DNA from: Escherichia coli
GTDB taxonomy: Bacteria; Pseudomonadota; Gammaproteobacteria; Enterobacterales; Enterobacteriaceae
Assembly (NCBI RefSeq): GCF_048403405.1
Contig: NZ_CP183131.1
Reading direction: 5' to 3' (one strand)
Length of the DNA: 64,000 nucleotides
In this document: piece by piece, positions 1 to 64,000 of the stretch
Layout of the letters: every line of letters begins with the position of its first letter
How positions within the stretch are numbered: position 1 is the first letter of the stretch
The notes under the pieces: generated by a model
The model's database searches: none
Told to the model about the DNA's origin: nothing
Seen by the model: only the letters and a program-made list of their open reading frames with translations
Made by a program: the position numbers and the translations under genes

Positions 1-85
1 ATGCGCCTGGTAAGCAGAGTTTTTGAAATGTAAGGCCTTTGAATAAGACAAAAGGCTGCCTCATCGCTAACTTTGCAACAGTGCC
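1..85 (+). mobile_element. IS26: IS26, 3'-terminal 85 bp (partial, continues beyond window start)
   Basis: Bases 1-33 encode the Tnp26 C-terminus (MRLVSRVFEM, stop); terminal IR tttgcaacagtgcc ends at 85; same 52-bp stop-to-end spacing as the complete copies. Confidence 0.93.
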
Positions 86-1845
<1,760 letters not shown>

Positions 1846-1886
1846 AAAAGTGGGCGCTTAGCGCCCGCTTTTCTTCAGGAGTAATC

Positions 1887-2882
1887 ATGACTGATGCAGC
1901 TTTCTATCAACTTGGCCCACTGCGCGAGTATTTAGAAGATCCTACTGTTTTTGAAATTCGCATTAACTGCTTTCAGGAAGTTATCTGTGATACGTTCAGC
2001 GGCCGCAGGGTTGTGCAGAACGCGGCAATTACGGCAGATTTTATTAGGAACCTTGCTAAATCGTTGGTGAGCAGCAACAAGCTGACCATGCAGGCCATTA
2101 ATGACGTGATCCTGCCTGGCGGGATCAGGGGCGTTATCTGTCTGCCCCCTGCGGTGATTGACGGTACAACGGCCGTAGCGTTTCGTAAGGATTTGGCGGC
2201 CGATAAAAATCTGGAGCAGCTGACCAGCGAGGGGATTTTCAGTGACTGCCGGAAGATTACCGGCAGCAAGCAAAGCCTAACGGATGATGATTTTTTCCTT
2301 AAAGAGCTGCACAGCAGCGAAAAATGGCCCGCATTCCTGCAAACCGCCGTTGAGAAGAAACGCACTATCGTGATCTGCGGTGAAACCGGGTCGGGGAAAA
2401 CGGTACTCACGCGCGCGCTGTTAAAATCGCTACATAAAGACGAGCGTGTAATTATTTTAGAGGACGTTCACGAAGTCACGGTCGATCACGTTGTAGAAGC
2501 CGTTTATATGATGTACGGCGATGCAGGAAAGATCGGCCGCGTCAGCGCCACTGATGCCCTGCGAGCCTGTATGCGTCTGACACCGGGCCGTATCATCATG
2601 ACTGAGCTTAGGGATGATGCTGCGTGGGATTATCTTAAAGCACTTAATACCGGCCATCCAGGCGGTGTTATGTCAACGCACGCTAACTCTGCGCGCGATG
2701 CCTTTAACCGTATTGGGCTGCTTATCAAAGCGACCCCTATCGGCCGTATGCTCGATATGAGCGATATTATGCGAATGCTCTACTCCACCATTGACGTTGT
2801 GGTGCATATGGAAAAGCGGAAAATCAAAGAAATTTATTTTGACCCTGAATATAAAATGCAGTGTGTGAACGGGAGCCTGTAA
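1887..2882 (+). CDS. traG: T4SS VirB11-like ATPase (IncN/pKM101-type TraG)
   Basis: 331 aa; Walker A GETGSGKT and conserved VirB11 C-terminal region; sits at the end of the VirB8-11 order. Confidence 0.85.
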   Translation: MTDAAFYQLGPLREYLEDPTVFEIRINCFQEVICDTFSGRRVVQNAAITADFIRNLAKSLVSSNKLTMQAINDVILPGGIRGVICLPPAVIDGTTAVAFRKDLAADKNLEQLTSEGIFSDCRKITGSKQSLTDDDFFLKELHSSEKWPAFLQTAVEKKRTIVICGETGSGKTVLTRALLKSLHKDERVIILEDVHEVTVDHVVEAVYMMYGDAGKIGRVSATDALRACMRLTPGRIIMTELRDDAAWDYLKALNTGHPGGVMSTHANSARDAFNRIGLLIKATPIGRMLDMSDIMRMLYSTIDVVVHMEKRKIKEIYFDPEYKMQCVNGSL

Positions 2883-3415
2883 TGAAAAACTTAGCAACCT
2901 GGCTTCTGGCCGCAGCATTTACGACAGCCGCCCTGCCCGCCTTTGCGGTGGAACCATCCGTTCAGGTTGGCTACTCGCCTGAAGGAAGCGCCCGCGTTCT
3001 CGTCCTGAGCGCCATTGACTCCGCAAAAACCTCGATACGGATGATGGCTTATTCTTTTACCGCCCCGGATATTATGAAGGCACTGGTAGCAGCCAAAAAA
3101 CGGGGAGTTGATGTGAAAATCGTAATTGATGAAAGGGGCAATACGGGGCGCGCCAGCATTGCGGCCATGAACTACATAGCGAACAGCGGCATCCCTTTGC
3201 GTACTGACAGTGATTTCCCTATCCAGCATGACAAGGTGATCATCGTGGATAATGTGACCGTTGAAACTGGCAGCTTTAATTTCACCAAAGCGGCCGAAAC
3301 GAAAAACTCGGAGAATGCGGTGGTGATCTGGAACATGCCTAAGCTCGCTGAATCATTCCTCGAACACTGGCAAGACCGCTGGAATCGGGGGAGAGACTAC
3401 CGTTCCAGCTACTGA
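2882..3415 (+). CDS. nuc: Nuc, periplasmic phospholipase-D-family endonuclease (pKM101 Nuc-like)
   Basis: Signal peptide MKNLATWLLAAAFTTAALPAFA; HxK-type motif region (IQHDKVIIVD); matches pKM101 Nuc from memory; start taken at internal ATG 2882 rather than ORF-track 2861. Confidence 0.85.
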   Translation: MKNLATWLLAAAFTTAALPAFAVEPSVQVGYSPEGSARVLVLSAIDSAKTSIRMMAYSFTAPDIMKALVAAKKRGVDVKIVIDERGNTGRASIAAMNYIANSGIPLRTDSDFPIQHDKVIIVDNVTVETGSFNFTKAAETKNSENAVVIWNMPKLAESFLEHWQDRWNRGRDYRSSY

Positions 3416-3421
3416 ATACTG

Positions 3422-3445
3422 ACCGCCGAAAGGCGGTTTTTTTTG
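3422..3445 (+). terminator. Rho-independent terminator after nuc
   Basis: GC stem ccgccgaaaggcgg followed by a T8 run, immediately after the nuc stop. Confidence 0.6.
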
Positions 3446-3588
3446 TTCAAAGAAACTGATCTCAGTATCGCGCACGGGGCAGCTGGCCAACGTCGCCGGC
3501 ATCGCGCCGGCAAAAATCGAAAAACAGAAATATCAGCAAGATAGCTTAAACAGGTGTCGGGAAATTTCGTTGAGATATTTTGAAGGAA

Positions 3589-3894
3589 TCACAGTGTAAG
3601 CAGGCGGCCTATTTCAAAAAAGGCGGCTGTACGGTAGTCACTGACTCTCTCGCAGATCTTCCCGCTCATGTACCAGTAATACCCGTCAGTGCTGACAATA
3701 TCGAGCAAATACCGCATATCATAAACCGTATCGGGTATTACCTCACCCTCACCGGCCAGAACGCCGCTGGCAATAGAATGGTTCCCTCCTCGTACAAAGC
3801 CTATCCGCCAGGGCAACCACAAAGTAACGCGGTGGTTAATATCCTGTACCCACGGATTGCCCTTAGCGCTGCCTATATGGGGTCTGAGGTCCAA
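3589..3894 (-). CDS. Hypothetical protein (coding strand uncertain; an overlapping plus-strand ORF exists at 3580-3915)
   Basis: ORF only; no family recognised. Confidence 0.2.
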   Translation of the reverse strand: MDLRPHIGSAKGNPWVQDINHRVTLWLPWRIGFVRGGNHSIASGVLAGEGEVIPDTVYDMRYLLDIVSTDGYYWYMSGKICERVSDYRTAAFFEIGRLLTL

Positions 3895-4142
3895 CCATGC
3901 GAAAAACCACGTTAAGAAAGCAACCTTCTGAAAAGGCGACGTTTATCAGTTTTTTTTCCGGCCATAAAGGGGGCGGAAATTATTCCCTGCACGGGTATTC
4001 GCAAGGATTTCGGTAGTGCTCTGGCTCTGCCCCCCATAACCTGGCGGACAGAGCATGATTGGGAAAGCGGTACCCTCACGGCAGAAACGATTGACGCAGG
4101 CTATATTTCTATTATTCTGGAAATATAGATAAAGGAGGTATT

Positions 4143-4323
4143 ATGGATTTAAACACTGCTGCAAACGCACTTCGAGAACTGGGCCACCCGACACGTCTCA
4201 GCATATACCGGGAGCTGGTCAGGGCGGGTCATGAAGGCCTGCCGGTTGGCGAACTGCAGAAGCACCTTGAGATTCCTGCCTCCACGCTCAGCCATCATCT
4301 TTCAGCGCTGATATCCGCTGGAC
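4143..4323 (+). pseudogene. ArsR-family HTH regulator, 3'-truncated by IS26
   Basis: N-terminal winged-helix motif (HPTRLSIYRELV…LPVGEL…STLSHHLSAL); ORF runs into the IS26 left IR at 4324. Confidence 0.7.
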
Positions 4324-5143
4324 GGCACTGTTGCAAATAGTCGGTGGTGATAAACTTATCATCCCCTTTTGCTGATGGAGCTGCACATGAACCCATTCAA
4401 AGGCCGGCATTTTCAGCGTGACATCATTCTGTGGGCCGTACGCTGGTACTGCAAATACGGCATCAGTTACCGTGAGCTGCAGGAGATGCTGGCTGAACGC
4501 GGAGTGAATGTCGATCACTCCACGATTTACCGCTGGGTTCAGCGTTATGCGCCTGAAATGGAAAAACGGCTGCGCTGGTACTGGCGTAACCCTTCCGATC
4601 TTTGCCCGTGGCACATGGATGAAACCTACGTGAAGGTCAATGGCCGCTGGGCGTATCTGTACCGGGCCGTCGACAGCCGGGGCCGCACTGTCGATTTTTA
4701 TCTCTCCTCCCGTCGTAACAGCAAAGCTGCATACCGGTTTCTGGGTAAAATCCTCAACAACGTGAAGAAGTGGCAGATCCCGCGATTCATCAACACGGAT
4801 AAAGCGCCCGCCTATGGTCGCGCGCTTGCTCTGCTCAAACGCGAAGGCCGGTGCCCGTCTGACGTTGAACACCGACAGATTAAGTACCGGAACAACGTGA
4901 TTGAATGCGATCATGGCAAACTGAAACGGATAATCGGCGCCACGCTGGGATTTAAATCCATGAAGACGGCTTACGCCACCATCAAAGGTATTGAGGTGAT
5001 GCGTGCACTACGCAAAGGCCAGGCCTCAGCATTTTATTATGGTGATCCCCTGGGCGAAATGCGCCTGGTAAGCAGAGTTTTTGAAATGTAAGGCCTTTGA
5101 ATAAGACAAAAGGCTGCCTCATCGCTAACTTTGCAACAGTGCC
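4324..5143 (+). mobile_element. IS26: IS26, complete 820 bp (tnp26 4387-5091)
   Basis: 14-bp terminal IRs ggcactgttgcaaa / tttgcaacagtgcc; 234-aa Tnp26 ([18 protein letters not shown]…); different 8-bp flanks, so no TSD. Confidence 0.97.
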
Positions 5144-5377
5144 GTCAAACGCCTCATTGAGCACCGGCAGTAATCCCTCACCTTCATGGGTCAGCACCAG
5201 CCCGCGCGAGACGCGGGTAAACAGCACACAGCCGAGTTGTTCTTCCAGCGCCCTGACCTGCTGGCTGACGGCGGCATGGGTGACATTCAGCTCAATCGCC
5301 GCGCGGGTAAAACTGAGATGACGGGCGGCGGCCTCAAAGGCGCGCAGCGGGTTAAGGGGGAGATAACGTCTGACCAT
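5144..5377 (-). pseudogene. ampR: ampR (LysR-type regulator) 5' remnant, truncated by IS26
   Basis: LysR HTH N-terminus (MVRRYLPLNPLRAFEAAARHLSFTRAA…) fused into IS26 sequence after about 78 codons; downstream of qnrA1 as in ISCR1-qnrA1 modules. Confidence 0.8.
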
Positions 5378-5562
5378 AATCCACCTGTAAGTTTTTCTTT
5401 AGGGCAGTTGAGTCTTCATAATGCCTCCTTTGAAGGGAAGGTATAACGTCGGCTGCGGCAGCAGAGAAACGGCATTCCGGCGGTAATACTCTGCTATAGC
5501 AGAATCTGCCTTGTTGTAGCGCGGAACTCAAGTGATATTTGCCTCTTGTGTTTGCATTCGAG

Positions 5563-6219
5563 CTAATCCGGCAGCACTATTACTCCCAAGGGTTCCAGCA
5601 GTTGCTCCTGTTGCCAGGCACAGATCTTGACTCCTTCGAGGTTGACCCGTCTGGGGTCGAGCCCATCCAGATCGGCAAAGGTCAGGTCACAGCCCCGCAG
5701 ATTGACCTGTTGCCAACAGTCGCGGGAGAAGGTGCCGCGGCTGAGATCTGAGCCCATCAAGGAAGCGCCGCTGAGATTGGCATTGCTCCAGTTGTTTTCA
5801 AACAGCTCGCATTTTTCCAGGCATTGGCCACTCAAGTTGGTATAGGCCAGGTTGCAACCTGAGATATAAGCCGAGCAGAAGTACATCTTATGGCTGACTT
5901 GATTGTAGAAGCGGGCCCGGGAAAAGTTGGCGCCCTTGAGATCGCACTCCCTGAACTCTATGCCAAAGCAGTTGGCACCGCTGAAGTTGGCCAAAGACAG
6001 ACGGCAGGCCTTGAAACTGGCATCGCGCAGATCGGCATAGCTGAAGTGACACCCTTCAACGGCGCCGCTTTCAATGAAACTGCAATCCTCGAAACTGGCA
6101 TCCTGCAGCTGACAGTGGCTGAAGTCACACTGATAAAAGCGGCAGCGGCGAAAACGGCTGTCACTCAAATCCTGGCGTGAGAAATCCTCTTGCTGAAAAA
6201 CTTTATCAATAATATCCAT
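5563..6219 (-). CDS. qnrA1: Quinolone-resistance pentapeptide-repeat protein QnrA1
   Basis: 218 aa, MDIIDKVFQQEDFSRQDLSDSRFRRCRFYQCDFSHCQLQDASF…, pentapeptide repeats throughout; adjacent to ISCR1. Confidence 0.88.
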   Translation of the reverse strand: MDIIDKVFQQEDFSRQDLSDSRFRRCRFYQCDFSHCQLQDASFEDCSFIESGAVEGCHFSYADLRDASFKACRLSLANFSGANCFGIEFRECDLKGANFSRARFYNQVSHKMYFCSAYISGCNLAYTNLSGQCLEKCELFENNWSNANLSGASLMGSDLSRGTFSRDCWQQVNLRGCDLTFADLDGLDPRRVNLEGVKICAWQQEQLLEPLGVIVLPD

Positions 6220-6270
6220 ACGGCTTCCTTTAATCAGGGAGGGTGCTAACGGGTATAGGAAGTATAAACC

Positions 6271-8424
6271 ACCTTTTTGCTCCTCATCCGAAGTATCTTA
6301 CCTGAAATTCCCTCACTCGTTTACCGCTCAAGCCCCAATTTTAACTGCCGGTCCAGCCTAAACCGCTCTAATAAGGTTCGATTTGGCGGTAAAATCTCTA
6401 GCCTGATAGCTCGAGAGATACAAACTGCCCCACCGCCCCGTTTAAAAGTTGGCAGTGTTGAGCAGTGTTGGATTTGGGGTCGTCAGTCAAAGAGACGACT
6501 CTGTGATGGATCGAACAGGCTGGGAGTCAGTGGCGGCGCTCGTTCTGGTGGCAGCTCACGCTGCTTGGCGGCATTCGCCTTGGCTGTTTTCTGTTTCAGA
6601 TGCTTGAGAATCTGCTCAATGACCTTCGGATCTTCGATGCTGGCAATCACTTTGACGTGACCGCCGCAGTGTTCGCAGACTTCAATATCAATATTGAAGA
6701 CTCGCTTGAGGCGTTGCATCCAGGTCATGGCGCGGTGGCGCTCTGCAGGACTCTTGTCACGCCAGTTAGTATCGAGACCTTCCGATTTGTCGGGCTTCTT
6801 GCCCCGCTTGGCGGGTGTTACTTGAACTCGGTGTTTGCTGTTCGGTGCAAAGACGCCGTGGAAGCGTGTGAGGTTGACTCGCGGCTTAGGTACCAACGCA
6901 GCGAGTTTGGCGATGAAGTCCAGCGGCTCGAAGATCACATGGGTGGTGCCATTGCGGTACGGAGTTTTGAGCTCGTAACGCACCTGCCCATTGGCGGTTA
7001 ATGCCAGACGTTTTTCTGAAACCGCTGGCCGACTAATGTAGCGACACAAGCGCTCAAGCTTATCCCGCTGATGCGCTTCGGCCATCACACCGGCGTGTAG
7101 CGAGAAACCAGCATGGTTGGCTACTCGACTGCTTGAGTCGGCTTTATCCTCACGCCCTGGCAAGGTTTGCAGGGTGAAGACTTTGCGCCCTTGCTGGGGG
7201 CCGACGGCAATGCGATACGTAACCGAAGCACCATGTAATTGAGTCAGCGTATCGTCTTCGCCCTCTTCCAGTGTCAACCACGTATTCTCGGCATCACGCT
7301 CCAAAATCCCACGCTTTTCCATGCAGCGAGCGATGCGATGGCTGAGGGTGTGAGCGAGCGTATTCAGCTCATCGTAAGTGGGTGCCTTGACACGATGGAA
7401 GCGTTGCTTGCCATAGTCATCTTCGGCATAGACACCATCGAGAAACAGCATGTGGTAGTGGACATTGAGATTTAGCGCGGAGCCAAAGCGTTGGATAAGA
7501 GTCACTGAGCCAGTTTGTGCAGAGGCTTTGGTGTAACCGGCTTTTTTGATCAGATGAGTTGAGAGTGTACGATAGACGATACTCAAGACCTGGCCCATCA
7601 GCTGGGGATGGCGAGCCAGCAAAAAGCGTAGCTGGAAAGGAAAGCTGAGCACCCACTGGCGAATGGGCTCCTTGGGGAAGACTTCGTCTATCAGCAGCGC
7701 CGCACTCTCGGCCATCCGGCGGGCACCGCAGCTAGGGCAAAAGCCGCGTCGTTTACAGCTGAAGGCGACCAGACGCTCGTGATGACAATCCTCGCAGCGA
7801 ACCCGCATGAAACCATACTCCAGACGGCCACATTGGAGGAGGTCGTTGAATTCTTGTTGGATGTAGCGAGGCAGGTGTTGACCTTGGGCTTCGAGTGAGG
7901 CTTTGAAGGCTGGGTAGTGCTGCTCAACCAGCTGGTAGAGCAGCGTCTGGTCGGGTTGGTGGCGTTCGTAACCGTTTGTTTGAGTGGGCGATTGACTCGC
8001 CGTGGCGTTCCTTGCCAGCGACATGGGTATCCTCCGCTGATACTGTGGTTATGTACAGTATCAGCGGCTTGCGTTCAGACGTCCAGTCTGGCCCTAGACA
8101 TCGCTAAATGCTTAACCCGCAATAGCCCTCACGAGTTGTTATCAGCCACTACCGGTTGAGCGAGAAGGTTTTGGGTTCAGGGTGCTATTGCTCCACCAAT
8201 CACAATACTGAAGCCCCAACTGTTATCAGTTGGGGCTTTTTCTTGTCTGTTTGCGGCGGTTGCGTTTTATCGGTAGTCGTCGAGCTCTGCACCATCCCAC
8301 ATAAGAGCTTAACGGTGCGATCTTCAACGCCATCACACAAAACTTTCTTTTTCACGCACAGTCAACTTATTGGATGTTTTATTAACAACCCAAAAGGAGA
8401 TATTTAGCGGGCGGCCGGAAGGTG
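6271..8424 (-). mobile_element. ISCR1: ISCR1 (boundaries approximate)
   Basis: Contains orf513; located directly after sul1 and before qnrA1 as in complex class 1 integrons; ends not verified at nucleotide level. Confidence 0.65.
6483..8024 (-). CDS. orf513: ISCR1 rolling-circle transposase (Orf513)
   Basis: 513 aa, MSLARNATASQSPTQTNGYERHQPDQTLLYQLVEQHY…; IS91-like HUH transposase features. Confidence 0.9.
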   Translation of the reverse strand: MSLARNATASQSPTQTNGYERHQPDQTLLYQLVEQHYPAFKASLEAQGQHLPRYIQQEFNDLLQCGRLEYGFMRVRCEDCHHERLVAFSCKRRGFCPSCGARRMAESAALLIDEVFPKEPIRQWVLSFPFQLRFLLARHPQLMGQVLSIVYRTLSTHLIKKAGYTKASAQTGSVTLIQRFGSALNLNVHYHMLFLDGVYAEDDYGKQRFHRVKAPTYDELNTLAHTLSHRIARCMEKRGILERDAENTWLTLEEGEDDTLTQLHGASVTYRIAVGPQQGRKVFTLQTLPGREDKADSSSRVANHAGFSLHAGVMAEAHQRDKLERLCRYISRPAVSEKRLALTANGQVRYELKTPYRNGTTHVIFEPLDFIAKLAALVPKPRVNLTRFHGVFAPNSKHRVQVTPAKRGKKPDKSEGLDTNWRDKSPAERHRAMTWMQRLKRVFNIDIEVCEHCGGHVKVIASIEDPKVIEQILKHLKQKTAKANAAKQRELPPERAPPLTPSLFDPSQSRLFD

Positions 8425-8428
8425 AATG

Positions 8429-9268
8429 CTAGGCATGATCTAACCCTCGGTCTCTGGCGTCGCGACTGCGAAATTTCGCGAGGGTTTCCGAGAAGGTGAT
8501 TGCGCTTCGCAGATCTCCAGGCGCGTGGGTGCGGACGTAGTCAGCGCCATTGCCGATCGCGTGAAGTTCCGCCGCAAGGCTCGCTGGACCCAGATCCTTT
8601 ACAGGAAGGCCAACGGTGGCGCCCAAGAAGGATTTCCGCGACACCGAGACCAATAGCGGAAGCCCCAACGCCGACTTCAGCTTTTGAAGGTTCGACAGCA
8701 CGTGCAGCGATGTTTCCGGTGCGGGGCTCAAGAAAAATCCCATCCCCGGATCGAGGATGAGCCGGTCGGCAGCGACCCCGCTCCGTCGCAAGGCGGAAAC
8801 CCGCGCCTCGAAGAACCGCACAATCTCGTCGAGCGCGTCTTCGGGTCGAAGGTGACCGGTGCGGGTGGCGATGCCATCCCGCTGCGCTGAGTGCATAACC
8901 ACCAGCCTGCAGTCCGCCTCAGCAATATCGGGATAGAGCGCAGGGTCAGGAAATCCTTGGATATCGTTCAGGTAGCCCACGCCGCGCTTGAGCGCATAGC
9001 GCTGGGTTTCCGGTTGGAAGCTGTCGATTGAAACACGGTGCATCTGATCGGACAGGGCGTCTAAGAGCGGCGCAATACGTCTGATCTCATCGGCCGGCGA
9101 TACAGGCCTCGCGTCCGGATGGCTGGCGGCCGGTCCGACATCCACGACGTCTGATCCGACTCGCAGCATTTCGATCGCCGCGGTGACAGCGCCGGCGGGG
9201 TCTAGCCGCCGGCTCTCATCGAAGAAGGAGTCCTCGGTGAGATTCAGAATGCCGAACACCGTCACCAT
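8429..9268 (-). CDS. sul1: Sulfonamide-resistant dihydropteroate synthase Sul1
   Basis: 279 aa from [21 protein letters not shown]…; overlaps the qacEdelta1 stop (atggtgac); ORF-track N-terminal extension rejected. Confidence 0.92.
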
Positions 9269-9609
9269 GGCGTCGGCCTCCGCAGCGACTTCCACGATGG
9301 GGATCGGGCGAGCAAAAAGGCAGCAATTATGAGCCCCATACCTACAAAGCCCCACGCATCAAGCTTTTGCCCATGAAGCAACCAGGCAATGGCTGTAATT
9401 ATGACGACGCCGAGTCCCGACCAGACTGCATAAGCAACACCGACAGGGATGGATTTCAGAACCAGAGAAAGAAAATAAAATGCGATGCCATAACCGATTA
9501 TGACAACGGCGGAAGGGGCAAGCTTAGTAAAGCCCTCGCTAGATTTTAATGCGGATGTTGCGATTACTTCGCCAACTATTGCGATAACAAGAAAAAGCCA
9601 GCCTTTCAT
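9262..9609 (-). CDS. qacEdelta1: QacEdelta1, truncated SMR efflux protein of the class 1 integron 3'-CS
   Basis: 115 aa, [27 protein letters not shown]…. Confidence 0.92.
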
Positions 9610-9707
9610 GATATATCTCCCAATTTGTGTAGGGCTTATTATGCACGCTTAAAAATAATAAAAGCAGACTTGACCTGATAGTTTGGCTGTGAGCAATTAT
9701 GTGCTTA

Positions 9708-9772
9708 GTGCATCTAACGCCGGAGTTAAGCCGCCGCGCGTAGCGCGGTCGGCTTGAACGAATTGTTAGACA
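9708..9772 (-). other. attC (59-be) of the aadA2 cassette
   Basis: Imperfect inverted repeat catctaacgccggagttaagccgccgcgcgtagcgcggtcggcttgaacgaattgttagac between aadA2 and qacEdelta1. Confidence 0.6.
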
Positions 9773-10564
9773 TCATTTACCAACTGACTTGATGATCTCG
9801 CCTTTCACAAAGCGAATAAATTCTTCCAAGTGATCTGCGCGTGAGGCCAAGTGATCTTCTTTTTGTCCCAGATAAGCTTGCTTAGCTTCAAGTAAGACGG
9901 GCTGATACTGGGCAGGTAGGCGTTTTATTGCCCAGTCGGCAGCGACATCCTTCGGCGCGATTTTGCCGGTTATTGCGCTGTACCAAATGCGGGACAACGT
10001 AAGCACTACATTTCGCTCATCGCCGGCCCAGTCGGGCTGCGAGTTCCATAGCTTCAAGGTTTCCCTCAGCGCCTCGAATAGATCCTGTTCAGGAACCGGG
10101 TCAAAGAATTCCTCCGCTGCCGGACCTACCAAGGCAACGCTATGTTCTCTTGCTTTTGTAAGCAGGATAGCTAGATCAATGTCGATCATGGCTGGCTCGA
10201 AGATACCCGCAAGAATGTCATTGCGCTGCCATTCTCCAAATTGCAGCTCGCGCTTAGCCGGATAACGCCACGGGATGATGTCGTCATGCACGACAAGGGT
10301 GACTTCTATAGCGCGGAGCGTCTCGCTCTCGCCAGGGAAAGCCGAAGCCTCCATAAGATCATTGAGCAATGCTCGCCGCGTCGTTTCATCAAGCTTTACG
10401 GCCACAGTAACCAACAAATCAATATCGCTGTATGGCTTCAGGCCGCCATCCACTGCGGAGCCGTACAAATGCACGGCCAGCAACGTTGATTCCAGATGGC
10501 GCTCAATGACGCTTAGCACCTCTGATAGTTGGTTCGAAATTTCGATGGTCACCGCTTCCCTCAT
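9773..10564 (-). CDS. aadA2: Aminoglycoside (3'')(9) adenylyltransferase AadA2
   Basis: 263 aa, MREAVTIEISNQLSEVLSVIERHLESTLLAVHLYGSAVDGGLKPYSDIDLL…. Confidence 0.88.
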   Translation of the reverse strand: MREAVTIEISNQLSEVLSVIERHLESTLLAVHLYGSAVDGGLKPYSDIDLLVTVAVKLDETTRRALLNDLMEASAFPGESETLRAIEVTLVVHDDIIPWRYPAKRELQFGEWQRNDILAGIFEPAMIDIDLAILLTKAREHSVALVGPAAEEFFDPVPEQDLFEALRETLKLWNSQPDWAGDERNVVLTLSRIWYSAITGKIAPKDVAADWAIKRLPAQYQPVLLEAKQAYLGQKEDHLASRADHLEEFIRFVKGEIIKSVGK

Positions 10565-10569
10565 GATGT

Positions 10570-10860
10570 CTAACGGGCGAGGTAAGCCGACCGCAGAATG
10601 CGGGTCGGCTTGACCGAAATGTTAGAACCAGAAGCCAAAACGGATAACTTGAATTTGGCGACGGGCGCTAACCGTGAAAAAACGCTGCGCCACCGAGGCG
10701 GCACAGCACTGCAAAAACGATAGCTGCTTGCGCTTGCTACGCAAGGGCTAGAGGCCAAAAAGACTGAAAACCTGCGCAGCCCATGCAGGCGAAGCCCGGA
10801 AAAAAGGCAAAACAGGCACTGAATAACGCCTGAAAAGCTAAATGCCGTTTGAATAAACAT
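10570..10860 (-). CDS. gcuF: Gene cassette of unknown function (gcuF / orfF)
   Basis: 96-aa ORF between dfrA12 and aadA2; the dfrA12-gcuF-aadA2 array is well established; attC-like repeat at 10567-10627. Confidence 0.65.
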   Translation of the reverse strand: MFIQTAFSFSGVIQCLFCLFSGLRLHGLRRFSVFLASSPCVASASSYRFCSAVPPRWRSVFSRLAPVAKFKLSVLASGSNISVKPTRILRSAYLAR

Positions 10861-10971
10861 GAGCTAAATAAAGCTGGGTTTCAGTGGTGCTAACGTTGGA
10901 CGTAACGAGAGCCGGAGCGCAGCGGAGGGAACCAAAATGCGCAGCATTTTGGCGTCCCGTTGACGGAATGG

Positions 10972-11469
10972 TTAGCCGTTTCGACGCGCATAAACGGAGT
11001 GGGTGTACGGAATTACAGCTTGAATGGTTTCGGTTGAGACAAGCTCGAATTCTGTTTCGTTGAGCATTGGGAAGAAGGCGTCACCCTCGAAGGTTTGATG
11101 TACCTCAGATAGAAACACGCCGTGGGCGTGAGGTAGTGCCAGAGTGTATATCTCAGCTCCGCCCGCGACGTAGAGTTCATTGCCGAGTTCGGATGCCAAA
11201 GCGATAGCGTGCGACAGCGTTGAAACAACTACGCAGCCAGTGGCGCGGTAGTTAGCTTGGCGTGAGATTACCAATGTGTGACGGTTCGGTAGAGGCTTGC
11301 CGATAGACTCAAAGGTCTTTCGCCCCATGACAACGACTTTTCCCTCAGTGAGTCTGCGAAAAATCTTCTGCTCACCCGGAATTTTCCAGGGGATATTAGG
11401 ACCATTGCCAATAACCCGATTGGCTCCCATCGCAGCAACGAGATAAATGCGTACTGATTCCGAGTTCAT
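10972..11469 (-). CDS. dfrA12: Trimethoprim-resistant dihydrofolate reductase DfrA12
   Basis: 165 aa, MNSESVRIYLVAAMGANRVIGNGPNIPWKIPGEQKIFRRLTEGKVVVMGRKTFESIG…. Confidence 0.87.
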   Translation of the reverse strand: MNSESVRIYLVAAMGANRVIGNGPNIPWKIPGEQKIFRRLTEGKVVVMGRKTFESIGKPLPNRHTLVISRQANYRATGCVVVSTLSHAIALASELGNELYVAGGAEIYTLALPHAHGVFLSEVHQTFEGDAFFPMLNETEFELVSTETIQAVIPYTHSVYARRNG

Positions 11470-11540
11470 ATGGCTAACTTTGTTTTAGGGCGACTGCCCT
11501 GCTGCGTAACATCGTTGCTGCTCCATAACATCAAACATCG
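11470..11540 (-). other. attI1 integration site
   Basis: Canonical attI1 sequence (reverse complement …gccctaaaacaaagttagcc) abutting the first cassette. Confidence 0.7.
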
Positions 11541-11613
11541 ACCCACGGCGTAACGCGCTTGCTGCTTGGATGCCCGAGGCATAGACTGTACAAAAAAACA
11601 GTCATAACAAGCC

Positions 11614-12627
11614 ATGAAAACCGCCACTGCGCCGTTACCACCGCTGCGTTCGGTCAAGGTTCTGGACCAGTTGCGTGAGCGCATACGCTACTTGCATTAC
11701 AGCTTACCAACCGAACAGGCTTATGTCCACTGGGTTCGTGCCTTCATCCGTTTCCACGGTGTGCGTCACCCGGCAACCTTGGGCAGCAGCGAAGTCGAGG
11801 CATTTCTGTCCTGGCTGGCGAACGAGCGCAAGGTTTCGGTCTCCACGCATCGTCAGGCATTGGCGGCCTTGCTGTTCTTCTACGGCAAGGTGCTGTGCAC
11901 GGATCTGCCCTGGCTTCAGGAGATCGGAAGACCTCGGCCGTCGCGGCGCTTGCCGGTGGTGCTGACCCCGGATGAAGTGGTTCGCATCCTCGGTTTTCTG
12001 GAAGGCGAGCATCGTTTGTTCGCCCAGCTTCTGTATGGAACGGGCATGCGGATCAGTGAGGGTTTGCAACTGCGGGTCAAGGATCTGGATTTCGATCACG
12101 GCACGATCATCGTGCGGGAGGGCAAGGGCTCCAAGGATCGGGCCTTGATGTTACCCGAGAGCTTGGCACCCAGCCTGCGCGAGCAGCTGTCGCGTGCACG
12201 GGCATGGTGGCTGAAGGACCAGGCCGAGGGCCGCAGCGGCGTTGCGCTTCCCGACGCCCTTGAGCGGAAGTATCCGCGCGCCGGGCATTCCTGGCCGTGG
12301 TTCTGGGTTTTTGCGCAGCACACGCATTCGACCGATCCACGGAGCGGTGTCGTGCGTCGCCATCACATGTATGACCAGACCTTTCAGCGCGCCTTCAAAC
12401 GTGCCGTAGAACAAGCAGGCATCACGAAGCCCGCCACACCGCACACCCTCCGCCACTCGTTCGCGACGGCCTTGCTCCGCAGCGGTTACGACATTCGAAC
12501 CGTGCAGGATCTGCTCGGCCATTCCGACGTCTCTACGACGATGATTTACACGCATGTGCTGAAAGTTGGCGGTGCCGGAGTGCGCTCACCGCTTGATGCG
12601 CTGCCGCCCCTCACTAGTGAGAGGTAG
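11614..12627 (+). CDS. intI1: Class 1 integron integrase IntI1
   Basis: 337 aa, [53 protein letters not shown]…; divergent from the cassettes. Confidence 0.95.
11701..11729 (-). promoter_or_regulatory. Cassette promoter Pc, weak variant with extended -10 (PcW TGN-10)
   Basis: Minus strand reads TGGACA-N17-TAAGCT, with TGG immediately upstream of the -10 (gttggtaagct). Confidence 0.75.
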
Positions 12628-12804
12628 GGCAGCGCAAGTCAATCCTGGCGGATTCACTACCCCTGCGCGAAGGCCATCGGTGCCGCATCGAACGGCCGGT
12701 TGCGGAAAGTCCTCCCTGCGTCCGCTGATGGCCGGCAGCAGCCCGTCGTTGCCTGATGGATCCAACCCCTCCGCTGCTATAGTGCAGTCGGCTTCTGACG
12801 TTCA

Positions 12805-12829
12805 GTGCAGCCGTCTTCTGAAAACGACA
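12805..12829. repeat. IRi, 25-bp integrase-end inverted repeat of the class 1 integron
   Basis: gtgcagccgtcttctgaaaacgaca is the reverse complement of the canonical IRi; 20 bp later the sequence is cut by IS26. Confidence 0.75.
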
Positions 12830-12849
12830 ATGGAGGTGGTAGCCGAGGG

Positions 12850-13669
12850 GGCACTGTTGCAAAGTTAGCGATGAGGCAGCCTTTTGTCTTATTCAAAGGC
12901 CTTACATTTCAAAAACTCTGCTTACCAGGCGCATTTCGCCCAGGGGATCACCATAATAAAATGCTGAGGCCTGGCCTTTGCGTAGTGCACGCATCACCTC
13001 AATACCTTTGATGGTGGCGTAAGCCGTCTTCATGGATTTAAATCCCAGCGTGGCGCCGATTATCCGTTTCAGTTTGCCATGATCGCATTCAATCACGTTG
13101 TTCCGGTACTTAATCTGTCGGTGTTCAACGTCAGACGGGCACCGGCCTTCGCGTTTGAGCAGAGCAAGCGCGCGACCATAGGCGGGCGCTTTATCCGTGT
13201 TGATGAATCGCGGGATCTGCCACTTCTTCACGTTGTTGAGGATTTTACCCAGAAACCGGTATGCAGCTTTGCTGTTACGACGGGAGGAGAGATAAAAATC
13301 GACAGTGCGGCCCCGGCTGTCGACGGCCCGGTACAGATACGCCCAGCGGCCATTGACCTTCACGTAGGTTTCATCCATGTGCCACGGGCAAAGATCGGAA
13401 GGGTTACGCCAGTACCAGCGCAGCCGTTTTTCCATTTCAGGCGCATAACGCTGAACCCAGCGGTAAATCGTGGAGTGATCGACATTCACTCCGCGTTCAG
13501 CCAGCATCTCCTGCAGCTCACGGTAACTGATGCCGTATTTGCAGTACCAGCGTACGGCCCACAGAATGATGTCACGCTGAAAATGCCGGCCTTTGAATGG
13601 GTTCATGTGCAGCTCCATCAGCAAAAGGGGATGATAAGTTTATCACCACCGACTATTTGCAACAGTGCC
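12850..13669 (-). mobile_element. IS26: IS26, complete 820 bp (tnp26 12902-13606, minus strand)
   Basis: Terminal IRs at 12850-12863 and 13656-13669; identical Tnp26 ORF; inverted relative to the copy at the window start. Confidence 0.97.
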
Positions 13670-13962
13670 GTATCACTCATGGCCTGTTTCGGCTTCACAA
13701 AAAAATGGTTCATTTTGTGCGCAAACGTCCAGCTTTCAGAATCGCCAAAAGCATGAGTGATATAGGTTTCGTCAGGCGCGACAACAATGTGGGTAGCCAC
13801 ACCGGCGATAGCGTCAATTTTGACCACATTAACAGGGTTATAAACAACGCTTTTAATGCGATAGTCATAAGGATAATTGCGGCCAACCTCAAGCGCCATA
13901 ACGTTAGTGGCCGCGCCTCCCAGGACTGACAAAACGACTGCTGAAAGAAGTAGTTTTTTCAT
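13670..13962 (-). pseudogene. traO: traO (VirB9-like), 5' portion including signal peptide; interrupted by IS26
   Basis: MKKLLLSAVVLSVLGGAATNVMA signal peptide then VirB9 N-domain; ORF reads into the IS26 IR; 8-bp gtatcact at the junction. Confidence 0.8.
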
Positions 13963-13972
13963 GGGGCAGCCC

Positions 13973-14359
13973 TCAGTTAACTTCAGGGTTGACGCGATAA
14001 CTCGTCACGCGGAAACCCAGCGGGTTGACATAACGCTGCTCAGCATTCATCGCCAGCGATTTATATTCATACCCCATAATGGCAATCCAGCGCTGCGGCT
14101 GATCATCAACGGGATTGCTGCGCACGCGGCGAACCGTAGTAAAGCGTATCGTTGCTACGCCGTGCGGTTTATCGAGGATCACAGAGTTAATCTTCACGCG
14201 GGTCGTTTCACTGTCGCCCAGAACCTTATCAAGACCGTTGCGGCCCTTGAACTTGCTCTGGTAAGACTCTGCCACGTTCGGCGTGGACATTAAGCCAACG
14301 GCCGTTATGCTCTCTAGTTGAACGACGGATCTCTTCCGAAACTCCACGCAAAAAACCAA
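13973..14359 (-). pseudogene. traE: traE (VirB8-like), 3' portion only; 5'-truncated at a recombination junction
   Basis: C-terminal VirB8-type domain (…NPLGFRVTSYRVNPEVN); in-frame stop directly upstream of the first codon; no N-terminal TM region. Confidence 0.6.
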
Positions 14360-14732
14360 TTACATTGGCCCGGAATGTACGTCTCTTCTCCTCTATCTCA
14401 AGCAAGTAACTCAAGTAGAAGTAAAACGGTATCGAGACGAACAATGACAAAGGGAACCAGCCTTTTTCGCTGGCAGAAACAAAGAGTCTCGGCTCAAACA
14501 TTTTCATGGCGAGGGTCGCCATTAGCACAGAGACAACTACTGGAGTCACCGCCATCAAAAATCGGGAATGAAGGTACGCCATCCAGACCCCAGCGACTAA
14601 AGCTGTTAGCGAGAGGAACATAGCAACAACCAACGGGCTCGCATCAATGGCGATTAGCCCTATCTGGACGATAATGACGAAGCAAAGAAGCAATATTCTG
14701 TATAAAAATGACCGCATTCCAACCCACCTCAA
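14360..14732 (-). pseudogene. Multi-TM membrane protein, apparently 3'-truncated and frame-fused to traE-derived sequence
   Basis: 167-aa ORF with 3-4 hydrophobic helices; its last ~40 codons overlap the VirB8 fragment in another frame. Confidence 0.4.
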
Positions 14733-15313
14733 TCCAAGATAATCTTGCGCTTATCTTTCTGAATTTCGATAGGCTGCTCCGGTTCACTCAGAACACCCTC
14801 TGACGCTTTCAGATCTTGAATACTTGGAAAGCCCTTCCCTGCTCCTGCTTTTCTTGGTCTCTGCTCTGTTACCTCAATCGCTATTTCATCCCCCTCCCGG
14901 AACTGCGGGTAACAACCAGCGCGGTTGGCATAGCGATTCAACGACATTTTGAGCAGCCGGTATTTCTTTGGGCAGGTTATTTGTACTGACGCATCAGAGC
15001 TGCAAGCTGCGTCAAGCCGCCGGAAAAATTCCTCCGGTATCCCCTTTACAAGGAGATCGCTCAACTCATCCATAGGCCTTGAGCCGGTTGGCATCGGATA
15101 TGGCAACCTCCGGTATTCTCTGTAGATGTACCGCTTGATGACGATATGAAAGACGAATGCGGCAAAGCCCCACAAAGGGCCATTAAGGAGCCCCGCAACG
15201 ATAAGTAGCACCGACGGGAAGGGAACCCCTACGAAACTCGGCAGGACTTTAATCTTTACCATCGGCGTTGACCGACGCACACTCTCACTCATTTGCTGAC
15301 CCTTTACGTGCAA
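14729..15313 (-). CDS. Membrane-anchored hypothetical protein with C-terminal …PIEIQKDKRKIILD tail
   Basis: One TM segment; the C-terminal 14 aa nearly match the tail of the 16069-17253 product. Confidence 0.5.
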   Translation of the reverse strand: MHVKGQQMSESVRRSTPMVKIKVLPSFVGVPFPSVLLIVAGLLNGPLWGFAAFVFHIVIKRYIYREYRRLPYPMPTGSRPMDELSDLLVKGIPEEFFRRLDAACSSDASVQITCPKKYRLLKMSLNRYANRAGCYPQFREGDEIAIEVTEQRPRKAGAGKGFPSIQDLKASEGVLSEPEQPIEIQKDKRKIILD

Positions 15314-15713
15314 CCTTGTACTGCACTTTCAGATCGTAACCATACACTTCCTGATGAAGGACTTTCACGGGGACACCTTCAACGGTCCCCAGGTACACGC
15401 TCAGCTCAACTTCCGGAACATCGTCCCTGAGACCCAGTACATTGCGCCACCCAGTCGATGTCTTCTGGCAGTGAGCGCCCACCCTGTCATGCCGGTAGTA
15501 AATGTCTTTGTTATCTCCTTGGCAGATGAAGAATCCACTAACCTGCCCCGTCCTTAACACCCACTTGCGGTTGTGGAAGGTAGCTTCTTTCTCCACCTCA
15601 GTGGACTTGTCTATAGCCACCGGGCTTACCACCAGCTCTTGTGCGGCCAAATCAGACACAAGGCCTATTACCAACGCGGATAACAGAGCGGCCATAGCCG
15701 CCCGTGTCATCAT
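15285..15713 (-). CDS. Secreted hypothetical protein, paralogous to the periplasmic domain of the 16069-17253 product
   Basis: Signal peptide; shared pattern KW..L.G…G(F/Y)F(I/V)C.G. Confidence 0.5.
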   Translation of the reverse strand: MMTRAAMAALLSALVIGLVSDLAAQELVVSPVAIDKSTEVEKEATFHNRKWVLRTGQVSGFFICQGDNKDIYYRHDRVGAHCQKTSTGWRNVLGLRDDVPEVELSVYLGTVEGVPVKVLHQEVYGYDLKVQYKVARKGSANE

Positions 15714-16069
15714 ACTGCCGCCTCGTGAGTGGCATCGGCAAAGAATTTGCCTTGTTTGTAGATCTCGTCCTTCTCGAACGAGATAGCATCCGCACGACTG
15801 CTGAATGGGCCATAGCTTTTACCGTCGATCAGCACCTTCCACTGGCAACGCCAAACACGAGTCCATGCCGCAATCTTTGACTCGTCTGAACAAAGTCCGC
15901 GAATAACATAGAACGCAATCATTAGAATGCCGCTCGTCGGCACGATGCGCGAAACCCTTGTTTTACTGTATTCCTGCACTTCAAGGCCTTTGAAGGAAAC
16001 CTCATCGGCAAACCCGCAGACCTCACCATTTTTGATTACGATGCGCTTTTTGCTCATAACCGACCCCAC
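15710..16069 (-). CDS. Hypothetical protein
   Basis: 119-aa ORF, start/stop coupled with neighbours in the same operon. Confidence 0.4.
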   Translation of the reverse strand: MGSVMSKKRIVIKNGEVCGFADEVSFKGLEVQEYSKTRVSRIVPTSGILMIAFYVIRGLCSDESKIAAWTRVWRCQWKVLIDGKSYGPFSSRADAISFEKDEIYKQGKFFADATHEAAV

Positions 16070-17253
16070 TAATCCAAAATAATTTTGCGCTTGCCTGGCT
16101 GTACTTCGATTGGCTCTTCCTTTTGCACCTTTGGTGCCGGAGCTGATGAGCTGACAACCACCGGTTCTCTTTCTGTGTTTTGTTGCTGGCGCTCACGGAG
16201 TTCATCCACTGAGGGAGGCTCATTGCTTGGTCGTTCAGCCCTTTCTGCACGTCGGGCTTCTCTTAACAACTCATCAATTTCGGAGTCGCTCCGGTTATTC
16301 ATAAAAGCTCTATAGGCAAAGAAAATCAGCACCGGTACTATTGCCACCAAGAAGAAAGGAAATGAGCTTCCGCTATCTTCCACTGGCTTGGTACTGGCCG
16401 CGCCTGTATCGAATACGGTACGAATAACCGTTGGCGCGGTCATGATCATAATTGCAGGCATTATCCCCATCACAATTCCTGATGGGCTCTGCCTCATAAT
16501 TCCACTAGCAACCCCAAACACCAGCATCAATCCCGCTATGACTTTGACGAAAGAGCTATCCATTAGACCGATCATGGAGTCACTTACCTCCTCGAACGGA
16601 CTTTGAAACGCACTGGTATTGCGGTCAGTGTCTTGTGCAGCATTAATCTGCTTGGGAGGTTCACTCTTTGGTGCAGTCACTATGGATGACGCTGATTGTT
16701 GGCTGGCAGCCTTCTGCGTTTCACCATCCTGCTTGACCACCCCCAGATCCTGAGTTTTGACGTGCGTTTGTGCTGGTGGTGCTAACTGGTATTTGACTGC
16801 CAGGTTGTTGCCGTGGACTTCAATGGTTTGCAGGGAGATGGGTTTACCTTCCAACTTGGTCAGAGCTTCTTGGAGCGGCAGCTCCTGAGCATCAGTCATA
16901 CCGCCCATAAAGCCATTAAACCCGTCATCATGAATACGGCATCGCAGCCTTCCCGAATAGCTACGGTATTCACCTGGGCAAACAAAATAGCCGCCCTGAG
17001 GGCCATCCAGTTTGCGCCATTTATTGCTTTTGAAGGCCTCCACTTTGGTCACAACTGGCTGACCGTCATGGTAATCAATGACCGTTTTGCTCTCCGGGCC
17101 AGTGTCCTCTATCTTCTTGCTGCCTGAGTCATCTGAGAGCATTTGCCCCACCATAACGCCAGTCACAAAGTCACTGGCAAAGGCCGCAGGAGCTGCGACC
17201 ATGAGACCAACCAGCAAAAGAAGGGGGACGCGCCCTGTCCTTCTCATCACCAT
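16069..17253 (-). CDS. Envelope protein: signal peptide, periplasmic domain, TM helices, charged cytoplasmic tail ending …PIEVQPGKRKIILD
   Basis: 394 aa; domain order inferred from hydrophobicity; start overlaps the upstream DUF2997-like gene stop. Confidence 0.55.
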   Translation of the reverse strand: MVMRRTGRVPLLLLVGLMVAAPAAFASDFVTGVMVGQMLSDDSGSKKIEDTGPESKTVIDYHDGQPVVTKVEAFKSNKWRKLDGPQGGYFVCPGEYRSYSGRLRCRIHDDGFNGFMGGMTDAQELPLQEALTKLEGKPISLQTIEVHGNNLAVKYQLAPPAQTHVKTQDLGVVKQDGETQKAASQQSASSIVTAPKSEPPKQINAAQDTDRNTSAFQSPFEEVSDSMIGLMDSSFVKVIAGLMLVFGVASGIMRQSPSGIVMGIMPAIMIMTAPTVIRTVFDTGAASTKPVEDSGSSFPFFLVAIVPVLIFFAYRAFMNNRSDSEIDELLREARRAERAERPSNEPPSVDELRERQQQNTEREPVVVSSSAPAPKVQKEEPIEVQPGKRKIILD

Positions 17254-17441
17254 TCGTTCTGTTCCGTTTCGTGCTGGGTTTGACCAGCATTGAAGTGGTA
17301 CTCGGGTTTCAGCTCTTTTTCTTCGACTTCGAGCTCTTCCGGGCGAATACGCTGTTCCAGCGCTTCACAGGTCTTACCCTGAAACCCCGTGAAATCGGCA
17401 GCAATCTTGCCGCCCTTGATCTTGATGTTTACCTTTTTCAC
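17247..17441 (-). CDS. Small protein resembling the DUF2997 family
   Basis: 64 aa, MKKVNIKIKGGKIAADFTGFQGKTCEALEQ…; family assignment from memory. Confidence 0.45.
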   Translation of the reverse strand: MKKVNIKIKGGKIAADFTGFQGKTCEALEQRIRPEELEVEEKELKPEYHFNAGQTQHETEQNEW

Positions 17442-17489
17442 TTTGTCACCTCGTCGTTAAGTTCAACTAATCTGATTGCCTTGGCGCTA

Positions 17490-17882
17490 TTACCAAACAG
17501 CTTCCTCAGCTTCCAGTTCCAAAGTGCCATCGTGATGCTGCTTCACCGTCACGCTGAAACCTTCCTCTTTCAACTGCTGCTCGTAGTGGAAGGCAATGTA
17601 GCGATCCTGCACCTTGCTGCTTGCCTGCTGCGTCCAGCGGCCATAAGAGCCGTAGTTTTCCTGGTACTGCTCCCAAACACCGTTTTTTTCCTTGTAGCCA
17701 ATCCGGTGCTCCTTGTTGTTCTGGTCGATCAGAACAATCGGGTATTTCTCGAAGGTGTAGCCAGCGCCCACGCGGTACAGCTTTTCGTTTTCAACAACAA
17801 CGCCAACTCCCTCCAGAGCCTTCAACAGCAGCTCTTTGTCTTTGTAGGCGACCTGCACCTTGCCTTTTACGATATGGCTCAT
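17490..17882 (-). CDS. Protein resembling the DUF1257 family
   Basis: 130 aa, N-terminus MSHIVKGKVQVAYKDKELLLKALEGVG; family assignment from memory. Confidence 0.45.
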   Translation of the reverse strand: MSHIVKGKVQVAYKDKELLLKALEGVGVVVENEKLYRVGAGYTFEKYPIVLIDQNNKEHRIGYKEKNGVWEQYQENYGSYGRWTQQASSKVQDRYIAFHYEQQLKEEGFSVTVKQHHDGTLELEAEEAVW

Positions 17883-17886
17883 CTCA

Positions 17887-18225
17887 TCACTCCTGAGTTG
17901 TTTCGGGTGTCATGCCGTGTTCCGACATAACAAAGTTAAGCGCGGCAATGGAATAGTCTTGCCCGAGAGAAACTTCGATCTTTCCTTCTTTCTCCAGCTT
18001 TCGGCCAAGCTCGGTAAGGTTTTCCATCATGGGGATGAGCTTGAACAACGAACTCATGTAGGTGATCGATGTGGAAACGTCTCGGGCGAACTGGTCCAGC
18101 ACCTTACTCTTGTCGATAACCAGAGGCTCTGGTCTATCCACTCCATCTTTTTCTGACTGGAGTTTGCTGCACAGCTTGAGCAGCTCAATCCCCTTCTCAA
18201 TGTCTTGTTTGTACATAACGGTCAA
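17887..18225 (-). CDS. Hypothetical protein
   Basis: 112-aa ORF between the AAA+ gene and the DUF1257-like gene. Confidence 0.4.
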   Translation of the reverse strand: MTVMYKQDIEKGIELLKLCSKLQSEKDGVDRPEPLVIDKSKVLDQFARDVSTSITYMSSLFKLIPMMENLTELGRKLEKEGKIEVSLGQDYSIAALNFVMSEHGMTPETTQE

Positions 18226-18371
18226 TTCTCCTCTCTGCCGTTTTGATGCTCTCTCCTGGCCGCACCAGCTCGCTCCCTAGCCCACTCAGCTAGAGCATTG
18301 ATTAAGTCGCTGACTTCTGAGTGGAATATCAATGACACAGCAAGAGCAGTCCAAAAAATCCACTCCATCGC

Positions 18372-19835
18372 TTAGTCCTCGATGGCAAGTTTGCGTCCAG
18401 AGCCATTCTGCTCTTGAACATCGAAGTTATTGGCCGGATAGAAGCCTTGATCCCGCAAACTGCGAATCTGGTTGATGTCTTCCCGGCGAGTTTCACTGGT
18501 CGGGGTAATGCGAGTGACCGCATCCACCAGCGCTTCATTGTTGAGCTCTTTGTCCTGAGCGTTCGCCAGATACATCGCGTCAATGACGGCCTGTTCAATC
18601 TCTGCCCCGGTGTATCCCTCGGTGGTACGAAGTAGCGTAGGCATATCGAACGCGGCGATGTTGGCCTTCTGCTTGGCGAGGTGGATCTCAAAAATCTTCT
18701 GGCGCTCAGCCACACTTGGCAGATCAATGAAGAATGCTCGGTCCCAGCGGCCAGCTCGCATCAATTCAGGAGGCAGCGACTGAACCCGGTTGGCCGTCGC
18801 CACAATGAAGATCTTCTTCTTGCGCTCTTGAAGCCAGTAGAGGAAAGAGCCCAGCAGGCGCTTGGATACTTCGTGTTCGCCATCGGCATTACCAAAAAAC
18901 TTCTCCATCTCGTCAATCAACACAACAACGGGTGCGATCTGCTCAATGGTCTGCAATGCACGATTGAACTGGCGCTCGGTTTCACCGAGATACTTGCTAT
19001 AGAAACGGCCCATATCCAGGCGAACCAAGGTAGTGCCAAGTACACCGGCAGCGGCTTTTGCCGTCAGCGATTTACCACCACCAGGTACACCGGCCAGAAG
19101 GACACCTTTTACCGGAAGGTCTTTGTCCCAACCGGCTTTACGTATCTGGAGGAACTCCTTGAGGTTTTCGAGACCACCGACATTCCCAATATCAATGGCC
19201 TCAAGCACATCGAGGCCGACATCACGCAAGATGTGAGCTTTTTCTTTTCGGATCTCGCCCAGGTATTCTTCACCCTTGAATTTCAAGTAAGCGGAGTAGG
19301 TGAAGACGTTCTTCATCTGGGTGTGTGACAAGCCCAAGGCGTGGTTTGCGATGACAGCACGTTCGTTGCTCTCGAAGACTCCACCATCTTTCACGTTATC
19401 TTCACAGGTCTGGAGCAGTTTCAGGATTTCCTGATTGCTCATAGCCGGGAGATCGATGTGATAAACGAACTCTTCATTGAAGACGTCTTTGCCAGCGATG
19501 ATGTAGTTGATCCCCTCATTCTCCAGATAGGTCAGTGATGACTTGAGGGCTGGGAGTGTTTCCGGGTTTGCACGTTGGCGGTCGAAAAAGAAAGTGTCGA
19601 ACACGACAACTCCGTTTTTGGAGGACTTCTTGGACTCGTCCACCATTGCCTTCATCGTGCCTGGATCAGGCAGCTTCTTGAATGGCATTACAATAAAGTG
19701 CTTGCCGACTTTCTTTGCAATGTCAGAGAAAACGCTCTCTGCGCGGCCCAGCTCAAAAGTGCTAACGTTGATGACTGGAAAGGACAACTTGATTGGAATC
19801 TCAAGTTTGTCCATTTGCTGTGTAATATCGCTCAT
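18372..19835 (-). CDS. AAA+ ATPase (Ycf46/CbbX-like, C-terminal AAA module)
   Basis: 487 aa; Walker A GVPGGGKS, Walker B VVLIDEMEKF, arginine-finger region; N-terminal ~230 aa of unknown function. Confidence 0.8.
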   Translation of the reverse strand: MSDITQQMDKLEIPIKLSFPVINVSTFELGRAESVFSDIAKKVGKHFIVMPFKKLPDPGTMKAMVDESKKSSKNGVVVFDTFFFDRQRANPETLPALKSSLTYLENEGINYIIAGKDVFNEEFVYHIDLPAMSNQEILKLLQTCEDNVKDGGVFESNERAVIANHALGLSHTQMKNVFTYSAYLKFKGEEYLGEIRKEKAHILRDVGLDVLEAIDIGNVGGLENLKEFLQIRKAGWDKDLPVKGVLLAGVPGGGKSLTAKAAAGVLGTTLVRLDMGRFYSKYLGETERQFNRALQTIEQIAPVVVLIDEMEKFFGNADGEHEVSKRLLGSFLYWLQERKKKIFIVATANRVQSLPPELMRAGRWDRAFFIDLPSVAERQKIFEIHLAKQKANIAAFDMPTLLRTTEGYTGAEIEQAVIDAMYLANAQDKELNNEALVDAVTRITPTSETRREDINQIRSLRDQGFYPANNFDVQEQNGSGRKLAIED

Positions 19836-19877
19836 CGCTTATCCTTTAAATAAATTTCGACTTGTTGATCACCTCAC

Positions 19878-19906
19878 ATCATAAGTTCATTTTATGATGC
19901 TGTAAA
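19878..19906 (-). promoter_or_regulatory. Putative sigma70 promoter TTTACA-N17-TATGAT upstream of the AAA+ ATPase operon
   Basis: Minus strand: -35 at 19901-19906, -10 at 19878-19883, 43 bp before the start codon. Confidence 0.45.
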
Positions 19907-19908
19907 TA

Positions 19909-20841
19909 TCACCTTCCAACTCTGTAGCTGTTCACGGCGGACTCAACGCGCTTGACTGACACGTCTATACCATTTGTCACCAGCAACTCATGCACTTGGC
20001 AACAGGCCTGTTGTTTCAGGCCAAAGAACTCTTCGTTAACACGGGCATACTCTGCTGCCGAATTGGAGGCGGCTCGTCTTAGATCTGGCATCAGAGATTC
20101 AACGCGAGACTCTACTTTGTCCAGAGAGGAACTGGCAGACGACAAGCTGAACAGCGAGAAGACGCTCCCAAAGTCGAAACCATCATTCAAACCGGCAAAG
20201 TCCATACCCAGATCGATAAACTCAGTTGCCATTGAGTGGTGCAGTGAGCCCACAATGTCACGATGATCCCCCAGCGCATTTGCGAAGGCTTTCACAGCTC
20301 TCTTCGCATCGTCTATTTCACTGCTGGCCGAGGAGTTTGACATCGACGACATGACGGAAATGCCCTTGTTGTCAGTCACAAGGTCGAGAACCTCCATTGT
20401 TTGTGCTGATGAAACACTGGAAGAGGCCTCACTGATTTCACGTAAGGCTTTTTGCCCCATGTCCACCAGTCGCTTGTTGCTCTCGTGGAGTCGAGATGCG
20501 GCGTCAAGCCTATCTTGAGCTTGGGTGATTCGTTCCAGAATCTGGCTACCGTCAATCGCTTGCTTCACGGCCCGAGAAACCAATCCCTCTTTGAGCTGGT
20601 CTCTCCCACGGCGCAAATACCGCAAATCGCTGTTATGGCCTTTTAGTGCTGAACGTATAACGGCGATGTCTCGACGAAACTGCCAGAACGTTATAATTTT
20701 TTGCCAGATCCCCAACTGAGCACGCTGTTGGCAAAGAGCTTCGTACTCTGCACCTTTCTCTTCAACCTGGCTGAGAGCTGCGGTAATCCTGTCTTGATAT
20801 TGCCGGTCGTCAGCCAAGTAACTTTGAATTGCTTGTTCCAT
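19909..20841 (-). CDS. Hypothetical protein (Ser-rich middle region)
   Basis: ORF; ATG at 20841 preferred over the TTG at 20853. Confidence 0.45.
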   Translation of the reverse strand: MEQAIQSYLADDRQYQDRITAALSQVEEKGAEYEALCQQRAQLGIWQKIITFWQFRRDIAVIRSALKGHNSDLRYLRRGRDQLKEGLVSRAVKQAIDGSQILERITQAQDRLDAASRLHESNKRLVDMGQKALREISEASSSVSSAQTMEVLDLVTDNKGISVMSSMSNSSASSEIDDAKRAVKAFANALGDHRDIVGSLHHSMATEFIDLGMDFAGLNDGFDFGSVFSLFSLSSASSSLDKVESRVESLMPDLRRAASNSAAEYARVNEEFFGLKQQACCQVHELLVTNGIDVSVKRVESAVNSYRVGR

Positions 20842-20854
20842 CCCGTACCCCAAA

Positions 20855-20874
20855 AACTTTCACATGTGAAAGTT
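20855..20874. promoter_or_regulatory. Palindromic operator-like site AACTTTCACATGTGAAAGTT (copy 1 of 8)
   Basis: Perfect 20-bp palindrome directly upstream of the 19909-20841 gene. Confidence 0.5.
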
Positions 20875-21035
20875 CATTCTTTCTTTGTTCTGCCAGTACA
20901 AAGTATTTTGCCTTAGAACGACCTCACACCCCGCCCCTGCTCACGCCCATTTTGGGCAATTACAGATTCAGCATTTACAGGCTTATAATGTGATGCCGTA
21001 ATAGACAAATAAAAAACGGCATAGCCGTTTTTACC

Positions 21036-21299
21036 TTACTTTGCTTTGCTCCGGCCCCCGCATAGTGCATTACCAATGCGTGATGAAAAATCCTTCCATT
21101 CTGGACTGTTCCGGTAGTCATCCTGTCCAGTTGCTTGTTCCTGGCTGGTCGATGCGAATTGATTGAGAGCATCCGGGCACGAAGAGCAGACCCCGATACC
21201 TTCCACTCTATTCACGCGAAGCCAGTGACACGGTTGACCGTTTTCAACACAAGCGTGATCATCGGTGCATCCGCACCCTATACATTTAGCAGTGAGCAT
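21036..21299 (-). CDS. Cys-rich small protein, possible zinc-binding
   Basis: 87 aa with CxGCGC…HxC…C…CSSC. Confidence 0.4.
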   Translation of the reverse strand: MLTAKCIGCGCTDDHACVENGQPCHWLRVNRVEGIGVCSSCPDALNQFASTSQEQATGQDDYRNSPEWKDFSSRIGNALCGGRSKAK

Positions 21300-21326
21300 A
21301 AGCGCCTCCCCAAGTAAATTAACAAC

Positions 21327-21355
21327 ATCATAGTATCATTATGTGATGCTGTAAA
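21327..21355 (-). promoter_or_regulatory. Putative sigma70 promoter TTTACA-N17-TATGAT
   Basis: Same architecture and near-identical spacer as the 19878-19906 promoter; 28 bp upstream of the 21299 start. Confidence 0.45.
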
Positions 21356-21402
21356 TATTAAAAAGAAAGCGGCCATAGCCGCCCTTCCGAAGTAATTTTC
21401 CT

Positions 21403-21900
21403 TTAGTGGTTGTCTTGGCCCTGTTTCCAAGCGACGAATGCCTGCACTAGCGGTACGCCATCATCACTCAAGGCATTCCCTTCTATCCATCCGCCTCGTA
21501 TGACGACAGACTGCCCTGATTCCAAGCCAAAAGGTTCCCACTCAGAAGCCACCGGGGAACCGTCCACCAGCAGGTCGAGATCTTCAATCCATTTATCCCG
21601 GCCATCCAGAGTTTTCCAAACTGAGTCATCGACCCAAAAGGCCTTGATTTGTTCTGGTGTGGCATTGGTCCAATCGTTGTCTTTCCCGTCAGCAAGTGAA
21701 AGTACAGAGTCAACCGTTTGCTGCCAGTTCGGCCAATCTTCTTCGACAACAACGCAAGTAAGCGAGCTCTTGCCATTTGCTCTGCGGCCATCATCAACCT
21801 TCCGGATCAGCCTTTCCAGTGTCGCCAGCTCCTCATCGCAGAGCACGGCCTGTGCATCGCTTATCTTTGCCACGAAGTAACGTGCTTCAAGCATCGACAT
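21403..21900 (-). CDS. Hypothetical protein
   Basis: 165-aa ORF. Confidence 0.45.
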   Translation of the reverse strand: MSMLEARYFVAKISDAQAVLCDEELATLERLIRKVDDGRRANGKSSLTCVVVEEDWPNWQQTVDSVLSLADGKDNDWTNATPEQIKAFWVDDSVWKTLDGRDKWIEDLDLLVDGSPVASEWEPFGLESGQSVVIRGGWIEGNALSDDGVPLVQAFVAWKQGQDNH

Positions 21901-21902
21901 AA

Positions 21903-22391
21903 TTATTTTCCTCCCCAGGGCACAAGTTTTGTCGAATATCCAAGCATTAGTGGGTGCTTCGGGTCCCCCGAACCAGTCACGCCAAATGCCAATACCGGCT
22001 TCCCAGATGCAACGAGCTGCTCTAAAAGCCTGTCCAAATGAACATGCAAAGACTTAGGCAGCTTAGTTCGGCTCCCCCAGCAGGGCACCAAGACATCAGC
22101 ATCCCGAATAATCCTTTCCAAGTGGATTTCATTTTCAGGCCCGACAGGATCAACCGCCGTAGCCAGCTCTCGAACGTCGGTCGCCCGAAAAGCAAAAGCA
22201 TTACCGACTATGAATCGCCTCCCTCCGTTGACCTTGGTAAACCCTATCCACTTTCTGACCGTGTGATCGTCCTCGGTGGCCGTGGCCGTAGAGCCGTTTA
22301 CACCAAAATAACCGAACACAAGGCCTTCGGGTTGCACATCCCTTTCCAGACGGTATCTGTACATGCCGCACTTGCTGATAATTGCACTCAA
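21903..22391 (-). CDS. Hypothetical protein, possibly DUF1643-like
   Basis: 162-aa ORF; weak resemblance recalled from memory. Confidence 0.4.
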   Translation of the reverse strand: MSAIISKCGMYRYRLERDVQPEGLVFGYFGVNGSTATATEDDHTVRKWIGFTKVNGGRRFIVGNAFAFRATDVRELATAVDPVGPENEIHLERIIRDADVLVPCWGSRTKLPKSLHVHLDRLLEQLVASGKPVLAFGVTGSGDPKHPLMLGYSTKLVPWGGK

Positions 22392-22481
22392 AGTGTCACC
22401 TCTTTTTGAATGAAAAATGCCCTTTCACAGTTGCATTTTTTAATGCTGTGATAGGATAAAAGTGTAAGTTGAAAAGGAGAG

Positions 22482-22823
22482 ATGACCATGAAACATGTAC
22501 TGAATATCGCGCTGATGGCTGTTGTTATTCTTGGCCTGGCTATGCTTGAGGCCACCAACTGGGGTTACGCAGTGCTGGCTATCCCGGCAGTGATTTGGGC
22601 CAAGTCGGTGCTCAACCTTCTGCACAAACTGCCGGTTCTGGCTGCTGCTTTTTGGATTCTGGTTGCTGTTTTCGCGTGGCAAGCGGCACTTGTTGGTATC
22701 CTGTTCTATGGCGTACTTGCGACCCCTAAAGCGCCAGCAAACACCAATGGCAAGAAAAGCCGAAAAGCCAATCTGATGGGCACTTACAGCTACGACTTTA
22801 AAACCGGCGAATGCTTTAGCTAA
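22482..22823 (+). CDS. Small membrane protein (paralog of 44971-45333)
   Basis: Three hydrophobic helices; N-terminus MKHVLNIALMAVVILGLAM… versus MKHVVNILLLGMVLLGIAM… in the paralog. Confidence 0.55.
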   Translation: MTMKHVLNIALMAVVILGLAMLEATNWGYAVLAIPAVIWAKSVLNLLHKLPVLAAAFWILVAVFAWQAALVGILFYGVLATPKAPANTNGKKSRKANLMGTYSYDFKTGECFS

Positions 22824-22837
22824 GACTGGCTCCACGG

Positions 22838-23317
22838 TTATTTCTCCTCAGCCTTCCTGATGGGCGCTCTCAGCGCTCTCAGGACAGCTTCTTCAAGAGC
22901 TGCGGCCCCTGCCCTATCACGTCGCTTTGTTAATGCCCCATATTGCTTCCTGATGGGTAGCATCAGCTCTTCGAGTTCATTGCGCTTCCTATCGTCGGCT
23001 TCAAGTTTCTCGCTTCGCGCCAAGGCTTCGGCTTGCTCGCTTTTTGCTTGCCACTCTATCTTGTCGCCTTGCACTTCCCATGCTTTAACGTAATGAGCAT
23101 CATCCAGACCTTTTGCTCCGTTGTCCGAAAACGAGGCCCCTGAGTAAATGCCACCGACAACCCAGCGCCTTTTGCTTTTTCCCTTTGAGAAATACATCTC
23201 ACGGCCTAAAACACCATCGCGCAAAGTGGCTACCGAGATAAATAGCCCAGCGTCCCCTTTCCTAAAGCCGCAGAACACAAACTCAAGCGGTTCGTATAAA
23301 TCACTCATGCTGATCAC
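22838..23317 (-). CDS. Hypothetical protein
   Basis: 159-aa ORF. Confidence 0.4.
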   Translation of the reverse strand: MISMSDLYEPLEFVFCGFRKGDAGLFISVATLRDGVLGREMYFSKGKSKRRWVVGGIYSGASFSDNGAKGLDDAHYVKAWEVQGDKIEWQAKSEQAEALARSEKLEADDRKRNELEELMLPIRKQYGALTKRRDRAGAAALEEAVLRALRAPIRKAEEK

Positions 23318-23711
23318 TCCGAAGAACAGACAAGACCTTCTCAGCTCGCTCCTGGAGGTCTATGAGTTCGGCAGCATCATTACCGCTCAATGACATGTCC
23401 CCGCCATAGAGGCGATACTCAACGCTGTCCATCGCCTGGCGAAGCAATCCTAGAAGAGCATTCACGTTTGCCGGTGTTGATAGGGCGACGGCTTCACCTT
23501 TCAGCTCACGTCCATTAAATTCCGACCACTCGGCTATGCCTGTCAGTTCGCAACAATTTGAGCAGGACATACTGGCAACATTCTGGGGATCGTCTGGACA
23601 GTGTTCATTGATGACAAAGTTCATCTCGTCACTGCCGCACTTTCCACAAATGATGTGTACTTTTTTGCCCATGCTGCTGCCCTTAGTGGAGAGTCTGCTC
23701 TTCCACAACAA
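23301..23711 (-). CDS. Hypothetical Cys-rich protein
   Basis: 136-aa ORF with CGKCGS…CSNCC. Confidence 0.4.
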   Translation of the reverse strand: MLWKSRLSTKGSSMGKKVHIICGKCGSDEMNFVINEHCPDDPQNVASMSCSNCCELTGIAEWSEFNGRELKGEAVALSTPANVNALLGLLRQAMDSVEYRLYGGDMSLSGNDAAELIDLQERAEKVLSVLRSDQHE

Positions 23712-23877
23712 TCATCCCGTCAACCAAGCTGATTGTGGCGGGACCGCAGTTACCCAGCACCTCAGCTTTGACTCCGTTGTTCAACGCGACATAAAGCCGT
23801 CTCGCCCCGTTGGTGACGCGGATGCCTTTCTGGTCGAGTTGTTCAAGCATTTCTTCGTAGGTAATTTTTTCGTCCAT
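23683..23877 (-). CDS. Hypothetical small protein
   Basis: 64-aa ORF. Confidence 0.3.
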   Translation of the reverse strand: MDEKITYEEMLEQLDQKGIRVTNGARRLYVALNNGVKAEVLGNCGPATISLVDGMIVVEEQTLH

Positions 23878-24128
23878 CAGTTCTCCTCAGCAAGGATCTC
23901 GTCGATGAGGTTCTTTGCTATCAATCTGGCATCCAAAGGGACAGCCAGGCTGTCAATTCTGCCTCTTTCATGGGCAACAATGAGTTGCGCCTTCCAAGCT
24001 ATCCCGGAAAGAGAAGCATCAGGTTCTTTACCTGAGCTTCTCATACATCTTGCGTTTCGGTACGCCGCCAGCCACTCAGGTCTGGTTGAGTTATAACGCC
24101 CAAGGCCAGCTTTTCGTTGGAAGCACAT
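23877..24128 (-). CDS. Hypothetical small protein
   Basis: 83-aa ORF; palindromic site and promoter-like motif upstream. Confidence 0.3.
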   Translation of the reverse strand: MCFQRKAGLGRYNSTRPEWLAAYRNARCMRSSGKEPDASLSGIAWKAQLIVAHERGRIDSLAVPLDARLIAKNLIDEILAEEN

Positions 24129-24140
24129 TCATCGCGCACC

Positions 24141-24169
24141 TTTACAGATTCATTTTATGATACTGTAAA
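24141..24169 (-). promoter_or_regulatory. Promoter-like palindromic element TTTACAG-N15-CTGTAAA
   Basis: Shares the catcattttatgat spacer with the other recurrent promoters. Confidence 0.35.
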
Positions 24170-24191
24170 CAATAAAAAGACACCTTGCAAG

Positions 24192-24210
24192 ACTTTCACA
24201 TGTGAAAGTT
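24192..24210. promoter_or_regulatory. Palindromic operator-like site ACTTTCACATGTGAAAGTT (copy 2 of 8)
   Basis: Between 24218-24766 and 23877-24128. Confidence 0.5.
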
Positions 24211-24217
24211 TTCTGGT

Positions 24218-24766
24218 TTACATCTGCTCGCTTGGATCAAACCCCAAAGCCTTGCACACGTCATCCAGGTCATCGAGCGTGAAGAATCCCAGCGTCAGTT
24301 CCCCGGAGCGCTTCGCGGGGTTATAGCGAACTTTGATAGGCCTACCCGTAGCATCGCTCATCAGGGTCTCCAGGCGCTTAATGTCTGCATCCCTGTCCAC
24401 TTCTTTGCCCTTCGCTATCGCCTCAAATTTATGAACCGGTGTCCTGGTATGCAGGAGATCCCTCAGGAGCTTTTCTCTCTTGCTGAAAGGTAACTTAGCC
24501 ACGGCCCTCACATGCCCCAGGGTGATCTTGCGTGGATTTCTGAGCCAGAGTGTTAGCTCTTCCTCCGATAGCGTACCGGCGCGTTTCAGGTGTGTAACCG
24601 TATAGACCTTCTCAATACCCAGATCCTCTCTGATCTGACTGTTTGAACGCCCCTCTCCGCTTAGGAACGCGACCACATAGGCCTTTTCTGCATCAGTCAT
24701 GCCTGGATGCTGGTGGTAGTAGTCAATGGCTTCTCTTGCATCGAGCAGTAGGGGTAGGTTGTTCAT
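24218..24766 (-). CDS. Putative HTH DNA-binding protein, weakly ParB/KorB-like
   Basis: 182 aa; segment …ITLGHVRAVAKLP… resembles the ParB GHARAL region; low certainty. Confidence 0.4.
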   Translation of the reverse strand: MNNLPLLLDAREAIDYYHQHPGMTDAEKAYVVAFLSGEGRSNSQIREDLGIEKVYTVTHLKRAGTLSEEELTLWLRNPRKITLGHVRAVAKLPFSKREKLLRDLLHTRTPVHKFEAIAKGKEVDRDADIKRLETLMSDATGRPIKVRYNPAKRSGELTLGFFTLDDLDDVCKALGFDPSEQM

Positions 24767-24928
24767 TCAGGACACCTTTTAGTCACATGACTATATCGAG
24801 GCTTATTCTACCCCCTATTTTAGTCACATGACTACTTACTGACATTTCGGCCCCCATCGCCGCCGATTTTTCTTGATTATAGGTTTGAATCTATATAGGA
24901 TTGCACCTATATTAAGTAAGGAGAAATC

Positions 24929-25279
24929 ATGTGGGTCATCGAGACAACCGACACCTTTGATGAGTGGTTCGATGCTCTGGATGATACCGATAGAGCAAAC
25001 GTGCTGGCTTCGATGATGGTGCTGCGAGATAGAGGCCCCATGCTGTCGAGGCCATACGCGGATACTGTTAACGGTTCATCCTACAGCAACATGAAAGAGC
25101 TTCGGGTCCAAAGCAAAGGAGATCCTATCAGAGCGTTCTTTGCGTTCGATCCAAAGCGTAAGGGGATTCTTCTCTGCGCCGGTAACAAGACCGGGGACGA
25201 GAAAAGGTTTTATGAAGTAATGATCCCAATTGCAGACCGTGAGTTTGCGGCGCACTTGGATAAATTGAAGAAGGAGTGA
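24929..25279 (+). CDS. higB: Type II toxin, RelE/HigB-like
   Basis: 116 aa; followed 4 bp later by an XRE-HTH antitoxin gene (toxin-first order typical of HigBA). Confidence 0.65.
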   Translation: MWVIETTDTFDEWFDALDDTDRANVLASMMVLRDRGPMLSRPYADTVNGSSYSNMKELRVQSKGDPIRAFFAFDPKRKGILLCAGNKTGDEKRFYEVMIPIADREFAAHLDKLKKE

Positions 25280-25283
25280 CGTT

Positions 25284-25586
25284 ATGGCAAGAACTCTTGA
25301 CCAAATGCTGGCAACAGAAAAGCCTGAGGTTGTTGCCAAAGCACAGAAAGCGGCCACTGAGATGTTACTGAACATCCACTTGGCAGAGCTTCGTGATCGC
25401 ATGAACCTTACCCAGGGGGAAATTGCTGCATCTCTGGGTGTGAGACAGCCGACAGTCTCCGAGATGGAAAAACCTGGACGAGATCTCAAGCTGTCGTCCA
25501 TTAAGCGGTACGTTGAGGCCTCCGGTGGCAAGCTACGCCTCGATGTTGAACTTCCGGACGGCACCCACTACGGCTTTGCCGTTTAA
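25284..25586 (+). CDS. higA: Type II antitoxin, XRE-family HTH (HigA-like)
   Basis: 100 aa; HTH LTQGEIAASLGVRQPTVSEMEK. Confidence 0.65.
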   Translation: MARTLDQMLATEKPEVVAKAQKAATEMLLNIHLAELRDRMNLTQGEIAASLGVRQPTVSEMEKPGRDLKLSSIKRYVEASGGKLRLDVELPDGTHYGFAV

Positions 25587-25612
25587 CTCGATACGCCCCG
25601 TTATGGGGCGTA

Positions 25613-25906
25613 TTACTTCTCTTGCTCTTCTTCCAGCCGTTTTCGGTATATCTCTCCTGCACGTTCCCTGCCATCGTCGGTCAGCCTAAAGGCCAGCTTT
25701 AGAGAAGCATTCCGGTACTTGTTCAACAGGCCGTTCTCCACCAGCGTGTGGCATGACGTTCGGAAGTTCGTTCCATGAATACCGCTCTGGCGAGCTGAAT
25801 TGATCATCTCCAGTATTTTTACACCTGGTACAGGCTCGGCTTTTCCACCGGCCTCAATTGCGTATAGAATGAACAAAACGTCTTTTTGAGTTGACGACAA
25901 TCTCAT
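25613..25906 (-). CDS. Hypothetical protein
   Basis: 97-aa ORF. Confidence 0.35.
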   Translation of the reverse strand: MRLSSTQKDVLFILYAIEAGGKAEPVPGVKILEMINSARQSGIHGTNFRTSCHTLVENGLLNKYRNASLKLAFRLTDDGRERAGEIYRKRLEEEQEK

Positions 25907-25993
25907 CCCTTCCCCTTATTCATGTCTGATATGAATAAGGCTCCCACGAAGGAGCCTTATGTAAACCTTATTCATGTGTCACATGATTAAGAT

Positions 25994-26266
25994 CTAGTTC
26001 ACGGAGTCTTTCAACCCCTTACCAGCTTTGAACCCAGGAATGTTGGCCGCCGCGATCTGGATGTTCTCTCCAGTCTGGGGATTCCGCCCGGTTCGCGCTG
26101 CGCGTTCCTTAACGTGGAAAGTACCAAACCCAGTGAGCGCTACTGTCCCACCCGCTTTAAGCTCCTCTGTCACTGAGTTGATCAGCGCATTTACCGCAGC
26201 TTCGGCCTTTGCTTTGCTAATGTCAGCGTCTTCGGCCACTTTCATAATCAGTTCACTTTTGTTCAT
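25994..26266 (-). CDS. HU-family nucleoid-associated DNA-binding protein
   Basis: 90 aa, [67 protein letters not shown]…. Confidence 0.85.
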
Positions 26267-26323
26267 CGTTATTCCTGTTTGTTTTCTTGGTTACTGTTTA
26301 CACCTGCATACTCTGGGGTGTGG

Positions 26324-26920
26324 TTAGTGCTTTCTTCGCCACTCCCAAGGGGGAGTTCTCTCCGATTCCGGTAATGCCCAGAGACCTCGCTTATCGGCTT
26401 TGGCTTCGGCCTCCAGCTTGAACAGCTCCGGTGTTTTGGCGTACTGCCGGTACACCCACGCACTCCCAGAACGGACCATTTCGGCATTGACCCATTTGCC
26501 ATCGACATAAAGGTTGGCGACCAGACGGCCATAACGGTCTTTGTCGATTTGCTCGACTTTAATCATTCGACCAAACACCAGATCGGACAACGCCTGTTTC
26601 GCCTTTGAGCCGTAGGGTTGTTTCTTCTCTGGGGTGTCGATTTCCGCCAGCCTTACCCGGTACTGGATTTTGCCGCTCCGGCAATCTTTCCCGGAGTCAC
26701 AGCTTTGTTCAGTCAGGACCTTGACCGTATCACCGTCAGACACCCCCACAACCTTCGCAGTAAAGGTTTCTGCCCATACCTGAGGGGCCACCACCAGCAT
26801 GGCTACCAGGAACGCTGAAACCCCCGTATTTTTCACAAAACCTAACCTCATAATCACTCCATCCAAATTACTTTTTTTTCCCAGCCGGTAGAGCCTTGGC
26901 CCAACAGAGCCTTGTTTCAT
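26324..26920 (-). CDS. Secreted thermonuclease (staphylococcal-nuclease-like)
   Basis: Signal peptide then SNase-like core (VVGVSDGDTVKV…RLAEIDTPE…YGR…); true start probably the internal Met (MRLGFVKN…). Confidence 0.7.
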   Translation of the reverse strand: MKQGSVGPRLYRLGKKSNLDGVIMRLGFVKNTGVSAFLVAMLVVAPQVWAETFTAKVVGVSDGDTVKVLTEQSCDSGKDCRSGKIQYRVRLAEIDTPEKKQPYGSKAKQALSDLVFGRMIKVEQIDKDRYGRLVANLYVDGKWVNAEMVRSGSAWVYRQYAKTPELFKLEAEAKADKRGLWALPESERTPPWEWRRKH

Positions 26921-27081
26921 CCACCTTGCTGTCTACGATTCGACAGGCATCCCAGTTAAGAGATGACCAGTGAGCAATGGCAGAGGCCAACCAGTACCAC
27001 GGTGCCGTAAACACCGGCTGGCCCCCTTCCTTCGTTTTAAATACCTGGTATCGCATGTTGATCCTCCTGTTTGGGTGAGGC

Positions 27082-27984
27082 TTAGGCCTCGTAATAGAAA
27101 TTTTTTGTGTCCGGATAGGGTTTAAAGCAATGAGCCGTGGCTCTCCCCAGGGAAAGCACTGAAGCCTCAGCTTCCGGCGCTTCCTCAGTGTCTTCACGAA
27201 ATTCCCCGCCAAGTTGCTTCACCCATTCGGCAGCGAGCTGCACACCTTCATCAAAGGGAACTTTGTTCTTTTGAAGCACATCCAGATAGGAAAGCAGCAA
27301 GCAGTGAGGCGTAATGACGGCGGTGTTCCAATCGGTTGCGAGCCGTGTTTCGTCCATATCTGCATACCAGGCATCAACCTGATGTTTCAATCCGATCTCG
27401 GCCATCATGCCGTGCTTACCGGCGACCTTTCTGCCTTCCTCTACCACATCAACCGGGGCGTCCCAGTAGAGGACTCCCCCGTCCGCTTCTTGGGTCGCAC
27501 AGGTTGCACCTTGCGGCCAATGCCTCCGTTCCATAACGAGCTCGCAGAGCGTTTGGTTGCCTACAGGAGCCTTGTAGTCCTCATCGAGATTCACCACGAT
27601 GGTTTCCGGCTCCTGTTCAACCGGTGGCAGGTATCTGGCGACCAGAGGCATTGTCAAAATCACAGCCCCATCCATGTGAAAGGATGTTGGAGCCTTCACT
27701 ATTCGGTCCATTACCCAGCACCAAGCATGAAGCAACCGATCCTCTACCTTGTCGTCAGCCTCAATCTCTTGAACGAACTGGTTGAAACGAACCTGACTAT
27801 CCAGAAACAGGCCTGTGCTCTGACACTTATCGCTGATCGTATGAATGAGCTCCGCCTGCTCCAGAAGCATTTCTCGGGTGACTTCCTCCACATCACCAAA
27901 TGCGTCAAACAACTTTGTCATGTAGTCACGAATTTGCATGTTCTTCCCCCTCGGCATCGAATTGCTTTGCAAGCTCAGGATCAC
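27082..27984 (-). CDS. Hypothetical protein
   Basis: 300-aa ORF. Confidence 0.45.
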   Translation of the reverse strand: MILSLQSNSMPRGKNMQIRDYMTKLFDAFGDVEEVTREMLLEQAELIHTISDKCQSTGLFLDSQVRFNQFVQEIEADDKVEDRLLHAWCWVMDRIVKAPTSFHMDGAVILTMPLVARYLPPVEQEPETIVVNLDEDYKAPVGNQTLCELVMERRHWPQGATCATQEADGGVLYWDAPVDVVEEGRKVAGKHGMMAEIGLKHQVDAWYADMDETRLATDWNTAVITPHCLLLSYLDVLQKNKVPFDEGVQLAAEWVKQLGGEFREDTEEAPEAEASVLSLGRATAHCFKPYPDTKNFYYEA

Positions 27985-28156
27985 CGGCCCAGCGAAGGGC
28001 GTCTCCCATATGCGTGAAAGCGCGTTTATTGTTATCCTGCTTATTCACCCTGACCGGCGTCTTTTGGTCACGAGGCTGTAGTAGCCAGTACCCGGCCTCT
28101 TCCCTGATTAGTTCTGCGGCCACCAGAAAGCCGTTCTTCGTTGCAATGATCATCAT
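27926..28156 (-). CDS. Hypothetical small protein
   Basis: 76-aa ORF. Confidence 0.3.
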   Translation of the reverse strand: MMIIATKNGFLVAAELIREEAGYWLLQPRDQKTPVRVNKQDNNKRAFTHMGDALRWAGDPELAKQFDAEGEEHANS

Positions 28157-28701
28157 CAGCTCCCGTGGTTAAGCCAGTAGGCATAGATAGTGATGGCAAG
28201 GCCTCCCGCGAGCACAATGACTGCGGCGGTACGCTGGACCCACTTCGATGCACCAAACCGCGCCAGGTGTCTCCCCAGGAACTGGAAAGGTGCTGTCTTT
28301 CCGATAGCGCGAATCACCCAGGAGATTGCCAACAGAAGGATGGCTGTGGCCGGGTATATACCAACCCCTAAGAGATTCATCTCTCCGACCGCGAGCTGAT
28401 AGATGAATGCCAACAGCATGGCTACCGCAGTCAATACAGCTACAACCTTGGTCCCGTTTCGCCAGTCCCACGCTCGACGTGCGTCACTGGTAAAACTCAC
28501 CATCGAGACAAGGAACGGCATAAATGGCAGGTTCATGCTGGTGGGTTTATCCATGAATGCGTCAAGACCCACAAACATGGCCGTCATCACCACATAGAAC
28601 AACAGGGCGGGGACAAGCATGTCGCGTAAAGACCGAACCTGGTTGGCGTTCGCGTTTTGAGTATTCGTCGTCATTGTGTTTGCCCCTTCAACATTCCCCA
28701 T
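28156..28701 (-). CDS. Integral membrane protein
   Basis: 181 aa with 4-5 hydrophobic helices. Confidence 0.5.
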
Positions 28702-29117
28702 AGCTGACGGTGAAGATCAGCGATTACCTTGTACGTCCCCTTCACTGCTGGTTGCTCAAGGGTCTTGAGCATCCACAAAGCAATAAACAGGCTGGAAAGC
28801 AGTGCCACCACCAACTGGATGTTGTGGCTACTCAAATAGACGGCATAGCCGTTTAGGCAGGCACTCAATAGCAACCAGACCCTGGCCGTCATCAGCCCCC
28901 AGCGGTGATAGGTCACGAGCAGGTAGGCTGTTACGACAGAACAGAGTGTCATGGCACCAGAAGTGGCTAGGTAAACGACCCATGTACTGGCCTCGCCAGT
29001 GACGTAAGTGCCACCAACGGAGAAGGACAAGCCAAAGATCCAAATTGCTGCATTCCGGAGTAGGGCATCAACAATGATGTAACTAGCAGCGAGATTGATA
29101 ATTCCGCGTTTTAGCAT
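28671..29117 (-). CDS. Integral membrane protein
   Basis: 148 aa with 4 hydrophobic helices. Confidence 0.5.
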
Positions 29118-29476
29118 TACCCCCTCCCGTTATTCTGATACCTGCCCAGCTCAGCCCTGAGCCTATTAATTTCTTCCGTGGCTTCGGCCAACTGCTCCCG
29201 ATACTTCTTGAACTGCTGATATGAATGCCAGGACTGTCCTTTCGATACTGACTTCGTGATGGCGGCGACCTCATCCGGCGTCAACCGGGTGAGCTGCTCT
29301 TCCGGATAGATCAGGATGGTGTTGCTGTCCCAGTCAAAGCCTGCGTGAATAGCTTTCACCCCCACTGTAGGGGTTCCACCAATCCCACCTGGCTGGTGGA
29401 TGACAAGCCTCAAAGGCGCTGAGGCCTTGTGTGGATGAAGGCTATCGAGAGCCTCTTTTGCTTCTTGTAACTCCAT
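29117..29476 (-). CDS. Hypothetical protein
   Basis: 119-aa ORF; palindromic site 40 bp upstream. Confidence 0.4.
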
Positions 29477-29515
29477 AGATTCACCTCATAGTGAAATCAG
29501 GCCCCGGAGAGCCTG

Positions 29516-29534
29516 ACTTTCACATGTGAAAGTT
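29516..29534. promoter_or_regulatory. Palindromic operator-like site (copy 3 of 8)
   Basis: actttcacatgtgaaagtt. Confidence 0.5.
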
Positions 29535-29961
29535 AATTTGCCTTCTGCTGTCTGGCAGAAACCCTCAAGGCCAGCGCCTTTTGCATGTCGGGCTGCTGGA
29601 AACGCACCTTGGTCCGATCAGGCCAACTGTCCATTTCATTGCACCGCAGGGTGTCTATGGCCGCATCACGGTAAACCTGATAGAAGTCGGTTCCACCTAT
29701 GGAGTTAATTGCCATCATGGCGGCAAACATCGGGTTACTGTTCATGACGCTTGTAAGAGTCTCGGGGGTCATTGGGGTGTCGCATGACTTGTTGAGGGCA
29801 ACCAGCAGGTCATTACCAACCAGGGCACAGGCAGCGCATACCTGTTTGGTATCATCCAAGGCCTTCGCGTATTCGTTGTTTGGCTGAGGGACGCTTGAGC
29901 AAGCCGACAGGACAAGCAGCCCCGCCAGAAGGCATCCCAATTTAGTTGTAATCTTGATCAT
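29533..29961 (-). CDS. Putative lipoprotein
   Basis: Lipobox LLVLSAC at the end of the signal peptide. Confidence 0.55.
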   Translation of the reverse strand: MIKITTKLGCLLAGLLVLSACSSVPQPNNEYAKALDDTKQVCAACALVGNDLLVALNKSCDTPMTPETLTSVMNSNPMFAAMMAINSIGGTDFYQVYRDAAIDTLRCNEMDSWPDRTKVRFQQPDMQKALALRVSARQQKAN

Positions 29962-29974
29962 CAGTTCTCACTCC

Positions 29975-29994
29975 ACTTTCACATGTGAAAGTTT
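29975..29994. promoter_or_regulatory. Palindromic operator-like site (copy 4 of 8)
   Basis: actttcacatgtgaaagttt, 14 bp upstream of the lipoprotein start. Confidence 0.5.
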
Positions 29995-30855
29995 TTATTG
30001 GTTCGCGGAGTCGTCTTGTTGCGACTCAATCATCATTTTTCGCATCACGGCCATGATGGCTTGCGCCGGTTGAGCGCCGCCGAGAAGCTGGCTCTTGCCG
30101 GTATGGTTGTCCACTACAAAAGTGGCTGGTGTCCCGTTGACGCCATAGCTCTTGGCTTTCTGGATGTCAGCTTCAACCTTGTCTTCGTACTTTCCTGAGC
30201 CGAGGCACTCCCGGAACGCATCCAGATCAGCACCAACACCAGTGACAACAGAGGCCAGGTCAGCAACACCGCCACCATTCCCCTGGGTATGGTGGAAAAT
30301 GTCGTTAACGAAGACCCAGAAGCCACGGTTGCCCTTCTGCTCAGCAATACATTCAGCGGCCAGAGCTTCCTTGTGAGCTGCCGGGTTATGGAAATCGAGA
30401 GGCATGTGCTTCCACTGCCAATTCACATTGCCTTTGCTGGCATCCACAATTTGTTTGGGTGTGTCGTGGAATCGCTTGCAGAATGGGCACTCCATATCGG
30501 AGAACTCCACCAGCGTGAACCGAGCACCAAGGTCCCCGTAGATGTGTTTGCCTTCTTCGACCTTCTCAGGTGCTGCCTCGAACTGGGCATACTTCTGATC
30601 GATGTCGGCTTGTTGTTTCTGCGCGACAAACTTGTTGATGCTTTCGGCCACAGCAGCTTCAAACTCTGCCTTGCTTTTGAAGGTGACGCCTTCGGCATCC
30701 TTCACCTGGTTGACCGTAGACTTCACGTTGGCGATCTCTTGCGCCAGATCCTTCTCTTTCACGAACTGGTAGATCCCGAACCCGGTTCCTACGAGCCCCA
30801 AAAGAATGGCGGCAACAACCCCGAGACGTAGGGATTTGGTACTTTGTTCTGTCAT
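29995..30855 (-). CDS. Thioredoxin-fold thiol:disulfide oxidoreductase (DsbA/DsbC-like)
   Basis: N-terminal TM anchor then CPFC active-site motif. Confidence 0.75.
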   Translation of the reverse strand: MTEQSTKSLRLGVVAAILLGLVGTGFGIYQFVKEKDLAQEIANVKSTVNQVKDAEGVTFKSKAEFEAAVAESINKFVAQKQQADIDQKYAQFEAAPEKVEEGKHIYGDLGARFTLVEFSDMECPFCKRFHDTPKQIVDASKGNVNWQWKHMPLDFHNPAAHKEALAAECIAEQKGNRGFWVFVNDIFHHTQGNGGGVADLASVVTGVGADLDAFRECLGSGKYEDKVEADIQKAKSYGVNGTPATFVVDNHTGKSQLLGGAQPAQAIMAVMRKMMIESQQDDSANQ

Positions 30856-30870
30856 ATCAAACTGCTCCTA

Positions 30871-31848
30871 TCAGTAAACTTTCACAGCGCTGAGTTCTTG
30901 CACGAAGGAACTGGCTTCGAGCTTCGCTCGTTGGGTCAGTCGCCGGATGATGTCTTCGGTTGGTGTGTAGTCCACCAAGTTGCTCTGGTGGATGACGTCT
31001 CGCGCCACGGAGTTCAAACTACCCAGGCCATCAATCAGCCCAATGTCTTTGGCCTGCTCCCCGTTCCAGAGCAATCCAGAAAACACCTCTGGGTCGTCTT
31101 TCAGTCGATCACCCCGCCCAGCCTTCACTCGTTCGATGAACTGCTGGTGGGTTTTCGATAGAACGCCCTCCCAGAATTTCTTCATGTCAGAGGTAAGAGG
31201 GGAGAATGGGTCGAGAAGCGCTTTGTGCTCTCCGGAAGTGATAGCCCGGCGCTCGATGCCGAGCTTGTCCATCAAGCCGGTGAATCCAAACCCCGAGCTG
31301 ATGACGCCGATAGAACCGACAAGGCTGGCGCGGTCAGCATAGATTTCATCCGCAGCAGAGGCGATGTAGTAACCGCCAGAGGCACCGATGTCATCAATGA
31401 TGGCGTAGACCTTTTTCTCCGGATGAAGGGCTCGCTGCGCCTTCACTTCGTCATAAATCCGTCCTGCTTGAACCGGGCTACCGCCAGGGCTGTTTATGCG
31501 AAGCACGATAGCTTGTGAGTTCGGGTTGTCGAATGCAGCTTGGATGGACGGGATAAGGTGATCAGCATCGGCCAGAGTGCCAGCAGCAATTTCACCACGG
31601 ATGTTGATATACGCGGTGTGAGGGGCTCCTGCCTTGGCGCTTTGCCACGGCATCCCACCCGGATTAGATGCCAAAATGATGAAGCCGATCATGAGAAGCA
31701 CGAAACCAGATGCGCGAAGCACACGCAACATGGTCCGCCAGCGCCGGTCTTTCACCTGCTCTTTATGCAGGGTGAACATGTACTTCTCAATGAGTTCTTT
31801 CTCCCAGGGGATCTCTTTGTTTTCTGCCATTAGTTTTTCCTTTTGCAT
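30871..31848 (-). CDS. sppA: Signal peptide peptidase SppA-like (S49 family)
   Basis: 325 aa; TM anchor; conserved S49 region …IGASGGYYIA…. Confidence 0.75.
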   Translation of the reverse strand: MQKEKLMAENKEIPWEKELIEKYMFTLHKEQVKDRRWRTMLRVLRASGFVLLMIGFIILASNPGGMPWQSAKAGAPHTAYINIRGEIAAGTLADADHLIPSIQAAFDNPNSQAIVLRINSPGGSPVQAGRIYDEVKAQRALHPEKKVYAIIDDIGASGGYYIASAADEIYADRASLVGSIGVISSGFGFTGLMDKLGIERRAITSGEHKALLDPFSPLTSDMKKFWEGVLSKTHQQFIERVKAGRGDRLKDDPEVFSGLLWNGEQAKDIGLIDGLGSLNSVARDVIHQSNLVDYTPTEDIIRRLTQRAKLEASSFVQELSAVKVY

Positions 31849-32747
31849 GTTTCGATTATCAGTCCCCAGAACTCTTCATCAGCGCTATCAGCCCGGTCTT
31901 TGACTTTCTGGTAAACAAGGTTGGTGTTGAGCTGATGCTCACGACAGAACTGAGCAATGTTGCTGTAGGTCCTGTCCAGATAGGTGAAGGGTTTCCCTTT
32001 ACCTTTTTTCTTGGCGAGGATGAGCTTCCACTCATCATTGGAGAGTTTGTCTGCGGCCTTCCCGGTGTCCGCAATGCGCCTACGCACCGTTACCGGATCA
32101 AGTCCATGTGCTCTGGCTATGCTGGCAACGCAGTTGAACTTCCGACCGTCAATCATGACAGTAGGCAAATCACCAGCGGCAGCCTCCTTGAATCGGAAAC
32201 CTCTGTAACCTGGTTTGAAGATCCCAGGAGCAAGTTGCTCACGGAACTCGATTGCTTGTTCTGACCTGACAAACTTGCTGTCGATTTTGCCGAGCATGTA
32301 CTTAGCCCGAGCGATTACCTGGTAAAGCGTCTTCTCCAGGAGCATGGCGTCAGCAGCTCGACTCGGAAGACCTATGTCGTCTTCTTGCTCGATACCCAAC
32401 ATTTCTGCATGGCTGGAGCCTTCTGCATGTCGGAAACAGCCGTCGTACTCAAAAAGAAAGGAGGCCAAACCTCCTCTCAGCTTTGCTTTGAACCGGGTGT
32501 TGGCCGCGTTCTCTGGCGCTGGTGCCAGCTCGGACACTTCAAGCCCTAAATTTGCGGCCAACTTCCGCAGGTCTTCCTCTCCAATTCGGCATCCAGGCTG
32601 CATAACCTGCGCCAGAGCAGATTCATCAGCACATCCGCGTTCTTTCAGCTCAGCCAAGAGGTAGGGAACTCGTACTACCCCCATAAGCTCAAGCTCCCTG
32701 AATCGCGTGGACCACCAGCTCACAGAGTTTCCCGTACACAGGAGCAA
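31830..32747 (-). CDS. Hypothetical protein with possible C-terminal DNA-binding repeats
   Basis: 305-aa ORF; assignment weak. Confidence 0.4.
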   Translation of the reverse strand: MLLCTGNSVSWWSTRFRELELMGVVRVPYLLAELKERGCADESALAQVMQPGCRIGEEDLRKLAANLGLEVSELAPAPENAANTRFKAKLRGGLASFLFEYDGCFRHAEGSSHAEMLGIEQEDDIGLPSRAADAMLLEKTLYQVIARAKYMLGKIDSKFVRSEQAIEFREQLAPGIFKPGYRGFRFKEAAAGDLPTVMIDGRKFNCVASIARAHGLDPVTVRRRIADTGKAADKLSNDEWKLILAKKKGKGKPFTYLDRTYSNIAQFCREHQLNTNLVYQKVKDRADSADEEFWGLIIETCKRKN

Positions 32748-33072
32748 GGCAGAGTGAAGCCATCACCATGCCAAAGGCTTTCGATGGAGCCTCTTTGGCG
32801 AACTTGGTCAACCACGGCATCATGCCGCACAGAGCAGCAACCATAGCGCCAGCCACCCCCAGGGAAGGGAATGCCATCACTTGGGCCAGAATGAAGAAAC
32901 ACTGGGCGTATGCCGCATGGGTCATCGCCTTCTTATCTGCTGCCGTGAACTCCACGGCATCTACGCTTTTGACTTTTTCCATCACATTGTCCTCATGCAA
33001 CATCAGGTTTTCCGAAAAATTTCTCATACACTTCGAGGTCGAAGGCCAGCATGGTCTTTGCCGCCTTTTCAC
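32689..33072 (-). CDS. Hypothetical membrane protein
   Basis: 127-aa ORF, hydrophobic. Confidence 0.35.
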   Translation of the reverse strand: MKRRQRPCWPSTSKCMRNFSENLMLHEDNVMEKVKSVDAVEFTAADKKAMTHAAYAQCFFILAQVMAFPSLGVAGAMVAALCGMMPWLTKFAKEAPSKAFGMVMASLCLAPVYGKLCELVVHAIQGA

Positions 33073-33466
33073 TAAGCTGGTGGAGGCTAAGCATCTGAAC
33101 CTTGTCAGTGCCGGTCACTTGCAGATCCACCGCGAACCACGTCCCACCTTTGGTCACGGCCAGAACTTGCACCGCCCAGGGCTTATCCAGTCGTTCGGGC
33201 GGAGTGATCATGTTCGACACTTTGGCGACCGTCGCGGTTGAACCTACCCAGTGCTTGTCGAACGCAATGACGTTCAACGCTTCAAACGCATCCTTCGCAG
33301 CTTTAAACCGGCTCCGGACAGCATCTTGTTGCTTCCAAGCCATGAACTGGAGAAGGGTCATTCCACCAGCCATAAGGGTGAGAAAACTCAAGCCATTGGC
33401 GGCAGCTACGACCGTCGCTACCAAGGACCCCAACATGACGAAGCGGTTATGTTTAAGCTGGGCCAC
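32993..33466 (-). CDS. Hypothetical membrane protein
   Basis: 157-aa ORF with N-terminal hydrophobic helices. Confidence 0.4.
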   Translation of the reverse strand: MAQLKHNRFVMLGSLVATVVAAANGLSFLTLMAGGMTLLQFMAWKQQDAVRSRFKAAKDAFEALNVIAFDKHWVGSTATVAKVSNMITPPERLDKPWAVQVLAVTKGGTWFAVDLQVTGTDKVQMLSLHQLSEKAAKTMLAFDLEVYEKFFGKPDVA

Positions 33467-33557
33467 TATTCACCTCCTATACCAACCAGCGTACAGGACT
33501 TTTCAAAAATGCAACCCCGCCTAGCTGCCCAATTCGGGCAACCCTGATTCAATCCAG

Positions 33558-33574
33558 AACTTTCACATGTGAAA
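33558..33574. promoter_or_regulatory. Palindromic operator-like site (copy 5 of 8, one arm degenerate)
   Basis: aactttcacatgtgaaa then ctttcc. Confidence 0.45.
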
Positions 33575-34084
33575 CTTTCCGCCACAGGAACAGGAGGTTT
33601 TTACCTGACCAGAACGGATGGATTGATAGCGGTGCCACAGCTTGACCACTTCTTTTTCGCTGAGAAGGTTTGTCTTGATGTAACGGACTCTATCCCCGTC
33701 CGCTGTCTCAACAACGGTTCGGACATAGCCGTACTTGGCAACGGGTGCCTTGTACTTGTGTGACAGAATTACCCGGTAAACCGAGAGCTGGATAATGTCC
33801 GACTCATAGATGTGGTTTACCTGGCGCAGCTTGGTGTCCAAGGGAATGAGAACCCCATTCTTGGTTTGGTACACCTGATCAACCCTGCCGTGCATGGGCA
33901 CCGGCTGTGTGGTTGATATGTCCTGTTCGGACAAAAACAGAGTGGCCGAGCGCAGCTCATAAGGCATGTTCTCTGATTTCCACCACGCCCAGGTGTCTCC
34001 AATGCCGCGTTTGCGCCATTGGTCCACTTTCGCAATGACGAAAGGGGCGATGATCAGGACGAATATCCAGAGAACTGGCTTCAT
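33563..34084 (-). CDS. Hypothetical protein with N-terminal TM anchor
   Basis: 173-aa ORF. Confidence 0.4.
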   Translation of the reverse strand: MKPVLWIFVLIIAPFVIAKVDQWRKRGIGDTWAWWKSENMPYELRSATLFLSEQDISTTQPVPMHGRVDQVYQTKNGVLIPLDTKLRQVNHIYESDIIQLSVYRVILSHKYKAPVAKYGYVRTVVETADGDRVRYIKTNLLSEKEVVKLWHRYQSIRSGQVKTSCSCGGKFHM

Positions 34085-34086
34085 GA

Positions 34087-34608
34087 CTACCTCCGGCCCC
34101 TAAACCACTCTGGATGATTGGATACATCCATGCTCTTAACCTGTGATGAGAAGACCAGTAGCTCTTGGGTCGTCAGGACGGTCTCAGGAGCCCGAGCGAT
34201 GAAAGGTCTCAGCAATTCAGAACCCGCATAGATATTGATGACCATATGCAATCGCTCTGTTGCTCCAGAAACTCTCCGCCAGCTCCGGTAGGTTTCTGTT
34301 GATTTGGCATAGCCAACCAAGGCAGGAGCCAGCGTGTCGGACTCCTTCGTATTCAACTTCCCTTTTGCTGCCTTCGATACGAACTCAGCGATCACCGAAG
34401 CCAGCATGTCGGAGGTAAGGTGAAGCGGCAGCTTTATCGTGTCGAAGTCAGCCTGCTTGATGGTGAACAGGCGGATGTGATCGTTGCGGTAGTCACGCAC
34501 ATAGATGACATGACTCTCAAATGGGTTGGAGTGGTTAAAGGCATCCATACCCCAGCCTGCGGCCTCAAGATGTGCGTTTGATACTGACTTGTCGTAATCA
34601 AATTCCAC
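34087..34608 (-). CDS. Hypothetical protein
   Basis: 173-aa ORF. Confidence 0.4.
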   Translation of the reverse strand: MEFDYDKSVSNAHLEAAGWGMDAFNHSNPFESHVIYVRDYRNDHIRLFTIKQADFDTIKLPLHLTSDMLASVIAEFVSKAAKGKLNTKESDTLAPALVGYAKSTETYRSWRRVSGATERLHMVINIYAGSELLRPFIARAPETVLTTQELLVFSSQVKSMDVSNHPEWFRGRR

Positions 34609-34612
34609 GCTA

Positions 34613-35221
34613 TTACTCTCCGTCTTGTCGTTCAGGAACTTTCACATGTGAAAGTTTTCCGTCGGTCATGATGTCCAGGACGGCTTTGCCCAGTCTCATC
34701 CCTTTATGGTTTTGAACCGGGTCTCCCTTGTAGAAAAGTCCTGGCTCGTTATCGGGATGGAATACCCCGTGAGGAATGTTGTCGTGATCGCCCAGCCACA
34801 TGCGTAGCCTCAGATCCACCAGCCACCCATCATCCAGGACAACCCAGAAATGCGGTGTCACGATGTCCTTGGTCTGTTCGTTTCGCACAAAGCCATACAT
34901 GCAGTCATGAGGTACACCCGCTTCATTGAGTAGGTGGCTTACTGCCCATGTCATACCGTCACATTCCATCTGGCAGTCATCCAAGGTCATAAGGACGGCT
35001 TCCAGTTCCCGGTGCCACTCCGTCATTTGCTTGGCCGCAGGTTTTACCACCAGCTCGTTTTTGTTTTCTGCCAAGATGATGTCTTCCTCGTCAATATTGC
35101 ATTCGTCTATCGCTTCCGAACGGATGGATACCGCTTCATCCCAGTCATCGCTCGATCCGAAAATGCTCCAACCCTCAAGACCGTAATTCACCCATACGAT
35201 GAACCGCTTTATCGTTTTCAT
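34613..35221 (-). CDS. Hypothetical protein
   Basis: 202-aa ORF. Confidence 0.4.
   Translation of the reverse strand: MKTIKRFIVWVNYGLEGWSIFGSSDDWDEAVSIRSEAIDECNIDEEDIILAENKNELVVKPAAKQMTEWHRELEAVLMTLDDCQMECDGMTWAVSHLLNEAGVPHDCMYGFVRNEQTKDIVTPHFWVVLDDGWLVDLRLRMWLGDHDNIPHGVFHPDNEPGLFYKGDPVQNHKGMRLGKAVLDIMTDGKLSHVKVPERQDGE
34637..34656. promoter_or_regulatory. Palindromic operator-like site (copy 6 of 8)
   Basis: aactttcacatgtgaaagtt, 29 bp upstream of the 34608 start. Confidence 0.5.
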
Positions 35222-35416
35222 GTGCGGCCCCCTTTAACCGTGCAACGTTCCCACATACTCACCCCTTCAAACCGTAACCCCACCAAAAAGCCACTTCTTG
35301 ATGATTTCCAATCAGCAGCGGCAGGTTGCCCCTGAACTAACCTCACCGAAAAACCACCTTTAGATTGCTTTCTGGTGCTTATCAAGTTCTCCTGAGTGAT
35401 TAGTCGTTCTGAAAAC

Positions 35417-35444
35417 TTTACTTTTCACAGTATCATTTTATAAT
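35417..35444 (+). promoter_or_regulatory. Putative sigma70 promoter TTTACT-N16-TATAAT upstream of the PAPS-reductase-like gene
   Basis: Contains the recurrent tatcattttataatactgtaaat motif. Confidence 0.4.
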
Positions 35445-35489
35445 ACTGTAAATCATAAAAACAACCCAGTAAAGAAAAAAGAGCGACTT

Positions 35490-36605
35490 ATGTTGAGACG
35501 AGAAAACCAAGGAGATTTGTTCGATGACCAGGTGGTGTTGCCATCACTGGAGTCGGTTCTTACCGGCATATCTTCCAGTCAGCGTTGTGACGATAGAACA
35601 ACGTACTTCTCCGCTCCGGATGTGGACCTGAGTTTGTACGATCACATCATTGTTTGCCTGTCTGGAGGCAAAGACTCGATTGCTGCGTACTTGCGGCTGG
35701 TGGACATGGGTGTTGATAAGTCAAAGGTGGAGTTCTGGCACCATGATGTTGATGGTCAGGAAGGCAGTTCGTTGATGGATTGGGCCTTCATGCGTGATTA
35801 CTGTCGTCAGCTCGGGGAAGAACTGGGTATCCCAATGTACTTCTCGTGGCTTGAGGGCGGCTTTGAGGGCAAAATGCTCAAAGACAATGCCTATAGCCAC
35901 CCCCATCGTGTAGAGACGCCTGAGGGGCTTCTGGTGCTGCCTAGAGACCATAAGCGCTCTAAGCCTGGTACGCGCCTTCGTTTCCCTCAGCAATCGCCAT
36001 CACTCCAAACAAGGTGGTGCTCATCAGCCTTGAAGATCGATGTTGGCCGCAGAGCTCTTAATAACCAGGAGCGCTTCAAGGGGAAGAAGATCCTTTTCAT
36101 CACTGGTGAGCGCCGGGAGGAAAGTGCAAACAGATCCAAGTACAACCAGCTTGAGGCTCATGCCTGTGACAGAAGATATGGGAAGACTGCACGGTTAGTT
36201 GATGCCTGGAGGCCCGTTCTTCATTGGACTGAGGAGGAGGTATGGGAAGTAATCGAGCGTCACCGCATCCTGGCCCCAGTCCCTTATCGCCTTGGCTGGA
36301 GCCGGTCGTCGTGTATGACCTGCATCTACAACTCACAGCGTATCTGGTCCACGATCCGTCACTACTGGCCTGAACGAGCTGGGAAAATTGCTCAGTATGA
36401 ACAAACCTTTGGTGTGACGGTATCAAGAAAAAAAATCGACGTAATAGATTTAGGTTCTGCTGTTGCGCCGATACAGATTAGTGATGTTGAGGCATTGGAG
36501 CAGGTATCCAGAGAAGATTACACGCTCCCGATTTTTGTGCCGGAGGGGCAGAAGTGGGTTCTCCCTGGTGGCGCATTTGGCCGAGAGGCCTGTGGTTCTG
36601 ATTGA
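35490..36605 (+). CDS. PAPS-reductase-family (PP-loop ATP pyrophosphatase-like) protein
   Basis: 371 aa; PP-loop motif CLSGGKDS; C-terminal Cys cluster. Confidence 0.7.
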   Translation: MLRRENQGDLFDDQVVLPSLESVLTGISSSQRCDDRTTYFSAPDVDLSLYDHIIVCLSGGKDSIAAYLRLVDMGVDKSKVEFWHHDVDGQEGSSLMDWAFMRDYCRQLGEELGIPMYFSWLEGGFEGKMLKDNAYSHPHRVETPEGLLVLPRDHKRSKPGTRLRFPQQSPSLQTRWCSSALKIDVGRRALNNQERFKGKKILFITGERREESANRSKYNQLEAHACDRRYGKTARLVDAWRPVLHWTEEEVWEVIERHRILAPVPYRLGWSRSSCMTCIYNSQRIWSTIRHYWPERAGKIAQYEQTFGVTVSRKKIDVIDLGSAVAPIQISDVEALEQVSREDYTLPIFVPEGQKWVLPGGAFGREACGSD

Positions 36606-37057
36606 TTTGTGCAGAGGTGGCAATGTTGGATTTTGTTTTTTTGGTGTTTTTGGGGTTGGGCATATCTACGGTGCTGGTGCGTCGGTCTTCCCGTAAGGGG
36701 ATGGATCTTGAGCTGACATGGCTCCAGTCGTTGAAGGTCGTGCTGGTTCGTGGAGCTGTTGCATTGGGCCTGGGTTTTGGCATTGGCAGGCTTGTATTGA
36801 TGGGGATGCAGTATGGTTTCCTGAGTGAGTCTGTCCTGAGGGAACATGCACTTGTCTCCGTAGCGGTGGTTCTGATCTGTGGGCTTGGTTCGTTCGTTGC
36901 GTTTCAGTGGATCATCGGGAGGATCTCTGGAAGATCGATCAGCGTCGTTTCTGTGATCAAAGCTGTGATGTACGAGTCTGGTTACTTTGTGCTGTCGATG
37001 CTTATCTTGTTGGTGATACTCGTCCTGTTCGGCCTTGCATACGAGACTTTTTTCTAA
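36602..37057 (+). CDS. Integral membrane protein
   Basis: 151 aa, 4 hydrophobic helices; stop/start-coupled to the PAPS-reductase-like gene. Confidence 0.45.
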   Translation: MICAEVAMLDFVFLVFLGLGISTVLVRRSSRKGMDLELTWLQSLKVVLVRGAVALGLGFGIGRLVLMGMQYGFLSESVLREHALVSVAVVLICGLGSFVAFQWIIGRISGRSISVVSVIKAVMYESGYFVLSMLILLVILVLFGLAYETFF

Positions 37058-37214
37058 AAAAACAGTGTTGATTATTTTTTGTTCAGTGATCAAAAGGATA
37101 AATATAAAGATCTTTAGATCTTTGTATAAAGGATTAAAAACGGTTAAAGACAGGTTAGGCGTTCTAAATCACCACTCAACACATTGATATTACTGGTGTT
37201 TTCATATTTATTCC

Positions 37215-37952
37215 GTGCAACAAACCCATAGGTTGCCGTGCAGCGTTCCCATAGGTTGCCGTGCAACGTCCCCACATACCCTTGGATCTTATCCACTGTT
37301 ATCCACACGGAACCCCTCTTTTTTCCACAAAATCCTTACAAAACAGAGCTTTCGTGCAGCGTTCCCACATATCAGATCTGGTGTTCGTGCAGTATTCCCA
37401 CATGTCTAAGGTCATACGTGCAGTCGCCCCATATACAATTTTCTGAACGTGCAACGTACCCACATGTCAATTTTGGTCGTTTTTTGCACCGTGCAGCGTA
37501 CCCACATATGATCGTGCAGCGTTCCCATATACCAAAACCCCGTTTATGCACAGGAAATGTGGATAACTTTTGGCCTCTTTTTGTGTGCGCGTGATCACTT
37601 TATGGACTATTAGAGTCATTTTGACTGCTTTTTTAGGTTTGTCCTGATCTGTCAATCTTTGTTCTGCTTCGTCAATCGTGCAGAGTTCCCATATATCGAG
37701 AGGTTCAGGACCTGCTTTCGTGCAACGTACCCACATATCAAATCTCATAACGTGCAGGTCCCCCACATCCTCACCCTTTAACTATCAATACCTTACGGGA
37801 ACCACTCTACGGGAACCACTGGAGCAGCATGGCACTTATCCTTCGTCGTGGCTTACGCTTGCACGATACTGAGACTCAGCTTGCGACTACCGTGCAGCGA
37901 TCCCATATATAGAGCCCCAGCCCACGCTGCATCTGGGGTCACGTTCGCTCTA
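37215..37952. repeat. Replication-origin iterons: about 14 direct copies of a ~19-bp repeat CGTGCA(G/A)CGTNCCCA(C/T)AT(A/G)
   Basis: Copies start at about 37215, 37237, 37259, 37352, 37385, 37417, 37447, 37490, 37512, 37667, 37699, 37729, 37870, 37934; one more at 40332. Confidence 0.75.
37289..37307 (+). promoter_or_regulatory. Tandem DnaA boxes (TTATCCACT, TTATCCACA) within the iteron region
   Basis: Perfect DnaA-box consensus at 37299-37307; AT-rich stretch with GATC sites at 37060-37200 nearby. Confidence 0.5.
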
Positions 37953-38093
37953 TCCGTGCAGCTCCCCCATATGCGGAGGCATTCCGTTTCCGGTCCTGCC
38001 TGGTGGGCGTACCTTGTGCGCTTTCTTCTGGCATAAAAAAAGGCGCTGACGCGCCTATCTTTCTTTTCCCTGGGGGGTGGGAGATTCTGGTGG

Positions 38094-39194
38094 CTATCTC
38101 CCCTTACGTTGGGGTTCATCAATGATGTCGTGGTCGATCATGCCGTGCTTGATGGCCCGTAGCTCTGTCTGCTGCTTACGCTTGTTGGACGCCATCACCT
38201 GCTTCACGAAGTTCTCATGAGGCCTTATGACGTACCGCACGTCGATGACTCTGCGGCCATCCTTGATCTGGTTCGCGTCGTAGTCGCTTATGACCTCTTG
38301 TTTGATGAGGGCCTCCAGAGCGAGCTTCATGGCTCTGACGTTCTCCGGCATCCGTGGGCTCAATTCACGAGGGCTCTGGGTCAGGAAGCTGATAAGCGAT
38401 GGCGTGTACGGCGAATCTGGTGATGCTTGAGTCCAGTAGTGGCTCATTCGCTTGTAGATGTACCGTGCAAGAGGGGAGCGGATTTGCATTCCGATTTTGT
38501 AGTTGTACTGACGAAACGACAGATTCATGATCGATTCGTTTACCAGCGGGTTGAACTGCACATAGCACCTGGCGTTCCCGCCTTTCTTGCGAAACTCACC
38601 TCTGGTGGTCAGTCCCACCATCGGGAAGAAGCTGGAGCTGATGAAGGCTTCACCGTCATCACTGATACATTCGAGTGTTGCGCCACGACAAACCTGGATT
38701 GCTTCCTTGATTTCGTTCAGGTTGTACCCGTGACCCATCTTCGAGAGCTCTTTCTGGAGTTCGTACAGAGTGAACATGACTCCAGCCTTGCCCTCGATGA
38801 TATGGCCTTTCCCGTTCACTGCGAGCTTGCGTAGAGCATCCTCAAGGATTTCCTCTCGCTGTCCCGCGTAGATCAGCACGGTTCTTCCGTCATCCTTCTC
38901 GATGATGGCTGGCTTCACCTTCACCGTGAAATGCTGGCCTCTGATGGTGCATTGTCGTGTCACTACAGCGTTGGATAAATCTTCATGCTCACGCTTTTGG
39001 TCCCAAATGTACTTCGGCAGCGCATCGTAGATCTCGATGGTGTTGGAGTAGTCGTCTTTCTTGGCCGGAGATTCAATGATCTCAAACAGGCTCATTTGCG
39101 GTGAGTCTTTGATTACGTCGAGTTTCTCCAGGTCTTTGTCTTTGGTTCTCTTGCTCATGATTGTTCCGTCGATACTTTCTAGCTGGTGGTCCAT
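38094..39194 (-). CDS. repA: Iteron-type plasmid replication initiator RepA
   Basis: 366-aa ORF immediately upstream of the iteron array; true start may be the internal Met at 39158. Confidence 0.7.
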   Translation of the reverse strand: MDHQLESIDGTIMSKRTKDKDLEKLDVIKDSPQMSLFEIIESPAKKDDYSNTIEIYDALPKYIWDQKREHEDLSNAVVTRQCTIRGQHFTVKVKPAIIEKDDGRTVLIYAGQREEILEDALRKLAVNGKGHIIEGKAGVMFTLYELQKELSKMGHGYNLNEIKEAIQVCRGATLECISDDGEAFISSSFFPMVGLTTRGEFRKKGGNARCYVQFNPLVNESIMNLSFRQYNYKIGMQIRSPLARYIYKRMSHYWTQASPDSPYTPSLISFLTQSPRELSPRMPENVRAMKLALEALIKQEVISDYDANQIKDGRRVIDVRYVIRPHENFVKQVMASNKRKQQTELRAIKHGMIDHDIIDEPQRKGR

Positions 39195-39466
39195 GCCGCC
39201 AGCATTGTCAATGCTCCCGCTGCTACCGTCGCTGAAAACACTAGCTGGTAGATGCGACGCTTAGCCCCCGCAGTGCCGCTCATAAAACGCAGGGCTGCCG
39301 CTTCATATCGGAAATGAGCGAACTCACCCCGAAGGGTGCTATCTGTCCCCTGTGGCGATTGTGGGCGCTTTGACAGGGCAGGGCGAGGATGGCTGGCGAC
39401 TTTCTTGATCATCGCTTCACATTTCCCCAGTTTCGCCAATTCAGTGGCCGCTACAGATGCTGTCAT
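39179..39466 (-). CDS. Hypothetical small protein
   Basis: 95-aa ORF overlapping the repA 5' end. Confidence 0.3.
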   Translation of the reverse strand: MTASVAATELAKLGKCEAMIKKVASHPRPALSKRPQSPQGTDSTLRGEFAHFRYEAAALRFMSGTAGAKRRIYQLVFSATVAAGALTMLAAWTTS

Positions 39467-39470
39467 GTTG

Positions 39471-40037
39471 TCACACCTCGTCGCTATGTGTCTTGTTTAG
39501 CTGGCGCTCGTACTCGTTTAGCGCCCGGCGAATTTTTGCTAAGGCAGTGGCGCGTTGTCTTAACACGGCATACCTGGTTTCAACTTGCTGGATCAACTCT
39601 TGTGCCCAGACAGGCTCTTTCTTGAAGTGCGACATGCTGTAGGCATGACCGCGACCCTTCTTGATATGTGTCGATAGAACCCTTTTCTTTTGTCCGGGAA
39701 CTTGTTCGACAAATCTGTTGCGATACCACTCTGCAACGAGTGATACGCCTAGAATGCGAACCCGTGTACCGACACGCCCTTGTTCGTCCTCTGACGCTTC
39801 TTCACGCGCTGATTTGTGCGCGTTCCAGTACATGTCCGCTTCCTGCTGCGCCTCGACAGCAAGAACCGCTAAGGCGTGATCCAGTTTGCTCCGTACCTCT
39901 GCAACAAACTCTCGTCCCTCTGCCTCTAGCAGATCCTCTGTTATCTCGGATCGTTCTTCTTCGAGCTTCGGATCTAGCAGATCTAGCCATCGCTCTGTTG
40001 GTAGACTCACCTCAATACCCTCCCAATTCCTATCCAA
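39471..40037 (-). CDS. Hypothetical protein
   Basis: 188-aa ORF, charged/coiled. Confidence 0.4.
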   Translation of the reverse strand: MDRNWEGIEVSLPTERWLDLLDPKLEEERSEITEDLLEAEGREFVAEVRSKLDHALAVLAVEAQQEADMYWNAHKSAREEASEDEQGRVGTRVRILGVSLVAEWYRNRFVEQVPGQKKRVLSTHIKKGRGHAYSMSHFKKEPVWAQELIQQVETRYAVLRQRATALAKIRRALNEYERQLNKTHSDEV

Positions 40038-40260
40038 TTCCTATCCACATAACTATCTATCTGGAATTTAAAGCTGATTATTCCAATACTGGAATCTAGT
40101 TCTGTCACTAGGCTAACCCATCTTTGGAATTTGTCAAATTTCCCTCTATCTATCTGGAATCTTGATGCTCTTATTCTTTCACAGCCTCTTTACATATGAA
40201 TCTATATTTAAAGATTCCAGATATATTGGATATGGCATCAAAGATTCCAAATGCCTCTTT
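40020..40260. repeat. Centromere-like repeat region (parC-like) upstream of parM
   Basis: Multiple copies of (t)ctggaat / attccag in both orientations. Confidence 0.45.
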
Positions 40261-40508
40261 ACCACCGTCTCTCGATGCTGGAGGGCAAGCGGTTCTCGAT
40301 GCGAGGGTAAGGTCTGTTTATCTGAGCCTATCCGTGCAGCGTTCCCATAGGTTCCCTTACTCAACGATCAAAAAGCCACCGAAAAGCAACCTATATGCCC
40401 CTTTTGGGCAATTACACAGGCCATCTGTCCCCGCTTTTAGCCTTATTCTCTATCCAACACGCGGCAAGCAATCGAAAAGCAATCTAAAAGCAATCTTTGG
40501 AGGATTTC

Positions 40509-41492
40509 ATGAGTCAATTTGTTCTGGGTTTGGATATTGGTTACTCCAACCTGAAAATGGCAATGGGGTATAAAGGTGAGGAAGCTCGCACAGTCGTCAT
40601 GCCGGTGGGGGCAGGTCCATTGGAACTGATGCCACAACAGTTAACTGGCGGTGCAGGGACCTGCATTCAGGTTGTGATTGATGGAGAGAAATGGGTTGCA
40701 GGCGTCGAGCCTGACCGATTGCAAGGATGGGAGCGTGAGCTTCACGGCGACTATCCTTCGACCAATCCATACAAGGCTCTTTTCTACGCTGCACTCCTGA
40801 TGTCCGAGCAGAAGGAGATCGATGTGCTGGTGACTGGCCTGCCTGTTAGTCAGTACATGGACGTAGAGCGCAGAGAGGCGTTGAAATCTCGGCTTGAGGG
40901 TGAACACCAGATCACGCCAAAACGATCGGTAGCGGTTAAGTCTGTCGTGGTTGTACCTCAACCTGCCGGTGCTTACATGGATGTTGTAAGTTCAACCAAA
41001 GATGAAGACCTCCTGGAGATTATCCAGGGAGGAAAAACCGTTGTAATTGACCCTGGGTTCTTTTCTGTAGACTGGGTAGCTCTTGAAGAGGGAGAGGTCC
41101 GCTATCACTCATCTGGCACCAGCCTCAAGGCGATGTCGGTGTTGCTACAGGAAACGGACCGGCTAATTCAGGAAGACCACGGCGGTGCCCCTGGCATCGA
41201 AAAGATCGAGAAAGCTATTCGTGCCGGTAAGGCCGAAATCTTCCTCTACGGTGAAAAGGTATCGATCAAAGACTACTTCAAGAAAGCCTCAACCAAAGTC
41301 GCTCAAAACGCCTTGATCCCTATGCGGAAGTCAATGCGTGAGGACGGGATGGATGCTGACGTAGTTCTGCTGGCTGGCGGCGGTGCCGAGGCTTACCAAG
41401 ATGCGGCCAAGGAGCTTTTCCCTAAGAGCAGGATCGTACTGCCCAACGAATCCGTGGCATCCAATGCCAGGGGCTTCTGGTTCTGCGGCTGA
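40509..41492 (+). CDS. parM: Actin-like plasmid segregation ATPase (ParM/StbA family)
   Basis: N-terminal phosphate-1 motif LGLDIGYSNLK; GGAGG near 41190; start at ATG 40509 with ggagg RBS. Confidence 0.75.
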   Translation: MSQFVLGLDIGYSNLKMAMGYKGEEARTVVMPVGAGPLELMPQQLTGGAGTCIQVVIDGEKWVAGVEPDRLQGWERELHGDYPSTNPYKALFYAALLMSEQKEIDVLVTGLPVSQYMDVERREALKSRLEGEHQITPKRSVAVKSVVVVPQPAGAYMDVVSSTKDEDLLEIIQGGKTVVIDPGFFSVDWVALEEGEVRYHSSGTSLKAMSVLLQETDRLIQEDHGGAPGIEKIEKAIRAGKAEIFLYGEKVSIKDYFKKASTKVAQNALIPMRKSMREDGMDADVVLLAGGGAEAYQDAAKELFPKSRIVLPNESVASNARGFWFCG

Positions 41493-41508
41493 TAGATAGG
41501 AGGTCGTT

Positions 41509-41802
41509 GTGGCTGGTAGCAAATGGGATGGAAAAATATCTAATCTGAACATATCGGAGCAAGCCTTTCCGGAGCTCTATCGTGAACTGTCCCAGATGCA
41601 GCATAAGGCGCGTAGTGATCGGCTCCGCGCCCTTGCTCTATTGGGTCTTTATTCTCTTCGATTTTCTGGCAACATTGGGTCTTTTGAGCAACAGAGTTCA
41701 GAGAGTCAACCTGCACAGCATCAAAATTCGCCAGTGCAGACTGACGCAAAACTGAACTCTCAACGTGATTCACTTAAAGGAAAACTGATGGGCTCCGTAT
41801 GA
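41509..41802 (+). CDS. Putative ParR/StbB-like partition adaptor
   Basis: 97-aa ORF immediately downstream of parM; assignment by position only. Confidence 0.35.
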   Translation: MAGSKWDGKISNLNISEQAFPELYRELSQMQHKARSDRLRALALLGLYSLRFSGNIGSFEQQSSESQPAQHQNSPVQTDAKLNSQRDSLKGKLMGSV

Positions 41803-41803
41803 C

Positions 41804-42223
41804 ATGAAAGACCACGAGGAGTTCTCTACGCTATCAGCGGCTGAACGTAGAGAGTTAATAATCGCAGAGTTAAAGCGTAAAAGCCGCATTCGCACCCTGT
41901 TGCGAGGACTCCCGTTAGATGAAGTTCGGGAGATCATTGACAGAATGAAGGGCGTTCTCAATGAACTGGAGGAAGAGTACAAAAAGCGAGAAGAAGAAGA
42001 AAAAGAAAAGCGAGCTCAGGCTGAGCGAATAATGAGCGACATGGAATCCTGCGGTGTGGACATCGGCTTGCTCAACGAAATGTTCACGAGCAGATCAGAA
42101 CCTGATAATGCTAAATATTCAAAAGACGGAGTTTCGTGGAGTGGGCAAGGACGTCGCCCGGATGCTTTCAAGGGGTTGGGAGCTGTCGAGCTGGAGCGCT
42201 ACCGTATCCCACAGAAGAAGTAA
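41804..42223 (+). CDS. H-NS-family nucleoid-associated protein (Acr2-like)
   Basis: Coiled-coil N-terminus and C-terminal motif VSWSGQGRRP. Confidence 0.75.
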   Translation: MKDHEEFSTLSAAERRELIIAELKRKSRIRTLLRGLPLDEVREIIDRMKGVLNELEEEYKKREEEEKEKRAQAERIMSDMESCGVDIGLLNEMFTSRSEPDNAKYSKDGVSWSGQGRRPDAFKGLGAVELERYRIPQKK

Positions 42224-42282
42224 AAAAATGAGCGCCGCAAAGTTTGGGCGCTCATCTTCTGGTCCGAAATGTCATAGTCTAC

Positions 42283-42840
42283 TCAAGCACACTCTTTCTC
42301 CCCACCACCATGCCTTCCTTGTTCTTTGCAGAACGGACATTCAACGCAGGTTCTTTGATTAACAGAGGTGAAGTACGTACACTTGCAGTTGTCGCACACC
42401 TCCAGCATTGCGTCCCCACTTCTCAGCTCCGAAGCAAGACACCAGGCATCAGTAATATCAAACGGAGCCCACCGAGCACCTTTCATTCCGGGCACTTCTT
42501 TGCGGATTGCGTGATACATTCTAAATGCCTTGTTCAAGGCTTTGATGTTCACAGACCGCAACACGGCTTCTCCACCAATGTTGAAGTAGAGCTGCATTAG
42601 AAGAGAGGCCTGTATCTTGGATGTGTGACTATGAATCAGTGTCGCACCACCCCGGAAAGTTCTGGATTTTCGTTCCAGAGTATATCCGTCCCTCTCCAGA
42701 TCCTGGTAAAGCCGTCTGACCTGTTTGTAGGTCAGACCAGTCTCGATCATGATGATTTTTGTGATGTACCCAGCAAGGGCCATGTGTCGAGCTGTAACCC
42801 AGCGACCCAATGTACCAGAGTTGCCAATGTTCATCTCCAC
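42283..42840 (-). CDS. FlhC-like transcriptional activator subunit (SetC/AcaC-like)
   Basis: 185 aa; C-terminal zinc cluster CDNCKC…CVECPFC. Confidence 0.75.
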   Translation of the reverse strand: MEMNIGNSGTLGRWVTARHMALAGYITKIIMIETGLTYKQVRRLYQDLERDGYTLERKSRTFRGGATLIHSHTSKIQASLLMQLYFNIGGEAVLRSVNIKALNKAFRMYHAIRKEVPGMKGARWAPFDITDAWCLASELRSGDAMLEVCDNCKCTYFTSVNQRTCVECPFCKEQGRHGGGEKECA

Positions 42841-43439
42841 CTCCCACGTCCCTGTAGAGACTGTTGCAGTTTTTTCAATACCGGGTGTGTTAACTCTTCC
42901 CGGCTGTCATCGAGAATTTCTTCAATGATGCTCGGAGCAAAACGAAGCGTAAAATGCGTAACCGTTGTTCCAGACATGTGGCGCAACTGGCTGTCTGTTG
43001 CCTTAGCCACCAGCTCCGCAAGCTCTCTCGAAACCCCGAAAACTTCCTTTGCCATCTCCGGGTCTCTCGATGCGACGCGGTTAAATAGCAACCAGTAGGC
43101 AGCATCAAATTCATCAACACTATGGTTGATAAAAACTACAGGGTCGTAGTCGCCAGAGAGTCGCGTGATGATGTTCTGCTCTGCTGTTTCGAGTTTGAAA
43201 GAGATCAACACGCCAGAGGCCAGAGCTTCCAATTGGGAAGGTGTTGCCAGTGACAGCTTTTGAACGGTGTCCATGCCCAAAGAAAATTGTGAGGCCGCAT
43301 CATCTGGACGTTCTTTTGCCAGAGTGGATAGCAGGTTCCACAATGTCAGATCGAACTCGTAGACGTTTCTATCAGCTTCTTCTTGATCGAGGTTGACGGC
43401 TCTTGCATCCCACGCACCAATAATATCCAGTTCCAACAT
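42831..43439 (-). CDS. FlhD-like activator subunit (SetD/AcaD-like)
   Basis: Start taken at Met 43439 with gaggggg RBS; FlhD-like helical region; overlaps the FlhC-like gene start. Confidence 0.55.
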   Translation of the reverse strand: MLELDIIGAWDARAVNLDQEEADRNVYEFDLTLWNLLSTLAKERPDDAASQFSLGMDTVQKLSLATPSQLEALASGVLISFKLETAEQNIITRLSGDYDPVVFINHSVDEFDAAYWLLFNRVASRDPEMAKEVFGVSRELAELVAKATDSQLRHMSGTTVTHFTLRFAPSIIEEILDDSREELTHPVLKKLQQSLQGRGRWR

Positions 43440-43449
43440 TCCGCCCCCC

Positions 43450-43983
43450 TCACAAATCACGAAGGTTGCGATAGATAGCCAAGACTCGGCTACCATAGTT
43501 TCTGGCTCGGATTTCGTCTTCCCAGGCGTGATAGCGGCCAACGCCAAGCTCCAAGTCATTTGGAGATGACTGAATGGCTTCTGATAGCACCTCTGCCCCA
43601 ACCATGACGTTGGTCTCTGGGTCGAGAAGATCTGCTGGAGAAGAAACTCTATGACCATTCCACCGGATGCTCACTTGCATAAACCCGACATCAATGGCAC
43701 GACCGTACTGCTGCTGAAACTCAGCGAGCTTAGCCTTTGCCTGATCTTCCGACTTAGCATAGAAAGGAAGCCCAGGAACGCGAAGCGTCCAAGGCCAAGG
43801 ACTTATAGAGCCATTACCTCTCCCTGATGCAGATTCGGCCAATGCGACCGAATACACTAGAAGAGGGTCGAGGTTATATGCTTTCGCTGCTTTGTCGAAG
43901 ATGGTTCCGCTCAGGTCAATAGCATTCGCTGTTGATGAAAGGAGAGCCGCAGACAGAACTAGCGCCTTGGCTTTGTTCTTCAT
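43450..43983 (-). CDS. Lytic transglycosylase (SLT domain) with signal peptide
   Basis: 177 aa; conserved ES and AYN region of family 1 lytic transglycosylases. Confidence 0.7.
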   Translation of the reverse strand: MKNKAKALVLSAALLSSTANAIDLSGTIFDKAAKAYNLDPLLVYSVALAESASGRGNGSISPWPWTLRVPGLPFYAKSEDQAKAKLAEFQQQYGRAIDVGFMQVSIRWNGHRVSSPADLLDPETNVMVGAEVLSEAIQSSPNDLELGVGRYHAWEDEIRARNYGSRVLAIYRNLRDL

Positions 43984-44255
43984 CAGCTTGCCTCCTTATG
44001 TCTGAGGGGTATTTCGTGTTCTTCGTCGTACCGCTCCGGCCAAATCTCAGACGGCTTCACACCCAAAGCTGTAGCTATCTCATGTTCCCAGCGTGGACTG
44101 GGCTTATAGAGTGCCGTAGACACCACCTGCCGAGATGTTTTGTGTTTTCTGCCCAATGCGGCCAGAGAAAGCCCCTGGATCTTGAGTTTGTACTTGATCC
44201 ACTCACGTTTCTTCTCTGGGTCGCTTGGGATGTCTATCAATTGGCATTTATCCAT
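43983..44255 (-). CDS. Ner/Nlp-like small DNA-binding protein (Acr1-like)
   Basis: 90 aa with HTH LSLAALGRKHKTSRQVVSTAL. Confidence 0.7.
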   Translation of the reverse strand: MDKCQLIDIPSDPEKKREWIKYKLKIQGLSLAALGRKHKTSRQVVSTALYKPSPRWEHEIATALGVKPSEIWPERYDEEHEIPLRHKEAS

Positions 44256-44826
44256 TGTTTGCCACCCTTTAAACTGCGTTGTTAGCCATACAAAAAGTGC
44301 GTTATTCGATGAACGCTTTTAGAGTTCTTCTATTGTCACAAACTGACACATTTTGCGCCTTTACAAGCCCAAATAATGATGCTGTCAACAATAAAAAACC
44401 TTTAAAAACATACACTTAACTTTGTACCGACGGAACAAAGTTACAATACTTTTAGTAATCAATGGGATACGGATATTTTTGCGATAGTAATGGAAAGTGC
44501 GCCAAAAGAATGGCGGAAATAGCGCACGGGGAGTGCGGTATTTTGTGATATTAAATAGCGTTTAGGTATAAGTGATTTTAGGGATACAGCGAGGGCTGAA
44601 ATTGCGAATACAGCAGGAGCTGAGGAGGGCAGGGAAGGCAAAGGCGCATCCCGACCACACAAGGATGATGGTGTTTACAGAAAGAGATATTTGAGAAAGA
44701 GAACTCTGCGGTGTTGCAGATGGGGACCAAAGCGTTAGCAATGGCCTATTCCATAGTGTATGCGATTTGTTTGACATGTTCAACTATGTAATGCTTTGTC
44801 AATAAACGCCTTGTTCCGTAAGGGCA

Positions 44827-44846
44827 AACTTTCACATGTGAAAGTT
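44827..44846. promoter_or_regulatory. Palindromic operator-like site (copy 7 of 8)
   Basis: aactttcacatgtgaaagtt in the 715-bp gap between the Ner-like gene and 44971. Confidence 0.5.
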
Positions 44847-44970
44847 TGAGGGCAAATTCTAATCGAAGAAGTTGCCAATGGAATGGTTGTTTAGCAAAAA
44901 ATAGTCAAACTTTCACAGTTGCATTTTTTGATGCCGTGGTAAACTGGAGGTAAAGAGTAAGGGGGTTGAT

Positions 44971-45333
44971 ATGAAACATGTGGTCAATATTCTTCTGCTG
45001 GGAATGGTGCTTCTGGGAATAGCCATGATGGCTGACACACCTTGGGGACTTGGTGTGGCGCTGGCTCCCTTCGGCGTTTGGGGTGCTCGTTTCCTATTTC
45101 TGGTTCACAAAAGCCTTTGGGCTGCTGTTATCTTTTGGGGAGGGATCGCTTACTTCCAGTGGCAAGTTGCTTTGGTTGTCGGGGCTCTGTTTGGACTAAC
45201 GTGCTTTATCCGCGTTGCGCGGTCAGCATATAAAGAGGCACCACCTACCCGGCGCAGAAAAAAACAAACTGGTGGGTTTCAAGATTCCTATGATTTTGAC
45301 CAGCGCTTCCATATTGGAGCTGGAGACGAATAA
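44971..45333 (+). CDS. Small membrane protein (paralog of 22482-22823)
   Basis: 120 aa; same upstream motif tttcacagttgcatttttt as the paralog. Confidence 0.5.
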   Translation: MKHVVNILLLGMVLLGIAMMADTPWGLGVALAPFGVWGARFLFLVHKSLWAAVIFWGGIAYFQWQVALVVGALFGLTCFIRVARSAYKEAPPTRRRKKQTGGFQDSYDFDQRFHIGAGDE

Positions 45334-45370
45334 GGGGGCCTGCTGGCCCCCTTATTATTTGGTTGGTCTT

Positions 45371-48300
45371 TTAGAACCTTTGATTTGCTATGTTGTACCC
45401 CCTGACGGCAGTCAAATAGCTACCTGAACGGTCTCCAGCTTCCGTCGAGTTCTGCAATACGTTTACCAGCTTGTCCGTAAACTCTTCGTTTTGCTGAGAA
45501 AGAACAGGCTGACCTCCTTGCATCATCGGTGAGCCATCCGGGTTACGTTCTGCATACTCCATTTTCAGATTCTGAACAGCCTGGTTCATGCGACCTTCGT
45601 TTGTGTCAAACGATTCGGCATAAACAGCGGCTTGGGATTCAGTCAGCCCATAACGGCTTTGAGCGATAGACTGCATCGTTTCTTTGAACTCATCACCGTA
45701 CTGGTTCATAAACTGCTGCGCGGCTCCACCACCAGCTTCTGCGGCAGAGGATAGCGCTGCTGCATAGAACGCGCCGCGTTCCTCAATGCTCATCCCTTTA
45801 GCGGCTTCCGATAGATCAGATTTACCAGTTAACCACTCCTTCGCTGCATCATAGCCGCTTGCAGCAGCTCCCATGACGTTGCGGCCAAGTTTAGCCATAC
45901 CGACCATCGCATCACCGGCCCAGCCAAACTCCTCTTGCACGGCCTGGTCGCCGCGTTGAGTGGCCGCGATGAATTGGTCGCGTTGTTCAGGTGTCATCGT
46001 TCTCATTTGATCCATCGCTCTTGAGAACGCATCAGCGCCAGCTTGACCACCAGCAATGAGAGCTCCACCTGCTTGTTCAGCTCTGCGGCCCATCCAATCA
46101 CTGGAGTTGTCCCACGCTCCCCACGCCGAAGCGCTCCAAGACATTTCCGGAAGCGAGTTCATAAGGTTATCTTGGGCTTTTTTCAGTTCAGGAGCAGATA
46201 CATTTCGCTCTGTTTGCTGTGCTTGGTTATGAAGAGCTGACGTACCGGCTGCATGTTCATTTTGAACAAGGGGGCTATTCGTTGGTAACTGCCCAGCTTC
46301 TGATGCCGGATTAGTTCCAGCCATCCCAGCCACATTCTCCCGGAATCCGGTTGGGATGTTAGGTCCACTGCCTACAGCCCCTTGAACCTGACCTGGTAGG
46401 CCTTGAACATTCGGGCCTTCAATGCCGTTATTTCCGTAAGCATCACCACTAAATGCTCCGTTGCGACCGGACGCGGTATTGATCGCCTGTAGTGCGGCTT
46501 GATACCCGCCAAGCTCCTTACCCTGTTCGTAATTTTTGGAGTTGGTCATTGCTGTCATTCGCGCTGCTGCCTGGGCCACTTGAGGAGACATTCCGTAGGC
46601 TTGGTATCTTTGCTGTAGTGAAGCCGCCTCGTCTTTAACCGATTGCGGCGCGGCATTTCGGAAATAGTCATTCAGTTGGTTCATGGCCGCAGGGGTTTGT
46701 GCTACTGCACCACCGAGAGTTTTAAAGTCGGTATTAGTCATGGAGCCCATTTGGTTTTGGAGCTGACTCATTGTTGTGAAGGTGTCCGATGCAGACACCA
46801 GTTCAGAAGCGGACTTGGATAGGTTCTGGGATAAGCTATCGCCCCAGGTTTGCTTGAATGACTCGCTTCCAGAACGGCTGAAACCCTGCGCTAATTGATT
46901 TGTCAACGCCTGGCTATCGGTTTGCGAATAGCTCACACCCTTCATGAACTGGGACACATCACTCGCTGACCAGCTTGAAGAGTCTTGAGTTGATGACTCT
47001 GTTGCTCCCTTCGCTTGCGCTTTGATGTCCAGGACATCACTGCCGCCGCCTGATTCGCCATTACCACCAGCAGGAACTAGGGCTGTACTGTTTGATTTCA
47101 CACCAGCAGCGGCCTTCATTGCTGCCCTGGCCTTGCCAACCATAGGCATAAGCATGGACGCAGCTTCGTCAACATCGAGTGTGCCCATAGCCTGCATGGC
47201 AAAAGCACCTTTGACAGCATCAGAGTGGCTATCATCCACCTGGAACTTATCCATGAAGTTCTTGGCTTGCTGGTTGATCAATTGGCTTTGAGCTGTGTTT
47301 TGCGACGAAACGTTGCGCCCGACATTGGAGAGTCTTGAATAGGCTTGATCCTGACTTACTCCATCAGAAAAACCTCGACCAAGAGTGCTTTGGAAAGCCT
47401 CCGATTTCTGACTTTGTAATGCCTGTGCGGAGCTCACGCCTGATGCCAAGGTGGAGCCAAGCGAGAAGGTACTGATCATGCTTTCTGCGCCGTTTGCAAT
47501 CGCACCACTGAACTGGTTGTGATTGTACGCTGGCTGACTTTGCATAACCGGACCTTGCTTGAGTAGATCTGGCGTTTGCATCTTTTCGTCAACGTGGTCA
47601 GAACCACTTATTCTCGATGCCAAGCTGGTGAAGGCGTAGGTGCTACCTGTGACGATAAACAGGGAAATCACCGGAGTGGCCGCAGCCAACATGCCGCCGG
47701 TTGCAATCCAGTGTTGCAGAACATCTCCAGTTGAGGAAAGAGCGTACATGGAGTTGAGACCACCAGCACTGAGGCTAGACATCTCATTTGACGCGGCGGT
47801 ATGAACAAACAGGTTTATAATTGAGAGGACTGGCATCCATAGCTGAATCCAGAGGATGGTTTGTACATATTTCCCGGCTAACTGGAGGCCGAAGCTGCCC
47901 ATCACGATAATAAAAGCAATGATCGGGGTTATAGCATAAATAAAGCCTTCAAAGAACGTCAGCATTGGTCGGACGACGGTCATGAACATCGACTGCTCTG
48001 CGGCCCACTGTGTGTTCCGTTGCTGAATAGCCTGGTTGACCATCAATGCAGAGCCATAATCCTGGAGGTCCTGATAACGTCCTGCTGCGGCTTCATAATA
48101 GAGGGGCTCCAGAACGGCGGCTTTCAGATAGTCGATTGATGACGTAGTTGTGGCACCCATCGCTTGAAGCGAATCGGTCAGCTTCGTTAGAGCGTTGTCT
48201 CCAGTTGACGTGTCAATACCCAGTAGGCTGTTAAGAGCATCAACAACAACCGGGCTGCTTAGGTTGGCGGTTGCAGTGCTAATAGCCACCCATCCGTCAG

Positions 48301-48985
48301 TACATGTGTAGTCAGCGCCGTCAGGGTTTGCTGTAGACAAATACAACCTAGTTCCGTAGAGCTGTGAGTTGAATCGCAAAGCTGAGTCAGTTGAACGGTT
48401 CATCAACTCATCAAGGGACATTAGGTTGAGATCGACTTTGGTTAACGTGCATTCCCGAATGTAATTGTTCCAGGAACGCCTCACGTCAACATAGCCGCCT
48501 CCATTTGCTGAGTTAAGCGCAGTAAAAACTCCTGTGTCATAGGCTCGCCGTCTGACGTCATTCAACAGTTTCAGTGTTTCGGAAAAGTGGCTTTCCGTGA
48601 CATTGGGTACGATTACCCCATATCCAGTTTCAAACAAATTGGTGATGGTGTATCCCACGTTGGATATGACACCTCCAGCAAAGCCTACCCCAATAGGGAC
48701 ATTGGCGACGACTCGAACCTGCCCTGTATAAGCGTCCTCGATAGTCACAGTTGTGGTTGGGCCGAAGAAACAGGCATATAGAATCCAACCTACCAGCACT
48801 TGCTGGAGGTTGATTTGCTTTGCGCCCTGAAAGACGGACTGAATACAGATCATCAAGACCCCAAGAAGCAGGCCAATACTGACCATCTTCTCGAAATCCC
48901 CGGTGCCGGTGATCATTGATACTGCAATCAGGATTTGCTCCAGAAAAGCAGAGTCACCGATAGAGTGGATTGAAAAAGATCCCAT
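45371..48985 (-). CDS. traG: F-type T4SS mating-pair stabilisation protein TraG
   Basis: 1204 aa; N-terminal polytopic membrane domain and long Gln/Ala/Ser-rich periplasmic region. Confidence 0.85.
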   Translation of the reverse strand: MGSFSIHSIGDSAFLEQILIAVSMITGTGDFEKMVSIGLLLGVLMICIQSVFQGAKQINLQQVLVGWILYACFFGPTTTVTIEDAYTGQVRVVANVPIGVGFAGGVISNVGYTITNLFETGYGVIVPNVTESHFSETLKLLNDVRRRAYDTGVFTALNSANGGGYVDVRRSWNNYIRECTLTKVDLNLMSLDELMNRSTDSALRFNSQLYGTRLYLSTANPDGADYTCTDGWVAISTATANLSSPVVVDALNSLLGIDTSTGDNALTKLTDSLQAMGATTTSSIDYLKAAVLEPLYYEAAAGRYQDLQDYGSALMVNQAIQQRNTQWAAEQSMFMTVVRPMLTFFEGFIYAITPIIAFIIVMGSFGLQLAGKYVQTILWIQLWMPVLSIINLFVHTAASNEMSSLSAGGLNSMYALSSTGDVLQHWIATGGMLAAATPVISLFIVTGSTYAFTSLASRISGSDHVDEKMQTPDLLKQGPVMQSQPAYNHNQFSGAIANGAESMISTFSLGSTLASGVSSAQALQSQKSEAFQSTLGRGFSDGVSQDQAYSRLSNVGRNVSSQNTAQSQLINQQAKNFMDKFQVDDSHSDAVKGAFAMQAMGTLDVDEAASMLMPMVGKARAAMKAAAGVKSNSTALVPAGGNGESGGGSDVLDIKAQAKGATESSTQDSSSWSASDVSQFMKGVSYSQTDSQALTNQLAQGFSRSGSESFKQTWGDSLSQNLSKSASELVSASDTFTTMSQLQNQMGSMTNTDFKTLGGAVAQTPAAMNQLNDYFRNAAPQSVKDEAASLQQRYQAYGMSPQVAQAAARMTAMTNSKNYEQGKELGGYQAALQAINTASGRNGAFSGDAYGNNGIEGPNVQGLPGQVQGAVGSGPNIPTGFRENVAGMAGTNPASEAGQLPTNSPLVQNEHAAGTSALHNQAQQTERNVSAPELKKAQDNLMNSLPEMSWSASAWGAWDNSSDWMGRRAEQAGGALIAGGQAGADAFSRAMDQMRTMTPEQRDQFIAATQRGDQAVQEEFGWAGDAMVGMAKLGRNVMGAAASGYDAAKEWLTGKSDLSEAAKGMSIEERGAFYAAALSSAAEAGGGAAQQFMNQYGDEFKETMQSIAQSRYGLTESQAAVYAESFDTNEGRMNQAVQNLKMEYAERNPDGSPMMQGGQPVLSQQNEEFTDKLVNVLQNSTEAGDRSGSYLTAVRGYNIANQRF

Positions 48986-48997
48986 TCCAATAGCTCC

Positions 48998-50431
48998 TTA
49001 GTTCGTGCTAGGAGGATTGGACAAAGTTGCCAGCATGTATTTTTGCTTGCGGATGTTGTCCAGTAGGTTGTTGTATTTCTCAATTTGGCTTGCCAGATCG
49101 CCGTATTGAGAGGACAGGATTGTGTATTCAGCACGGATTTGCTGTTGCGATTGCGCGAGAAGCTCTAGTGCCTCTTTCTTGTAGGGTGATTTGCTGTTAG
49201 CCATCGCAATGCGAGCTGCGCGGAAGAACTCTTCCGAGAAGCTATACATCATGGTCAGGGCTATCGCTCCTGATGACTCTGTTGCGAACAGGTTAGCGCC
49301 GTCCTGTGAAAGGACAGACAAGTTACGAACAATGGTGCCAATCCCTCCGGGGAGGTTAGAAACAAAGGCCTTTTCTGGGTCGGTTAAGGTTCCAGAGTTC
49401 GTTGCGTATTTGTAGATCACACCAGGTGTAGAGCTTGTTCCTAACAGCATATCGGTGATCTGGTTCTTGATACCTTTGAGCACGACAGTTTTATTGCTGG
49501 AGCCAGCACTCAGGCAGTTGGTCGTATCAGAATCACAGGAATAGATCTCAACAGAACCGCCTGAAATCAGGTCTGACAAGGTGATCTTGTTACCTGGTAG
49601 GGTCGTCAGAGGGGTTGTTTTCGCACCAGTGCCGGTTGAGTTCGGGTCGTTTACCAGATCACCAATGATGACTGTGCCGGTTAAAGACATGATCGCTTCA
49701 AGAAGGGTGTTATCCCCGTACTGGAACCAGGTGTTGGCGTTGTTGCTCTTGAGTTGCTTCCAGACGATGTTGCCAATCATCTTGTTGTATTCGTCAGGTT
49801 TGTTGGCTTTCAGTTCTTCCAGAGGACTCTTGCCGCTGGTTTCCTGCTTGGACCCGAAGAAGTCTTCATACAGGCCGGAAGTTGTCGCGGTTATAGAAGC
49901 ATCAGTTTTGTGTTTAAGGTCCATGCCGCTGGTTAGGTCGTTCACGAAACCTTGAGCGAGCTGGCAGGAGTTGCCCAGATGTTGGTTGAGCGCTTGCACT
50001 TTCTTCTGGAAGTTCTCTATCCACTTCGCTCCGTCCGGGAAAACGTTATCGAGCGCAAGCTGGAAGGCATAGCCCTTGGCGTTGGCTGCTACAGCCCGAA
50101 GGAGTTGGACAATTTGATCCGCGTTAATGAAGGAAAGCGAACCGCCGAACAGATCTACACCACCGCAACCAGCTTTCCATGATGGAGGGGCAAAGCTCAC
50201 CAGGTTCTCGTCGAAGATTCGTGTCTTTGCAGTGAACCGGCCACCAGCTAAAACGCCACGTCGTTGGCTTTCATAAACCCCAGGTGGTGTTGTGTTGCTC
50301 ATTTCATTGAAGAGTTTGTCCATCTGTGATTGGAGGCCGTTAGCGGCTATCGCCCCTGTCGGTGCCATGACGAGACTGGCCGCCACACTCAGGGCAAGCA
50401 GGCTCCTTTTTAATGTCTTGTGCGTGACCAT
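48998..50431 (-). CDS. traH: F-type T4SS pilus assembly protein TraH
   Basis: 477 aa with signal peptide; gene order traF-traH-traG. Confidence 0.85.
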   Translation of the reverse strand: MVTHKTLKRSLLALSVAASLVMAPTGAIAANGLQSQMDKLFNEMSNTTPPGVYESQRRGVLAGGRFTAKTRIFDENLVSFAPPSWKAGCGGVDLFGGSLSFINADQIVQLLRAVAANAKGYAFQLALDNVFPDGAKWIENFQKKVQALNQHLGNSCQLAQGFVNDLTSGMDLKHKTDASITATTSGLYEDFFGSKQETSGKSPLEELKANKPDEYNKMIGNIVWKQLKSNNANTWFQYGDNTLLEAIMSLTGTVIIGDLVNDPNSTGTGAKTTPLTTLPGNKITLSDLISGGSVEIYSCDSDTTNCLSAGSSNKTVVLKGIKNQITDMLLGTSSTPGVIYKYATNSGTLTDPEKAFVSNLPGGIGTIVRNLSVLSQDGANLFATESSGAIALTMMYSFSEEFFRAARIAMANSKSPYKKEALELLAQSQQQIRAEYTILSSQYGDLASQIEKYNNLLDNIRKQKYMLATLSNPPSTN

Positions 50432-50432
50432 C

Positions 50433-51473
50433 TTAGTTCTCCTGTAATTTGTCCCGGATGTACTTCATGAGTTGTTCCGGTGGCACAAAGTTGTCTTTAT
50501 CACCGCTCGCTTGAGATAGCTGTTTGAGGTCAGAGCCCAGCTCTGGTGAGGCCAAGCGTTCGGCTATGTTGTTTTCCAGGTTGAGTACCGGACGTGTACG
50601 GTTAAACTCTTCGTCTGTGACCCAACCATTGCGTTTTGCTGCGACCAAAATCCTGTGATTCAGCTCAGGAAGAGACATTGGCCCTTGTCCTATAGGAGCG
50701 AACTGACCGTCTGGAGATGCGAGGTAAACAGCAGGGAAAGTTACGATACCAAGTTGTTTGGCATGGCCTTCATCGGTTTTGTAATGGGGGAAAAGCCCAC
50801 TGGGGAGTGGTTTGCCGTCCATAGATACAGGAATGATCGAGAATCCTTCTCCTTGTTCCAACATCTTGATGAGCGGTGCTTGCAAGTCACTGTAGTCATC
50901 GTCGGACTTGTAGAAGAAGAATATCCCTACGCGTTCGGCTACGCTTTTGAGTAGCATGTTTTTGGCGTTACCAGCGTCACGATCAACTTGTTGTGAGGCA
51001 AACGTGGCAGCAGGACGTCGAGTAATTTCATCCAAGAAAGGATCACCTACGACCGCCAGCTCTGTAGCATCGGAAAATTGTTCAGAGCGATCTATCGCAA
51101 ATCGTTGCAAGTAGAGAAACGTCCTGACGTTTTCAACGGTAGGATTGTTCCAAGCAAGGTCTTTGTACTTGGGTAAGTTTTCCCGGAACCATTCCGCTGA
51201 GAACATTTCTGGGCCGCTCGGAAGCGGAGCAGCAGGCTTAGGCTGTGTAGGCTTCGCTTCTGCCACAGGCTTTGGTTTGGGCTTTTCGGGTTTTTTCTCT
51301 GGTTCTTTGGGCTCTTCCTTGTACCAGAACCAACCCTCTTCCTTTCGCTCATAAAAACCAGGTCTTGTGCCATCTTGAGCCCAAGCCTGGTGTGATGCCC
51401 CCAGCGTGAGCGCTGCAAGGAGCAGTAAATTCAAAGGTGATTTTTTCATAGTCTCACGCACGTATTTTCCCAT
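50433..51473 (-). CDS. traF: F-type T4SS TraF (thioredoxin-like pilus assembly protein)
   Basis: 346 aa, signal peptide, Pro/Lys-rich linker; N-terminal …GFYERKEEGWFWYKE… motif. Confidence 0.8.
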   Translation of the reverse strand: MGKYVRETMKKSPLNLLLLAALTLGASHQAWAQDGTRPGFYERKEEGWFWYKEEPKEPEKKPEKPKPKPVAEAKPTQPKPAAPLPSGPEMFSAEWFRENLPKYKDLAWNNPTVENVRTFLYLQRFAIDRSEQFSDATELAVVGDPFLDEITRRPAATFASQQVDRDAGNAKNMLLKSVAERVGIFFFYKSDDDYSDLQAPLIKMLEQGEGFSIIPVSMDGKPLPSGLFPHYKTDEGHAKQLGIVTFPAVYLASPDGQFAPIGQGPMSLPELNHRILVAAKRNGWVTDEEFNRTRPVLNLENNIAERLASPELGSDLKQLSQASGDKDNFVPPEQLMKYIRDKLQEN

Positions 51474-51554
51474 GCTCGATATGGTAGAGGTGGGAGGCGT
51501 GAAATTAGGCAGGTGTAAGCGCCCATTTAGGGCGCTTAGAGCGTTTTATTTGTC

Positions 51555-51572
51555 AACTTTCACATGTGAAAG
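51555..51572. promoter_or_regulatory. Palindromic operator-like site (copy 8 of 8)
   Basis: aactttcacatgtgaaag between the helicase stop and the traF start. Confidence 0.5.
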
Positions 51573-51583
51573 AATTGACCAAA

Positions 51584-53116
51584 CTATTTGGTCGTGTCCT
51601 CTTCAACTTCTGTCGCTTCTGCGGCCATCTTCATCTGCTTCTCGACCATGCGTTTTTGGGTGATGTAGCGGATAACCATCTCGACAGCGCTGTTCAACGC
51701 AAGGATTCGCATCGCTCTGGTGGATGCAACGTAGAGCAGGTTTATTTCATCGTCACGGGCCATTGGGTCGAGCTCTGGGTCCAGGACATCCGGAAAGTCG
51801 TCATAGAGCTGAACAAAGTCCCACTCCAACCCTTTGCACCGATGAGCTGTTGAGACCGTAATGTCAGCCCCAAACTCTTCTTTGACTGTATTGCGTCGTA
51901 GAGTGGTGAGTCGTTCAGGGATTTCATCGTAGCTGTTGATGATCTTGACAGCCCTCATCATCTCAGGGTCTTTGGTCGCCTTCGCTACTTCTTGATACTC
52001 GAAGTAGTCTTCATACTCATCAAGCAGTTTCTTATTCTTTACCCGGTCTGGCTCTGCCATCGAAAACCAGTACAAATCCTGGAGCTCATTGATCTGGTAA
52101 GCGTCGATTCCACCGACCCAGAATACCTGCGCTCCGGATTCGGTCGCAGAGAGCGCCGTCTCTATAACCCCCATGACGGTTCGGTGAAGTATTGCGCGGT
52201 GGCCCACGTCACCTGGTAAAAACATGAGTACCTGATCTGCTGGTCCCCGGCCAACAACAGGTCGTGTTTCACCTTTGAGTTCAAGAAGGGCGTTTGCCAC
52301 CAGCGAAACGTTGGGGCCAAAGCGGAAGCTATGAGTGAGATAGAGTTGGTCGGCGTTCATGAGCTCTTTGCTATCAAGGGCGTTGTTTGCGCCTCTGAAC
52401 CTATAGATCTGCTGGTGGCGATCTCCAACCAGGATTACCTTGCAGTTCTGCTGTAGGACGATGCTACTTGTTACGGGGTTAGCGTCTTGTGCTTCATCAA
52501 AAAGAATGGTGGTGTACCGGCGAGACAGATTCGGCATCCCGAGCTGATACTGTTTGAGGTAGCAATCGTGTACGGTCGGGAACGGATCTTGAACGTTTGT
52601 CATCCGTTTCCATATGAGCTCAGCACCTTCGACCACCTGGATTTGGTATCTCTCCTGTTTGGACGTAAGCACTTTACCCGTATCGGCGCGAGCAAAATGC
52701 GTATAAAGAATCCGCATGTCTGCACTACACATAAAGGCGTTGAGCGTATCGAGAATATCTTTGGCAAACGTCCAGTTCTTGGTATTCACCGCTTGGGCAA
52801 TATCGGTGAGCCTTAGGTTGCCGGAGAGTTTGTGCTGGTAGCCCCTTCCTATAGTGGCGTAGGCAAGCTGGTGGGACGTTTTGCAGTCTACGTTTGCAGG
52901 AAACTTTTCTCTTGCCTCGTCGCGGATAGCCCTGTTGTATGCCAAGTAGAGGATACGTGAATCGAGGTTGTTGTGGGCGTACTTCACCAGTGTCGTGGTT
53001 TTACCCGTTCCAGCGTAGGCCTTAACGACAAGGCGAGGCCCTTTGTACTGAGTGATCAGTGATTGTTCTGGTGTGTCAGGAGGAAGTTGTTTCATGAGGC
53101 CCCCTACGACAAACAC
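51584..53116 (-). CDS. Superfamily 1 (UvrD/Rep-like) DNA helicase
   Basis: 510 aa; Walker A AGTGKTT, motif II FDEAQD, C-terminal motifs (VSTAHRCKGLEWDFV, LLYVASTRA). Confidence 0.8.
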   Translation of the reverse strand: MFVVGGLMKQLPPDTPEQSLITQYKGPRLVVKAYAGTGKTTTLVKYAHNNLDSRILYLAYNRAIRDEAREKFPANVDCKTSHQLAYATIGRGYQHKLSGNLRLTDIAQAVNTKNWTFAKDILDTLNAFMCSADMRILYTHFARADTGKVLTSKQERYQIQVVEGAELIWKRMTNVQDPFPTVHDCYLKQYQLGMPNLSRRYTTILFDEAQDANPVTSSIVLQQNCKVILVGDRHQQIYRFRGANNALDSKELMNADQLYLTHSFRFGPNVSLVANALLELKGETRPVVGRGPADQVLMFLPGDVGHRAILHRTVMGVIETALSATESGAQVFWVGGIDAYQINELQDLYWFSMAEPDRVKNKKLLDEYEDYFEYQEVAKATKDPEMMRAVKIINSYDEIPERLTTLRRNTVKEEFGADITVSTAHRCKGLEWDFVQLYDDFPDVLDPELDPMARDDEINLLYVASTRAMRILALNSAVEMVIRYITQKRMVEKQMKMAAEATEVEEDTTK

Positions 53117-53382
53117 ATCTGGAGAGTGATGCGCTTCTTTTGTGTCGAGAGGAACGTACTGATCCGCTTTTCTTCTCGGGGGAGGGATACTTCACAATCC
53201 AGATCTGTCCACCAGTCTGGGGCTTTACCTTGAGCCACCTCCGTAACCCAACTATGGAGACGGTGTAACCAGCGATAGTCGCCAATAGATGAGGTGGCTA
53301 GTGTCATAGCCTCCTCAATCTTGGTTTGAAGAGCCGCAGCTCTGTGTCGCCACTCTTCTGAATATTTAGCCTTTCGCGCCAT
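53104..53382 (-). CDS. Hypothetical small protein
   Basis: 92-aa ORF coupled between the KfrA-like gene and the helicase. Confidence 0.4.
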   Translation of the reverse strand: MARKAKYSEEWRHRAAALQTKIEEAMTLATSSIGDYRWLHRLHSWVTEVAQGKAPDWWTDLDCEVSLPREEKRISTFLSTQKKRITLQMCLS

Positions 53383-54422
53383 CAGTTTTCCTCTTTCTTT
53401 TTCCCTCCCTTACCAGCTTTAGCGAGCTCTTGCTCCAACCCAGAAATTTTGGTCAGTGCATCATTGAGTCTTTGTTCGAGGCTCTTGGCCTGCTGGTCTT
53501 TTTCCTGCAACTGACCAGCCATCATGCCTTTGTCTTGAACAAGAGCGCGAGCTTCTGCTTCGGCGCTGGATAATTTGGCGTCCAGCTTTTCTACCTCTCC
53601 AGATAGGCGCTGGCACTCTCGTTCAGCGGATTCGCCATGAGCTTTGGCTGTGGCAAGGGAGTCCTGTGATTGGGCCAGTTTGGCCTGTACATTTTCGAGC
53701 TGCTCTTTCAACGATGTTTTTTGTTCCTGAGCGGCCCGGAGCTTTTCTGTCTGCTCTATACTCTTGCCTTTTTGCTCCTCCAACTCACCCTCTGTAGTTG
53801 CCAATTTTTGGCTCAAAGAGCGATTTTCGCTTTTAGCTTGCTCCAGGTGATCCTGTGCTCGGGTCAGATCTGCGGCTTTCGCCTCCAGCTTGCCCTCCAA
53901 CTCAACGATCCGCTTTTCCAGCTTATCAATGTCAGCCAGTGAGCGTTCTAGCTCCGCAGACTTGAGGGATAGCGAGTTTTCTGCCTTACCAAGGGCCGCA
54001 TCGAGCTCTGATTTTTTGTTGGTGAGAGCTTCAAGTTGTTCCTCCAGTAGCTCAGCCCGTTCGGTGGCATCATTTGCCATGTCCACGGCTTGCTGCATAT
54101 CTTCCTGGTACTCAATTTCTTTCTGTCGTAGCAGTTCACGCTCGCGCTCAAGCTGTTCATCGGCGCTTGCTTTGGCTACCGTATAGATCTTCTGTAGGAA
54201 GAGCTCAGCATCGCTCATAACCGATTCTGGAAGGACTACCTCTACCAGCTCTTCATCGAGGGAGTGTTCCTCTGACCACTGTTTGAGATACGTTGAAATG
54301 GTGGTAAAGCTCCCCTTGCCAATGATGTCTCTGATAGCGATGACCGTTGGGCGTTTACCGGCGTCCTTGAGCTTTTGGGCCGCAGCCGCTACATCGTCAA
54401 ACTCAACCAATTTTCTTGCCAT
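53382..54422 (-). CDS. KfrA-like protein (N-terminal DNA-binding domain plus long coiled coil)
   Basis: 346 aa; N-terminus MARKLVEFDDVAAAAQKLKDAGKRPTVIAIRDIIGKGS…; remainder is heptad-rich E/K/A/L/Q. Confidence 0.65.
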   Translation of the reverse strand: MARKLVEFDDVAAAAQKLKDAGKRPTVIAIRDIIGKGSFTTISTYLKQWSEEHSLDEELVEVVLPESVMSDAELFLQKIYTVAKASADEQLERERELLRQKEIEYQEDMQQAVDMANDATERAELLEEQLEALTNKKSELDAALGKAENSLSLKSAELERSLADIDKLEKRIVELEGKLEAKAADLTRAQDHLEQAKSENRSLSQKLATTEGELEEQKGKSIEQTEKLRAAQEQKTSLKEQLENVQAKLAQSQDSLATAKAHGESAERECQRLSGEVEKLDAKLSSAEAEARALVQDKGMMAGQLQEKDQQAKSLEQRLNDALTKISGLEQELAKAGKGGKKKEEN

Positions 54423-54450
54423 GAGAACGTTCCTTTTAATTTGTAATGTT

Positions 54451-54495
54451 TACGATAATTACGATAATTACGATAATTACGATAATTACGATAAT
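54451..54495. repeat. Tandem 9-bp repeat (tacgataat) x5 plus degenerate copies
   Basis: Five perfect head-to-tail copies 29 bp upstream of the KfrA-like start. Confidence 0.9.
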
Positions 54496-54608
54496 ACGGT
54501 AATTATCATAATTATATATCATGCTGCTGTCGATTGGAATTGTTTGTGTGGGACAAAGCCCTTCCGGCTGCGGAAAAGCCTTGTTACGCGGTCACGCTGA
54601 TTCATCCA

Positions 54609-54646
54609 GGGGGAGCCCGCAGAATTCGGAAAAAATCGTACGCTAA
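54609..54646. repeat. 38-bp terminal inverted repeat of a Tn1721-type (Tn21 subgroup) transposon
   Basis: ggggagcccgcagaattcggaaaaaatcgtacgctaag; the tnpA stop lies inside it. Confidence 0.8.
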
Positions 54647-56159
54647 GGTTTTCCGGGCATCCGTAAGGGCCGAAACTTCCCGTCTTCCAGTCTGCGGCTC
54701 TGCCGCCAGACGTAATCGCCGGTTAGGTTGATGTGCTCCCAGCCCAGCGGCGACAGGAATTGCAGCAGCTCGCCGTCCACCGGCTTGCCGGCCTCGACCA
54801 ACCCCTGGGTGGCGCGTTCCAGGTACACCGTGTTCCACAGCACGATAGCCGCCGTCACCAGGTTGAGGCCGCTGGCCCGGTAGCGCTGCTGCTCGAAGCT
54901 CCGATCCCTGATTTCCCCAAGGCGGTTGAAGAACACCGCCCTGGCCAGCGAGTTGCGCGCCTCACCTTTGTTCAGGCCGGCATGCACGCGGCGGCGCAGT
55001 TCAACACTTTGCAGCCAGTCCAGGATGAACAGCGTGCGCTCGATCCGGCCCAGCTCGCGCAGGGCCACGGCCAGTCCGTTCTGGCGCGGGTAGCTGCCGA
55101 GCTTGCGCAGCATCAGCGAGGCGGTGACGGTGCCCTGCTTGATCGAGCTGGCCAGGCGCAGGATGTCGTCCCAGTGGGCACGCACGTGCTTGATGTTCAG
55201 GGTGCCGCCGATCAGCGGGCGCAACGTCGGGTAGGCTTGCACGCCCTGCGGCACGTACAGCTTGGTTTCGCCGAGGTCGCGGATGCGCGGCGCGAAGCGG
55301 AAGCCTAGCAGGTGCATCAGGGCAAAGACGTGATCGGTGAAGCCGGCCGTGTCGGTGTAGTGCTCCTCGATCCGCAGGTCGGACTCGTGGTACAGCAGGC
55401 CGTCGAGCACATAGGTGGAATCGCGGACGCCGACATTCACCACGCGGGTGCTGAACGGCGCGTACTGGTCGGAGATATGGGTATAGAACAGCCGTCCCGG
55501 CTCGCTACCGTACTTCGGGTTGACGTGCCCGGTGCTCTCGCCCCGGCCACCCGCGCGGAAGCGCTGGCCATCGGAGGATGAGGTCGTGCCGTCGCCCCAG
55601 TGGGCGGCAAAGGCGTGGCGATACTGGTGGTTGACCAGCTCGGCCAAGGCCGCCGAATAGGTTTCGTCGCGGATGTGCCAGGCTTGCAGCCAGGACAGCT
55701 TGGCGTAGGTCAGGCCGGGGCTCGACTCGGCCATCTTGGTCAGCCCGAGGTTGATCGCATCACCGAGGATTGCGGACAGCAGCAACGTCCTGTCTTTGGC
55801 CTCGGCCCCGTCCTTCAAGTGGGTGAAGTGGCGGCTGAAGCCCGTCCAGTCGTCCACGTCCATCAGCAGTTCGGTGATCTTGATGCGCGGCAGTAACTGG
55901 CTGGTTTGGTCGATCAGCGCCTGCGCCCGATCCGGCACCGCCGCATCCAGCGGGGTGATTTTCAGCCCTGACTCGGTGAGGATGGCATCGGGCAGCTCGT
56001 TGTCCTTGGCCAGGCGGGTGACGGTGGCCAACTGCTCGTCCAGCAGCTGCAAACGCTCTTCCAGGTACTGGTCGCTGTTCGGGTTGATCGCCAGGGGCAG
56101 GGCCTGCTCGCGCTTGAGTGCGGCGAACTTCTCGGCCGGCAGCAGGTAGTCGTCGAAGT
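54643..56159 (-). pseudogene. tnpA: Tn3-family transposase tnpA, 3' portion (Tn1721-like), 5' end removed by IS26
   Basis: 505 codons of TnpA C-terminus ending in the IR; ORF reads into the IS26 IR at 56160. Confidence 0.85.
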
Positions 56160-56979
56160 GGCACTGTTGCAAATAGTCGGTGGTGATAAACTTATCATCC
56201 CCTTTTGCTGATGGAGCTGCACATGAACCCATTCAAAGGCCGGCATTTTCAGCGTGACATCATTCTGTGGGCCGTACGCTGGTACTGCAAATACGGCATC
56301 AGTTACCGTGAGCTGCAGGAGATGCTTGCTGAACGCGGAGTGAATGTCGATCACTCCACGATTTACCGCTGGGTTCAGCGTTATGCGCCTGAAATGGAAA
56401 AACGGCTGCGCTGGTACTGGCGTAACCCTTCCGATCTTTGCCCGTGGCACATGGATGAAACCTACGTGAAGGTCAATGGCCGCTGGGCGTATCTGTACCG
56501 GGCCGTCGACAGCCGGGGCCGCACTGTCGATTTTTATCTCTCCTCCCGTCGTAACAGCAAAGCTGCATACCGGTTTCTGGGTAAAATCCTCAACAACGTG
56601 AAGAAGTGGCAGATCCCGCGATTCATCAACACGGATAAAGCGCCCGCCTATGGTCGCGCGCTTGCTCTGCTCAAACGCGAAGGCCGGTGCCCGTCTGACG
56701 TTGAACACCGACAGATTAAGTACCGGAACAACGTGATTGAATGCGATCATAGCAAACTGAAACGGATAATCGGCGCCACGCTGGGATTTAAATCCATGAA
56801 GACGGCTTACGCCACCATCAAAGGTATTGAGGTGATGCGTGCACTACGCAAAGGCCAGGCCTCAGCATTTTATTATGGTGATCCCCTGGGCGAAATGCGC
56901 CTGGTAAGCAGAGTTTTTGAAATGTAAGGCCTTTGAATAAGACAAAAGGCTGCCTCATCGCTAACTTTGCAACAGTGCC
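56160..56979 (+). mobile_element. IS26: IS26 variant copy, 820 bp (tnp26 56223-56927)
   Basis: Terminal IRs intact; carries Tnp26 Gly177Ser (…ECDHSKLK…) and a synonymous ctg>ctt change shared with the copy at 59588-60407. Confidence 0.96.
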
Positions 56980-57025
56980 TTTAAGCGTGCATAATAAGCC
57001 CTACACAAATTGGGAGTTAGACATC

Positions 57026-57625
57026 ATGAGCAACGCAAAAACAAAGTTAGGCATCACAAAGTACAGCATCGTGACCAACAGCAACGATTCCGTCACACTG
57101 CGCCTCATGACTGAGCATGACCTTGCGATGCTCTATGAGTGGCTAAATCGATCTCATATCGTCGAGTGGTGGGGCGGAGAAGAAGCACGCCCGACACTTG
57201 CTGACGTACAGGAACAGTACTTGCCAAGCGTTTTAGCGCAAGAGTCCGTCACTCCATACATTGCAATGCTGAATGGAGAGCCGATTGGGTATGCCCAGTC
57301 GTACGTTGCTCTTGGAAGCGGGGACGGACGGTGGGAAGAAGAAACCGATCCAGGAGTACGCGGAATAGACCAGTTACTGGCGAATGCATCACAACTGGGC
57401 AAAGGCTTGGGAACCAAGCTGGTTCGAGCTCTGGTTGAGTTGCTGTTCAATGATCCCGAGGTCACCAAGATCCAAACGGACCCGTCGCCGAGCAACTTGC
57501 GAGCGATCCGATGCTACGAGAAAGCGGGGTTTGAGAGGCAAGGTACCGTAACCACCCCATATGGTCCAGCCGTGTACATGGTTCAAACACGCCAGGCATT
57601 CGAGCGAACACGCAGTGATGCCTAA
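57026..57625 (+). CDS. aac(6')-Ib-cr: Aminoglycoside/fluoroquinolone acetyltransferase AAC(6')-Ib-cr
   Basis: 199 aa; both signature substitutions present: Trp102Arg ([10 protein letters not shown]) and Asp179Tyr (TTPYGPAVY); ORF-track N-terminal extension into IS26 rejected. Confidence 0.9.
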
Positions 57626-57691
57626 CCCTTCCATCGAGGGGGACGTCCAAGGGCTGGCGCCCTTGGCCGCCCCTCATGTCAAACGTTGGGC
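57620..57691 (+). other. attC of the aac(6')-Ib cassette
   Basis: Inverse core gcctaac at 57620, core gttgggc at 57685; imperfect inverted repeat. Confidence 0.55.
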
Positions 57692-57755
57692 GAACCCGGA
57701 GCCTCATTAATTGTTAGCCGTTAAAATTAAGCCCTTTACCAAACCAATACTTATT

Positions 57756-58586
57756 ATGAAAAACACAATACATATCAACTTCGCTATTTTTTTAATAATT
57801 GCAAATATTATCTACAGCAGCGCCAGTGCATCAACAGATATCTCTACTGTTGCATCTCCATTATTTGAAGGAACTGAAGGTTGTTTTTTACTTTACGATG
57901 CATCCACAAACGCTGAAATTGCTCAATTCAATAAAGCAAAGTGTGCAACGCAAATGGCACCAGATTCAACTTTCAAGATCGCATTATCACTTATGGCATT
58001 TGATGCGGAAATAATAGATCAGAAAACCATATTCAAATGGGATAAAACCCCCAAAGGAATGGAGATCTGGAACAGCAATCATACACCAAAGACGTGGATG
58101 CAATTTTCTGTTGTTTGGGTTTCGCAAGAAATAACCCAAAAAATTGGATTAAATAAAATCAAGAATTATCTCAAAGATTTTGATTATGGAAATCAAGACT
58201 TCTCTGGAGATAAAGAAAGAAACAACGGATTAACAGAAGCATGGCTCGAAAGTAGCTTAAAAATTTCACCAGAAGAACAAATTCAATTCCTGCGTAAAAT
58301 TATTAATCACAATCTCCCAGTTAAAAACTCAGCCATAGAAAACACCATAGAGAACATGTATCTACAAGATCTGGATAATAGTACAAAACTGTATGGGAAA
58401 ACTGGTGCAGGATTCACAGCAAATAGAACCTTACAAAACGGATGGTTTGAAGGGTTTATTATAAGCAAATCAGGACATAAATATGTTTTTGTGTCCGCAC
58501 TTACAGGAAACTTGGGGTCGAATTTAACATCAAGCATAAAAGCCAAGAAAAATGCGATCACCATTCTAAACACACTAAATTTATAA
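57756..58586 (+). CDS. blaOXA-1: Class D beta-lactamase OXA-1
   Basis: 276 aa from MKNTIHINFAIFLIIANIIYSSASASTDISTVASPLFEGTEGCFLLYD…; STFK active site. Confidence 0.93.
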   Translation: MKNTIHINFAIFLIIANIIYSSASASTDISTVASPLFEGTEGCFLLYDASTNAEIAQFNKAKCATQMAPDSTFKIALSLMAFDAEIIDQKTIFKWDKTPKGMEIWNSNHTPKTWMQFSVVWVSQEITQKIGLNKIKNYLKDFDYGNQDFSGDKERNNGLTEAWLESSLKISPEEQIQFLRKIINHNLPVKNSAIENTIENMYLQDLDNSTKLYGKTGAGFTANRTLQNGWFEGFIISKSGHKYVFVSALTGNLGSNLTSSIKAKKNAITILNTLNL

Positions 58587-58602
58587 AAAATCTAATGGCA
58601 AA

Positions 58603-58695
58603 ATCGCCCAACCCTTCAATCAAGTCGGGACGGCCAAAAGCAAGCTTTTGGCTCCCCTCGCTGGCGCTCGGCGCCCCTTATTTCAAACGTTAGAC
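58603..58695 (+). other. attC of the blaOXA-1 cassette (approximate)
   Basis: Inverted-repeat region ending in core gttagac. Confidence 0.5.
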
Positions 58696-58723
58696 GGCAA
58701 AGTCACAGACCGCGGGATCTCTT

Positions 58724-59356
58724 ATGACCAACTACTTTGATAGCCCCTTCAAAGGCAAGCTGCTTTCTGAGCAAGTGAAGAACCCCAATATCAAAGTTGG
58801 GCGGTACAGCTATTACTCTGGCTACTATCATGGGCACTCATTCGATGACTGCGCACGGTATCTGTTTCCGGACCGTGATGACGTTGATAAGTTGATCATC
58901 GGTAGTTTCTGCTCTATCGGGAGTGGGGCTTCCTTTATCATGGCTGGCAATCAGGGGCATCGGTACGACTGGGCATCATCTTTCCCGTTCTTTTATATGC
59001 AGGAAGAACCTGCATTCTCAAGCGCACTCGATGCCTTCCAAAAAGCAGGTAATACTGTCATTGGCAATGACGTTTGGATCGGCTCTGAGGCAATGGTCAT
59101 GCCCGGAATCAAGATCGGGCACGGTGCGGTGATAGGCAGCCGCTCGTTGGTGACAAAAGATGTGGAGCCTTACGCTATCGTTGGCGGCAATCCCGCTAAG
59201 AAGATTAAGAAACGCTTCACCGATGAGGAAATTTCATTGCTTCTGGAGATGGAGTGGTGGAATTGGTCACTGGAGAAGATCAAAGCGGCAATGCCCATGC
59301 TGTGCTCGTCTAATATTGTTGGCCTGCACAAGTATTGGCTCGAGTTTGCCGTCTAA
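58724..59356 (+). CDS. catB3: Chloramphenicol acetyltransferase CatB3 (full length)
   Basis: 210 aa, hexapeptide-repeat acetyltransferase, [33 protein letters not shown]…. Confidence 0.88.
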
Positions 59357-59410
59357 CAATTCAATCAAGCCGATGCCGCTTCGCGGCACGGCTTATTTCA
59401 GGCGTTATGC
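59351..59410 (+). other. attC of the catB3 cassette (approximate)
   Basis: gtctaac … gttatgc inverted-repeat structure. Confidence 0.5.
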
Positions 59411-59440
59411 AGCCAAATCCCAACAATTAAGGGTCTTAAA

Positions 59441-59587
59441 ATGGTAAAAGATTGGATTCCCATCTCTCATGATAATTACAAGCAGGTGCAAGGACCGTTC
59501 TATCATGGAACCAAAGCCAATTTGGCGATTGGTGACTTGCTAACCACAGGGTTCATCTCTCATTTCGAGGACGGTCGTATTCTTAAG
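59441..59587 (+). pseudogene. arr-3: arr-3 (rifampin ADP-ribosyltransferase), 3'-truncated by IS26 after about 49 codons
   Basis: MVKDWIPISHDNYKQVQGPFYHGTKANLAIGDLLTTGFISHFEDGRIL then IS26 IR. Confidence 0.85.
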
Positions 59588-60407
59588 GGCACTGTTGCAA
59601 AGTTAGCGATGAGGCAGCCTTTTGTCTTATTCAAAGGCCTTACATTTCAAAAACTCTGCTTACCAGGCGCATTTCGCCCAGGGGATCACCATAATAAAAT
59701 GCTGAGGCCTGGCCTTTGCGTAGTGCACGCATCACCTCAATACCTTTGATGGTGGCGTAAGCCGTCTTCATGGATTTAAATCCCAGCGTGGCGCCGATTA
59801 TCCGTTTCAGTTTGCCATGATCGCATTCAATCACGTTGTTCCGGTACTTAATCTGTCGGTGTTCAACGTCAGACGGGCACCGGCCTTCGCGTTTGAGCAG
59901 AGCAAGCGCGCGACCATAGGCGGGCGCTTTATCCGTGTTGATGAATCGCGGGATCTGCCACTTCTTCACGTTGTTGAGGATTTTACCCAGAAACCGGTAT
60001 GCAGCTTTGCTGTTACGACGGGAGGAGAGATAAAAATCGACAGTGCGGCCCCGGCTGTCGACGGCCCGGTACAGATACGCCCAGCGGCCATTGACCTTCA
60101 CGTAGGTTTCATCCATGTGCCACGGGCAAAGATCGGAAGGGTTACGCCAGTACCAGCGCAGCCGTTTTTCCATTTCAGGCGCATAACGCTGAACCCAGCG
60201 GTAAATCGTGGAGTGATCGACATTCACTCCGCGTTCAGCAAGCATCTCCTGCAGCTCACGGTAACTGATGCCGTATTTGCAGTACCAGCGTACGGCCCAC
60301 AGAATGATGTCACGCTGAAAATGCCGGCCTTTGAATGGGTTCATGTGCAGCTCCATCAGCAAAAGGGGATGATAAGTTTATCACCACCGACTATTTGCAA
60401 CAGTGCC
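59588..60407 (-). mobile_element. IS26: IS26, 820 bp (tnp26 59640-60344, minus strand)
   Basis: Terminal IRs intact; shares the synonymous SNP with the copy at 56160. Confidence 0.97.
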
Positions 60408-60729
60408 GTAATTATTTAGGATATAGCTCTGTGATTTAGTCTTTTTAGGGCGTTTATTTATGTCTTTATGCTGTAATGTCGGTGCTGATTTGGTCTTCAA
60501 TAAGGCGATTTTTAGCCCGCTTTTTCCGGGGGGATGAAATGTTATTGGATTGCTAAATGATTTCAAAAAAGGGGTAACATAGAGCGGGGATTAGTGTGGC
60601 GAGGCGCAGGTTTCCGATGGCAGGCTAAACGCAAAAAATGCGCTTTTTAGCCGGTGATGAGGTGAGGCCGGGAGGGGATGCGTCGCCGATCACAGTTTAC
60701 AACAGGGTTTGATAACGGGAGGAAAAGTC

Positions 60730-61146
60730 ATGCTGCAGGGATTGAATCATCTGACGCTGGCGGTCAGCGATCTGGCGTCAAGCCTGGCATTTTATCAGCA
60801 GTTACCTGGAATGCGCCTGCACGCCAGCTGGGATAGCGGAGCCTATCTCTCCTGTGGGGCGCTGTGGCTGTGCTTGTCGCTGGATGAGCAGCGGCGTAAA
60901 ACGCCCCCTCAGGAAAGCGACTATACCCACTACGCCTTCAGCGTGGCGGAAGAAGAGTTTGCCGGGGTGGTGGCTCTGCTGGCGCAGGCGGGGGCTGAGG
61001 TATGGAAAGATAACCGCAGTGAAGGGGCGTCTTACTATTTTCTCGACCCTGACGGCCATAAGCTGGAGCTGCATGTGGGGAATCTGGCGCAGCGGCTGGC
61101 CGCCTGTCGCGAACGCCCCTACAAGGGGATGGTCTTTTTTGATTGA
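60730..61146 (+). CDS. fosA3: Fosfomycin-inactivating glutathione transferase FosA3
   Basis: 138 aa from [43 protein letters not shown]…; classic IS26-fosA3-orf1-orf2-orf3delta-IS26 context. Confidence 0.85.
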
Positions 61147-61150
61147 CGGG

Positions 61151-61669
61151 TTAGTTCAGCTTACTGCCGGATTTCAACGTGCAGATCCACAGCGGTGAAT
61201 TGATAGAGCTGAGCAAGATAGCCTTTTCGTTGAGCTTCTGAGCGTTGAGAAACAGCCCGTCGTGGCTGTCGGACATCTCGCGCATAAAGTAGTCGAAAAT
61301 CACGTTCGGCGATTCATCAATCGAGGAGGCGCTCGATTCCCACTGATTGATGCGGTAATGACGCTCGGTGGCCGAGATGCGTTTGCTGCTGTAGGTAAAC
61401 TTCACGTAGCGTTGCAGGTAGAGCCAGCCGGCGGCGGAGTCGGTGTAACCTTCGACCACCATCGAGCCCTTACCCTGCGCGCCAAAATTGAAGTGAATAT
61501 TGCCGTTAACGTTCTCTTTGTCCATGTTCTCAAAGCGCATGATGCCCTTAGTGGAACAGCTCATGACACCCGCGTTGTCGGCAGGCAGCAGCCGCCAGGC
61601 GCTAAACGCGGCGGCGGCAATAAATACCAGAACGCAGAGGGCAAAGAACGGACGCGGCGCGAGTCTCAT
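61151..61669 (-). CDS. Hypothetical exported protein (orf1 of the fosA3 module)
   Basis: 172-aa ORF with N-terminal hydrophobic segment. Confidence 0.5.
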   Translation of the reverse strand: MRLAPRPFFALCVLVFIAAAAFSAWRLLPADNAGVMSCSTKGIMRFENMDKENVNGNIHFNFGAQGKGSMVVEGYTDSAAGWLYLQRYVKFTYSSKRISATERHYRINQWESSASSIDESPNVIFDYFMREMSDSHDGLFLNAQKLNEKAILLSSINSPLWICTLKSGSKLN

Positions 61670-62457
61670 TACGGCTTCCAGGAGTAGTAAAAGTAGTTAT
61701 CGCAATAGCTGAACGGGTTATCTTCATGCATGGCGCAGTGGGCAAGGAACACGCGCCCCAGCCCGTTGGTTTCGAGCCGATCGCCGTAGAAGAAAAGAAA
61801 ACGTTCACCGGGTTTACAGGCAATATTCAGCCGCTGGCGTACCTCATCGAAGTTTTTGCCGTAGGACTCTTCACTGACCGAACGTCGCATTTCATCGCTG
61901 GCCAGCAGTTCGCACTGGCTATGGCTGAGGCGGGTCAGCGCGATAGGCTGGGATTCACTGATGCCGACCAGACTGAAGGCAACCAGAAGCAGGGCAATGG
62001 TGAGCAAGCAGGCTCCGGCCATGTACCAGCACATCCCGCGAGCATGTGCGGAGCGCGGTGCGTCTGGCGTTGTCGTAACGGGCGGCGGTTCGGCAGGCGT
62101 CTGTTGTGGTGAAACCGGCGGCGCGTCGTCCAGCGCTTCGATAATGACCTCGGGATTAAGCTGCAAATAGCCGCGCGAGACGGTGACGATGATGTTATCG
62201 ACGCCGTAATGGCGAAAGGTCTTCCGCAGCATGCTGAGATACTGATTCAGATTGCTGTTGGATGAGGTTAATCCATTGTCATCCCAGACTTTTTTCAGAA
62301 CATCTTCCCGGCTGACAATCTCGGTATGGCGCAGAAAATAGTTAAACAGGGCGCTGGCGGTGAGGGATAGCTGGCTGTCCGGTTCATCGCTTTGCGGCAG
62401 CGTCAGGGTTCCGTCGGTGGCGTCGTAGATAAAACGGGCATTGATGTTGTAGCGCAT
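61669..62457 (-). CDS. CadC/ToxR-like membrane-bound transcriptional regulator (orf2 of the fosA3 module)
   Basis: N-terminal winged-helix region, Pro-rich linker, single TM segment. Confidence 0.55.
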   Translation of the reverse strand: MRYNINARFIYDATDGTLTLPQSDEPDSQLSLTASALFNYFLRHTEIVSREDVLKKVWDDNGLTSSNSNLNQYLSMLRKTFRHYGVDNIIVTVSRGYLQLNPEVIIEALDDAPPVSPQQTPAEPPPVTTTPDAPRSAHARGMCWYMAGACLLTIALLLVAFSLVGISESQPIALTRLSHSQCELLASDEMRRSVSEESYGKNFDEVRQRLNIACKPGERFLFFYGDRLETNGLGRVFLAHCAMHEDNPFSYCDNYFYYSWKP

Positions 62458-62476
62458 CGCGGCCTCAGTCTGTGCT

Positions 62477-62904
62477 TCACGCGGGAAGCGTCATTTTATT
62501 CAGGGAGTCAACCAGCGCGCGACGGTGGTCGGCGCTCATGGTGATCCCTTCCGTCAACTCCGAAAGCCAGATGCCGTCAGCGGCGTAGCGCACCAGCGTG
62601 CCGGTTGGGCTGTTATCCAGCTCATCGCCCTGCGCCAGTTTCTCCAGCATCCAGTCGCGCCAGCATTTGCGCAGCACCGGTTCATCGGGCATTGCCAGCG
62701 ACAAAACCATAAGCTGGCGGCTTTCATGGGTGTCCGTGAGATCCGCCAGATAGTTCAGATAGGCGCGGGTAAACCGGCCATAGCTCACGCCATCCTGTTG
62801 CATCAGCGCGGTAATCGCTTCTTCCATGATTGCCAGCAGACGCGCGAACAGGGCGAATATTAGCGCCTGCTTGTTCGGGAAATGGTGGATAAGGCCGCCT
62901 TTAC
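62477..62904 (-). pseudogene. TetR-family regulator, 5'-truncated by IS26 (orf3delta of the fosA3 module)
   Basis: C-terminal ligand-binding region only; ORF start lies inside the IS26 IR. Confidence 0.6.
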
Positions 62905-63724
62905 GGCACTGTTGCAAAGTTAGCGATGAGGCAGCCTTTTGTCTTATTCAAAGGCCTTACATTTCAAAAACTCTGCTTACCAGGCGCATTTCGCCCAGGG
63001 GATCACCATAATAAAATGCTGAGGCCTGGCCTTTGCGTAGTGCACGCATCACCTCAATACCTTTGATGGTGGCGTAAGCCGTCTTCATGGATTTAAATCC
63101 CAGCGTGGCGCCGATTATCCGTTTCAGTTTGCCATGATCGCATTCAATCACGTTGTTCCGGTACTTAATCTGTCGGTGTTCAACGTCAGACGGGCACCGG
63201 CCTTCGCGTTTGAGCAGAGCAAGCGCGCGACCATAGGCGGGCGCTTTATCCGTGTTGATGAATCGCGGGATCTGCCACTTCTTCACGTTGTTGAGGATTT
63301 TACCCAGAAACCGGTATGCAGCTTTGCTGTTACGACGGGAGGAGAGATAAAAATCGACAGTGCGGCCCCGGCTGTCGACGGCCCGGTACAGATACGCCCA
63401 GCGGCCATTGACCTTCACGTAGGTTTCATCCATGTGCCACGGGCAAAGATCGGAAGGGTTACGCCAGTACCAGCGCAGCCGTTTTTCCATTTCAGGCGCA
63501 TAACGCTGAACCCAGCGGTAAATCGTGGAGTGATCGACATTCACTCCGCGTTCAGCCAGCATCTCCTGCAGCTCACGGTAACTGATGCCGTATTTGCAGT
63601 ACCAGCGTACGGCCCACAGAATGATGTCACGCTGAAAATGCCGGCCTTTGAATGGGTTCATGTGCAGCTCCATCAGCAAAAGGGGATGATAAGTTTATCA
63701 CCACCGACTATTTGCAACAGTGCC
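62905..63724 (-). mobile_element. IS26: IS26, 820 bp (tnp26 62957-63661, minus strand)
   Basis: Terminal IRs intact; standard Tnp26 sequence. Confidence 0.97.
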
Positions 63725-64000
63725 AAATGCTCCTTAAGGAACTCGATGCGTACGCCGCGCTGGGTGAGGCCCTGCACCAGGCGGCGCAGGTCGTCGAGGT
63801 TGCGCGCCAGACGATCCATGCTGTGCACCACGACCGTGTCGCCTTCGCGCACGAAGGCGAGCAGCCGTTCCAGTTCGGGCCGCCGTGTGTCCTTGCCCGA
63901 CGCCTTGTCGGTGAACACTTTATCCACCTGGATCTGTTCGAGCTGCCGTTCTGGGTTCTGGTCGAAGCTGCTGACGCGGACGTAACCGATGCGCTGACCG
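63725..64000 (-). pseudogene. tnpR: Tn21-subgroup resolvase tnpR, 5' portion (continues beyond window), 3'-truncated by IS26
   Basis: Minus-strand translation …GQRIGYVRVSSFDQNPERQLEQIQVDKVFTDKASGKDTRRPELERLL…VHSMDRLARNLDDLRRLVQGLTQRGV… then IS26 IR. Confidence 0.8.

Follow-up and report, generated by a model that had tools for sequence, protein, structure and literature searches.

Organization of the 64-kb window

The window, that is, the whole 64,000-bp stretch of Escherichia coli DNA analysed here, contains six IS26 copies. The first (IS26-0, plus strand, <1-85, listed as 1-85) is cut by the window start and only its 3′ (IRR) end is seen, with the same sequence as the ends of the remaining copies. 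These are IS26-1 (4324-5143, plus), IS26-2 (12850-13669, minus), IS26-5 (62905-63724, minus), IS26-3 (56160-56979, plus) and IS26-4 (59588-60407, minus); the last two share the change G168T, to which IS26-3 adds a private G592A that makes Tnp26 G177S. Gene identities were assigned with NCBIfam models at their curated cut-offs and by 100% DNA identity to annotated records; AAC(6′)-Ib, OXA-1, CatB, QnrA, Sul1, QacE, DfrA12, the AadA family, the integron integrase and FosA3 all score above these cut-offs. Together with reads of the junctions, these matches bear out to the base the annotation in an earlier note made from the sequence alone, whose limits, 5144 and 59587, are exact inner boundaries of IS26 copies.

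The first module (4324-13669) reads IS26(+)-ampR fragment-qnrA1-ISCR1-sul1-qacEdelta1-aadA2-gcuF-dfrA12-intI1-IRi-20 bp-IS26(-), so that ISCR1-qnrA1 does stand behind a dfrA12-gcuF-aadA2 array, as the note had it. It is a complex sul1-type integron composed of intI1, dfrA12-gcuF-aadA2, qacEdelta1-sul1, ISCR1, qnrA1 and an ampR fragment. The ampR fragment (5144-5377, minus) keeps the first 234 bp (78 codons), encoding the N-terminal HTH of a LysR family regulator, and is cut by IS26-1. The QnrA family model scores qnrA1 (5563-6219, minus) at 513.8 bits, above its cut-off of 450, and the gene matches annotated qnrA1 with 100% identity. The ISCR1 common region (6251-8404, minus), with its transposase gene at 6483-8024, matches the IS91 family and, below the model cut-off, ISCR clade Ia; its oriIS-side boundary (6250/6251) is fixed by a 3,217-bp duplication in a related plasmid, CP129693 (see below), while the end at 8404 is approximate and set from the standard length of 2,154 bp. 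The 3′-conserved segment (8429-9609, minus; NCBIfam models) holds sul1 (8429-9268) and qacEdelta1 (9262-9609), and the cassette array (9773-11469, minus) holds dfrA12 (10972-11469), gcuF (10570-10860, coordinates carried over from the DUF1010 CDS of CP129693) and aadA2 (9773-10564). An intact intI1 of 337 aa (11614-12627, plus; 337/337 positions of the integron integrase model, 797.5 bits) is followed by IRi and its flank (12805-12849), with IRi at 12805-12829 and the Tn21-type flank at 12830-12849, exactly 20 bp (ATGGAGGTGGTAGCCGAGGG) before IS26-2. The note had placed the loss of the integron's own end at this point; the 20 bp are exact, but the IRi end itself is intact and what IS26 removed here is flanking Tn21-type backbone. 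With ampR interrupted at 5144, 234 bp into the gene, the second 3′-CS is gone, and the end truly lost is that on the ampR side.

The second module (56160-60407) reads IS26(+)-aac(6′)-Ib-cr-blaOXA-1-catB3-arr-3 fragment-IS26(-). Its integron remnant (56980-59587, plus), defined by model matches and junction reads, consists of a 46-bp leader and four cassettes, all on the plus strand: aac(6′)-Ib-cr (57026-57625; NCBIfam AAC(6′)-Ib), blaOXA-1 (57756-58586; NCBIfam OXA-1), catB3 (58724-59356; NCBIfam CatB) and an arr-3 fragment (59441-59587) with 147 of 453 bp kept before IS26-4. Both -cr substitutions are present in the AAC(6′)-Ib translation (GDGRWEEE and TTPYGPAVY). The leader directly abuts IS26, and the junction read shows neither intI1 nor attI1 beside aac(6′)-Ib-cr, which agrees with the description of this array as a separate IS26-bounded stretch with no intI1 and with arr-3 cut by IS26. 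We infer that aac(6′)-Ib-cr is transcribed from a hybrid promoter with its -35 in the IS26 end.

The two modules are separated by 42.5 kb of backbone and lie in different resistance islands. The first adjoins an island with sul2, strAB, blaTEM and aac(3)-IId, and the second adjoins traF/H/G inside a Tn3-family transposon, where it occupies the tnpA-tnpR region, beside an IS26-fosA3-IS26 unit. The 3′ part of tnpA (54643-56159, minus; Tn3 family transposase profile positions 467-954) is cut by IS26-3, the fosA3 segment (60408-62904, plus; fosA3 at 60730-61146) is flanked by IS26-4 and IS26-5 in direct orientation, and the resolvase gene tnpR, present as its 5′ part (63725-64000, minus; identified by translation), belongs to the same transposon and is cut by IS26-5.

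Relatives and junctions in public plasmids

The closest relative is the Klebsiella pneumoniae IncC plasmid p2016C06-161-172k from Taiwan (NZ_CP129693), which is mostly collinear with the window at 99.97-100% identity over the backbone and both modules; the plasmid that carries the window was itself absent from the collections searched. The IS26-ampR, IRi+20 bp-IS26 and IS26-aac(6′)-Ib-cr junctions are those of the window, and the fosA3 unit and the tnpA/tnpR insertion site match as well; in CP129693 tnpR, res and an mcp-like gene form one contiguous stretch. The differences amount to one inversion, the 3,217-bp ISCR1-sul1 duplication, which is found only in CP129693, an arr-3 shorter by 100 bp in the window, three SNPs (G592A in IS26-3 and two others) and one 9-bp indel. 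Junction comparison among 72,556 PLSDB plasmids shows that both modules are carried by CP129693, CP129834 and CP129872. The arrangement is thus already in the databases, an outcome that the note itself had allowed would lower its novelty.

The individual junctions differ widely in their distribution among these plasmids. The IRi+20 bp-IS26 junction occurs in 229 plasmids, including pCTX-M3, whereas the IS26-ampR fragment junction occurs in only 5, all from K. pneumoniae; the IS26 cut of the Tn21 flank 20 bp past IRi is thus probably old and widespread, and that of ampR after 234 bp probably specific to the lineage. At least 1,101 plasmids, pC15-1a among them, carry the IS26-aac(6′)-Ib-cr junction. 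An arr-3(247 bp)-IS26 junction is found in 21 unrelated plasmids and is the parent form of the second module, while the arr-3(147 bp)-IS26 junction of the window is found in none of the 72,556 plasmids and in none of the complete E. coli genomes.

Plasmids of the pC15-1a type, pC06114_1, pC723R_NDM1 and pEC014-2 share with the window the left IS26 junction, the leader and an inversely oriented IS26 on the right, and the second-module arrangement recurs in the German E. coli IncF plasmid pC06114_1 and the Thai IncC plasmid pC723R_NDM1. The right IS26 breakpoint varies: it lies in catB3 in the common pC15-1a-type form, at arr-3 base 247 in the 21 plasmids and at arr-3 base 147 in the window, and pEC014-2 is an intermediate with complete arr-3, the 3′-CS and an orf5 fragment before the inverted IS26. 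These suggest that the second module is a widely travelled IS26-aac(6′)-Ib-cr-blaOXA-1-catB3-arr-3 remnant whose right-hand, inverse IS26 may have shifted leftwards through successive adjacent deletions that ended first in orf5, next at 247 bp of arr-3 and finally at 147 bp in the window, the last step being a further 100-bp deletion beside IS26 relative to CP129693.

Relationship of the two modules to In37

In In37 the aac(6′)-Ib-cr cassette array is linked to ISCR1-qnrA1-ampR (PMC4839121; PMC3374434), and such an In37-like linked structure is found in about 20 PLSDB plasmids, so the classical linkage described in the earlier note is real. In37 (AY259086) and its relatives share with the window the aac(6′)-Ib-cr, blaOXA-1/30, catB3 and arr-3 cassettes and the ISCR1-qnrA1-ampR region, but there everything forms a single integron, preceded by intI1 and followed by a second 3′-CS; in the window, in contrast, the cassettes lack intI1 and attI1, arr-3 is cut, ISCR1-qnrA1 lies 42.5 kb away behind a different cassette array, and the second 3′-CS is lost. 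The note had read these components as dispersed parts of one In37-like integron. An ancestor of this kind would have been split by IS26, the array moving off as an IS26-bounded unit and dfrA12-gcuF-aadA2 taking its place before ISCR1-qnrA1. In37 joins exactly these components, and the ISCR1-qnrA1-ampR part of the window is 100% identical to the copy in In37-like plasmids, so that the sequence is still compatible with a distant common ancestry of that part. Cassette arrays can swap by recombination in the conserved segments and leave no trace.

Nevertheless, we regard such a split as highly improbable. No trace of the arr-3 attC is present at the 3′-CS; what precedes the 3′-CS is the aadA2 attC, an order shared with about 19 other plasmids. 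The junctions on either side of the aac(6′)-Ib-cr module already exist in unrelated plasmids (the right one as the 247-bp parent form). In the unrelated plasmids with the second module, such as pC06114_1 (E. coli IncF) and pC723R_NDM1 (Thai IncC), none of the 18-kb regions inspected contains qnrA1. Conversely, the dfrA12-gcuF-aadA2::ISCR1::qnrA1 integron, bounded by the IS26/20-bp/IRi junction of the window, circulates alone in about 19 PLSDB plasmids and is as frequent as the In37-like linked form. p309074-1FIIK (MN842293, IncF) and about 18 other In36-like plasmids carry the run from IS26/20 bp/IRi-intI1 through dfrA12-gcuF-aadA2-qacEdelta1-sul1-ISCR1-qnrA1 to ampR at 100% identity over 5144-12849. 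Of these, p309074-1FIIK was examined closely and retains a full-length ampR and a second qacEdelta1-sul1, in contrast to the IS26-truncated ampR of the window. The array of In36 itself is dfrA16-aadA2 (PMC3374434). Because ISCR1-qnrA1-ampR is documented behind several arrays, those of In36, In37 and In293/In-UMCU-1 (PMC4839121; PMC3374434), a non-In37 array before ISCR1-qnrA1 needs no In37 ancestor.

The qnrA1 module also occurs without the aac(6′)-Ib-cr module in two IncC plasmids of 159,072 bp, pGSU10-3-1 (AP018672) and TVGHCRE225 unnamed2 (CP023724). They have the identical qnrA1 complex integron, both IS26 junctions and the adjoining IncN fragment as in the window, but lack the aac(6′)-Ib-cr and fosA3 modules and have a single IS26 at the second-module site, with 605 bp more deleted, into the mcp-like gene; in the pGSU10-3-1 strain aac(6′)-Ib-cr is on another plasmid. 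Instead of being ancestral, these plasmids may have arisen from a CP129693-like plasmid by a single deletion, in which case the qnrA1-only state shows that the modules are independent but not which of them was gained first. The split reading thus finds no positive support, as both modules pre-exist separately in other plasmids and lie here in different islands.

Remodelling and mobility of the IS26-bounded segments

Relative to CP129693, a 4.2-kb IncN-type transfer fragment has been inverted and now lies on the opposite side of the integron, with virB9 split. The larger part (86-3881, plus; 98.9% identical to R46 10688-14476) matches CP129693 161489-157252 inverted at 100% and holds the C-terminal part of virB9/traO (101-685; VirB9 profile positions 95-248), virB10 (685-1845), virB11 (1887-2882) and nuc (2861-3415). 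The other half (13670-14305, minus; R46 10695-10060, 97.8%) holds the N-terminal part of virB9 (profile positions 9-88) and the 3′ part of virB8, and the IncC backbone starts at about 14306. The 8 bp beside IS26-0 (AGTGATAC, 86-93) are the reverse complement of the 8 bp beside IS26-2 (GTATCACT, 13670-13677), and the two coincide as a single 8-mer in the intact virB9 of R46 and CP129693. An inverted 8-bp duplication is the signature described for intramolecular replicative transposition of IS26 (PMC4471558), which suggests that a replicative attack of IS26 on this target relocated and inverted the fragment. We infer a route in two steps: either the left IS26 attacked in trans and the integron segment then flipped between the inverted IS26 copies, or the right IS26 attacked in cis and produced a circle of IS26 and the fragment, which re-entered beside the left IS26.

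Six identical 820-bp IS26 repeats are a classic source of mis-joined or mis-oriented contigs, and the IS26-virB9 junction, like the arr-3(147 bp) junction, is private to the window (none in 72,556 PLSDB plasmids; no other record was found with either). We nonetheless give hardly any credence to an assembly artefact behind the inverted fragment and the shorter arr-3, because mis-assembly across IS26 could produce neither the inverted 8-bp target duplication at the new virB9 breakpoint nor the loss of exactly 100 bp of unique sequence beside an IS26 end, and both target duplication and adjacent deletion are textbook IS26 products (PMC4471558). The 100-bp deletion and the IncN relocation thus uphold the note's proposal of stepwise IS26 remodelling.

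The companion claim, that three determinants travel in separate mobile units, was overstated. Since aadA2 and qnrA1 share one IS26-bracketed segment, there are two segments rather than three. IS26 copies bound each of them, and the presence of the aac(6′)-Ib-cr module in many plasmid types would fit active translocatable units or pseudo-compound transposons moving independently. It is quite unlikely that they are, because both pairs, IS26-1/IS26-2 and IS26-3/IS26-4, are inversely oriented, and segments between inversely oriented copies are not pseudo-compound transposons (PMC11832570, citing Harmer et al. 2020); neither segment is thus a translocatable unit. Only two regions lie between direct copies and so qualify by orientation: the fosA3 segment, flanked by IS26-4 and IS26-5, and the IncN fragment, flanked by IS26-0 and IS26-1.

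Taken together, the window very likely comes from a conjugative multiresistance plasmid of the IncC (A/C2) type, belonging to a K. pneumoniae lineage from Taiwan/East Asia, and its two class 1 integron remnants were very probably acquired independently and pre-formed, each trimmed by IS26 and residing in a different resistance island. The arrangement is an ordinary and already sequenced one, not a single integron split up.

Plasmid context and the qnrA1 complex integron

The window is 99.97-100% identical to its closest relative CP129693 (p2016C06-161-172k), an IncC plasmid of Klebsiella pneumoniae from Taiwan; no mention of CP129693 or of its strain 2016C06-161 was found in the literature searched. 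Positions 13670-56159 are mostly IncC backbone, with a replication gene (38094-39194) and traF/H/G, and are 99.97-99.99% identical to plasmids typed IncC/MOBH/MPF_F, which places the window in IncC. Relative to CP129693, SNPs are found at 13874 and 30832 and a 9-bp insertion (TTACGATAA) at 54450-54458, where a spacer separates the gene of a backbone DNA-binding protein from the end of a Tn3-family transposon. The six IS26 copies, numbered from left to right, are IS26-0 (<1-85, +, truncated at the left limit of the window), IS26-1 (4324-5143, +), IS26-2 (12850-13669, -), IS26-3 (56160-56979, +), IS26-4 (59588-60407, -) and IS26-5 (62905-63724, -). The silent change G168T is common to IS26-3, IS26-4 and relatives, and IS26-3 bears in addition a private G592A that converts Gly177 of Tnp26 to Ser, whereas the same copy in CP129693 has G168T only.

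The integron between IS26-1 and IS26-2 runs from right to left, with IRi (12805-12829), intI1 (11614-12627, intact, IntI1 covered 337/337), dfrA12 (10972-11469), gcuF (10570-10860), aadA2 (9773-10564), qacEdelta1 (9262-9609), sul1 (8429-9268), ISCR1 (6251 to about 8404, transposase at 6483-8024), qnrA1 (5563-6219) and the first 234 bp of ampR (5144-5377). DfrA12, AadA, QacE and Sul1 were all detected, and an intact intI1 and cassette array followed by qacEdelta1-sul1, with ISCR1 abutting the shortened 3'-CS and non-cassette qnrA1 and ampR sequence (5144-6250) past its oriIS end, make this a complex sul1-type integron. The second 3'-CS that would close the second variable region is absent, removed by IS26-1, which cuts ampR after 234 bp. 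The earlier note, which took the integron to have lost its end to IS26 20 bp beyond IRi, was exact on the 20 bp between IRi and IS26-2 and mistaken on the end: the IRi end is intact, and the end truly lost is that of ampR and the second 3'-CS. The IncF plasmid p309074-1FIIK shares the IS26/20-bp/IRi junction but keeps the whole ampR and the second 3'-CS. The IRi junction occurs in 229 plasmids, and the IS26-ampR junction, which is lineage-specific, in only 5 (CP023724, AP018672, CP129693, CP129834 and CP129872). CP129693 (146600-153200) carries a 3,217-bp tandem duplication from the oriIS end of ISCR1 into qacEdelta1, whereas the window has a single copy (6251-9467).

In relatives, the island of this integron also carries sul2, strAB, blaTEM-1 and aac(3)-IId. 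A 4.2-kb IncN-type fragment (part of virB8, virB9, virB10, virB11 and nuc), with 98-99% identity to R46, adjoins the integron. Between this fragment and IS26-1 lies a 442-bp remnant (3882-4323) with no match in R46, one reading frame of which resembles a fragment of an ArsR-type helix-turn-helix regulator. At 14305/14306 the 3' part of virB8 in the IncN fragment passes directly into the IncC backbone without an intervening IS; this join is the scar of an older event, common to all sister plasmids.

The aac(6')-Ib-cr segment and a dispersed In37

The aac(6')-Ib-cr segment (between IS26-3 and IS26-4) and the fosA3 segment (bracketed by IS26-4 and IS26-5) take the place of the middle of a tnpA-tnpR region in another island, flanked by the tnpA 3' part (54643-56159) and the tnpR 5' part (63725-64000) of the same Tn3-family transposon. 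The array is 42.5 kb from ISCR1-qnrA1 and consists of a 46-bp leader (56980-57025), aac(6')-Ib-cr (57026-57625), blaOXA-1 (57756-58586), catB3 (58724-59356) and the first 147 bp of arr-3 (59441-59587), which is cut by IS26-4. The aac(6')-Ib-cr gene matches annotated aac(6')-Ib-cr5 at 100% identity, and its translation (GDGRWEEE and TTPYGPAVY) shows both Trp102Arg and Asp179Tyr. The genes and boundaries had been annotated correctly in the earlier note. No intI1 or attI1 lies upstream of aac(6')-Ib-cr, where IS26-3 abuts the leader, and no intI1 is found within 43 kb on that side. A promoter-like site (56967-56995), recognized by consensus match only, combines a -35 TTGCAA in the terminal repeat of IS26-3 and, within the leader, a -10 CATAAT (56990-56995) that precedes the start codon of aac(6')-Ib-cr by 30 bp; this predicted hybrid promoter could substitute for the lost integron Pc. 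From established integron biology, the IntI1 encoded at 11614-12627 could also work in trans on the attC sites that this orphan array carries. The leader (TTTAAGCGTGCATAATAAGCCCTACACAAATTGGGAG...) is almost identical to the stretch immediately preceding qacE in the 3'-CS, as compared in pEC014-2, and this likeness accounts for about 1,660 weak matches of 92% in the junction search.

In37 joins the aac(6')-Ib-cr/blaOXA-1/catB3/arr-3 array to ISCR1-qnrA1-ampR (PMC4839121; PMC3374434), and the earlier note had proposed that IS26 dispersed and recombined one such integron here. We represented In36 (AY259085) and In37 (AY259086) by In36-like and In37-like plasmids obtained with a synthetic two-part query. 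The premise is sound, in that about 20 public plasmids carry catB3-arr-3-3'-CS-ISCR1-qnrA1-ampR in one piece. The window differs from the In37 type in three respects: in the latter, intI1/attI1 stands directly upstream of aac(6')-Ib-cr, the full aac(6')-Ib-cr-blaOXA-1/30-catB3-arr-3 array is contiguous with qacEdelta1-sul1-ISCR1-qnrA1-ampR, and a second 3'-CS lies beyond ampR, whereas in the window IS26-3 abuts the leader instead, arr-3 is cut at 147 with ISCR1-qnrA1 behind aadA2, and no second 3'-CS follows.

Both modules circulate separately in other plasmids, and dispersal of a single In37-like integron finds no positive support. The junction of IS26 with aac(6')-Ib-cr occurs in at least 1,101 plasmids, pC15-1a included. 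In 21 plasmids the module exists in a parent form, which retains 247 bp of arr-3 and has its right-hand IS26 inverted; they include a German IncF plasmid of E. coli and a Thai IncC plasmid, the latter with the same fosA3 unit after the module, but at a different location. An earlier stage is represented by pEC014-2, in which arr-3 is whole and is followed by the 3'-CS, a fragment of orf5 and then the inverted IS26. Taken in order, pEC014-2, the 247-bp arr-3 plasmids and the window make up a series of nested deletions in a single module. A published survey takes the same view, deriving truncated integrons from intI1-aac(6')-Ib-cr-blaOXA-1-catB3-arr-3-qacEdelta1-sul1, for which ISCR1-qnrA1 is not needed. 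Similarly, the dfrA12-gcuF-aadA2::ISCR1::qnrA1 integron is found in about 19 plasmids of Klebsiella, Citrobacter, E. coli, Proteus and Enterobacter, and ISCR1-qnrA1-ampR is known behind several arrays, including In36, In37, In293/In-UMCU-1 and pQR1 (PMC4839121; PMC3374434). The 159-kb sister plasmids of the IncC lineage, pGSU10-3-1 (AP018672) and TVGHCRE225 unnamed2 (CP023724), carry the qnrA1 integron with the lineage-specific IS26-ampR junction and without the aac(6')-Ib-cr module. We also sought SNP markers tying ISCR1-qnrA1 to In37 or In36; because In37-like plasmids show no difference from the window here (100% identity), the region is uninformative on this point. The ISCR1-qnrA1 stretch may have a remote common origin with that of In37-like plasmids, though nothing positively supports it.

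Remodelling by IS26

The stepwise IS26 remodelling proposed in the earlier note is borne out by differences from CP129693, among them a clean 100-bp deletion of arr-3 next to IS26-4 and a relocated IncN fragment, which is inverted and left of IS26-1 in the window but right of IS26-2 in CP129693; the third difference is the missing 3,217-bp ISCR1-sul1 duplication. Neither of the private junctions left by the first two events (arr-3 at 147 bp with IS26, and IS26 with virB9) occurs in PLSDB or in any of 5,426 complete E. coli genomes. Apart from these two micro-events, the arrangement is already in public records. IS26 is joined to arr-3 at the identical base, 147, in the unrelated Argentine IncC plasmid p21014_170Kb (ON925022, 8877-9074), in which IS26 points the other way and arr-3 comes first among the cassettes, behind a truncated intI1. 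The shared breakpoint (flank TTCTTAAG) is either a coincidence or a preferred IS26 target.

Relocation of the IncN fragment split virB9 into a C-terminal part (101-685, +) and an N-terminal part (about 13670-13960, -) that abuts IS26-2. In a comparison of the six IS26 copies by their 8-bp flanks, for direct or reverse-complement matches, only IS26-0 and IS26-2 matched: AGTGATAC (86-93) after IS26-0 and GTATCACT (13670-13677) after IS26-2 are reverse complements, and their sites overlap as a single 8-mer in the intact virB9 of R46 and CP129693. Two IS26 copies, each with one copy of an 8-bp target in mutually inverted orientation, are the signature of intramolecular replicative transposition (PMC4471558), and this pair, together with the split virB9, bears it. 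IS26-1, -3, -4 and -5 show no flank match, and thus their histories are unreadable from target duplications. The integron segment has kept its orientation, which calls for two steps. The left IS26 may have attacked in trans, inverting the integron, IS26 and the fragment, after which the integron would flip back between inverted IS26 copies. Alternatively, the right IS26 may have attacked in cis, excising a circle of IS26, fragment and target that would then re-enter beside the left IS26. Either route would give the structure seen here, and the two are indistinguishable. It is a rather doubtful reading that the window comes from an uncatalogued plasmid derived from the Taiwanese IncC lineage, in which a circle of IS26 and the 4.2-kb IncN fragment left virB9 and re-inserted beside another IS26, with arr-3 base 147 perhaps a preferred IS26 target.

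We also considered the 159-kb plasmids as ancestors proving a later arrival of aac(6')-Ib-cr and rejected them as proof. They have one IS26 (CP023724 27210-28029) where the window has IS26-3 through IS26-5, and further lack 605 bp (CP129693 39346-39950) reaching into an otherwise intact mcp-like ORF. This loss would be consistent with a one-step adjacent deletion by IS26-3. Since the single IS26 shares G168T and the left flank of IS26-3, and given the 605-bp deletion, these plasmids may be derivatives rather than ancestors.

Mobility of the segments and significance

The earlier note also had three fluoroquinolone- or aminoglycoside-relevant determinants travelling in separate mobile units. 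We count two segments, not three, because aadA2 and qnrA1 lie in one, and the IS26 pairs around both, IS26-1(+)/IS26-2(-) for the qnrA1 integron and IS26-3(+)/IS26-4(-) for aac(6')-Ib-cr, are inversely oriented. Direct pairs flank only the fosA3 segment (60408-62904; IS26-4 and IS26-5 are both -) and the IncN fragment (86-4323; IS26-0 and IS26-1 are both +). Pseudo-compound transposons and translocatable units have directly oriented IS26, and therefore neither resistance segment is one of the former or would readily give rise to the latter; an aac(6')-Ib-cr structure with inversely oriented IS26 has likewise been stated not to be a pseudo-compound transposon (PMC11832570). All these resistance determinants instead move jointly on one conjugative plasmid.

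What the window shows is ordinary for IS26 and class 1 integrons. Two cautions follow: cassettes in common with a named integron such as In37 are no proof of descent from it, and a segment bounded by inverted IS26 copies should not be equated with a translocatable unit. The load of seven genes on one conjugative IncC plasmid (qnrA1, aac(6')-Ib-cr, blaOXA-1, fosA3, aadA2, dfrA12 and sul1) is relevant to surveillance, yet already documented in sister plasmids. The scientific value is modest: the window illustrates cleanly how integrons become trimmed and a plasmid rearranged under the action of IS26, through nested adjacent deletions and through an inversion or relocation marked by an inverted 8-bp duplication.

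Follow-up and report, generated by a model that had tools for sequence, protein, structure and literature searches.

The cassette promoter (Pc) at 11729..11701 on the minus strand of the window (the whole 64-kb stretch of DNA analyzed) is almost certainly the class 1 integron Pc of the PcW-TGN-10 allele, driving the cassettes dfrA12-gcuF-aadA2. This is an already known, named allele, and its association with this array has already been published. PcW was defined as TGGACA-17-TAAGCT, and the form with G in place of C 2 bp upstream of the -10 was proposed as a distinct variant (Jove et al., 2010, PLoS Genet 6:e1000793, PMC2791841); the same paper credits Nesvera and co-workers with the first report of the mutation.

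A pattern search for TGGACA-N17-TAAGCT across the 64-kb window returned one match, at 11701-11729 on the minus strand, with 0.01 expected by chance. The initial annotation had read this motif, with TGG next to the -10, as the PcW(TGN-10) configuration, leaving the strand unstated, and both the motif and the assignment hold. Every element of the published definition is present: TGGACA, the 17-bp spacer, TAAGCT, the C-to-G change 2 bp upstream of the -10, and a position inside the opposite-strand intI1, which encodes IntI1 P32_H39 (Jove et al., 2010). The spacer is exactly 17 nt, and the misreading of its length named there as what would refute the assignment did not occur. The window 29-mer has no mismatch to PcW-TGN-10, one to PcW, two to PcH1 or PcH2, and three to PcS. 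The motif is not a chance match: across the 3 kb around it, the window shows 100% identity to the intI1-dfrA12-gcuF-aadA2 region of numerous plasmids, and no second Pc-like sequence occurs in the window. A generic sigma-70 scan (10900-12700 and 8400-11800) did not flag Pc, since TAAGCT agrees with the consensus at only 3/6 positions; this fits a weak core promoter needing the TG extension. In E. coli sigma-70 promoters, TG at -15/-14 offers an extra contact to sigma-70/RNA polymerase, offsetting poor hexamers. Nothing in the sequence speaks against the PcW-TGN-10 assignment. The features of the integron are collected in Table 1.

Table 1. Features of the class 1 integron in the window, by ascending position.
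Feature	Position	Strand	Basis or remark
3'-CS: qacEdelta1 9609..9262, sul1 9268..8429	8429..9717	-	
Junction aadA2/3'-CS	9718/9717		
aadA2 cassette, 856 bp; CDS 10564 (or GTG 10552)..9773	9718..10573	-	AMRFinder AadA2 100% in identical record
Junction gcuF/aadA2	10574/10573		
gcuF (orfF, DUF1010) cassette, 320 bp; ORF 10860..10570	10574..10893	-	
Junction dfrA12/gcuF	10894/10893		
dfrA12 cassette, 584 bp; CDS 11469..10972; attC ends at core GTTAGCA 10894..10888	10894..11477	-	NF000053 DfrA12, 385 bits
Junction attI1/dfrA12	11478/11477		between G and TTAGCC
ORF-11 and Shine-Dalgarno: GGAG 11524..11521, ATG 11512, stop TAG 11476..11474, peptide MLRSRAVALKQS	11474..11524	-	
Presumed PintI1, TTGCTG-17-TAGACT, convergent with Pc	11559..11587	+	sequence match
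P2 region TTGTTA-14 nt-TACAGT, inactive form	11585..11610	-	sequence read; PMC2791841, PMC8876359
LexA box CTGTACAAAAAAACAG overlapping the -10 of PintI1, intact	11586..11601	.	sequence read; discussion of PMC2791841
intI1, intact, 337 aa	11614..12627	+	NCBIfam NF011946, 797 bits, 1-337/337
Pc -10 hexamer TAAGCT	11701..11706	-	weak allele (PcS and PcH1: TAAACT)
Pc spacer, 17 nt, TAAGCCTGTTCGGTTGG	11707..11723	-	sequence read and allele alignment
Pc extended -10 TGG (TGN), last 3 spacer bases, abutting the -10	11709..11707	-	sequence read and allele alignment
Diagnostic G of TGN (plain PcW: C)	11708	-	alignment to natural PcW, PcH1, PcS and PcW+P2 alleles
Pc -35 hexamer TGGACA	11724..11729	-	pattern match; weak allele (PcS and PcH2: TTGACA)
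Presumed IRi, outer end of 5'-CS	12806..12830	.	direct read

Alignment to reference Pc variants, the check proposed with the initial annotation, leads to the same allele. A 541-nt query running from Pc into dfrA12 matched 1747 PLSDB plasmids at ≥80% coverage, and the six records of the sample that fell short of full identity to it formed an allele panel, aligned on the common attI1-dfrA12 junction: CP042600 (PcW-TGN-10, its mismatch lying in dfrA12), OQ420475 (PcW), CP074536 (PcH1), CP011990 (PcH1, with one extra SNP), MN256758 (PcS), and CP043751 (PcW + P2, with the GGG insertion). Between Pc and dfrA12, the three diagnostic Pc positions and the GGG of P2 account for all differences between these records and the window, apart from the SNP of CP011990, and the window therefore belongs unambiguously to the PcW-TGN-10 class.

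The activity that may be ascribed to the Pc of the window rests on published work with an identical sequence. The reported order of strength is PcW < PcH1 < PcW-P2 < PcW-TGN-10 < PcS, at 1, 4.5, 7, 15, and 25 times PcW (Jove et al., 2010), in agreement with the claim of the initial annotation that the TGN extension partly compensates for the weak promoter. These fold changes were obtained with E. coli lacZ fusions and the values differ between studies, the gain from TGN being 5-fold in the first report, ~15-fold in the later one (PMC2791841), and ~18-fold from the units tabulated in a review (720 for PcW-TGN-10, 40 for PcW, and 1240 for PcS; PMC8876359). The review also describes that Pc activity can vary with the host. 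For a first-position aac(6')-Ib cassette, the tobramycin MIC was reported to be 8-fold higher with PcW-TGN-10 than with PcW (PMC2791841).

Pc is embedded in intI1 codons 30-39 on the opposite strand, and because the same base (11708) serves both, the change that creates TGN also replaces Arg32 of IntI1 with Pro. At codon 32 the triplet CCA (11707-11709) encodes Pro, and at codon 39 CAC (11728-11730) encodes His, which gives IntI1 P32_H39, the variant listed for PcW-TGN-10 in Table 3 of PMC2791841. R32P is the sole difference between the IntI1 of the window and that of the PcW plasmid OQ420475 (336/337 identical). RefSeq IntI1 identifiers track the Pc allele: the near-identical IncC record has WP_000845039, PcW and PcH1 records share WP_000845048, and PcS goes with WP_000845054. 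Compared with R32_H39, IntI1 P32_H39 was reported to have 336-fold lower excision and only ~3-fold lower integration (PMC2791841). The PcW-TGN-10 base would thus trade excision activity of the integrase for stronger transcription of the cassettes.

The TTGCTG and TAGACT hexamers convergent with Pc are taken here to be PintI1 of class 1 integrons, and the 25 bp at 12806..12830 are likewise presumed to be IRi, the Tn402/class 1 integron terminal repeat. The parts of a class 1 integron 5'-CS were all found: intact intI1, attI1 ending in AAACAAAG directly before the TT of the junction, PintI1 with its LexA box, and IRi. An IS26 end lies at 12850, 19 bp beyond IRi. Active P2 carries a GGG insertion that sets TTGTTA and TACAGT 17 bp apart; in the window they are 14 nt apart, and GGG is seen, by contrast, in CP043751. 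The absence of this insertion leaves the LexA box intact, and intI1 would stay SOS-repressible. Because P2 is inactive, Pc is the only defined cassette promoter. PintI1 is named in the legend of Figure 8 of the review (PMC8876359), which describes transcriptional interference of Pc on PintI1 as demonstrated mainly for PcS.

Downstream of Pc, the minus strand carries in succession attI1, dfrA12, gcuF (DUF1010), aadA2, qacEdelta1, sul1, ISCR1, qnrA1, and truncated ampR. Cassette boundaries and attC sites were located by core-site search and folding; the three cassettes follow one another without gaps, their core sites are canonical, and each attC folds into the expected hairpin. The further claim of the initial annotation, that Pc sets the expression of dfrA12-gcuF-aadA2, fits this anatomy, in which Pc faces attI1 and the three cassettes, P2 is inactive, and that strand has no other consensus promoter between Pc and sul1. 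The published papers examined give no numerical Pc start; transcription would begin just past 11701, at about 11694. A leader of ~225 nt would follow, made of the antisense of the intI1 5' end and then attI1, and dfrA12, gcuF, and aadA2 would be transcribed as one operon, with expression falling with distance from Pc, from dfrA12 to aadA2. Given such position effects, the expression of gcuF and aadA2 would depend on several determinants, Pc among them. Terminator-like hairpins within dfrA12 and gcuF were fewer than in shuffled sequence, with no excess over chance.

The dfrA12 ATG lies 8 nt into its cassette with no Shine-Dalgarno sequence upstream. ORF-11, encoded in attI1, has GGAG 8 nt upstream of its own ATG, and its TAG, supplied by the cassette core site, ends 4 nt before the dfrA12 ATG. 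Translational coupling to ORF-11 has been described for cassettes that lack their own initiation region (PMC8876359). Lacking its own ribosome-binding site, dfrA12 is probably translated by coupling to ORF-11, and its expression may depend on this coupling in the first position. The minus strand, the R32P change, this dependence of dfrA12 on ORF-11, and the position effects are absent from the initial annotation. The only match at the Rfam gathering level in the 64 kb, RF02912 (AAC_AAD_leader, "putative aminoglycoside riboswitch / attI site"; 11524..11446, minus strand, 71.2 bits against a gathering cutoff of 56), covers the same segment as attI1/ORF-11. The family is described as a leader of aminoglycoside acetyl- or adenylyl-transferase genes, and the gene that follows here is dfrA12, for trimethoprim resistance; this fits the view of the family as simply attI1 with ORF-11, in line with a published account that equates the putative riboswitch with attI1 and its ORF-11 (PMC8876359). 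A 72-aa ORF (11466-11684, minus strand) starts ~10 nt past the presumed Pc start, and its TGA overlaps the dfrA12 ATG (ATGA); it has no obvious Shine-Dalgarno sequence, is antisense to the 5' end of intI1, and is probably not a gene.

The exact PcW-TGN-10 30-mer was found by exact-word megablast in 2269 of 72,556 PLSDB plasmids, at 2530 places, with a query placed so that no 28-nt word misses any of the three diagnostic bases. Less strict 30-mer queries, in which one 28-nt word skips the -35 G/T position and both -35 alleles are therefore pooled, matched 2406 records for TGN+TAAGCT, 2279 for TCN+TAAGCT, and 4552 for TCN+TAAACT; with this pooling the PcH1 and PcS counts are identical (4552), and the TAAGCT counts combine PcW-type and PcH2-type promoters. 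In an evenly spaced sample of the 1747 plasmids, PcW-TGN-10 preceded dfrA12 in 16 of 21 dfrA12-first integrons. Extrapolated from 15-16 of the 21 sampled, dfrA12-first integrons seem to account for ~1250-1330 of the 2269 plasmids that carry the 30-mer. Published surveys found dfrA12-orfF-aadA2 behind PcW-TGN-10, PcH1, and PcS. The site is polymorphic among 26 species-representative, mostly environmental genomes with this stretch, the alleles being PcW (16), PcH1 (5), PcS (3), and PcW-TGN-10 (2); no dfrA12-first integron was among these 26 genome-contig loci, and a JGI metagenome scan held no copy of the exact junction from Pc to the dfrA12 start. The exact PcW-TGN-10 30-mer also occurs in the Corynebacterium glutamicum plasmid NC_004945.1. 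Exact 5'-CS sequence with PcW or PcS was likewise seen in contigs assigned to Gram-positive Actinomycetes (loci L009, L012, L022, and L024), which belong to an Actinomycetes MAG, Rothia nasimurium, Microbacterium sp., and Micrococcus terreus.

That the promoter is plain PcW, weak, lacking the extended -10, and leaving the cassettes poorly expressed, has a negligible probability. Both hexamers are of the PcW type and PcW was the commonest allele in the genomes scanned, but G, not C, stands 2 bp upstream of the -10 (11708), and intI1 codon 32 is CCA (Pro) instead of CGA (Arg), and the sequence thereby rules this candidate out. It is also highly improbable, if somewhat less so, that Pc is secondary and the cassettes are driven mainly by P2 in an active state, by a promoter within a cassette, or by transcription reading out of a neighboring IS. 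The P2 hexamers are there, active P2 is reported to dominate in PcW+P2 integrons (PMC2791841), and some IS elements supply outward promoters, according to the review; however, the P2 of the window has the inactive 14-bp spacer and no GGG, and the generic promoter scan found no other consensus promoter on the minus strand from 11800 down to 8400. Moreover, all of intI1 separates Pc from the nearest upstream IS26, nothing is inserted between Pc and dfrA12, and the 5' UTRs of the cassettes measure only 8 (dfrA12), 33 (gcuF), and 9-21 nt (aadA2).

A different kind of alternative accepts the allele and concerns why the base was kept. It assumes that C-to-G was retained mainly for its effect on the integrase, since R32P with poor excision would freeze the array, and that the promoter gain is a side effect. 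The 336-fold loss of excision in the published assays (PMC2791841), the 100% identity of the 3-kb intI1-to-aadA2 segment (9700-12700) in many plasmids, the at least 1553 records that cover ≥80% of it at high identity, and the share of PcW-TGN-10 among sampled dfrA12-first integrons (about 3/4) are in its favor. It is compatible with the promoter reading, yet the same papers report the 15-fold gain in transcription and the 8-fold higher MIC for a first-position cassette, and the same array is also found behind PcW, PcH1, PcS, and PcW+P2, so that its stability does not require P32; as the main reason, we consider the integrase effect unlikely. Somewhat more plausible, though still doubtful, is the idea that the high frequency of PcW-TGN-10 worldwide largely reflects clonal spread of one frozen integron and not repeated, independent selection of C-to-G. 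Such an integron would combine intI1(P32) with dfrA12-gcuF-aadA2 and be locked by the poor excision activity of its integrase.

The window is ~100% identical to IncC plasmids of Klebsiella pneumoniae and other Enterobacterales, e.g., NZ_CP129693.1 (Taiwan). The integron is a complex class 1 integron (4324-8024), with ISCR1 (8024..6483) and qnrA1 (6219..5563) after the 3'-CS; the ampR downstream of qnrA1 is truncated by IS26 (tnp 4369-5091), and the usual second copy of the 3'-CS is absent for this reason. The closest record, NZ_CP129693.1, instead has a duplicated sul1-ISCR1 unit. The window begins inside an IS26 that ends at 85, and an IS26 of opposite orientation lies at 12850-13669. The 8 bp beside each of them, AGTGATAC (86-93) and GTATCACT (13670-13677), are reverse complements, and this inverted target-site duplication is the mark of intramolecular replicative IS26 transposition with inversion. 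It splits a TrbG/VirB9-family gene, intact in the near-identical plasmid NZ_CP129693.1, into a C-terminal part (101..685, plus strand) and an N-terminal part (13962..13618, minus strand). The way the integron is oriented between these IS26 copies implies either an additional flip or another ancestor. A second cassette array (56205-59356, on to ~63750) consists of IS26, aac(6')-Ib-cr, blaOXA-1, catB3, IS26, fosA3, and IS26; it has neither intI1 nor Pc, which means that no Pc can be driving its cassettes. Immediately before aac(6')-Ib-cr there is a candidate hybrid promoter, with a -35 TTGCAA (56967-56972) inside the IS26 terminal repeat and, at 17 bp spacing, a -10 CATAAT (56990-56995) in the adjacent DNA.

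The Pc allele affects the trimethoprim and streptomycin/spectinomycin resistance delivered by the array and, via R32P, also the ease with which cassettes are reshuffled. A correct allele call is useful for annotating this IncC multiresistance plasmid and for predicting phenotype from genotype. PcW-TGN-10 is a textbook allele in one of the commonest resistance integrons, and its presence here adds nothing new to integron biology.

Among known systems, PcW-TGN-10 as described by Jove et al. (2010) shares with the window the hexamers, the 17-bp spacer, TGG, the location in intI1 codons 30-39, the orientation to attI1, and IntI1 P32_H39, and no difference is detectable at the level of sequence. 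PcW has the same hexamers and spacing and 28/29 bases in common, with a natural example at the same dfrA12 junction in OQ420475; it differs in having TCG before the -10, with C at the equivalent of 11708, in being reported as ~15-fold weaker, and in its IntI1 R32_H39, described as the most excision-proficient integrase (PMC2791841). PcW + P2, with a natural example at the same junction in CP043751, is another route by which the weak PcW is compensated. There, GGG in attI1 creates a second promoter with a 17-bp spacer and breaks the LexA box, whereas the window lacks GGG, keeps the 14-nt spacing, and has the box intact. With E. coli extended -10 (TGnTATAAT) sigma-70 promoters, the Pc of the window shares TG at -15/-14 directly upstream of the -10, which offsets a weak core (ref 19 of Jove et al., 2010). 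Many of those promoters have no usable -35, whereas the Pc of the window combines a 5/6 match at the -35 and an optimal 17-bp spacing with an unusually poor -10 (3/6).

Follow-up and report, generated by a model that had tools for sequence, protein, structure and literature searches.

The window analysed here, a stretch of 64,000 nucleotides from Escherichia coli contig NZ_CP183131.1, is part of an IncC (A/C2) multiresistance plasmid in which transfer DNA of IncN origin is fused directly to the IncC backbone. Comparison with plasmids of both parental types indicated that this joint is, with high probability, a fixed scar left in an IncC plasmid by a single ancestral recombination or deletion that did not depend on homology (illegitimate), and not an active element. 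The junction is already known, and is an ordinary lineage marker.

Position and structure of the joint

The boundary was determined by PLSDB searches and three-way alignments, which placed the last IncN base at 14305 and the first IncC base at 14306. Two queries were used, one covering window positions 13671-14420 and the other consisting of 120 bp centred on the joint. With the first, IncN plasmids aligned over query positions 1-635 only (the window up to 14305) and IncC plasmids free of the fragment over 636-750 only (the window from 14306). With the second, IncN-only matches ended at position 60 and IncC-only matches began at 61. The first-pass annotation, made from the sequence alone, had set the join at about 14360, some 55 bp away from the true boundary; the traE reading frame meets an in-frame TAA there, but 14306-14359 is IncC DNA. 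The features that meet at the joint are the following:

14305..14306, no strand: IncN-IncC junction; the window reads GGCCGT/TATGC, the IncN parent GGCCGT/ATAG and the IncC parent ATCTC/TATGC
13973..14305, minus strand: what remains of IncN traE (VirB8; 232 aa when complete), codons 123-232 and the stop codon at 13973-13975 (protein alignment, Pfam)
14306..14362, minus strand: IncC DNA, not traE, that prolongs the traE frame by 18 codons (14306-14359) to the TAA at 14360-14362
14229..14717, minus strand: 162-aa hybrid ORF that starts with the ATG at 14717 (aligned to the complete pPV835TEM24 and pKPC_CAV1344 ORFs)
14306..39194, minus strand: IncC backbone from the junction to the repA start, 99.99% identical to pIncC-L121 and pPV835TEM24

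Across the break, the IncN parent pIMP-GZ1058 reads AACGGCCGT/ATAGTC, the IncC parents pKPC_CAV1344 and pPV835TEM24 read GATCTC/TATGCTC, and the window reads AACGGCCGT/TATGCTC. The kind of check proposed in the earlier annotation, an alignment to IncN traE and to related backbone plasmids, was carried out with pIMP-GZ1058 and these IncC plasmids, and besides fixing the breakpoint it revealed a blunt joint with neither microhomology (0 nt) nor filler (0 nt); the trinucleotide TAT occurs in both parents at the break, one base out of register. A search of the joint for IS ends and for inverted or direct repeats found none of significance, which agrees with the earlier description of a join free of IS elements and inverted repeats.

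Gene remnants on either side of the joint

The 128-codon ORF at 13973-14359 (minus strand) is a homologue of the Pfam VirB8 family (PF04335; 77.3 bits, cut-off 23.2, E 2e-21) but matched only the C-terminal part of the profile, positions 100-213 of 213. A full VirB8 protein (profile positions ~7-213) starts with a cytoplasmic segment, crosses the membrane with a single helix and has an entire NTF2-like domain in the periplasm, so that an ORF restricted to this part of the profile and to TraE residues 123-232 is not a full-length member. Residues T123-N232 (110 codons) were 100% identical to TraE of pIMP-GZ1058. About 128 C-terminal codons of the VirB8-like gene had been counted by the first-pass annotation; the remnant is indeed C-terminal and the in-frame stop described directly upstream is the TAA at 14360-14362, but only 110 of the codons are traE, the first 18 being IncC DNA into which the frame extends by chance. 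The 5' part of IncN traE, upstream of the breakpoint, was absent from the whole window, and the remnant is a pseudogene fragment rather than a functional VirB8 member.

On the opposite side, the hybrid ORF consists of residues 1-137 of a 189-aa IncC protein followed by 25 out-of-frame traE residues (167 aa, 14229-14732, when read from the TTG at 14732). It is hydrophobic, lies in a frame offset by 1 from the traE ORF and reaches 77 nt into traE-derived DNA, in line with the earlier remark that an upstream ORF enters traE in another frame. A Pfam search of the hybrid ORF returned no family and no VirB8 similarity. The native C-terminal 52 residues, RDKRKIILD included, were lost; in the hydropathy plot the intact 189-aa protein (WP_001256126/8) is hydrophobic over its N-terminal half and carries charges in its tail, which ends in RDKRKIILD. 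In the public annotation of related plasmids, the hybrid ORF is a hypothetical protein of 162 aa (WP_001256127.1) and the traE remnant a "type IV secretion system protein" of 105 aa (WP_011742556.1). The two calls overlap by 62 nt, and both are artefacts of the joint and not functional genes.

Intact IncC backbones (pKPC_CAV1344 and pPV835TEM24) carry the 189-aa ORF, then 2 nt and a 181-aa ORF, and beyond these a ParB-like gene, small ORFs and a DNA methyltransferase gene, all co-directional. The earlier statement that the join truncates the last gene of a candidate operon is therefore correct as to the truncation and not as to the gene being the last, since the 181-aa ORF, the ParB-like gene and others come after it in intact IncC plasmids. 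pPV835TEM24 aligned only from the equivalent of 14306 onwards, and 4,481 bp between the joint and the boundary of the ARI-B resistance island are missing from the window, where this ~4.48 kb of IncC backbone was also sought elsewhere and was absent.

Further analysis of this gene string revealed a C-terminal motif, [G/D]KRKIILD, common to three hydrophobic IncC proteins of the same co-directional string: a 394-aa protein (16069-17253), a 194-aa protein (14729-15313) and the intact 189-aa ORF. The motif sites in the window are 14729-14749 and 16069-16089, the third copy having been removed by the junction. None of the three proteins matched a Pfam family or any family above its cut-off, and residues 217-281 of the 394-aa protein were weakly TraA-like (NCBIfam, 45.9 bits with a cut-off of 50). 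An Rfam scan of 13000-16000 gave zero matches at E up to 1, and a promoter and terminator scan of 13600-17600 gave no signal beyond shuffled expectation.

The resistance region and its IS26 inversion

A mosaic resistance region occupies the window to the left of 14306. It includes a complex class 1 integron with intI1, dfrA12, aadA2, qacEdelta1, sul1, ISCR1 and qnrA. Six IS26 copies or ends were found in the window (1-85, 4324-5145, 12850-13669 and three beyond 56 kb). The IncN-derived DNA and the IS26 elements that bound it are arranged as follows:

1..85, plus strand: terminal part of another IS26, which delimits the inverted segment (IS26 matches)
86..3878, plus strand: remainder of the IncN fragment, with the traO 3' part, traF/virB10, traG/virB11, nuc/PLD and a DUF6710 gene (collinearity, ORF list)
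4324..5145, plus strand: IS26 at the distal limit of the IncN-derived segment, a position it also has in relatives without the inversion (IS26 matches)
12850..13669, minus strand: IS26 abutting the traO 5' fragment (820-bp match, 100% identity)
13670..13677, no strand: 8-bp IS26 target GTATCACT, which maps to pIncC-L121 25518-25525
13670..13962, minus strand: 5' fragment of traO (VirB9), 97 codons and 2 nt long, interrupted by IS26 (Pfam CagX/VirB9)

The IncN fragment is thus split. The traO 5' fragment, 99.8% identical to pIMP-GZ1058, stops at the IS26 whose terminal repeat TTTGCAACAGTGCC ends at 13669, and the part at 86-3878, collinear with pIMP-GZ1058 up to 3878 where IncN matches end, is inverted relative to 13670-14305. 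The attribution of the tra fragment to IncN in the first-pass annotation was correct, but the 636 bp next to the joint are a small share of a fragment of ~4.4 kb, the rest of which lies at 86-3878. Window positions 86-5152 were collinear with pIncC-L121 25518-30586 and positions 13670-39194 with 25525-1, so that the two pieces overlap by 8 bp in pIncC-L121 and flank inversely oriented IS26 copies in the window. The reverse complement of the target GTATCACT, AGTGATAC, is found at 86-93 and also maps to pIncC-L121 25518-25525. An inverse IS26 pair with an 8-bp target inverted at the outer boundaries is what intramolecular replicative transposition leaves, and on this sequence evidence the split of the IncN fragment is the signature of such a transposition of IS26 into traO. 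The inverted segment measures ~12.8 kb and contains the IncN remainder, an IS26 and the qnrA-ISCR1-class 1 integron region. The inversion would have occurred later than the formation of the scar, leaving 636 bp of IncN DNA beside it.

Within the inverted segment, qnrA (218 aa; NCBIfam QnrA, 513.8 bits) adjoins the ISCR1 transposase gene at window positions 5563-8024, downstream of the sul1-type class 1 integron. The ~445 bp at 3879-4323, between the end of IncN homology and IS26, are not IncN backbone and match an ArsR/SmtB-regulator context found beside IS26 in many plasmids. In NC_025019.1 (65.5 kb, IS1-interrupted) the same IncN sequence runs into most of 3879-4323, which hints at the kind of donor plasmid. 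In the IncC backbone, a segment of ~424 bp at 17943-18367 (small ORFs 17887-18225 and 18222-18368) occurs in the window and in pPV835TEM24 and is missing from pKPC_CAV1344, to which the backbone on its flanks shows an identity of only ~98.6%. An IncC backbone resembling type 2, perhaps with the "i1" marker, would account for this segment and for the divergence of its flanks.

Spread, origin and comparison with known IncC plasmids

The identical 120-bp junction was found in 193 PLSDB plasmids (191-193 records across the searches, at 99.6-100% identity), and among the matches listed, those spanning the joint were 100% identical over the 120-bp query and came from Klebsiella, Escherichia, Proteus, Citrobacter, Salmonella and Vibrio cholerae. 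It was also present in 16 of the 5,426 complete E. coli genomes, one of these records coming from a conjugation assay. The junction is therefore neither a chance nor an assembly feature, and its identity across the PLSDB records and E. coli genomes indicates that it most likely arose once and has been inherited since. A variant of ARI-B that combines a tra segment derived from IncN with the loss of 4,477 bp of backbone has been published (Zhang et al., PMC7652850) for plasmids pEC9-2, pKC3-1/2b and pCC1-1/2b; that paper credits the earlier characterisation of the variant to Harmer and Hall 2015 (Plasmid). The window, with its IncC-IncN tra junction and ~4.48 kb of backbone missing up to ARI-B, carries this variant, and pEC9-2 (NZ_MT559992.1), whose joint is identical to that of the window, was among the best matches. 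The 4-bp gap between the 4,481 bp measured here and the published 4,477 bp probably reflects where the boundary between ARI-B and GIsul2 is drawn.

The absence of homology at the break bears directly on how the joint was made. Homologous exchange by RecA between IncN and IncC backbone DNA, which the first-pass annotation had offered beside illegitimate recombination, calls for a parental stretch shared at the crossover. The parents have 0 nt in common there; within +/-400 bp of the break (800 bp per parent) no significant similarity was detected, the chance exact matches being of at most 9 nt (E at least 1.9) with none in register, and TraE and the 189-aa IncC protein are unrelated. This half of the earlier claim is excluded on these grounds, the residual probability being very close to nil, and the illegitimate half is the best fit. 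Refuted as well, with a probability lower still, is the reading in which the upstream ORF is the true VirB8 N-terminus split by a sequencing frameshift, or the joint an assembly chimera. The two ORFs do overlap, co-directionally and one frame apart, but the 189-aa protein is complete, with another C-terminus, in IncC plasmids that have no IncN DNA, the upstream ORF has no Pfam VirB8 match and the genuine TraE residues 1-122 are unrelated to it. Moreover, no IncN DNA from upstream of the breakpoint is present in the window, and the joint recurs in 193 plus 16 independently sequenced records. The finding that the earlier annotation had named as fatal to its reading, an upstream ORF that is the N-terminus of a VirB8 homologue, was accordingly not made.

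Formation of the joint by a mobile element, through an IS26 adjacent deletion, ISCR/IS91-type one-ended rolling-circle transposition stopping in traE or imprecise excision of an IS formerly at the joint, is improbable, even though IS-mediated backbone deletions beside ARI-B are common (PMC7652850), the window holds six IS26 and ISCR1, relatives carry ISVsa3 and other IS91-family elements, and an IS26 bounds the far end of the IncN-derived segment. The IS26 terminus GGCACTGTTGCAAA is absent directly at the joint, 0 extra bases separate IncN from IncC DNA, and the nearest IS26 end, at 13669, is 636 bp off (~4.9 kb in uninverted relatives such as pIncC-L121). IS26-mediated deletions and cointegrates, in contrast, always leave IS26 at the new joint. 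Against an IS91/ISCR origin, neither GTTC nor CTTG directly abuts the joint, and in the IncC parent the closest CTTG lies 5 nt away. In pIncC-L121 the other boundary of the island is the canonical sul2 end near parA, which argues that the island was not inserted as a unit at the joint. A secondary site of the integron integrase (GTTRRRY) at the joint was judged by eye and rejected, the parents lacking the required overlap.

Illegitimate recombination would then have proceeded through a capture and a deletion. First, the ARI-B island of an IncC plasmid, which contained sul2, would have acquired through IS26 either a whole IncN plasmid or a part of one bounded by IS26; IS26-mediated capture into ARI-B is the likely route of entry, since an IS26 forms the far limit of the IncN-derived segment. 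A RecA-independent deletion would next have joined IncN traE, broken between codons 122 and 123, to the IncC 189-aa gene, broken after codon 137 plus 1 nt. Lost in this step would be all remaining IncN plasmid DNA on that side, together with the end of ARI-B on the integrase side and ~4.48 kb of the IncC backbone. The products would be a dead traE remnant and an IncC ORF with a scrambled C-terminus, passed on by vertical inheritance and conjugative spread. The window begins inside the island (IS26 1-85) and the sul2/parA end lies outside it; in pIncC-L121 the other island end is sul2 followed by parA-proximal backbone, and this normal arrangement suggests that the island sits at the canonical ARI-B site with only its other side replaced. 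We infer the order, cointegrate first and deletion second, from the product. A blunt 0-nt joint by itself names no enzyme, and end joining, topoisomerase/gyrase subunit exchange or template switching may have produced it, as may a microhomology-primed event with a 1-nt addition, given the offset TAT of the parents.

The joint is a handy single-event marker of one widespread lineage of type 2 and hybrid IncC multiresistance plasmids, and as a neutral-looking lineage scar it has little significance beyond bookkeeping. Plasmids bearing the junction were typed as conjugative, and this, together with the record from a conjugation assay, suggests that IncC plasmids can be maintained and transferred without the ~4.48 kb of backbone and without the C-terminal part of the 189-aa membrane protein. 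In the uninverted form the IncN fragment and the IncC gene string to which it is fused run in the same direction, so that in the uninverted ancestor traO-traF-traG-nuc could possibly have been read through from an IncC promoter. It is very unlikely that the fusion has been kept in ~200 plasmids for an advantage, whether from the IncN proteins or from the loss of the 4.48 kb and the KRKIILD tail; if so, it would be more than a neutral scar and might, for example, interfere with co-resident IncN plasmids.

When compared to IncN traE and traO of the pKM101/R46 type, the remnant matches TraE residues 123-232 of pIMP-GZ1058 completely at the protein level and at ~99.8% in DNA, but it lacks the cytoplasmic N-terminus, the transmembrane part and roughly half of the periplasmic domain, and it inherited neither a promoter nor a start of its own. 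IS26-mediated deletions flanking ARI-A and ARI-B in IncC plasmids, such as the common 10,984-bp deletion (PMC7652850), likewise remove backbone beside the island, in the general region upstream of parA; those deletions end at IS26, whereas that of the window ends in a naked IncN-IncC joint. The closest relatives are the plasmids with the ARI-B/IncN variant (pEC9-2, pKPHS3, pT212 and pIncC-L121), which share the same junction, the truncated traE, the truncated 189-aa ORF and a backbone loss of equal extent. In pIncC-L121 the IncN fragment is intact (traE remnant, traO, traF, traG and nuc) and followed by IS26, while in the window, as in pEC9-2 and phs-IMP8_HS-1097, IS26 is inserted in traO. In the window only 636 bp of IncN DNA are left at the joint, with the remainder and the qnrA-ISCR1-sul1-aadA2-dfrA12 segment inverted.

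Follow-up and report, generated by a model that had tools for sequence, protein, structure and literature searches.

Organization and boundaries of the operon

The window analyzed here (a stretch of 64,000 nucleotides of Escherichia coli DNA) contains, on the minus strand at 14229-19835, a tightly packed operon that belongs to an IncC plasmid backbone. In the direction of transcription, its genes encode an AAA+ ATPase (18372-19835; 487 aa by ORF call), the product of a 112-aa ORF (17887-18225; 109 aa from the ATG at 18216), a divergent DUF1257/Ycf35 protein (17490-17882; 130 aa), a DUF2997 protein (17247-17441; 64 aa), a 394-aa envelope protein (16069-17253), a soluble 119-aa protein (15710-16069; 115 aa from the ATG at 16057), a predicted secreted protein of 142 aa (15285-15713), an inner-membrane protein of 194 aa (14729-15313; 187 aa from the ATG at 15292) and a truncated membrane protein of 167/162 aa (14229-14732). 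Neighboring genes overlap by 1-8 nt or are separated by gaps of at most 48 nt, the only exception being a 423-bp insertion. The packing and overlap of minus-strand ORFs reported in an earlier note on this DNA are borne out by the ORF list, and the range given there (14360-19908) holds for the operon, except that the stop of the last gene, at 14229, falls outside it. A 48-aa ORF at 18222-18368 has neither annotation nor other support.

The insertion (17944-18366, minus strand, relative to type 1 IncC) carries the 109/112-aa ORF and splits the blastn alignment of the window with L001 into two blocks (14306-17943 and 18367-29010). Homologues of this ORF are missing from other versions of the module, and it is absent from H6-H10. 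Type 2 IncC plasmids carry the small insertions i1 and i2 (PMC6872532), and the 423-bp segment is probably the type-2 marker i1.

A consensus scan places the promoter/operator TTTACA-N17-TATGAT at 19878-19906 on the minus strand, overlapping an inverted repeat with 8-bp arms, CATCATAA-N7-TTATGATG, at 19877-19899. The element had been described as strongly promoter-like; the sequence is indeed present, but its match to the consensus is at chance level (6 promoter-like sites in the region versus 6.0 in shuffles). The promoter is nevertheless credible because it is one copy of a recurrent palindromic promoter/operator family, TTTACAGYATCA, which has 8 sites in the window where 0.42 would be expected. 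Upstream of the operon lie a 314-aa gene (19909-20853, minus strand) and a parS-like sequence, the candidate ParB/KorB-type site TTTCACATGTGAAA (20858-20871); such sites are bound by the IncC ParB (PMC10954446). The other module loci contain no homologue of the 314-aa gene, and because of this lack of shared conservation it probably forms a unit of its own.

At the 3' end, the operon is cut at 14305/14306, where blastn homology to IncC stops (14306), and an IS26-associated junction joins it to an IncN-like VirB8 fragment. This TraE-like fragment of an IncN-type T4SS (13973-14359, minus strand; Pfam VirB8, 2.2e-21; pT212 annotation) lies outside the system and is followed by an N-terminal VirB9 fragment (13618-13962) and then IS26 (12902-13624), both identified from ORFs and the pT212 annotation. 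The traE junction and the incomplete last gene noticed earlier are therefore real: the truncated membrane protein keeps the first 137 residues of an intact 189-aa paralogue, after which come 25 unrelated codons. Truncated copies of the operon, that of the window included, occur in many clinical IncC plasmids, so selection for its function is weak in those settings.

The AAA+ ATPase and its DUF1257 and DUF2997 partners

The ATPase consists of a family-specific N-domain of ~230 aa and a single classical-clade AAA module with its lid (Pfam AAA, 9e-27, residues 245-371, plus AAA_lid_3), with no transmembrane segment by hydropathy and no protease domain in Pfam. Its best PDB matches are VAT/p97/Cdc48 (6e-45, over the AAA module alone), and residues 122-471 match phrog_8638 (3e-81). 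The Pfam, NCBIfam and PDB matches put the AAA module in the unfoldase clade. Full-length homologues of 490-540 aa are 33-35% identical at 92-98% query coverage, several of them labelled SpoVK/Ycf46/Vps4, and one homologue at 54% identity is named ycf46 by UniRef. The initial description of the protein as Ycf46/CbbX-like is supported in its first half by this full-length homology and unsupported in its second.

The 130-aa protein had been called DUF1257-like. A direct single-sequence search gives no match to Pfam DUF1257 (PF06868) at E ≤ 0.1, but in a family profile search 14 of the 26 remote matches are Pfam DUF1257 (best 8e-34), and the AF2 model aligns with DUF1257/Ycf35 models at TM 0.6-0.8 with probability 1.0. 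Profile, fold and synteny with the AAA and DUF2997 genes identify it as a divergent DUF1257/Ycf35 protein even with no direct Pfam match. For the 64-aa protein the proposed DUF2997 likeness is weak but present in Pfam (PF11211, E 6.5e-4), with a match to phrog_23133 and a RefSeq annotation as DUF2997, and its gene directly follows that of DUF1257 in all loci compared. When the two proteins were modelled as a linker fusion, DUF2997 folded at pLDDT 74-95 and the C-terminal strands of DUF1257 rose from ~70 alone to 95, the input alignment differing between the two runs. To judge from these confidence values, the DUF1257 and DUF2997 proteins probably form a heterodimer.

The earlier note mentioned that AAA+, DUF1257 and DUF2997 genes co-occur elsewhere and took a failure of co-conservation as grounds for refutation. 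The co-occurrence is real and the order is kept: AAA-DUF1257-DUF2997 forms a fixed-order triad at ten loci (L003, L005, L006, L007, L008, L009, L016, L017, L022 and L023), in canonical DUF1257 contigs and in the phages SM1 and L338C, and the families of the triad are found also in cyanobacteria, plastids and archaea. In red-algal plastids ycf35 and ycf46 were lost together (PMC5940233). The ATPase resembles Ycf46 (Synechocystis slr0374; plastid ycf46) in its architecture, that is, a ~230-aa N-domain with one classical AAA module in a total of 480-540 aa, and in its association with a DUF1257/Ycf35 protein and a DUF2997 protein. In Synechocystis, by contrast, the published cluster groups ycf35 with duf2997 and fed7, and ycf46 is described in an slr0373-0374-0376 operon. 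For Ycf46 itself a stress induction and a carbon-uptake phenotype have been published, without a mechanism (PMC7496141).

An IncC-type version of the triad is present in nine divergent gammaproteobacterial loci, as a rare subfamily on mobile elements of Enterobacterales, Vibrio, Pseudomonas and Rheinheimera. Here the triad is joined by a fourth protein, soluble and conserved (115-130 aa), and by between one and four accessory proteins that evolve fast. As a rule the accessory proteins sit in the inner membrane and have a pilin-like helical hairpin, and some of them also possess a periplasmic Cys-loop domain. Unlike Ycf46, this type thus comes with the 115-aa protein, with membrane proteins that carry a common tail, and with a strict G-R-K-h-x-h tail on the ATPase. 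The operon has already been sequenced in more than 500 plasmids, IncC/IncA multidrug-resistance plasmids among them, with its genes annotated as "hypothetical proteins".

Envelope proteins and the fourth soluble component

The paralogy proposed for the four envelope proteins is confirmed: by hydropathy and paralogy comparison they are mosaics of two paralogous domains. The 394-aa protein combines a signal peptide, a periplasmic Cys-loop domain, a TraA-pilin-like two-helix segment (217-281), a third transmembrane segment and a predicted cytoplasmic tail, acidic and proline-rich, that ends in KRKIILD. The start chosen in RefSeq (377 aa) drops the signal peptide. The 142-aa protein, with its N-terminal hydrophobic signal, is a free-standing periplasmic Cys-loop domain (30% identity over 101 aa to residues 63-158 of the 394-aa protein, E 2e-11). 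The 187/194-aa inner-membrane protein is predicted to be a transmembrane hairpin with a cytoplasmic tail ending in DKRKIILD, an ending found also in the intact 189-aa paralogue of the truncated protein.

The 115/119-aa soluble protein, not singled out in the earlier note, bears the motifs RVSxIVP and AAWTRxWxCxW and is 42-55% identical across six other loci, where the accessory proteins can barely be aligned. Searches of the family libraries and the PDB gave no match for it. This conservation makes it the fourth member of the core of the IncC-type module.

The hydrophobic hairpin of the 394-aa protein, and those of its paralogues, align with TraA. This likeness, together with the occurrence of the operon on conjugative IncC/IncA plasmids, could point to an accessory role in conjugation, in which the pilin-like proteins and the AAA+ ATPase would assist the IncC F-type T4SS in storing or recycling pilin or in mating-pair function, or would modulate this T4SS in particular hosts. 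The resemblance is measurable both to the NCBIfam model TraA_gammapb (NF041281; 4.5e-12) and to the plasmid's own traA (28.6% identity, E 2.5e-4), but the model score of 45.9 bits is under the family cut-off of 50 and, unlike in TraA, the hairpin is flanked by a 190-aa periplasmic domain on one side and by a third transmembrane segment with its cytoplasmic tail on the other. We have accordingly rejected the 394-aa multidomain protein as a TraA pilin. Module loci without T4SS genes within 10 kb, and triads in phages, also speak against a conjugative role.

The laboratory prototype IncC plasmid pVCR94deltaX bears on the same question, as it lacks all genes of the operon and yet replicates, is stable and is a standard, efficient conjugator (PMC3915882); exclusion is fully accounted for by eexC and sfx (10.1101/2023.05.15.540745). 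The operon is therefore not needed for replication, stability/partition, conjugation or exclusion, and we discarded it as an IncC conjugation, maintenance or exclusion gene set; the 394-aa protein differs in this respect from an F-type pilin TraA. Among the AcaCD-dependent promoters of the pVCR94 regulon study, vcrx035 and vcrx098 likewise belong to a plasmid without the operon. Overall, we regard an accessory role in conjugation as very improbable.

A common C-terminal tail in the ATPase and the accessory proteins

In every one of the nine IncC-type loci, accessory proteins end in R-K-h-x-L-D, and the C-terminus of the ATPase, G-R-(K/R/Q)-h-x-h, closely resembles this ending (...GSGRKLAIED in the operon, conserved in more than 60 members of the subfamily). 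With a regular expression composed after the sequences had been seen, the motif was found in the last 9 residues of 13 of the 97 called proteins from four loci (expectation 0.0056 per protein), all 13 inside the module; within the window it occurs in 3 of 109 ORFs, all of them operon proteins, and L016, L017, L007, L022 and L023 provide further instances. The first hydrophobic residue of the tail is the same in the ATPase and the accessory proteins in five of seven loci. Hydropathy places the accessory tails in the cytoplasm, where they are predicted to be disordered. Two cases count against the reading proposed below: the tail-bearing protein of L007 is a soluble LRR protein instead of a membrane protein, and a 77-aa lipoprotein-like ORF in L003/L017, which would be periplasmic, ends in ARRIIL.

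The preferred reading, to which we assign a probability of roughly 0.35-0.4, is that the operon's products form a membrane-coupled AAA+ machine for protein remodelling, which engages the tails of its own membrane proteins. A single receptor in the cytoplasmic core would recognize the common tail as a handle; this receptor would be either the N-domain or pore of the ATPase or the 115-aa protein, the latter being favored because it co-occurs with tail-bearing clients. In a fusion model with DUF1257 and DUF2997 the tails of the ATPase and of the 394-aa protein were not ordered (coil, pLDDT <55), which argues against that pair as the tail receptor. DUF1257-DUF2997 would act as a heterodimeric cofactor. 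The ATPase's own tail might serve as a competing pseudo-client or a docking strand. ATP hydrolysis would pull, unfold or extract the membrane proteins, and extraction could switch or turn over a periplasm-facing membrane assembly.

Parallels for such a machine exist among related ATPases. The proteasomal AAA+ ATPases (PAN/Rpt, Mpa, Cdc48), which share the AAA clade of the IncC enzyme, have C-terminal HbYX docking tails, and by this analogy the conserved C-terminal peptide of the IncC ATPase suggests docking onto a partner. Its motif, however, is basic-basic-hydrophobic-x-hydrophobic-acidic as compared with hydrophobic-Tyr-X, and, unlike the proteasome system, the operon encodes no peptidase and its putative clients also carry the ATPase-like tail. 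FtsH, Msp1/ATAD1 and Cdc48 in ERAD are classical-clade AAA+ enzymes that act on membrane proteins via exposed cytoplasmic termini, as we propose here; the IncC ATPase differs from them in lacking both a transmembrane segment and a protease domain, and the genes of its putative clients, which carry a dedicated common tag, lie in the operon that also encodes the ATPase.

C-terminal hydrophobic tails are classical protease tags (ssrA-type degrons). The tail could accordingly be a degron or sorting tag that a host factor, for example a cytoplasmic protease, recognizes independently of the ATPase. The triad would then have an unrelated substrate in the host, as may be the case for Ycf46 in cyanobacteria. 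The failure of the tails to dock on DUF1257/DUF2997 in the fusion model and the existence of generic triads without tail-bearing partners would suit this explanation. It accounts poorly for a tail of the same kind on the ATPase itself, conserved through the subfamily, for the co-variation of tail residues between ATPase and clients within a locus, and for a motif that, in the loci examined, occurs on no protein outside the module and tracks the module, not the host (Enterobacterales, Vibrio, Pseudomonas, Rheinheimera). We consider a host-directed tag quite unlikely.

Genomic context and possible roles

No published description of the function of the operon was found. Searches of Pfam, NCBIfam, PHROGs, PADLOC and the PDB, where assignment to a characterized family with a known role had been named as a possible refutation, returned no such family, the sub-cut-off TraA-pilin-like segment being the partial exception; as far as these searches can tell, the operon belongs to none of the known families of defence, conjugation or partition. 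What is new here is the order of the triad, its recurrence in nine loci, the common tail, the TraA-like membrane domain and the absence of the operon from pVCR94deltaX.

The surroundings of the module raise the question of defence. It resides on plasmids and in accessory regions beside RES, a BrxR-type WHD, a large helicase and methyltransferases, its core is conserved while its accessory proteins evolve fast, and in one version an LRR protein replaces the membrane protein. These features would be compatible with anti-phage or anti-plasmid abortive infection, with the variable tail-bearing proteins as sensors in the envelope or the cytoplasm and the AAA+ core executing a response, such as permeabilising the membrane through the pilin-like proteins. 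A known system of PADLOC-DB v2 was rejected, as nine of ten proteins have no match, none of the partner proteins is recognized and a generic ATPase component alone matches. IetA and TRIP13 models do give weak matches to the AAA module; the best PADLOC match (6e-21) is to IetAS, a defence or toxin-antitoxin pair that is likewise plasmid-borne and has a single-module AAA+ of the same broad clade. IetAS was also rejected, because the score with NCBIfam IteA is 65.6 bits against a cut-off of 510, the operon lacks the S8 protease partner (IetS) and the N-domain of the ATPase is different. Moreover, no domain recognizable as a toxin, nuclease or protease turned up in the family libraries, the triad is carried by phages as well, and a defence role is unlikely for DUF1257/Ycf35, DUF2997 and Ycf46 in cyanobacteria and plastids. 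A defence function is therefore, in our view, unlikely.

Another set of neighbors would direct the remodelling machine, with its mechanism unchanged, to envelope stress or membrane quality control of the Psp or FtsH kind, buffering the cost of a large plasmid or membrane damage. Genes of yjf/PspA type adjoin the module in L003 and L006, with DUF1190/GSP_synth neighbors and, in L003, a full yjf-type set including PspA_IM30; lysis genes adjoin the triad in two phages; and cyanobacterial ycf46 lies in a general/multi-stress operon (PMC7496141). On the other hand, Psp genes accompany the module in only 2 of ~10 loci, and none lie near the operon in IncC. We give this specific role a low probability. 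For the tail-engaging remodelling machine in general, the module is accessory and most likely has an envelope-related function that would count only in certain hosts or when these are challenged, for instance by envelope stress, phage or a competing element. The associations with envelope-stress genes and with lysis genes come from two loci each.

A conserved module of the IncC plasmid backbone

The operon (14229-19835, minus strand) is part of an IncC (IncA/C2) plasmid backbone. Window positions 14200-20000 are matched by 1239 plasmid records (at least 80% of the query covered in 529 of them, mostly at ≥99% identity), with the matching records typed as IncC, MOBH and MPF_F, and 588 plasmid records, among them the IncA plasmid pRA1 (97.7%), encode the 130-aa protein. 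The minus-strand gene set proposed earlier from sequence alone is borne out by the open reading frames, most of which abut or overlap (by 7 nt between the stop of the 64-aa gene and the start of the 394-aa gene); a 48-aa ORF in the operon has neither annotation nor support. The RefSeq start that shortens the 394-aa protein to 377 aa is probably wrong, since it would cut off a canonical signal peptide.

Between the AAA and DUF1257 genes lies a 423-bp insertion (17944-18366) bearing an orphan 109/112-aa ORF. It is missing from type 1 IncC plasmids and was seen only in type-2-like IncC, and at its position the two genes of all other module versions abut directly. The two small insertions i1 and i2 are among the features that define type 2 IncC plasmids (PMC6872532), and the 423-bp segment is probably the typing marker i1, which would then be coding rather than purely intergenic.

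The co-occurrence of AAA+, DUF1257 and DUF2997 genes, mentioned in the earlier note for other genomes, could be documented. The same gene order recurs in two contigs with a canonical DUF1257 (L008, L009) and in Pseudomonas phage SM1 and Rhizobium phage L338C, and this core triad is common to cyanobacteria, red-lineage plastids, archaea and phages. The IncC-type subfamily, in which the triad is joined by a 112-130-aa protein (42-55% identity between loci), is known from nine loci, IncC itself counted: a P. oryzihabitans plasmid (L017) and a matching metagenome contig (L003), Rheinheimera hassiensis (L005), Pseudomonas sp. ANT_H4 (L016), P. aeruginosa (L023), a contig whose ATPase is assigned by its sources to Vibrio jasicida (L022), and two Logan contigs (L006, L007). 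It is rare, with only four loci among 100,044 species genomes, and no IncC-type DUF1257 was found in viral contigs. Three genes were left out of the core because they are not conserved alongside the module: the upstream 314-aa gene, the 109/112-aa ORF, and the 181-aa gene at the end of the operon in intact plasmids. Overall, the observation of a multi-gene system is confirmed and its interpretation supported: the system is real, conserved and apparently undescribed. The literature searched, whose coverage was partial, yielded no paper naming this IncC operon and no account of the function of DUF1257 or DUF2997.

In the phage copies (SM1, 3159-7394; L338C, 3168-7008) one or two extra genes separate the ATPase from DUF1257, and both copies lie directly downstream of genes for lysis, which encode a holin and an endolysin in SM1 and a peptidoglycan hydrolase in L338C. 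For the phage DUF1257 candidates, hhalign against the profile was negative, and confirmation came from Pfam; homology of the 115-aa protein to the proteins following DUF2997 in these phages was unsupported by hhalign (E 0.1). At two other loci (L003, 9079-14322; L006, 230-2023) the module adjoins yjf-type genes, with DUF1190 and GSP_synth in both; L003 also has DUF350, DUF2491, PspA_IM30 and DUF2170, together a PspA-family envelope-stress cluster.

Protein composition

The ATPase consists of one classical-clade AAA module and a 230-aa N-domain, and aligns over its full length, N-domain included, with Ycf46-like proteins; a search with the N-domain alone returned close fragments only. Vcrx089, the CbbQ-type AAA protein encoded at the hde locus, is distinct from it. 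The 64-aa product, described earlier as DUF2997-like, is DUF2997 by Pfam. The corresponding claim for the 130-aa protein stands by family profile and fold but not by direct comparison, as the single sequence gave no match to Pfam DUF1257; since that direct assignment failed, the identity rests on the family profile (which found no more than 48 clusters in a set of 1.84 billion representatives, with Pfam DUF1257 proteins as the remote members) and on an AF2 model (pLDDT 87) that matches DUF1257/Ycf35 models.

The envelope proteins are indeed paralogous, sequence comparison revealing mosaics of related domains: the 394-aa protein's periplasmic domain recurs on its own as the 142-aa protein (E 2e-11), and its membrane and tail part as the intact 189-aa protein (E 9e-7). 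Their membrane hairpin resembles TraA pilin, with a score under the family cut-off. PADLOC, NCBIfam and PHROGs provided nothing else of substance for the operon proteins, and neither the 115-aa family nor the 394-aa protein had a match in the PDB.

A shared C-terminal tail and a possible mechanism

The variable accessory proteins of every IncC-type locus carry the same peptide, R-K-h-x-L-D, at the extreme C-terminus. It reads KRKIILD in three IncC proteins, VRKIILD in R. hassiensis, GRKLFLD in the P. oryzihabitans plasmid, SRKLHLD in Pseudomonas sp. ANT_H4, QRKV(V/I/L)L in four proteins of L006, (I/V)RKISL(D/S) in four of L022, and KRKIILD and RRRIVLD in P. aeruginosa; in L007 the ending FRKVPVD belongs to a soluble leucine-rich-repeat (LRR) protein (1752-2627) that takes the place of a membrane protein. 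The ATPases end in a sibling motif (GRKLAIED, GRKLSIE, GRQLTVD, GRALELG, GRRVAV, SRQINLN or GRRISV), which is kept through more than 60 members of the subfamily and loosens, in generic Ycf46-like proteins, to an ending of basic and alternating hydrophobic residues. With a fixed regular expression, written after the sequences had been seen, the motif occurred in the last nine residues of 13 out of 97 called proteins from four loci, all 13 being module proteins (expectation 0.0056 per protein). The argument is carried by the recurrence of the tail in independent, highly diverged loci. Hydropathy predicts the tails to be cytoplasmic, the compartment of the ATPase and the small proteins. A 77-aa lipoprotein-like ORF within the module (L003, 7170-7403; L017, 12457-12816) ends in ARRIIL; export of this protein would place the tail in the periplasm, a misfit with a cytoplasmic receptor.

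Our favoured explanation of these features is a membrane-coupled AAA+ remodeller that would read the shared tail, a reading to which we assign a probability of a little under 0.4. Docking of the tails on DUF1257/DUF2997 was considered as well; the fusion model supported the pairing of these two proteins and spoke against the pair as tail receptor, leaving the 115-aa protein or the ATPase itself as the remaining candidates. If the remodeller reading is taken further, a Ycf46-type ATPase, DUF1257, DUF2997 and a 115-aa adaptor might form a new class of AAA+ machine picking its clients by a dedicated R-K-h-x-L-D tag, of which copies would sit on fast-evolving "front-end" proteins (membrane or LRR) that can be swapped, in the modular style of conflict systems, here on multidrug-resistance plasmids; we regard this extension as rather unlikely. 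Candidate roles are envelope stress, defence, and an interaction with phage or pili, for which there are a few hints: the yjf/PspA-type neighbours (L003, L006), the lysis-gene neighbours in two phages, and the stress induction of cyanobacterial ycf46, whose product has been described by phenotype only (PMC7496141).

What is new here is that a former list of hypothetical proteins resolves into a four-part core, tagged accessory proteins and a concrete, testable recognition signal. Ycf46 and Ycf35 are conserved "ycf" genes for which, to our knowledge, there is still no biochemical function. As the triad is so widely shared, a mechanism worked out on a tractable E. coli plasmid would transfer to them, and the new-machine reading, if true, would offer the first mechanistic handle on this long-open pair of cyanobacteria and plastids. 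IncC and IncA plasmids play a major part in carrying resistance genes, those for carbapenemases among them, and the operon makes up about a tenth of this backbone region with no assigned function; were it a defence, counter-defence or envelope-adaptation module, it would have consequences for the host range of resistance plasmids and for their fitness.

Promoter and regulatory sites

The promoter element TTTACA-N17-TATGAT reported earlier is present at 19906-19878. Consensus matches in the region are as numerous as in shuffled sequence, so that such a match alone proves nothing. The element (19878-19906) does, however, represent a ~29-bp palindrome (TTTACAGYATCAT...ATGATRCTGTAAA) that recurs, TTTACAG(C/T)ATCAT-AAA-ATGAwwCTGTAAA, and supplies both promoter hexamers. 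The pattern TTTACAGYATCA has 8 sites in the window versus 0.42 expected. Further palindromic promoter/operator copies lie at 21327-21355, 24141-24169, 35424-35452 and 44360-44388, weaker ones at 8052 and 47211, and another at ~8215-8245 of the intact IncC plasmid (L001); several backbone operons have the palindrome upstream, and a similar element precedes the ParB-like gene. These findings point to a genuine backbone promoter under shared regulation and suggest one putative plasmid repressor whose regulon would include the AAA+ operon.

The palindrome is distinct from the 14-bp ParB/KorB sites. TTTCACATGTGAAA, which forms the core of the parS sites of ParB/KorB type in IncC (PMC10954446), occurs in the window in eight exact copies versus 0.31 expected (20858-20871, 24194, 29518, 29977, 33561, 34640, 44830 and 51558), the first lying shortly upstream of the 314-aa gene, the one before the operon.

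Dispensability of the operon

Most IncC functional genetics goes back to the prototype pVCR94deltaX. In this plasmid (NC_023291.1) no homologue of any operon gene was found, and for the ParB-like gene no more than a weak match at 26% identity. Its backbone order is higB, sul2, a 103-aa gene and parA; the genes that intact IncC has between higB and the pre-parA 103-aa gene, namely the AAA+ operon, the 314-aa gene and a 414-aa methyltransferase, are missing, and functional screens done in it are blind to all of them. Since pVCR94deltaX replicates, is stable and conjugates (PMC3915882), and since eexC and sfx fully explain IncC exclusion (10.1101/2023.05.15.540745), the operon is accessory, and this dispensability tempers its interest. 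The exclusion candidates vcrx018-019 of the sfx study are elsewhere on the backbone and unrelated to the operon. An AcaCD-dependent promoter is reported before vcrx035 of pVCR94; it is not assignable to the operon as its driver because pVCR94 lacks the operon.

The truncated 3' end

The truncation noticed earlier is genuine: IncC homology stops at 14306 and gives way to foreign sequence. A VirB8 fragment (13973-14359; Pfam 2.2e-21) is fused to the truncated operon, followed by an N-terminal VirB9 fragment (13618-13962) and by IS26 (12902-13624), which interrupts this IncN-like T4SS remnant. The intact operon of L001 continues through the full 189-aa membrane protein to a 181-aa Zn-ribbon-like protein, with a clear terminator after the 181-aa gene and before the ParB-like gene; in the window, the third membrane paralogue has therefore lost its tail and the last gene is absent. 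Deletions of 4.5-11 kb caused by ARI-B insertions have been described for the backbone "dcm1 region" in nearly all type 2 and hybrid plasmids (PMC6872532). The identical VirB8/IncC junction occurs in other plasmids, e.g. pT212, where virB9-virB11 are intact and a phospholipase D gene is present.

The Gram-positive Streptococcus satellite phage Javan368 (L011, 4001-5578) also encodes a protein related to the ATPase along its full length, at 31% identity and 96% query coverage; this protein ends in TRKVLV, and its gene has no recognisable DUF1257 or DUF2997 neighbour.
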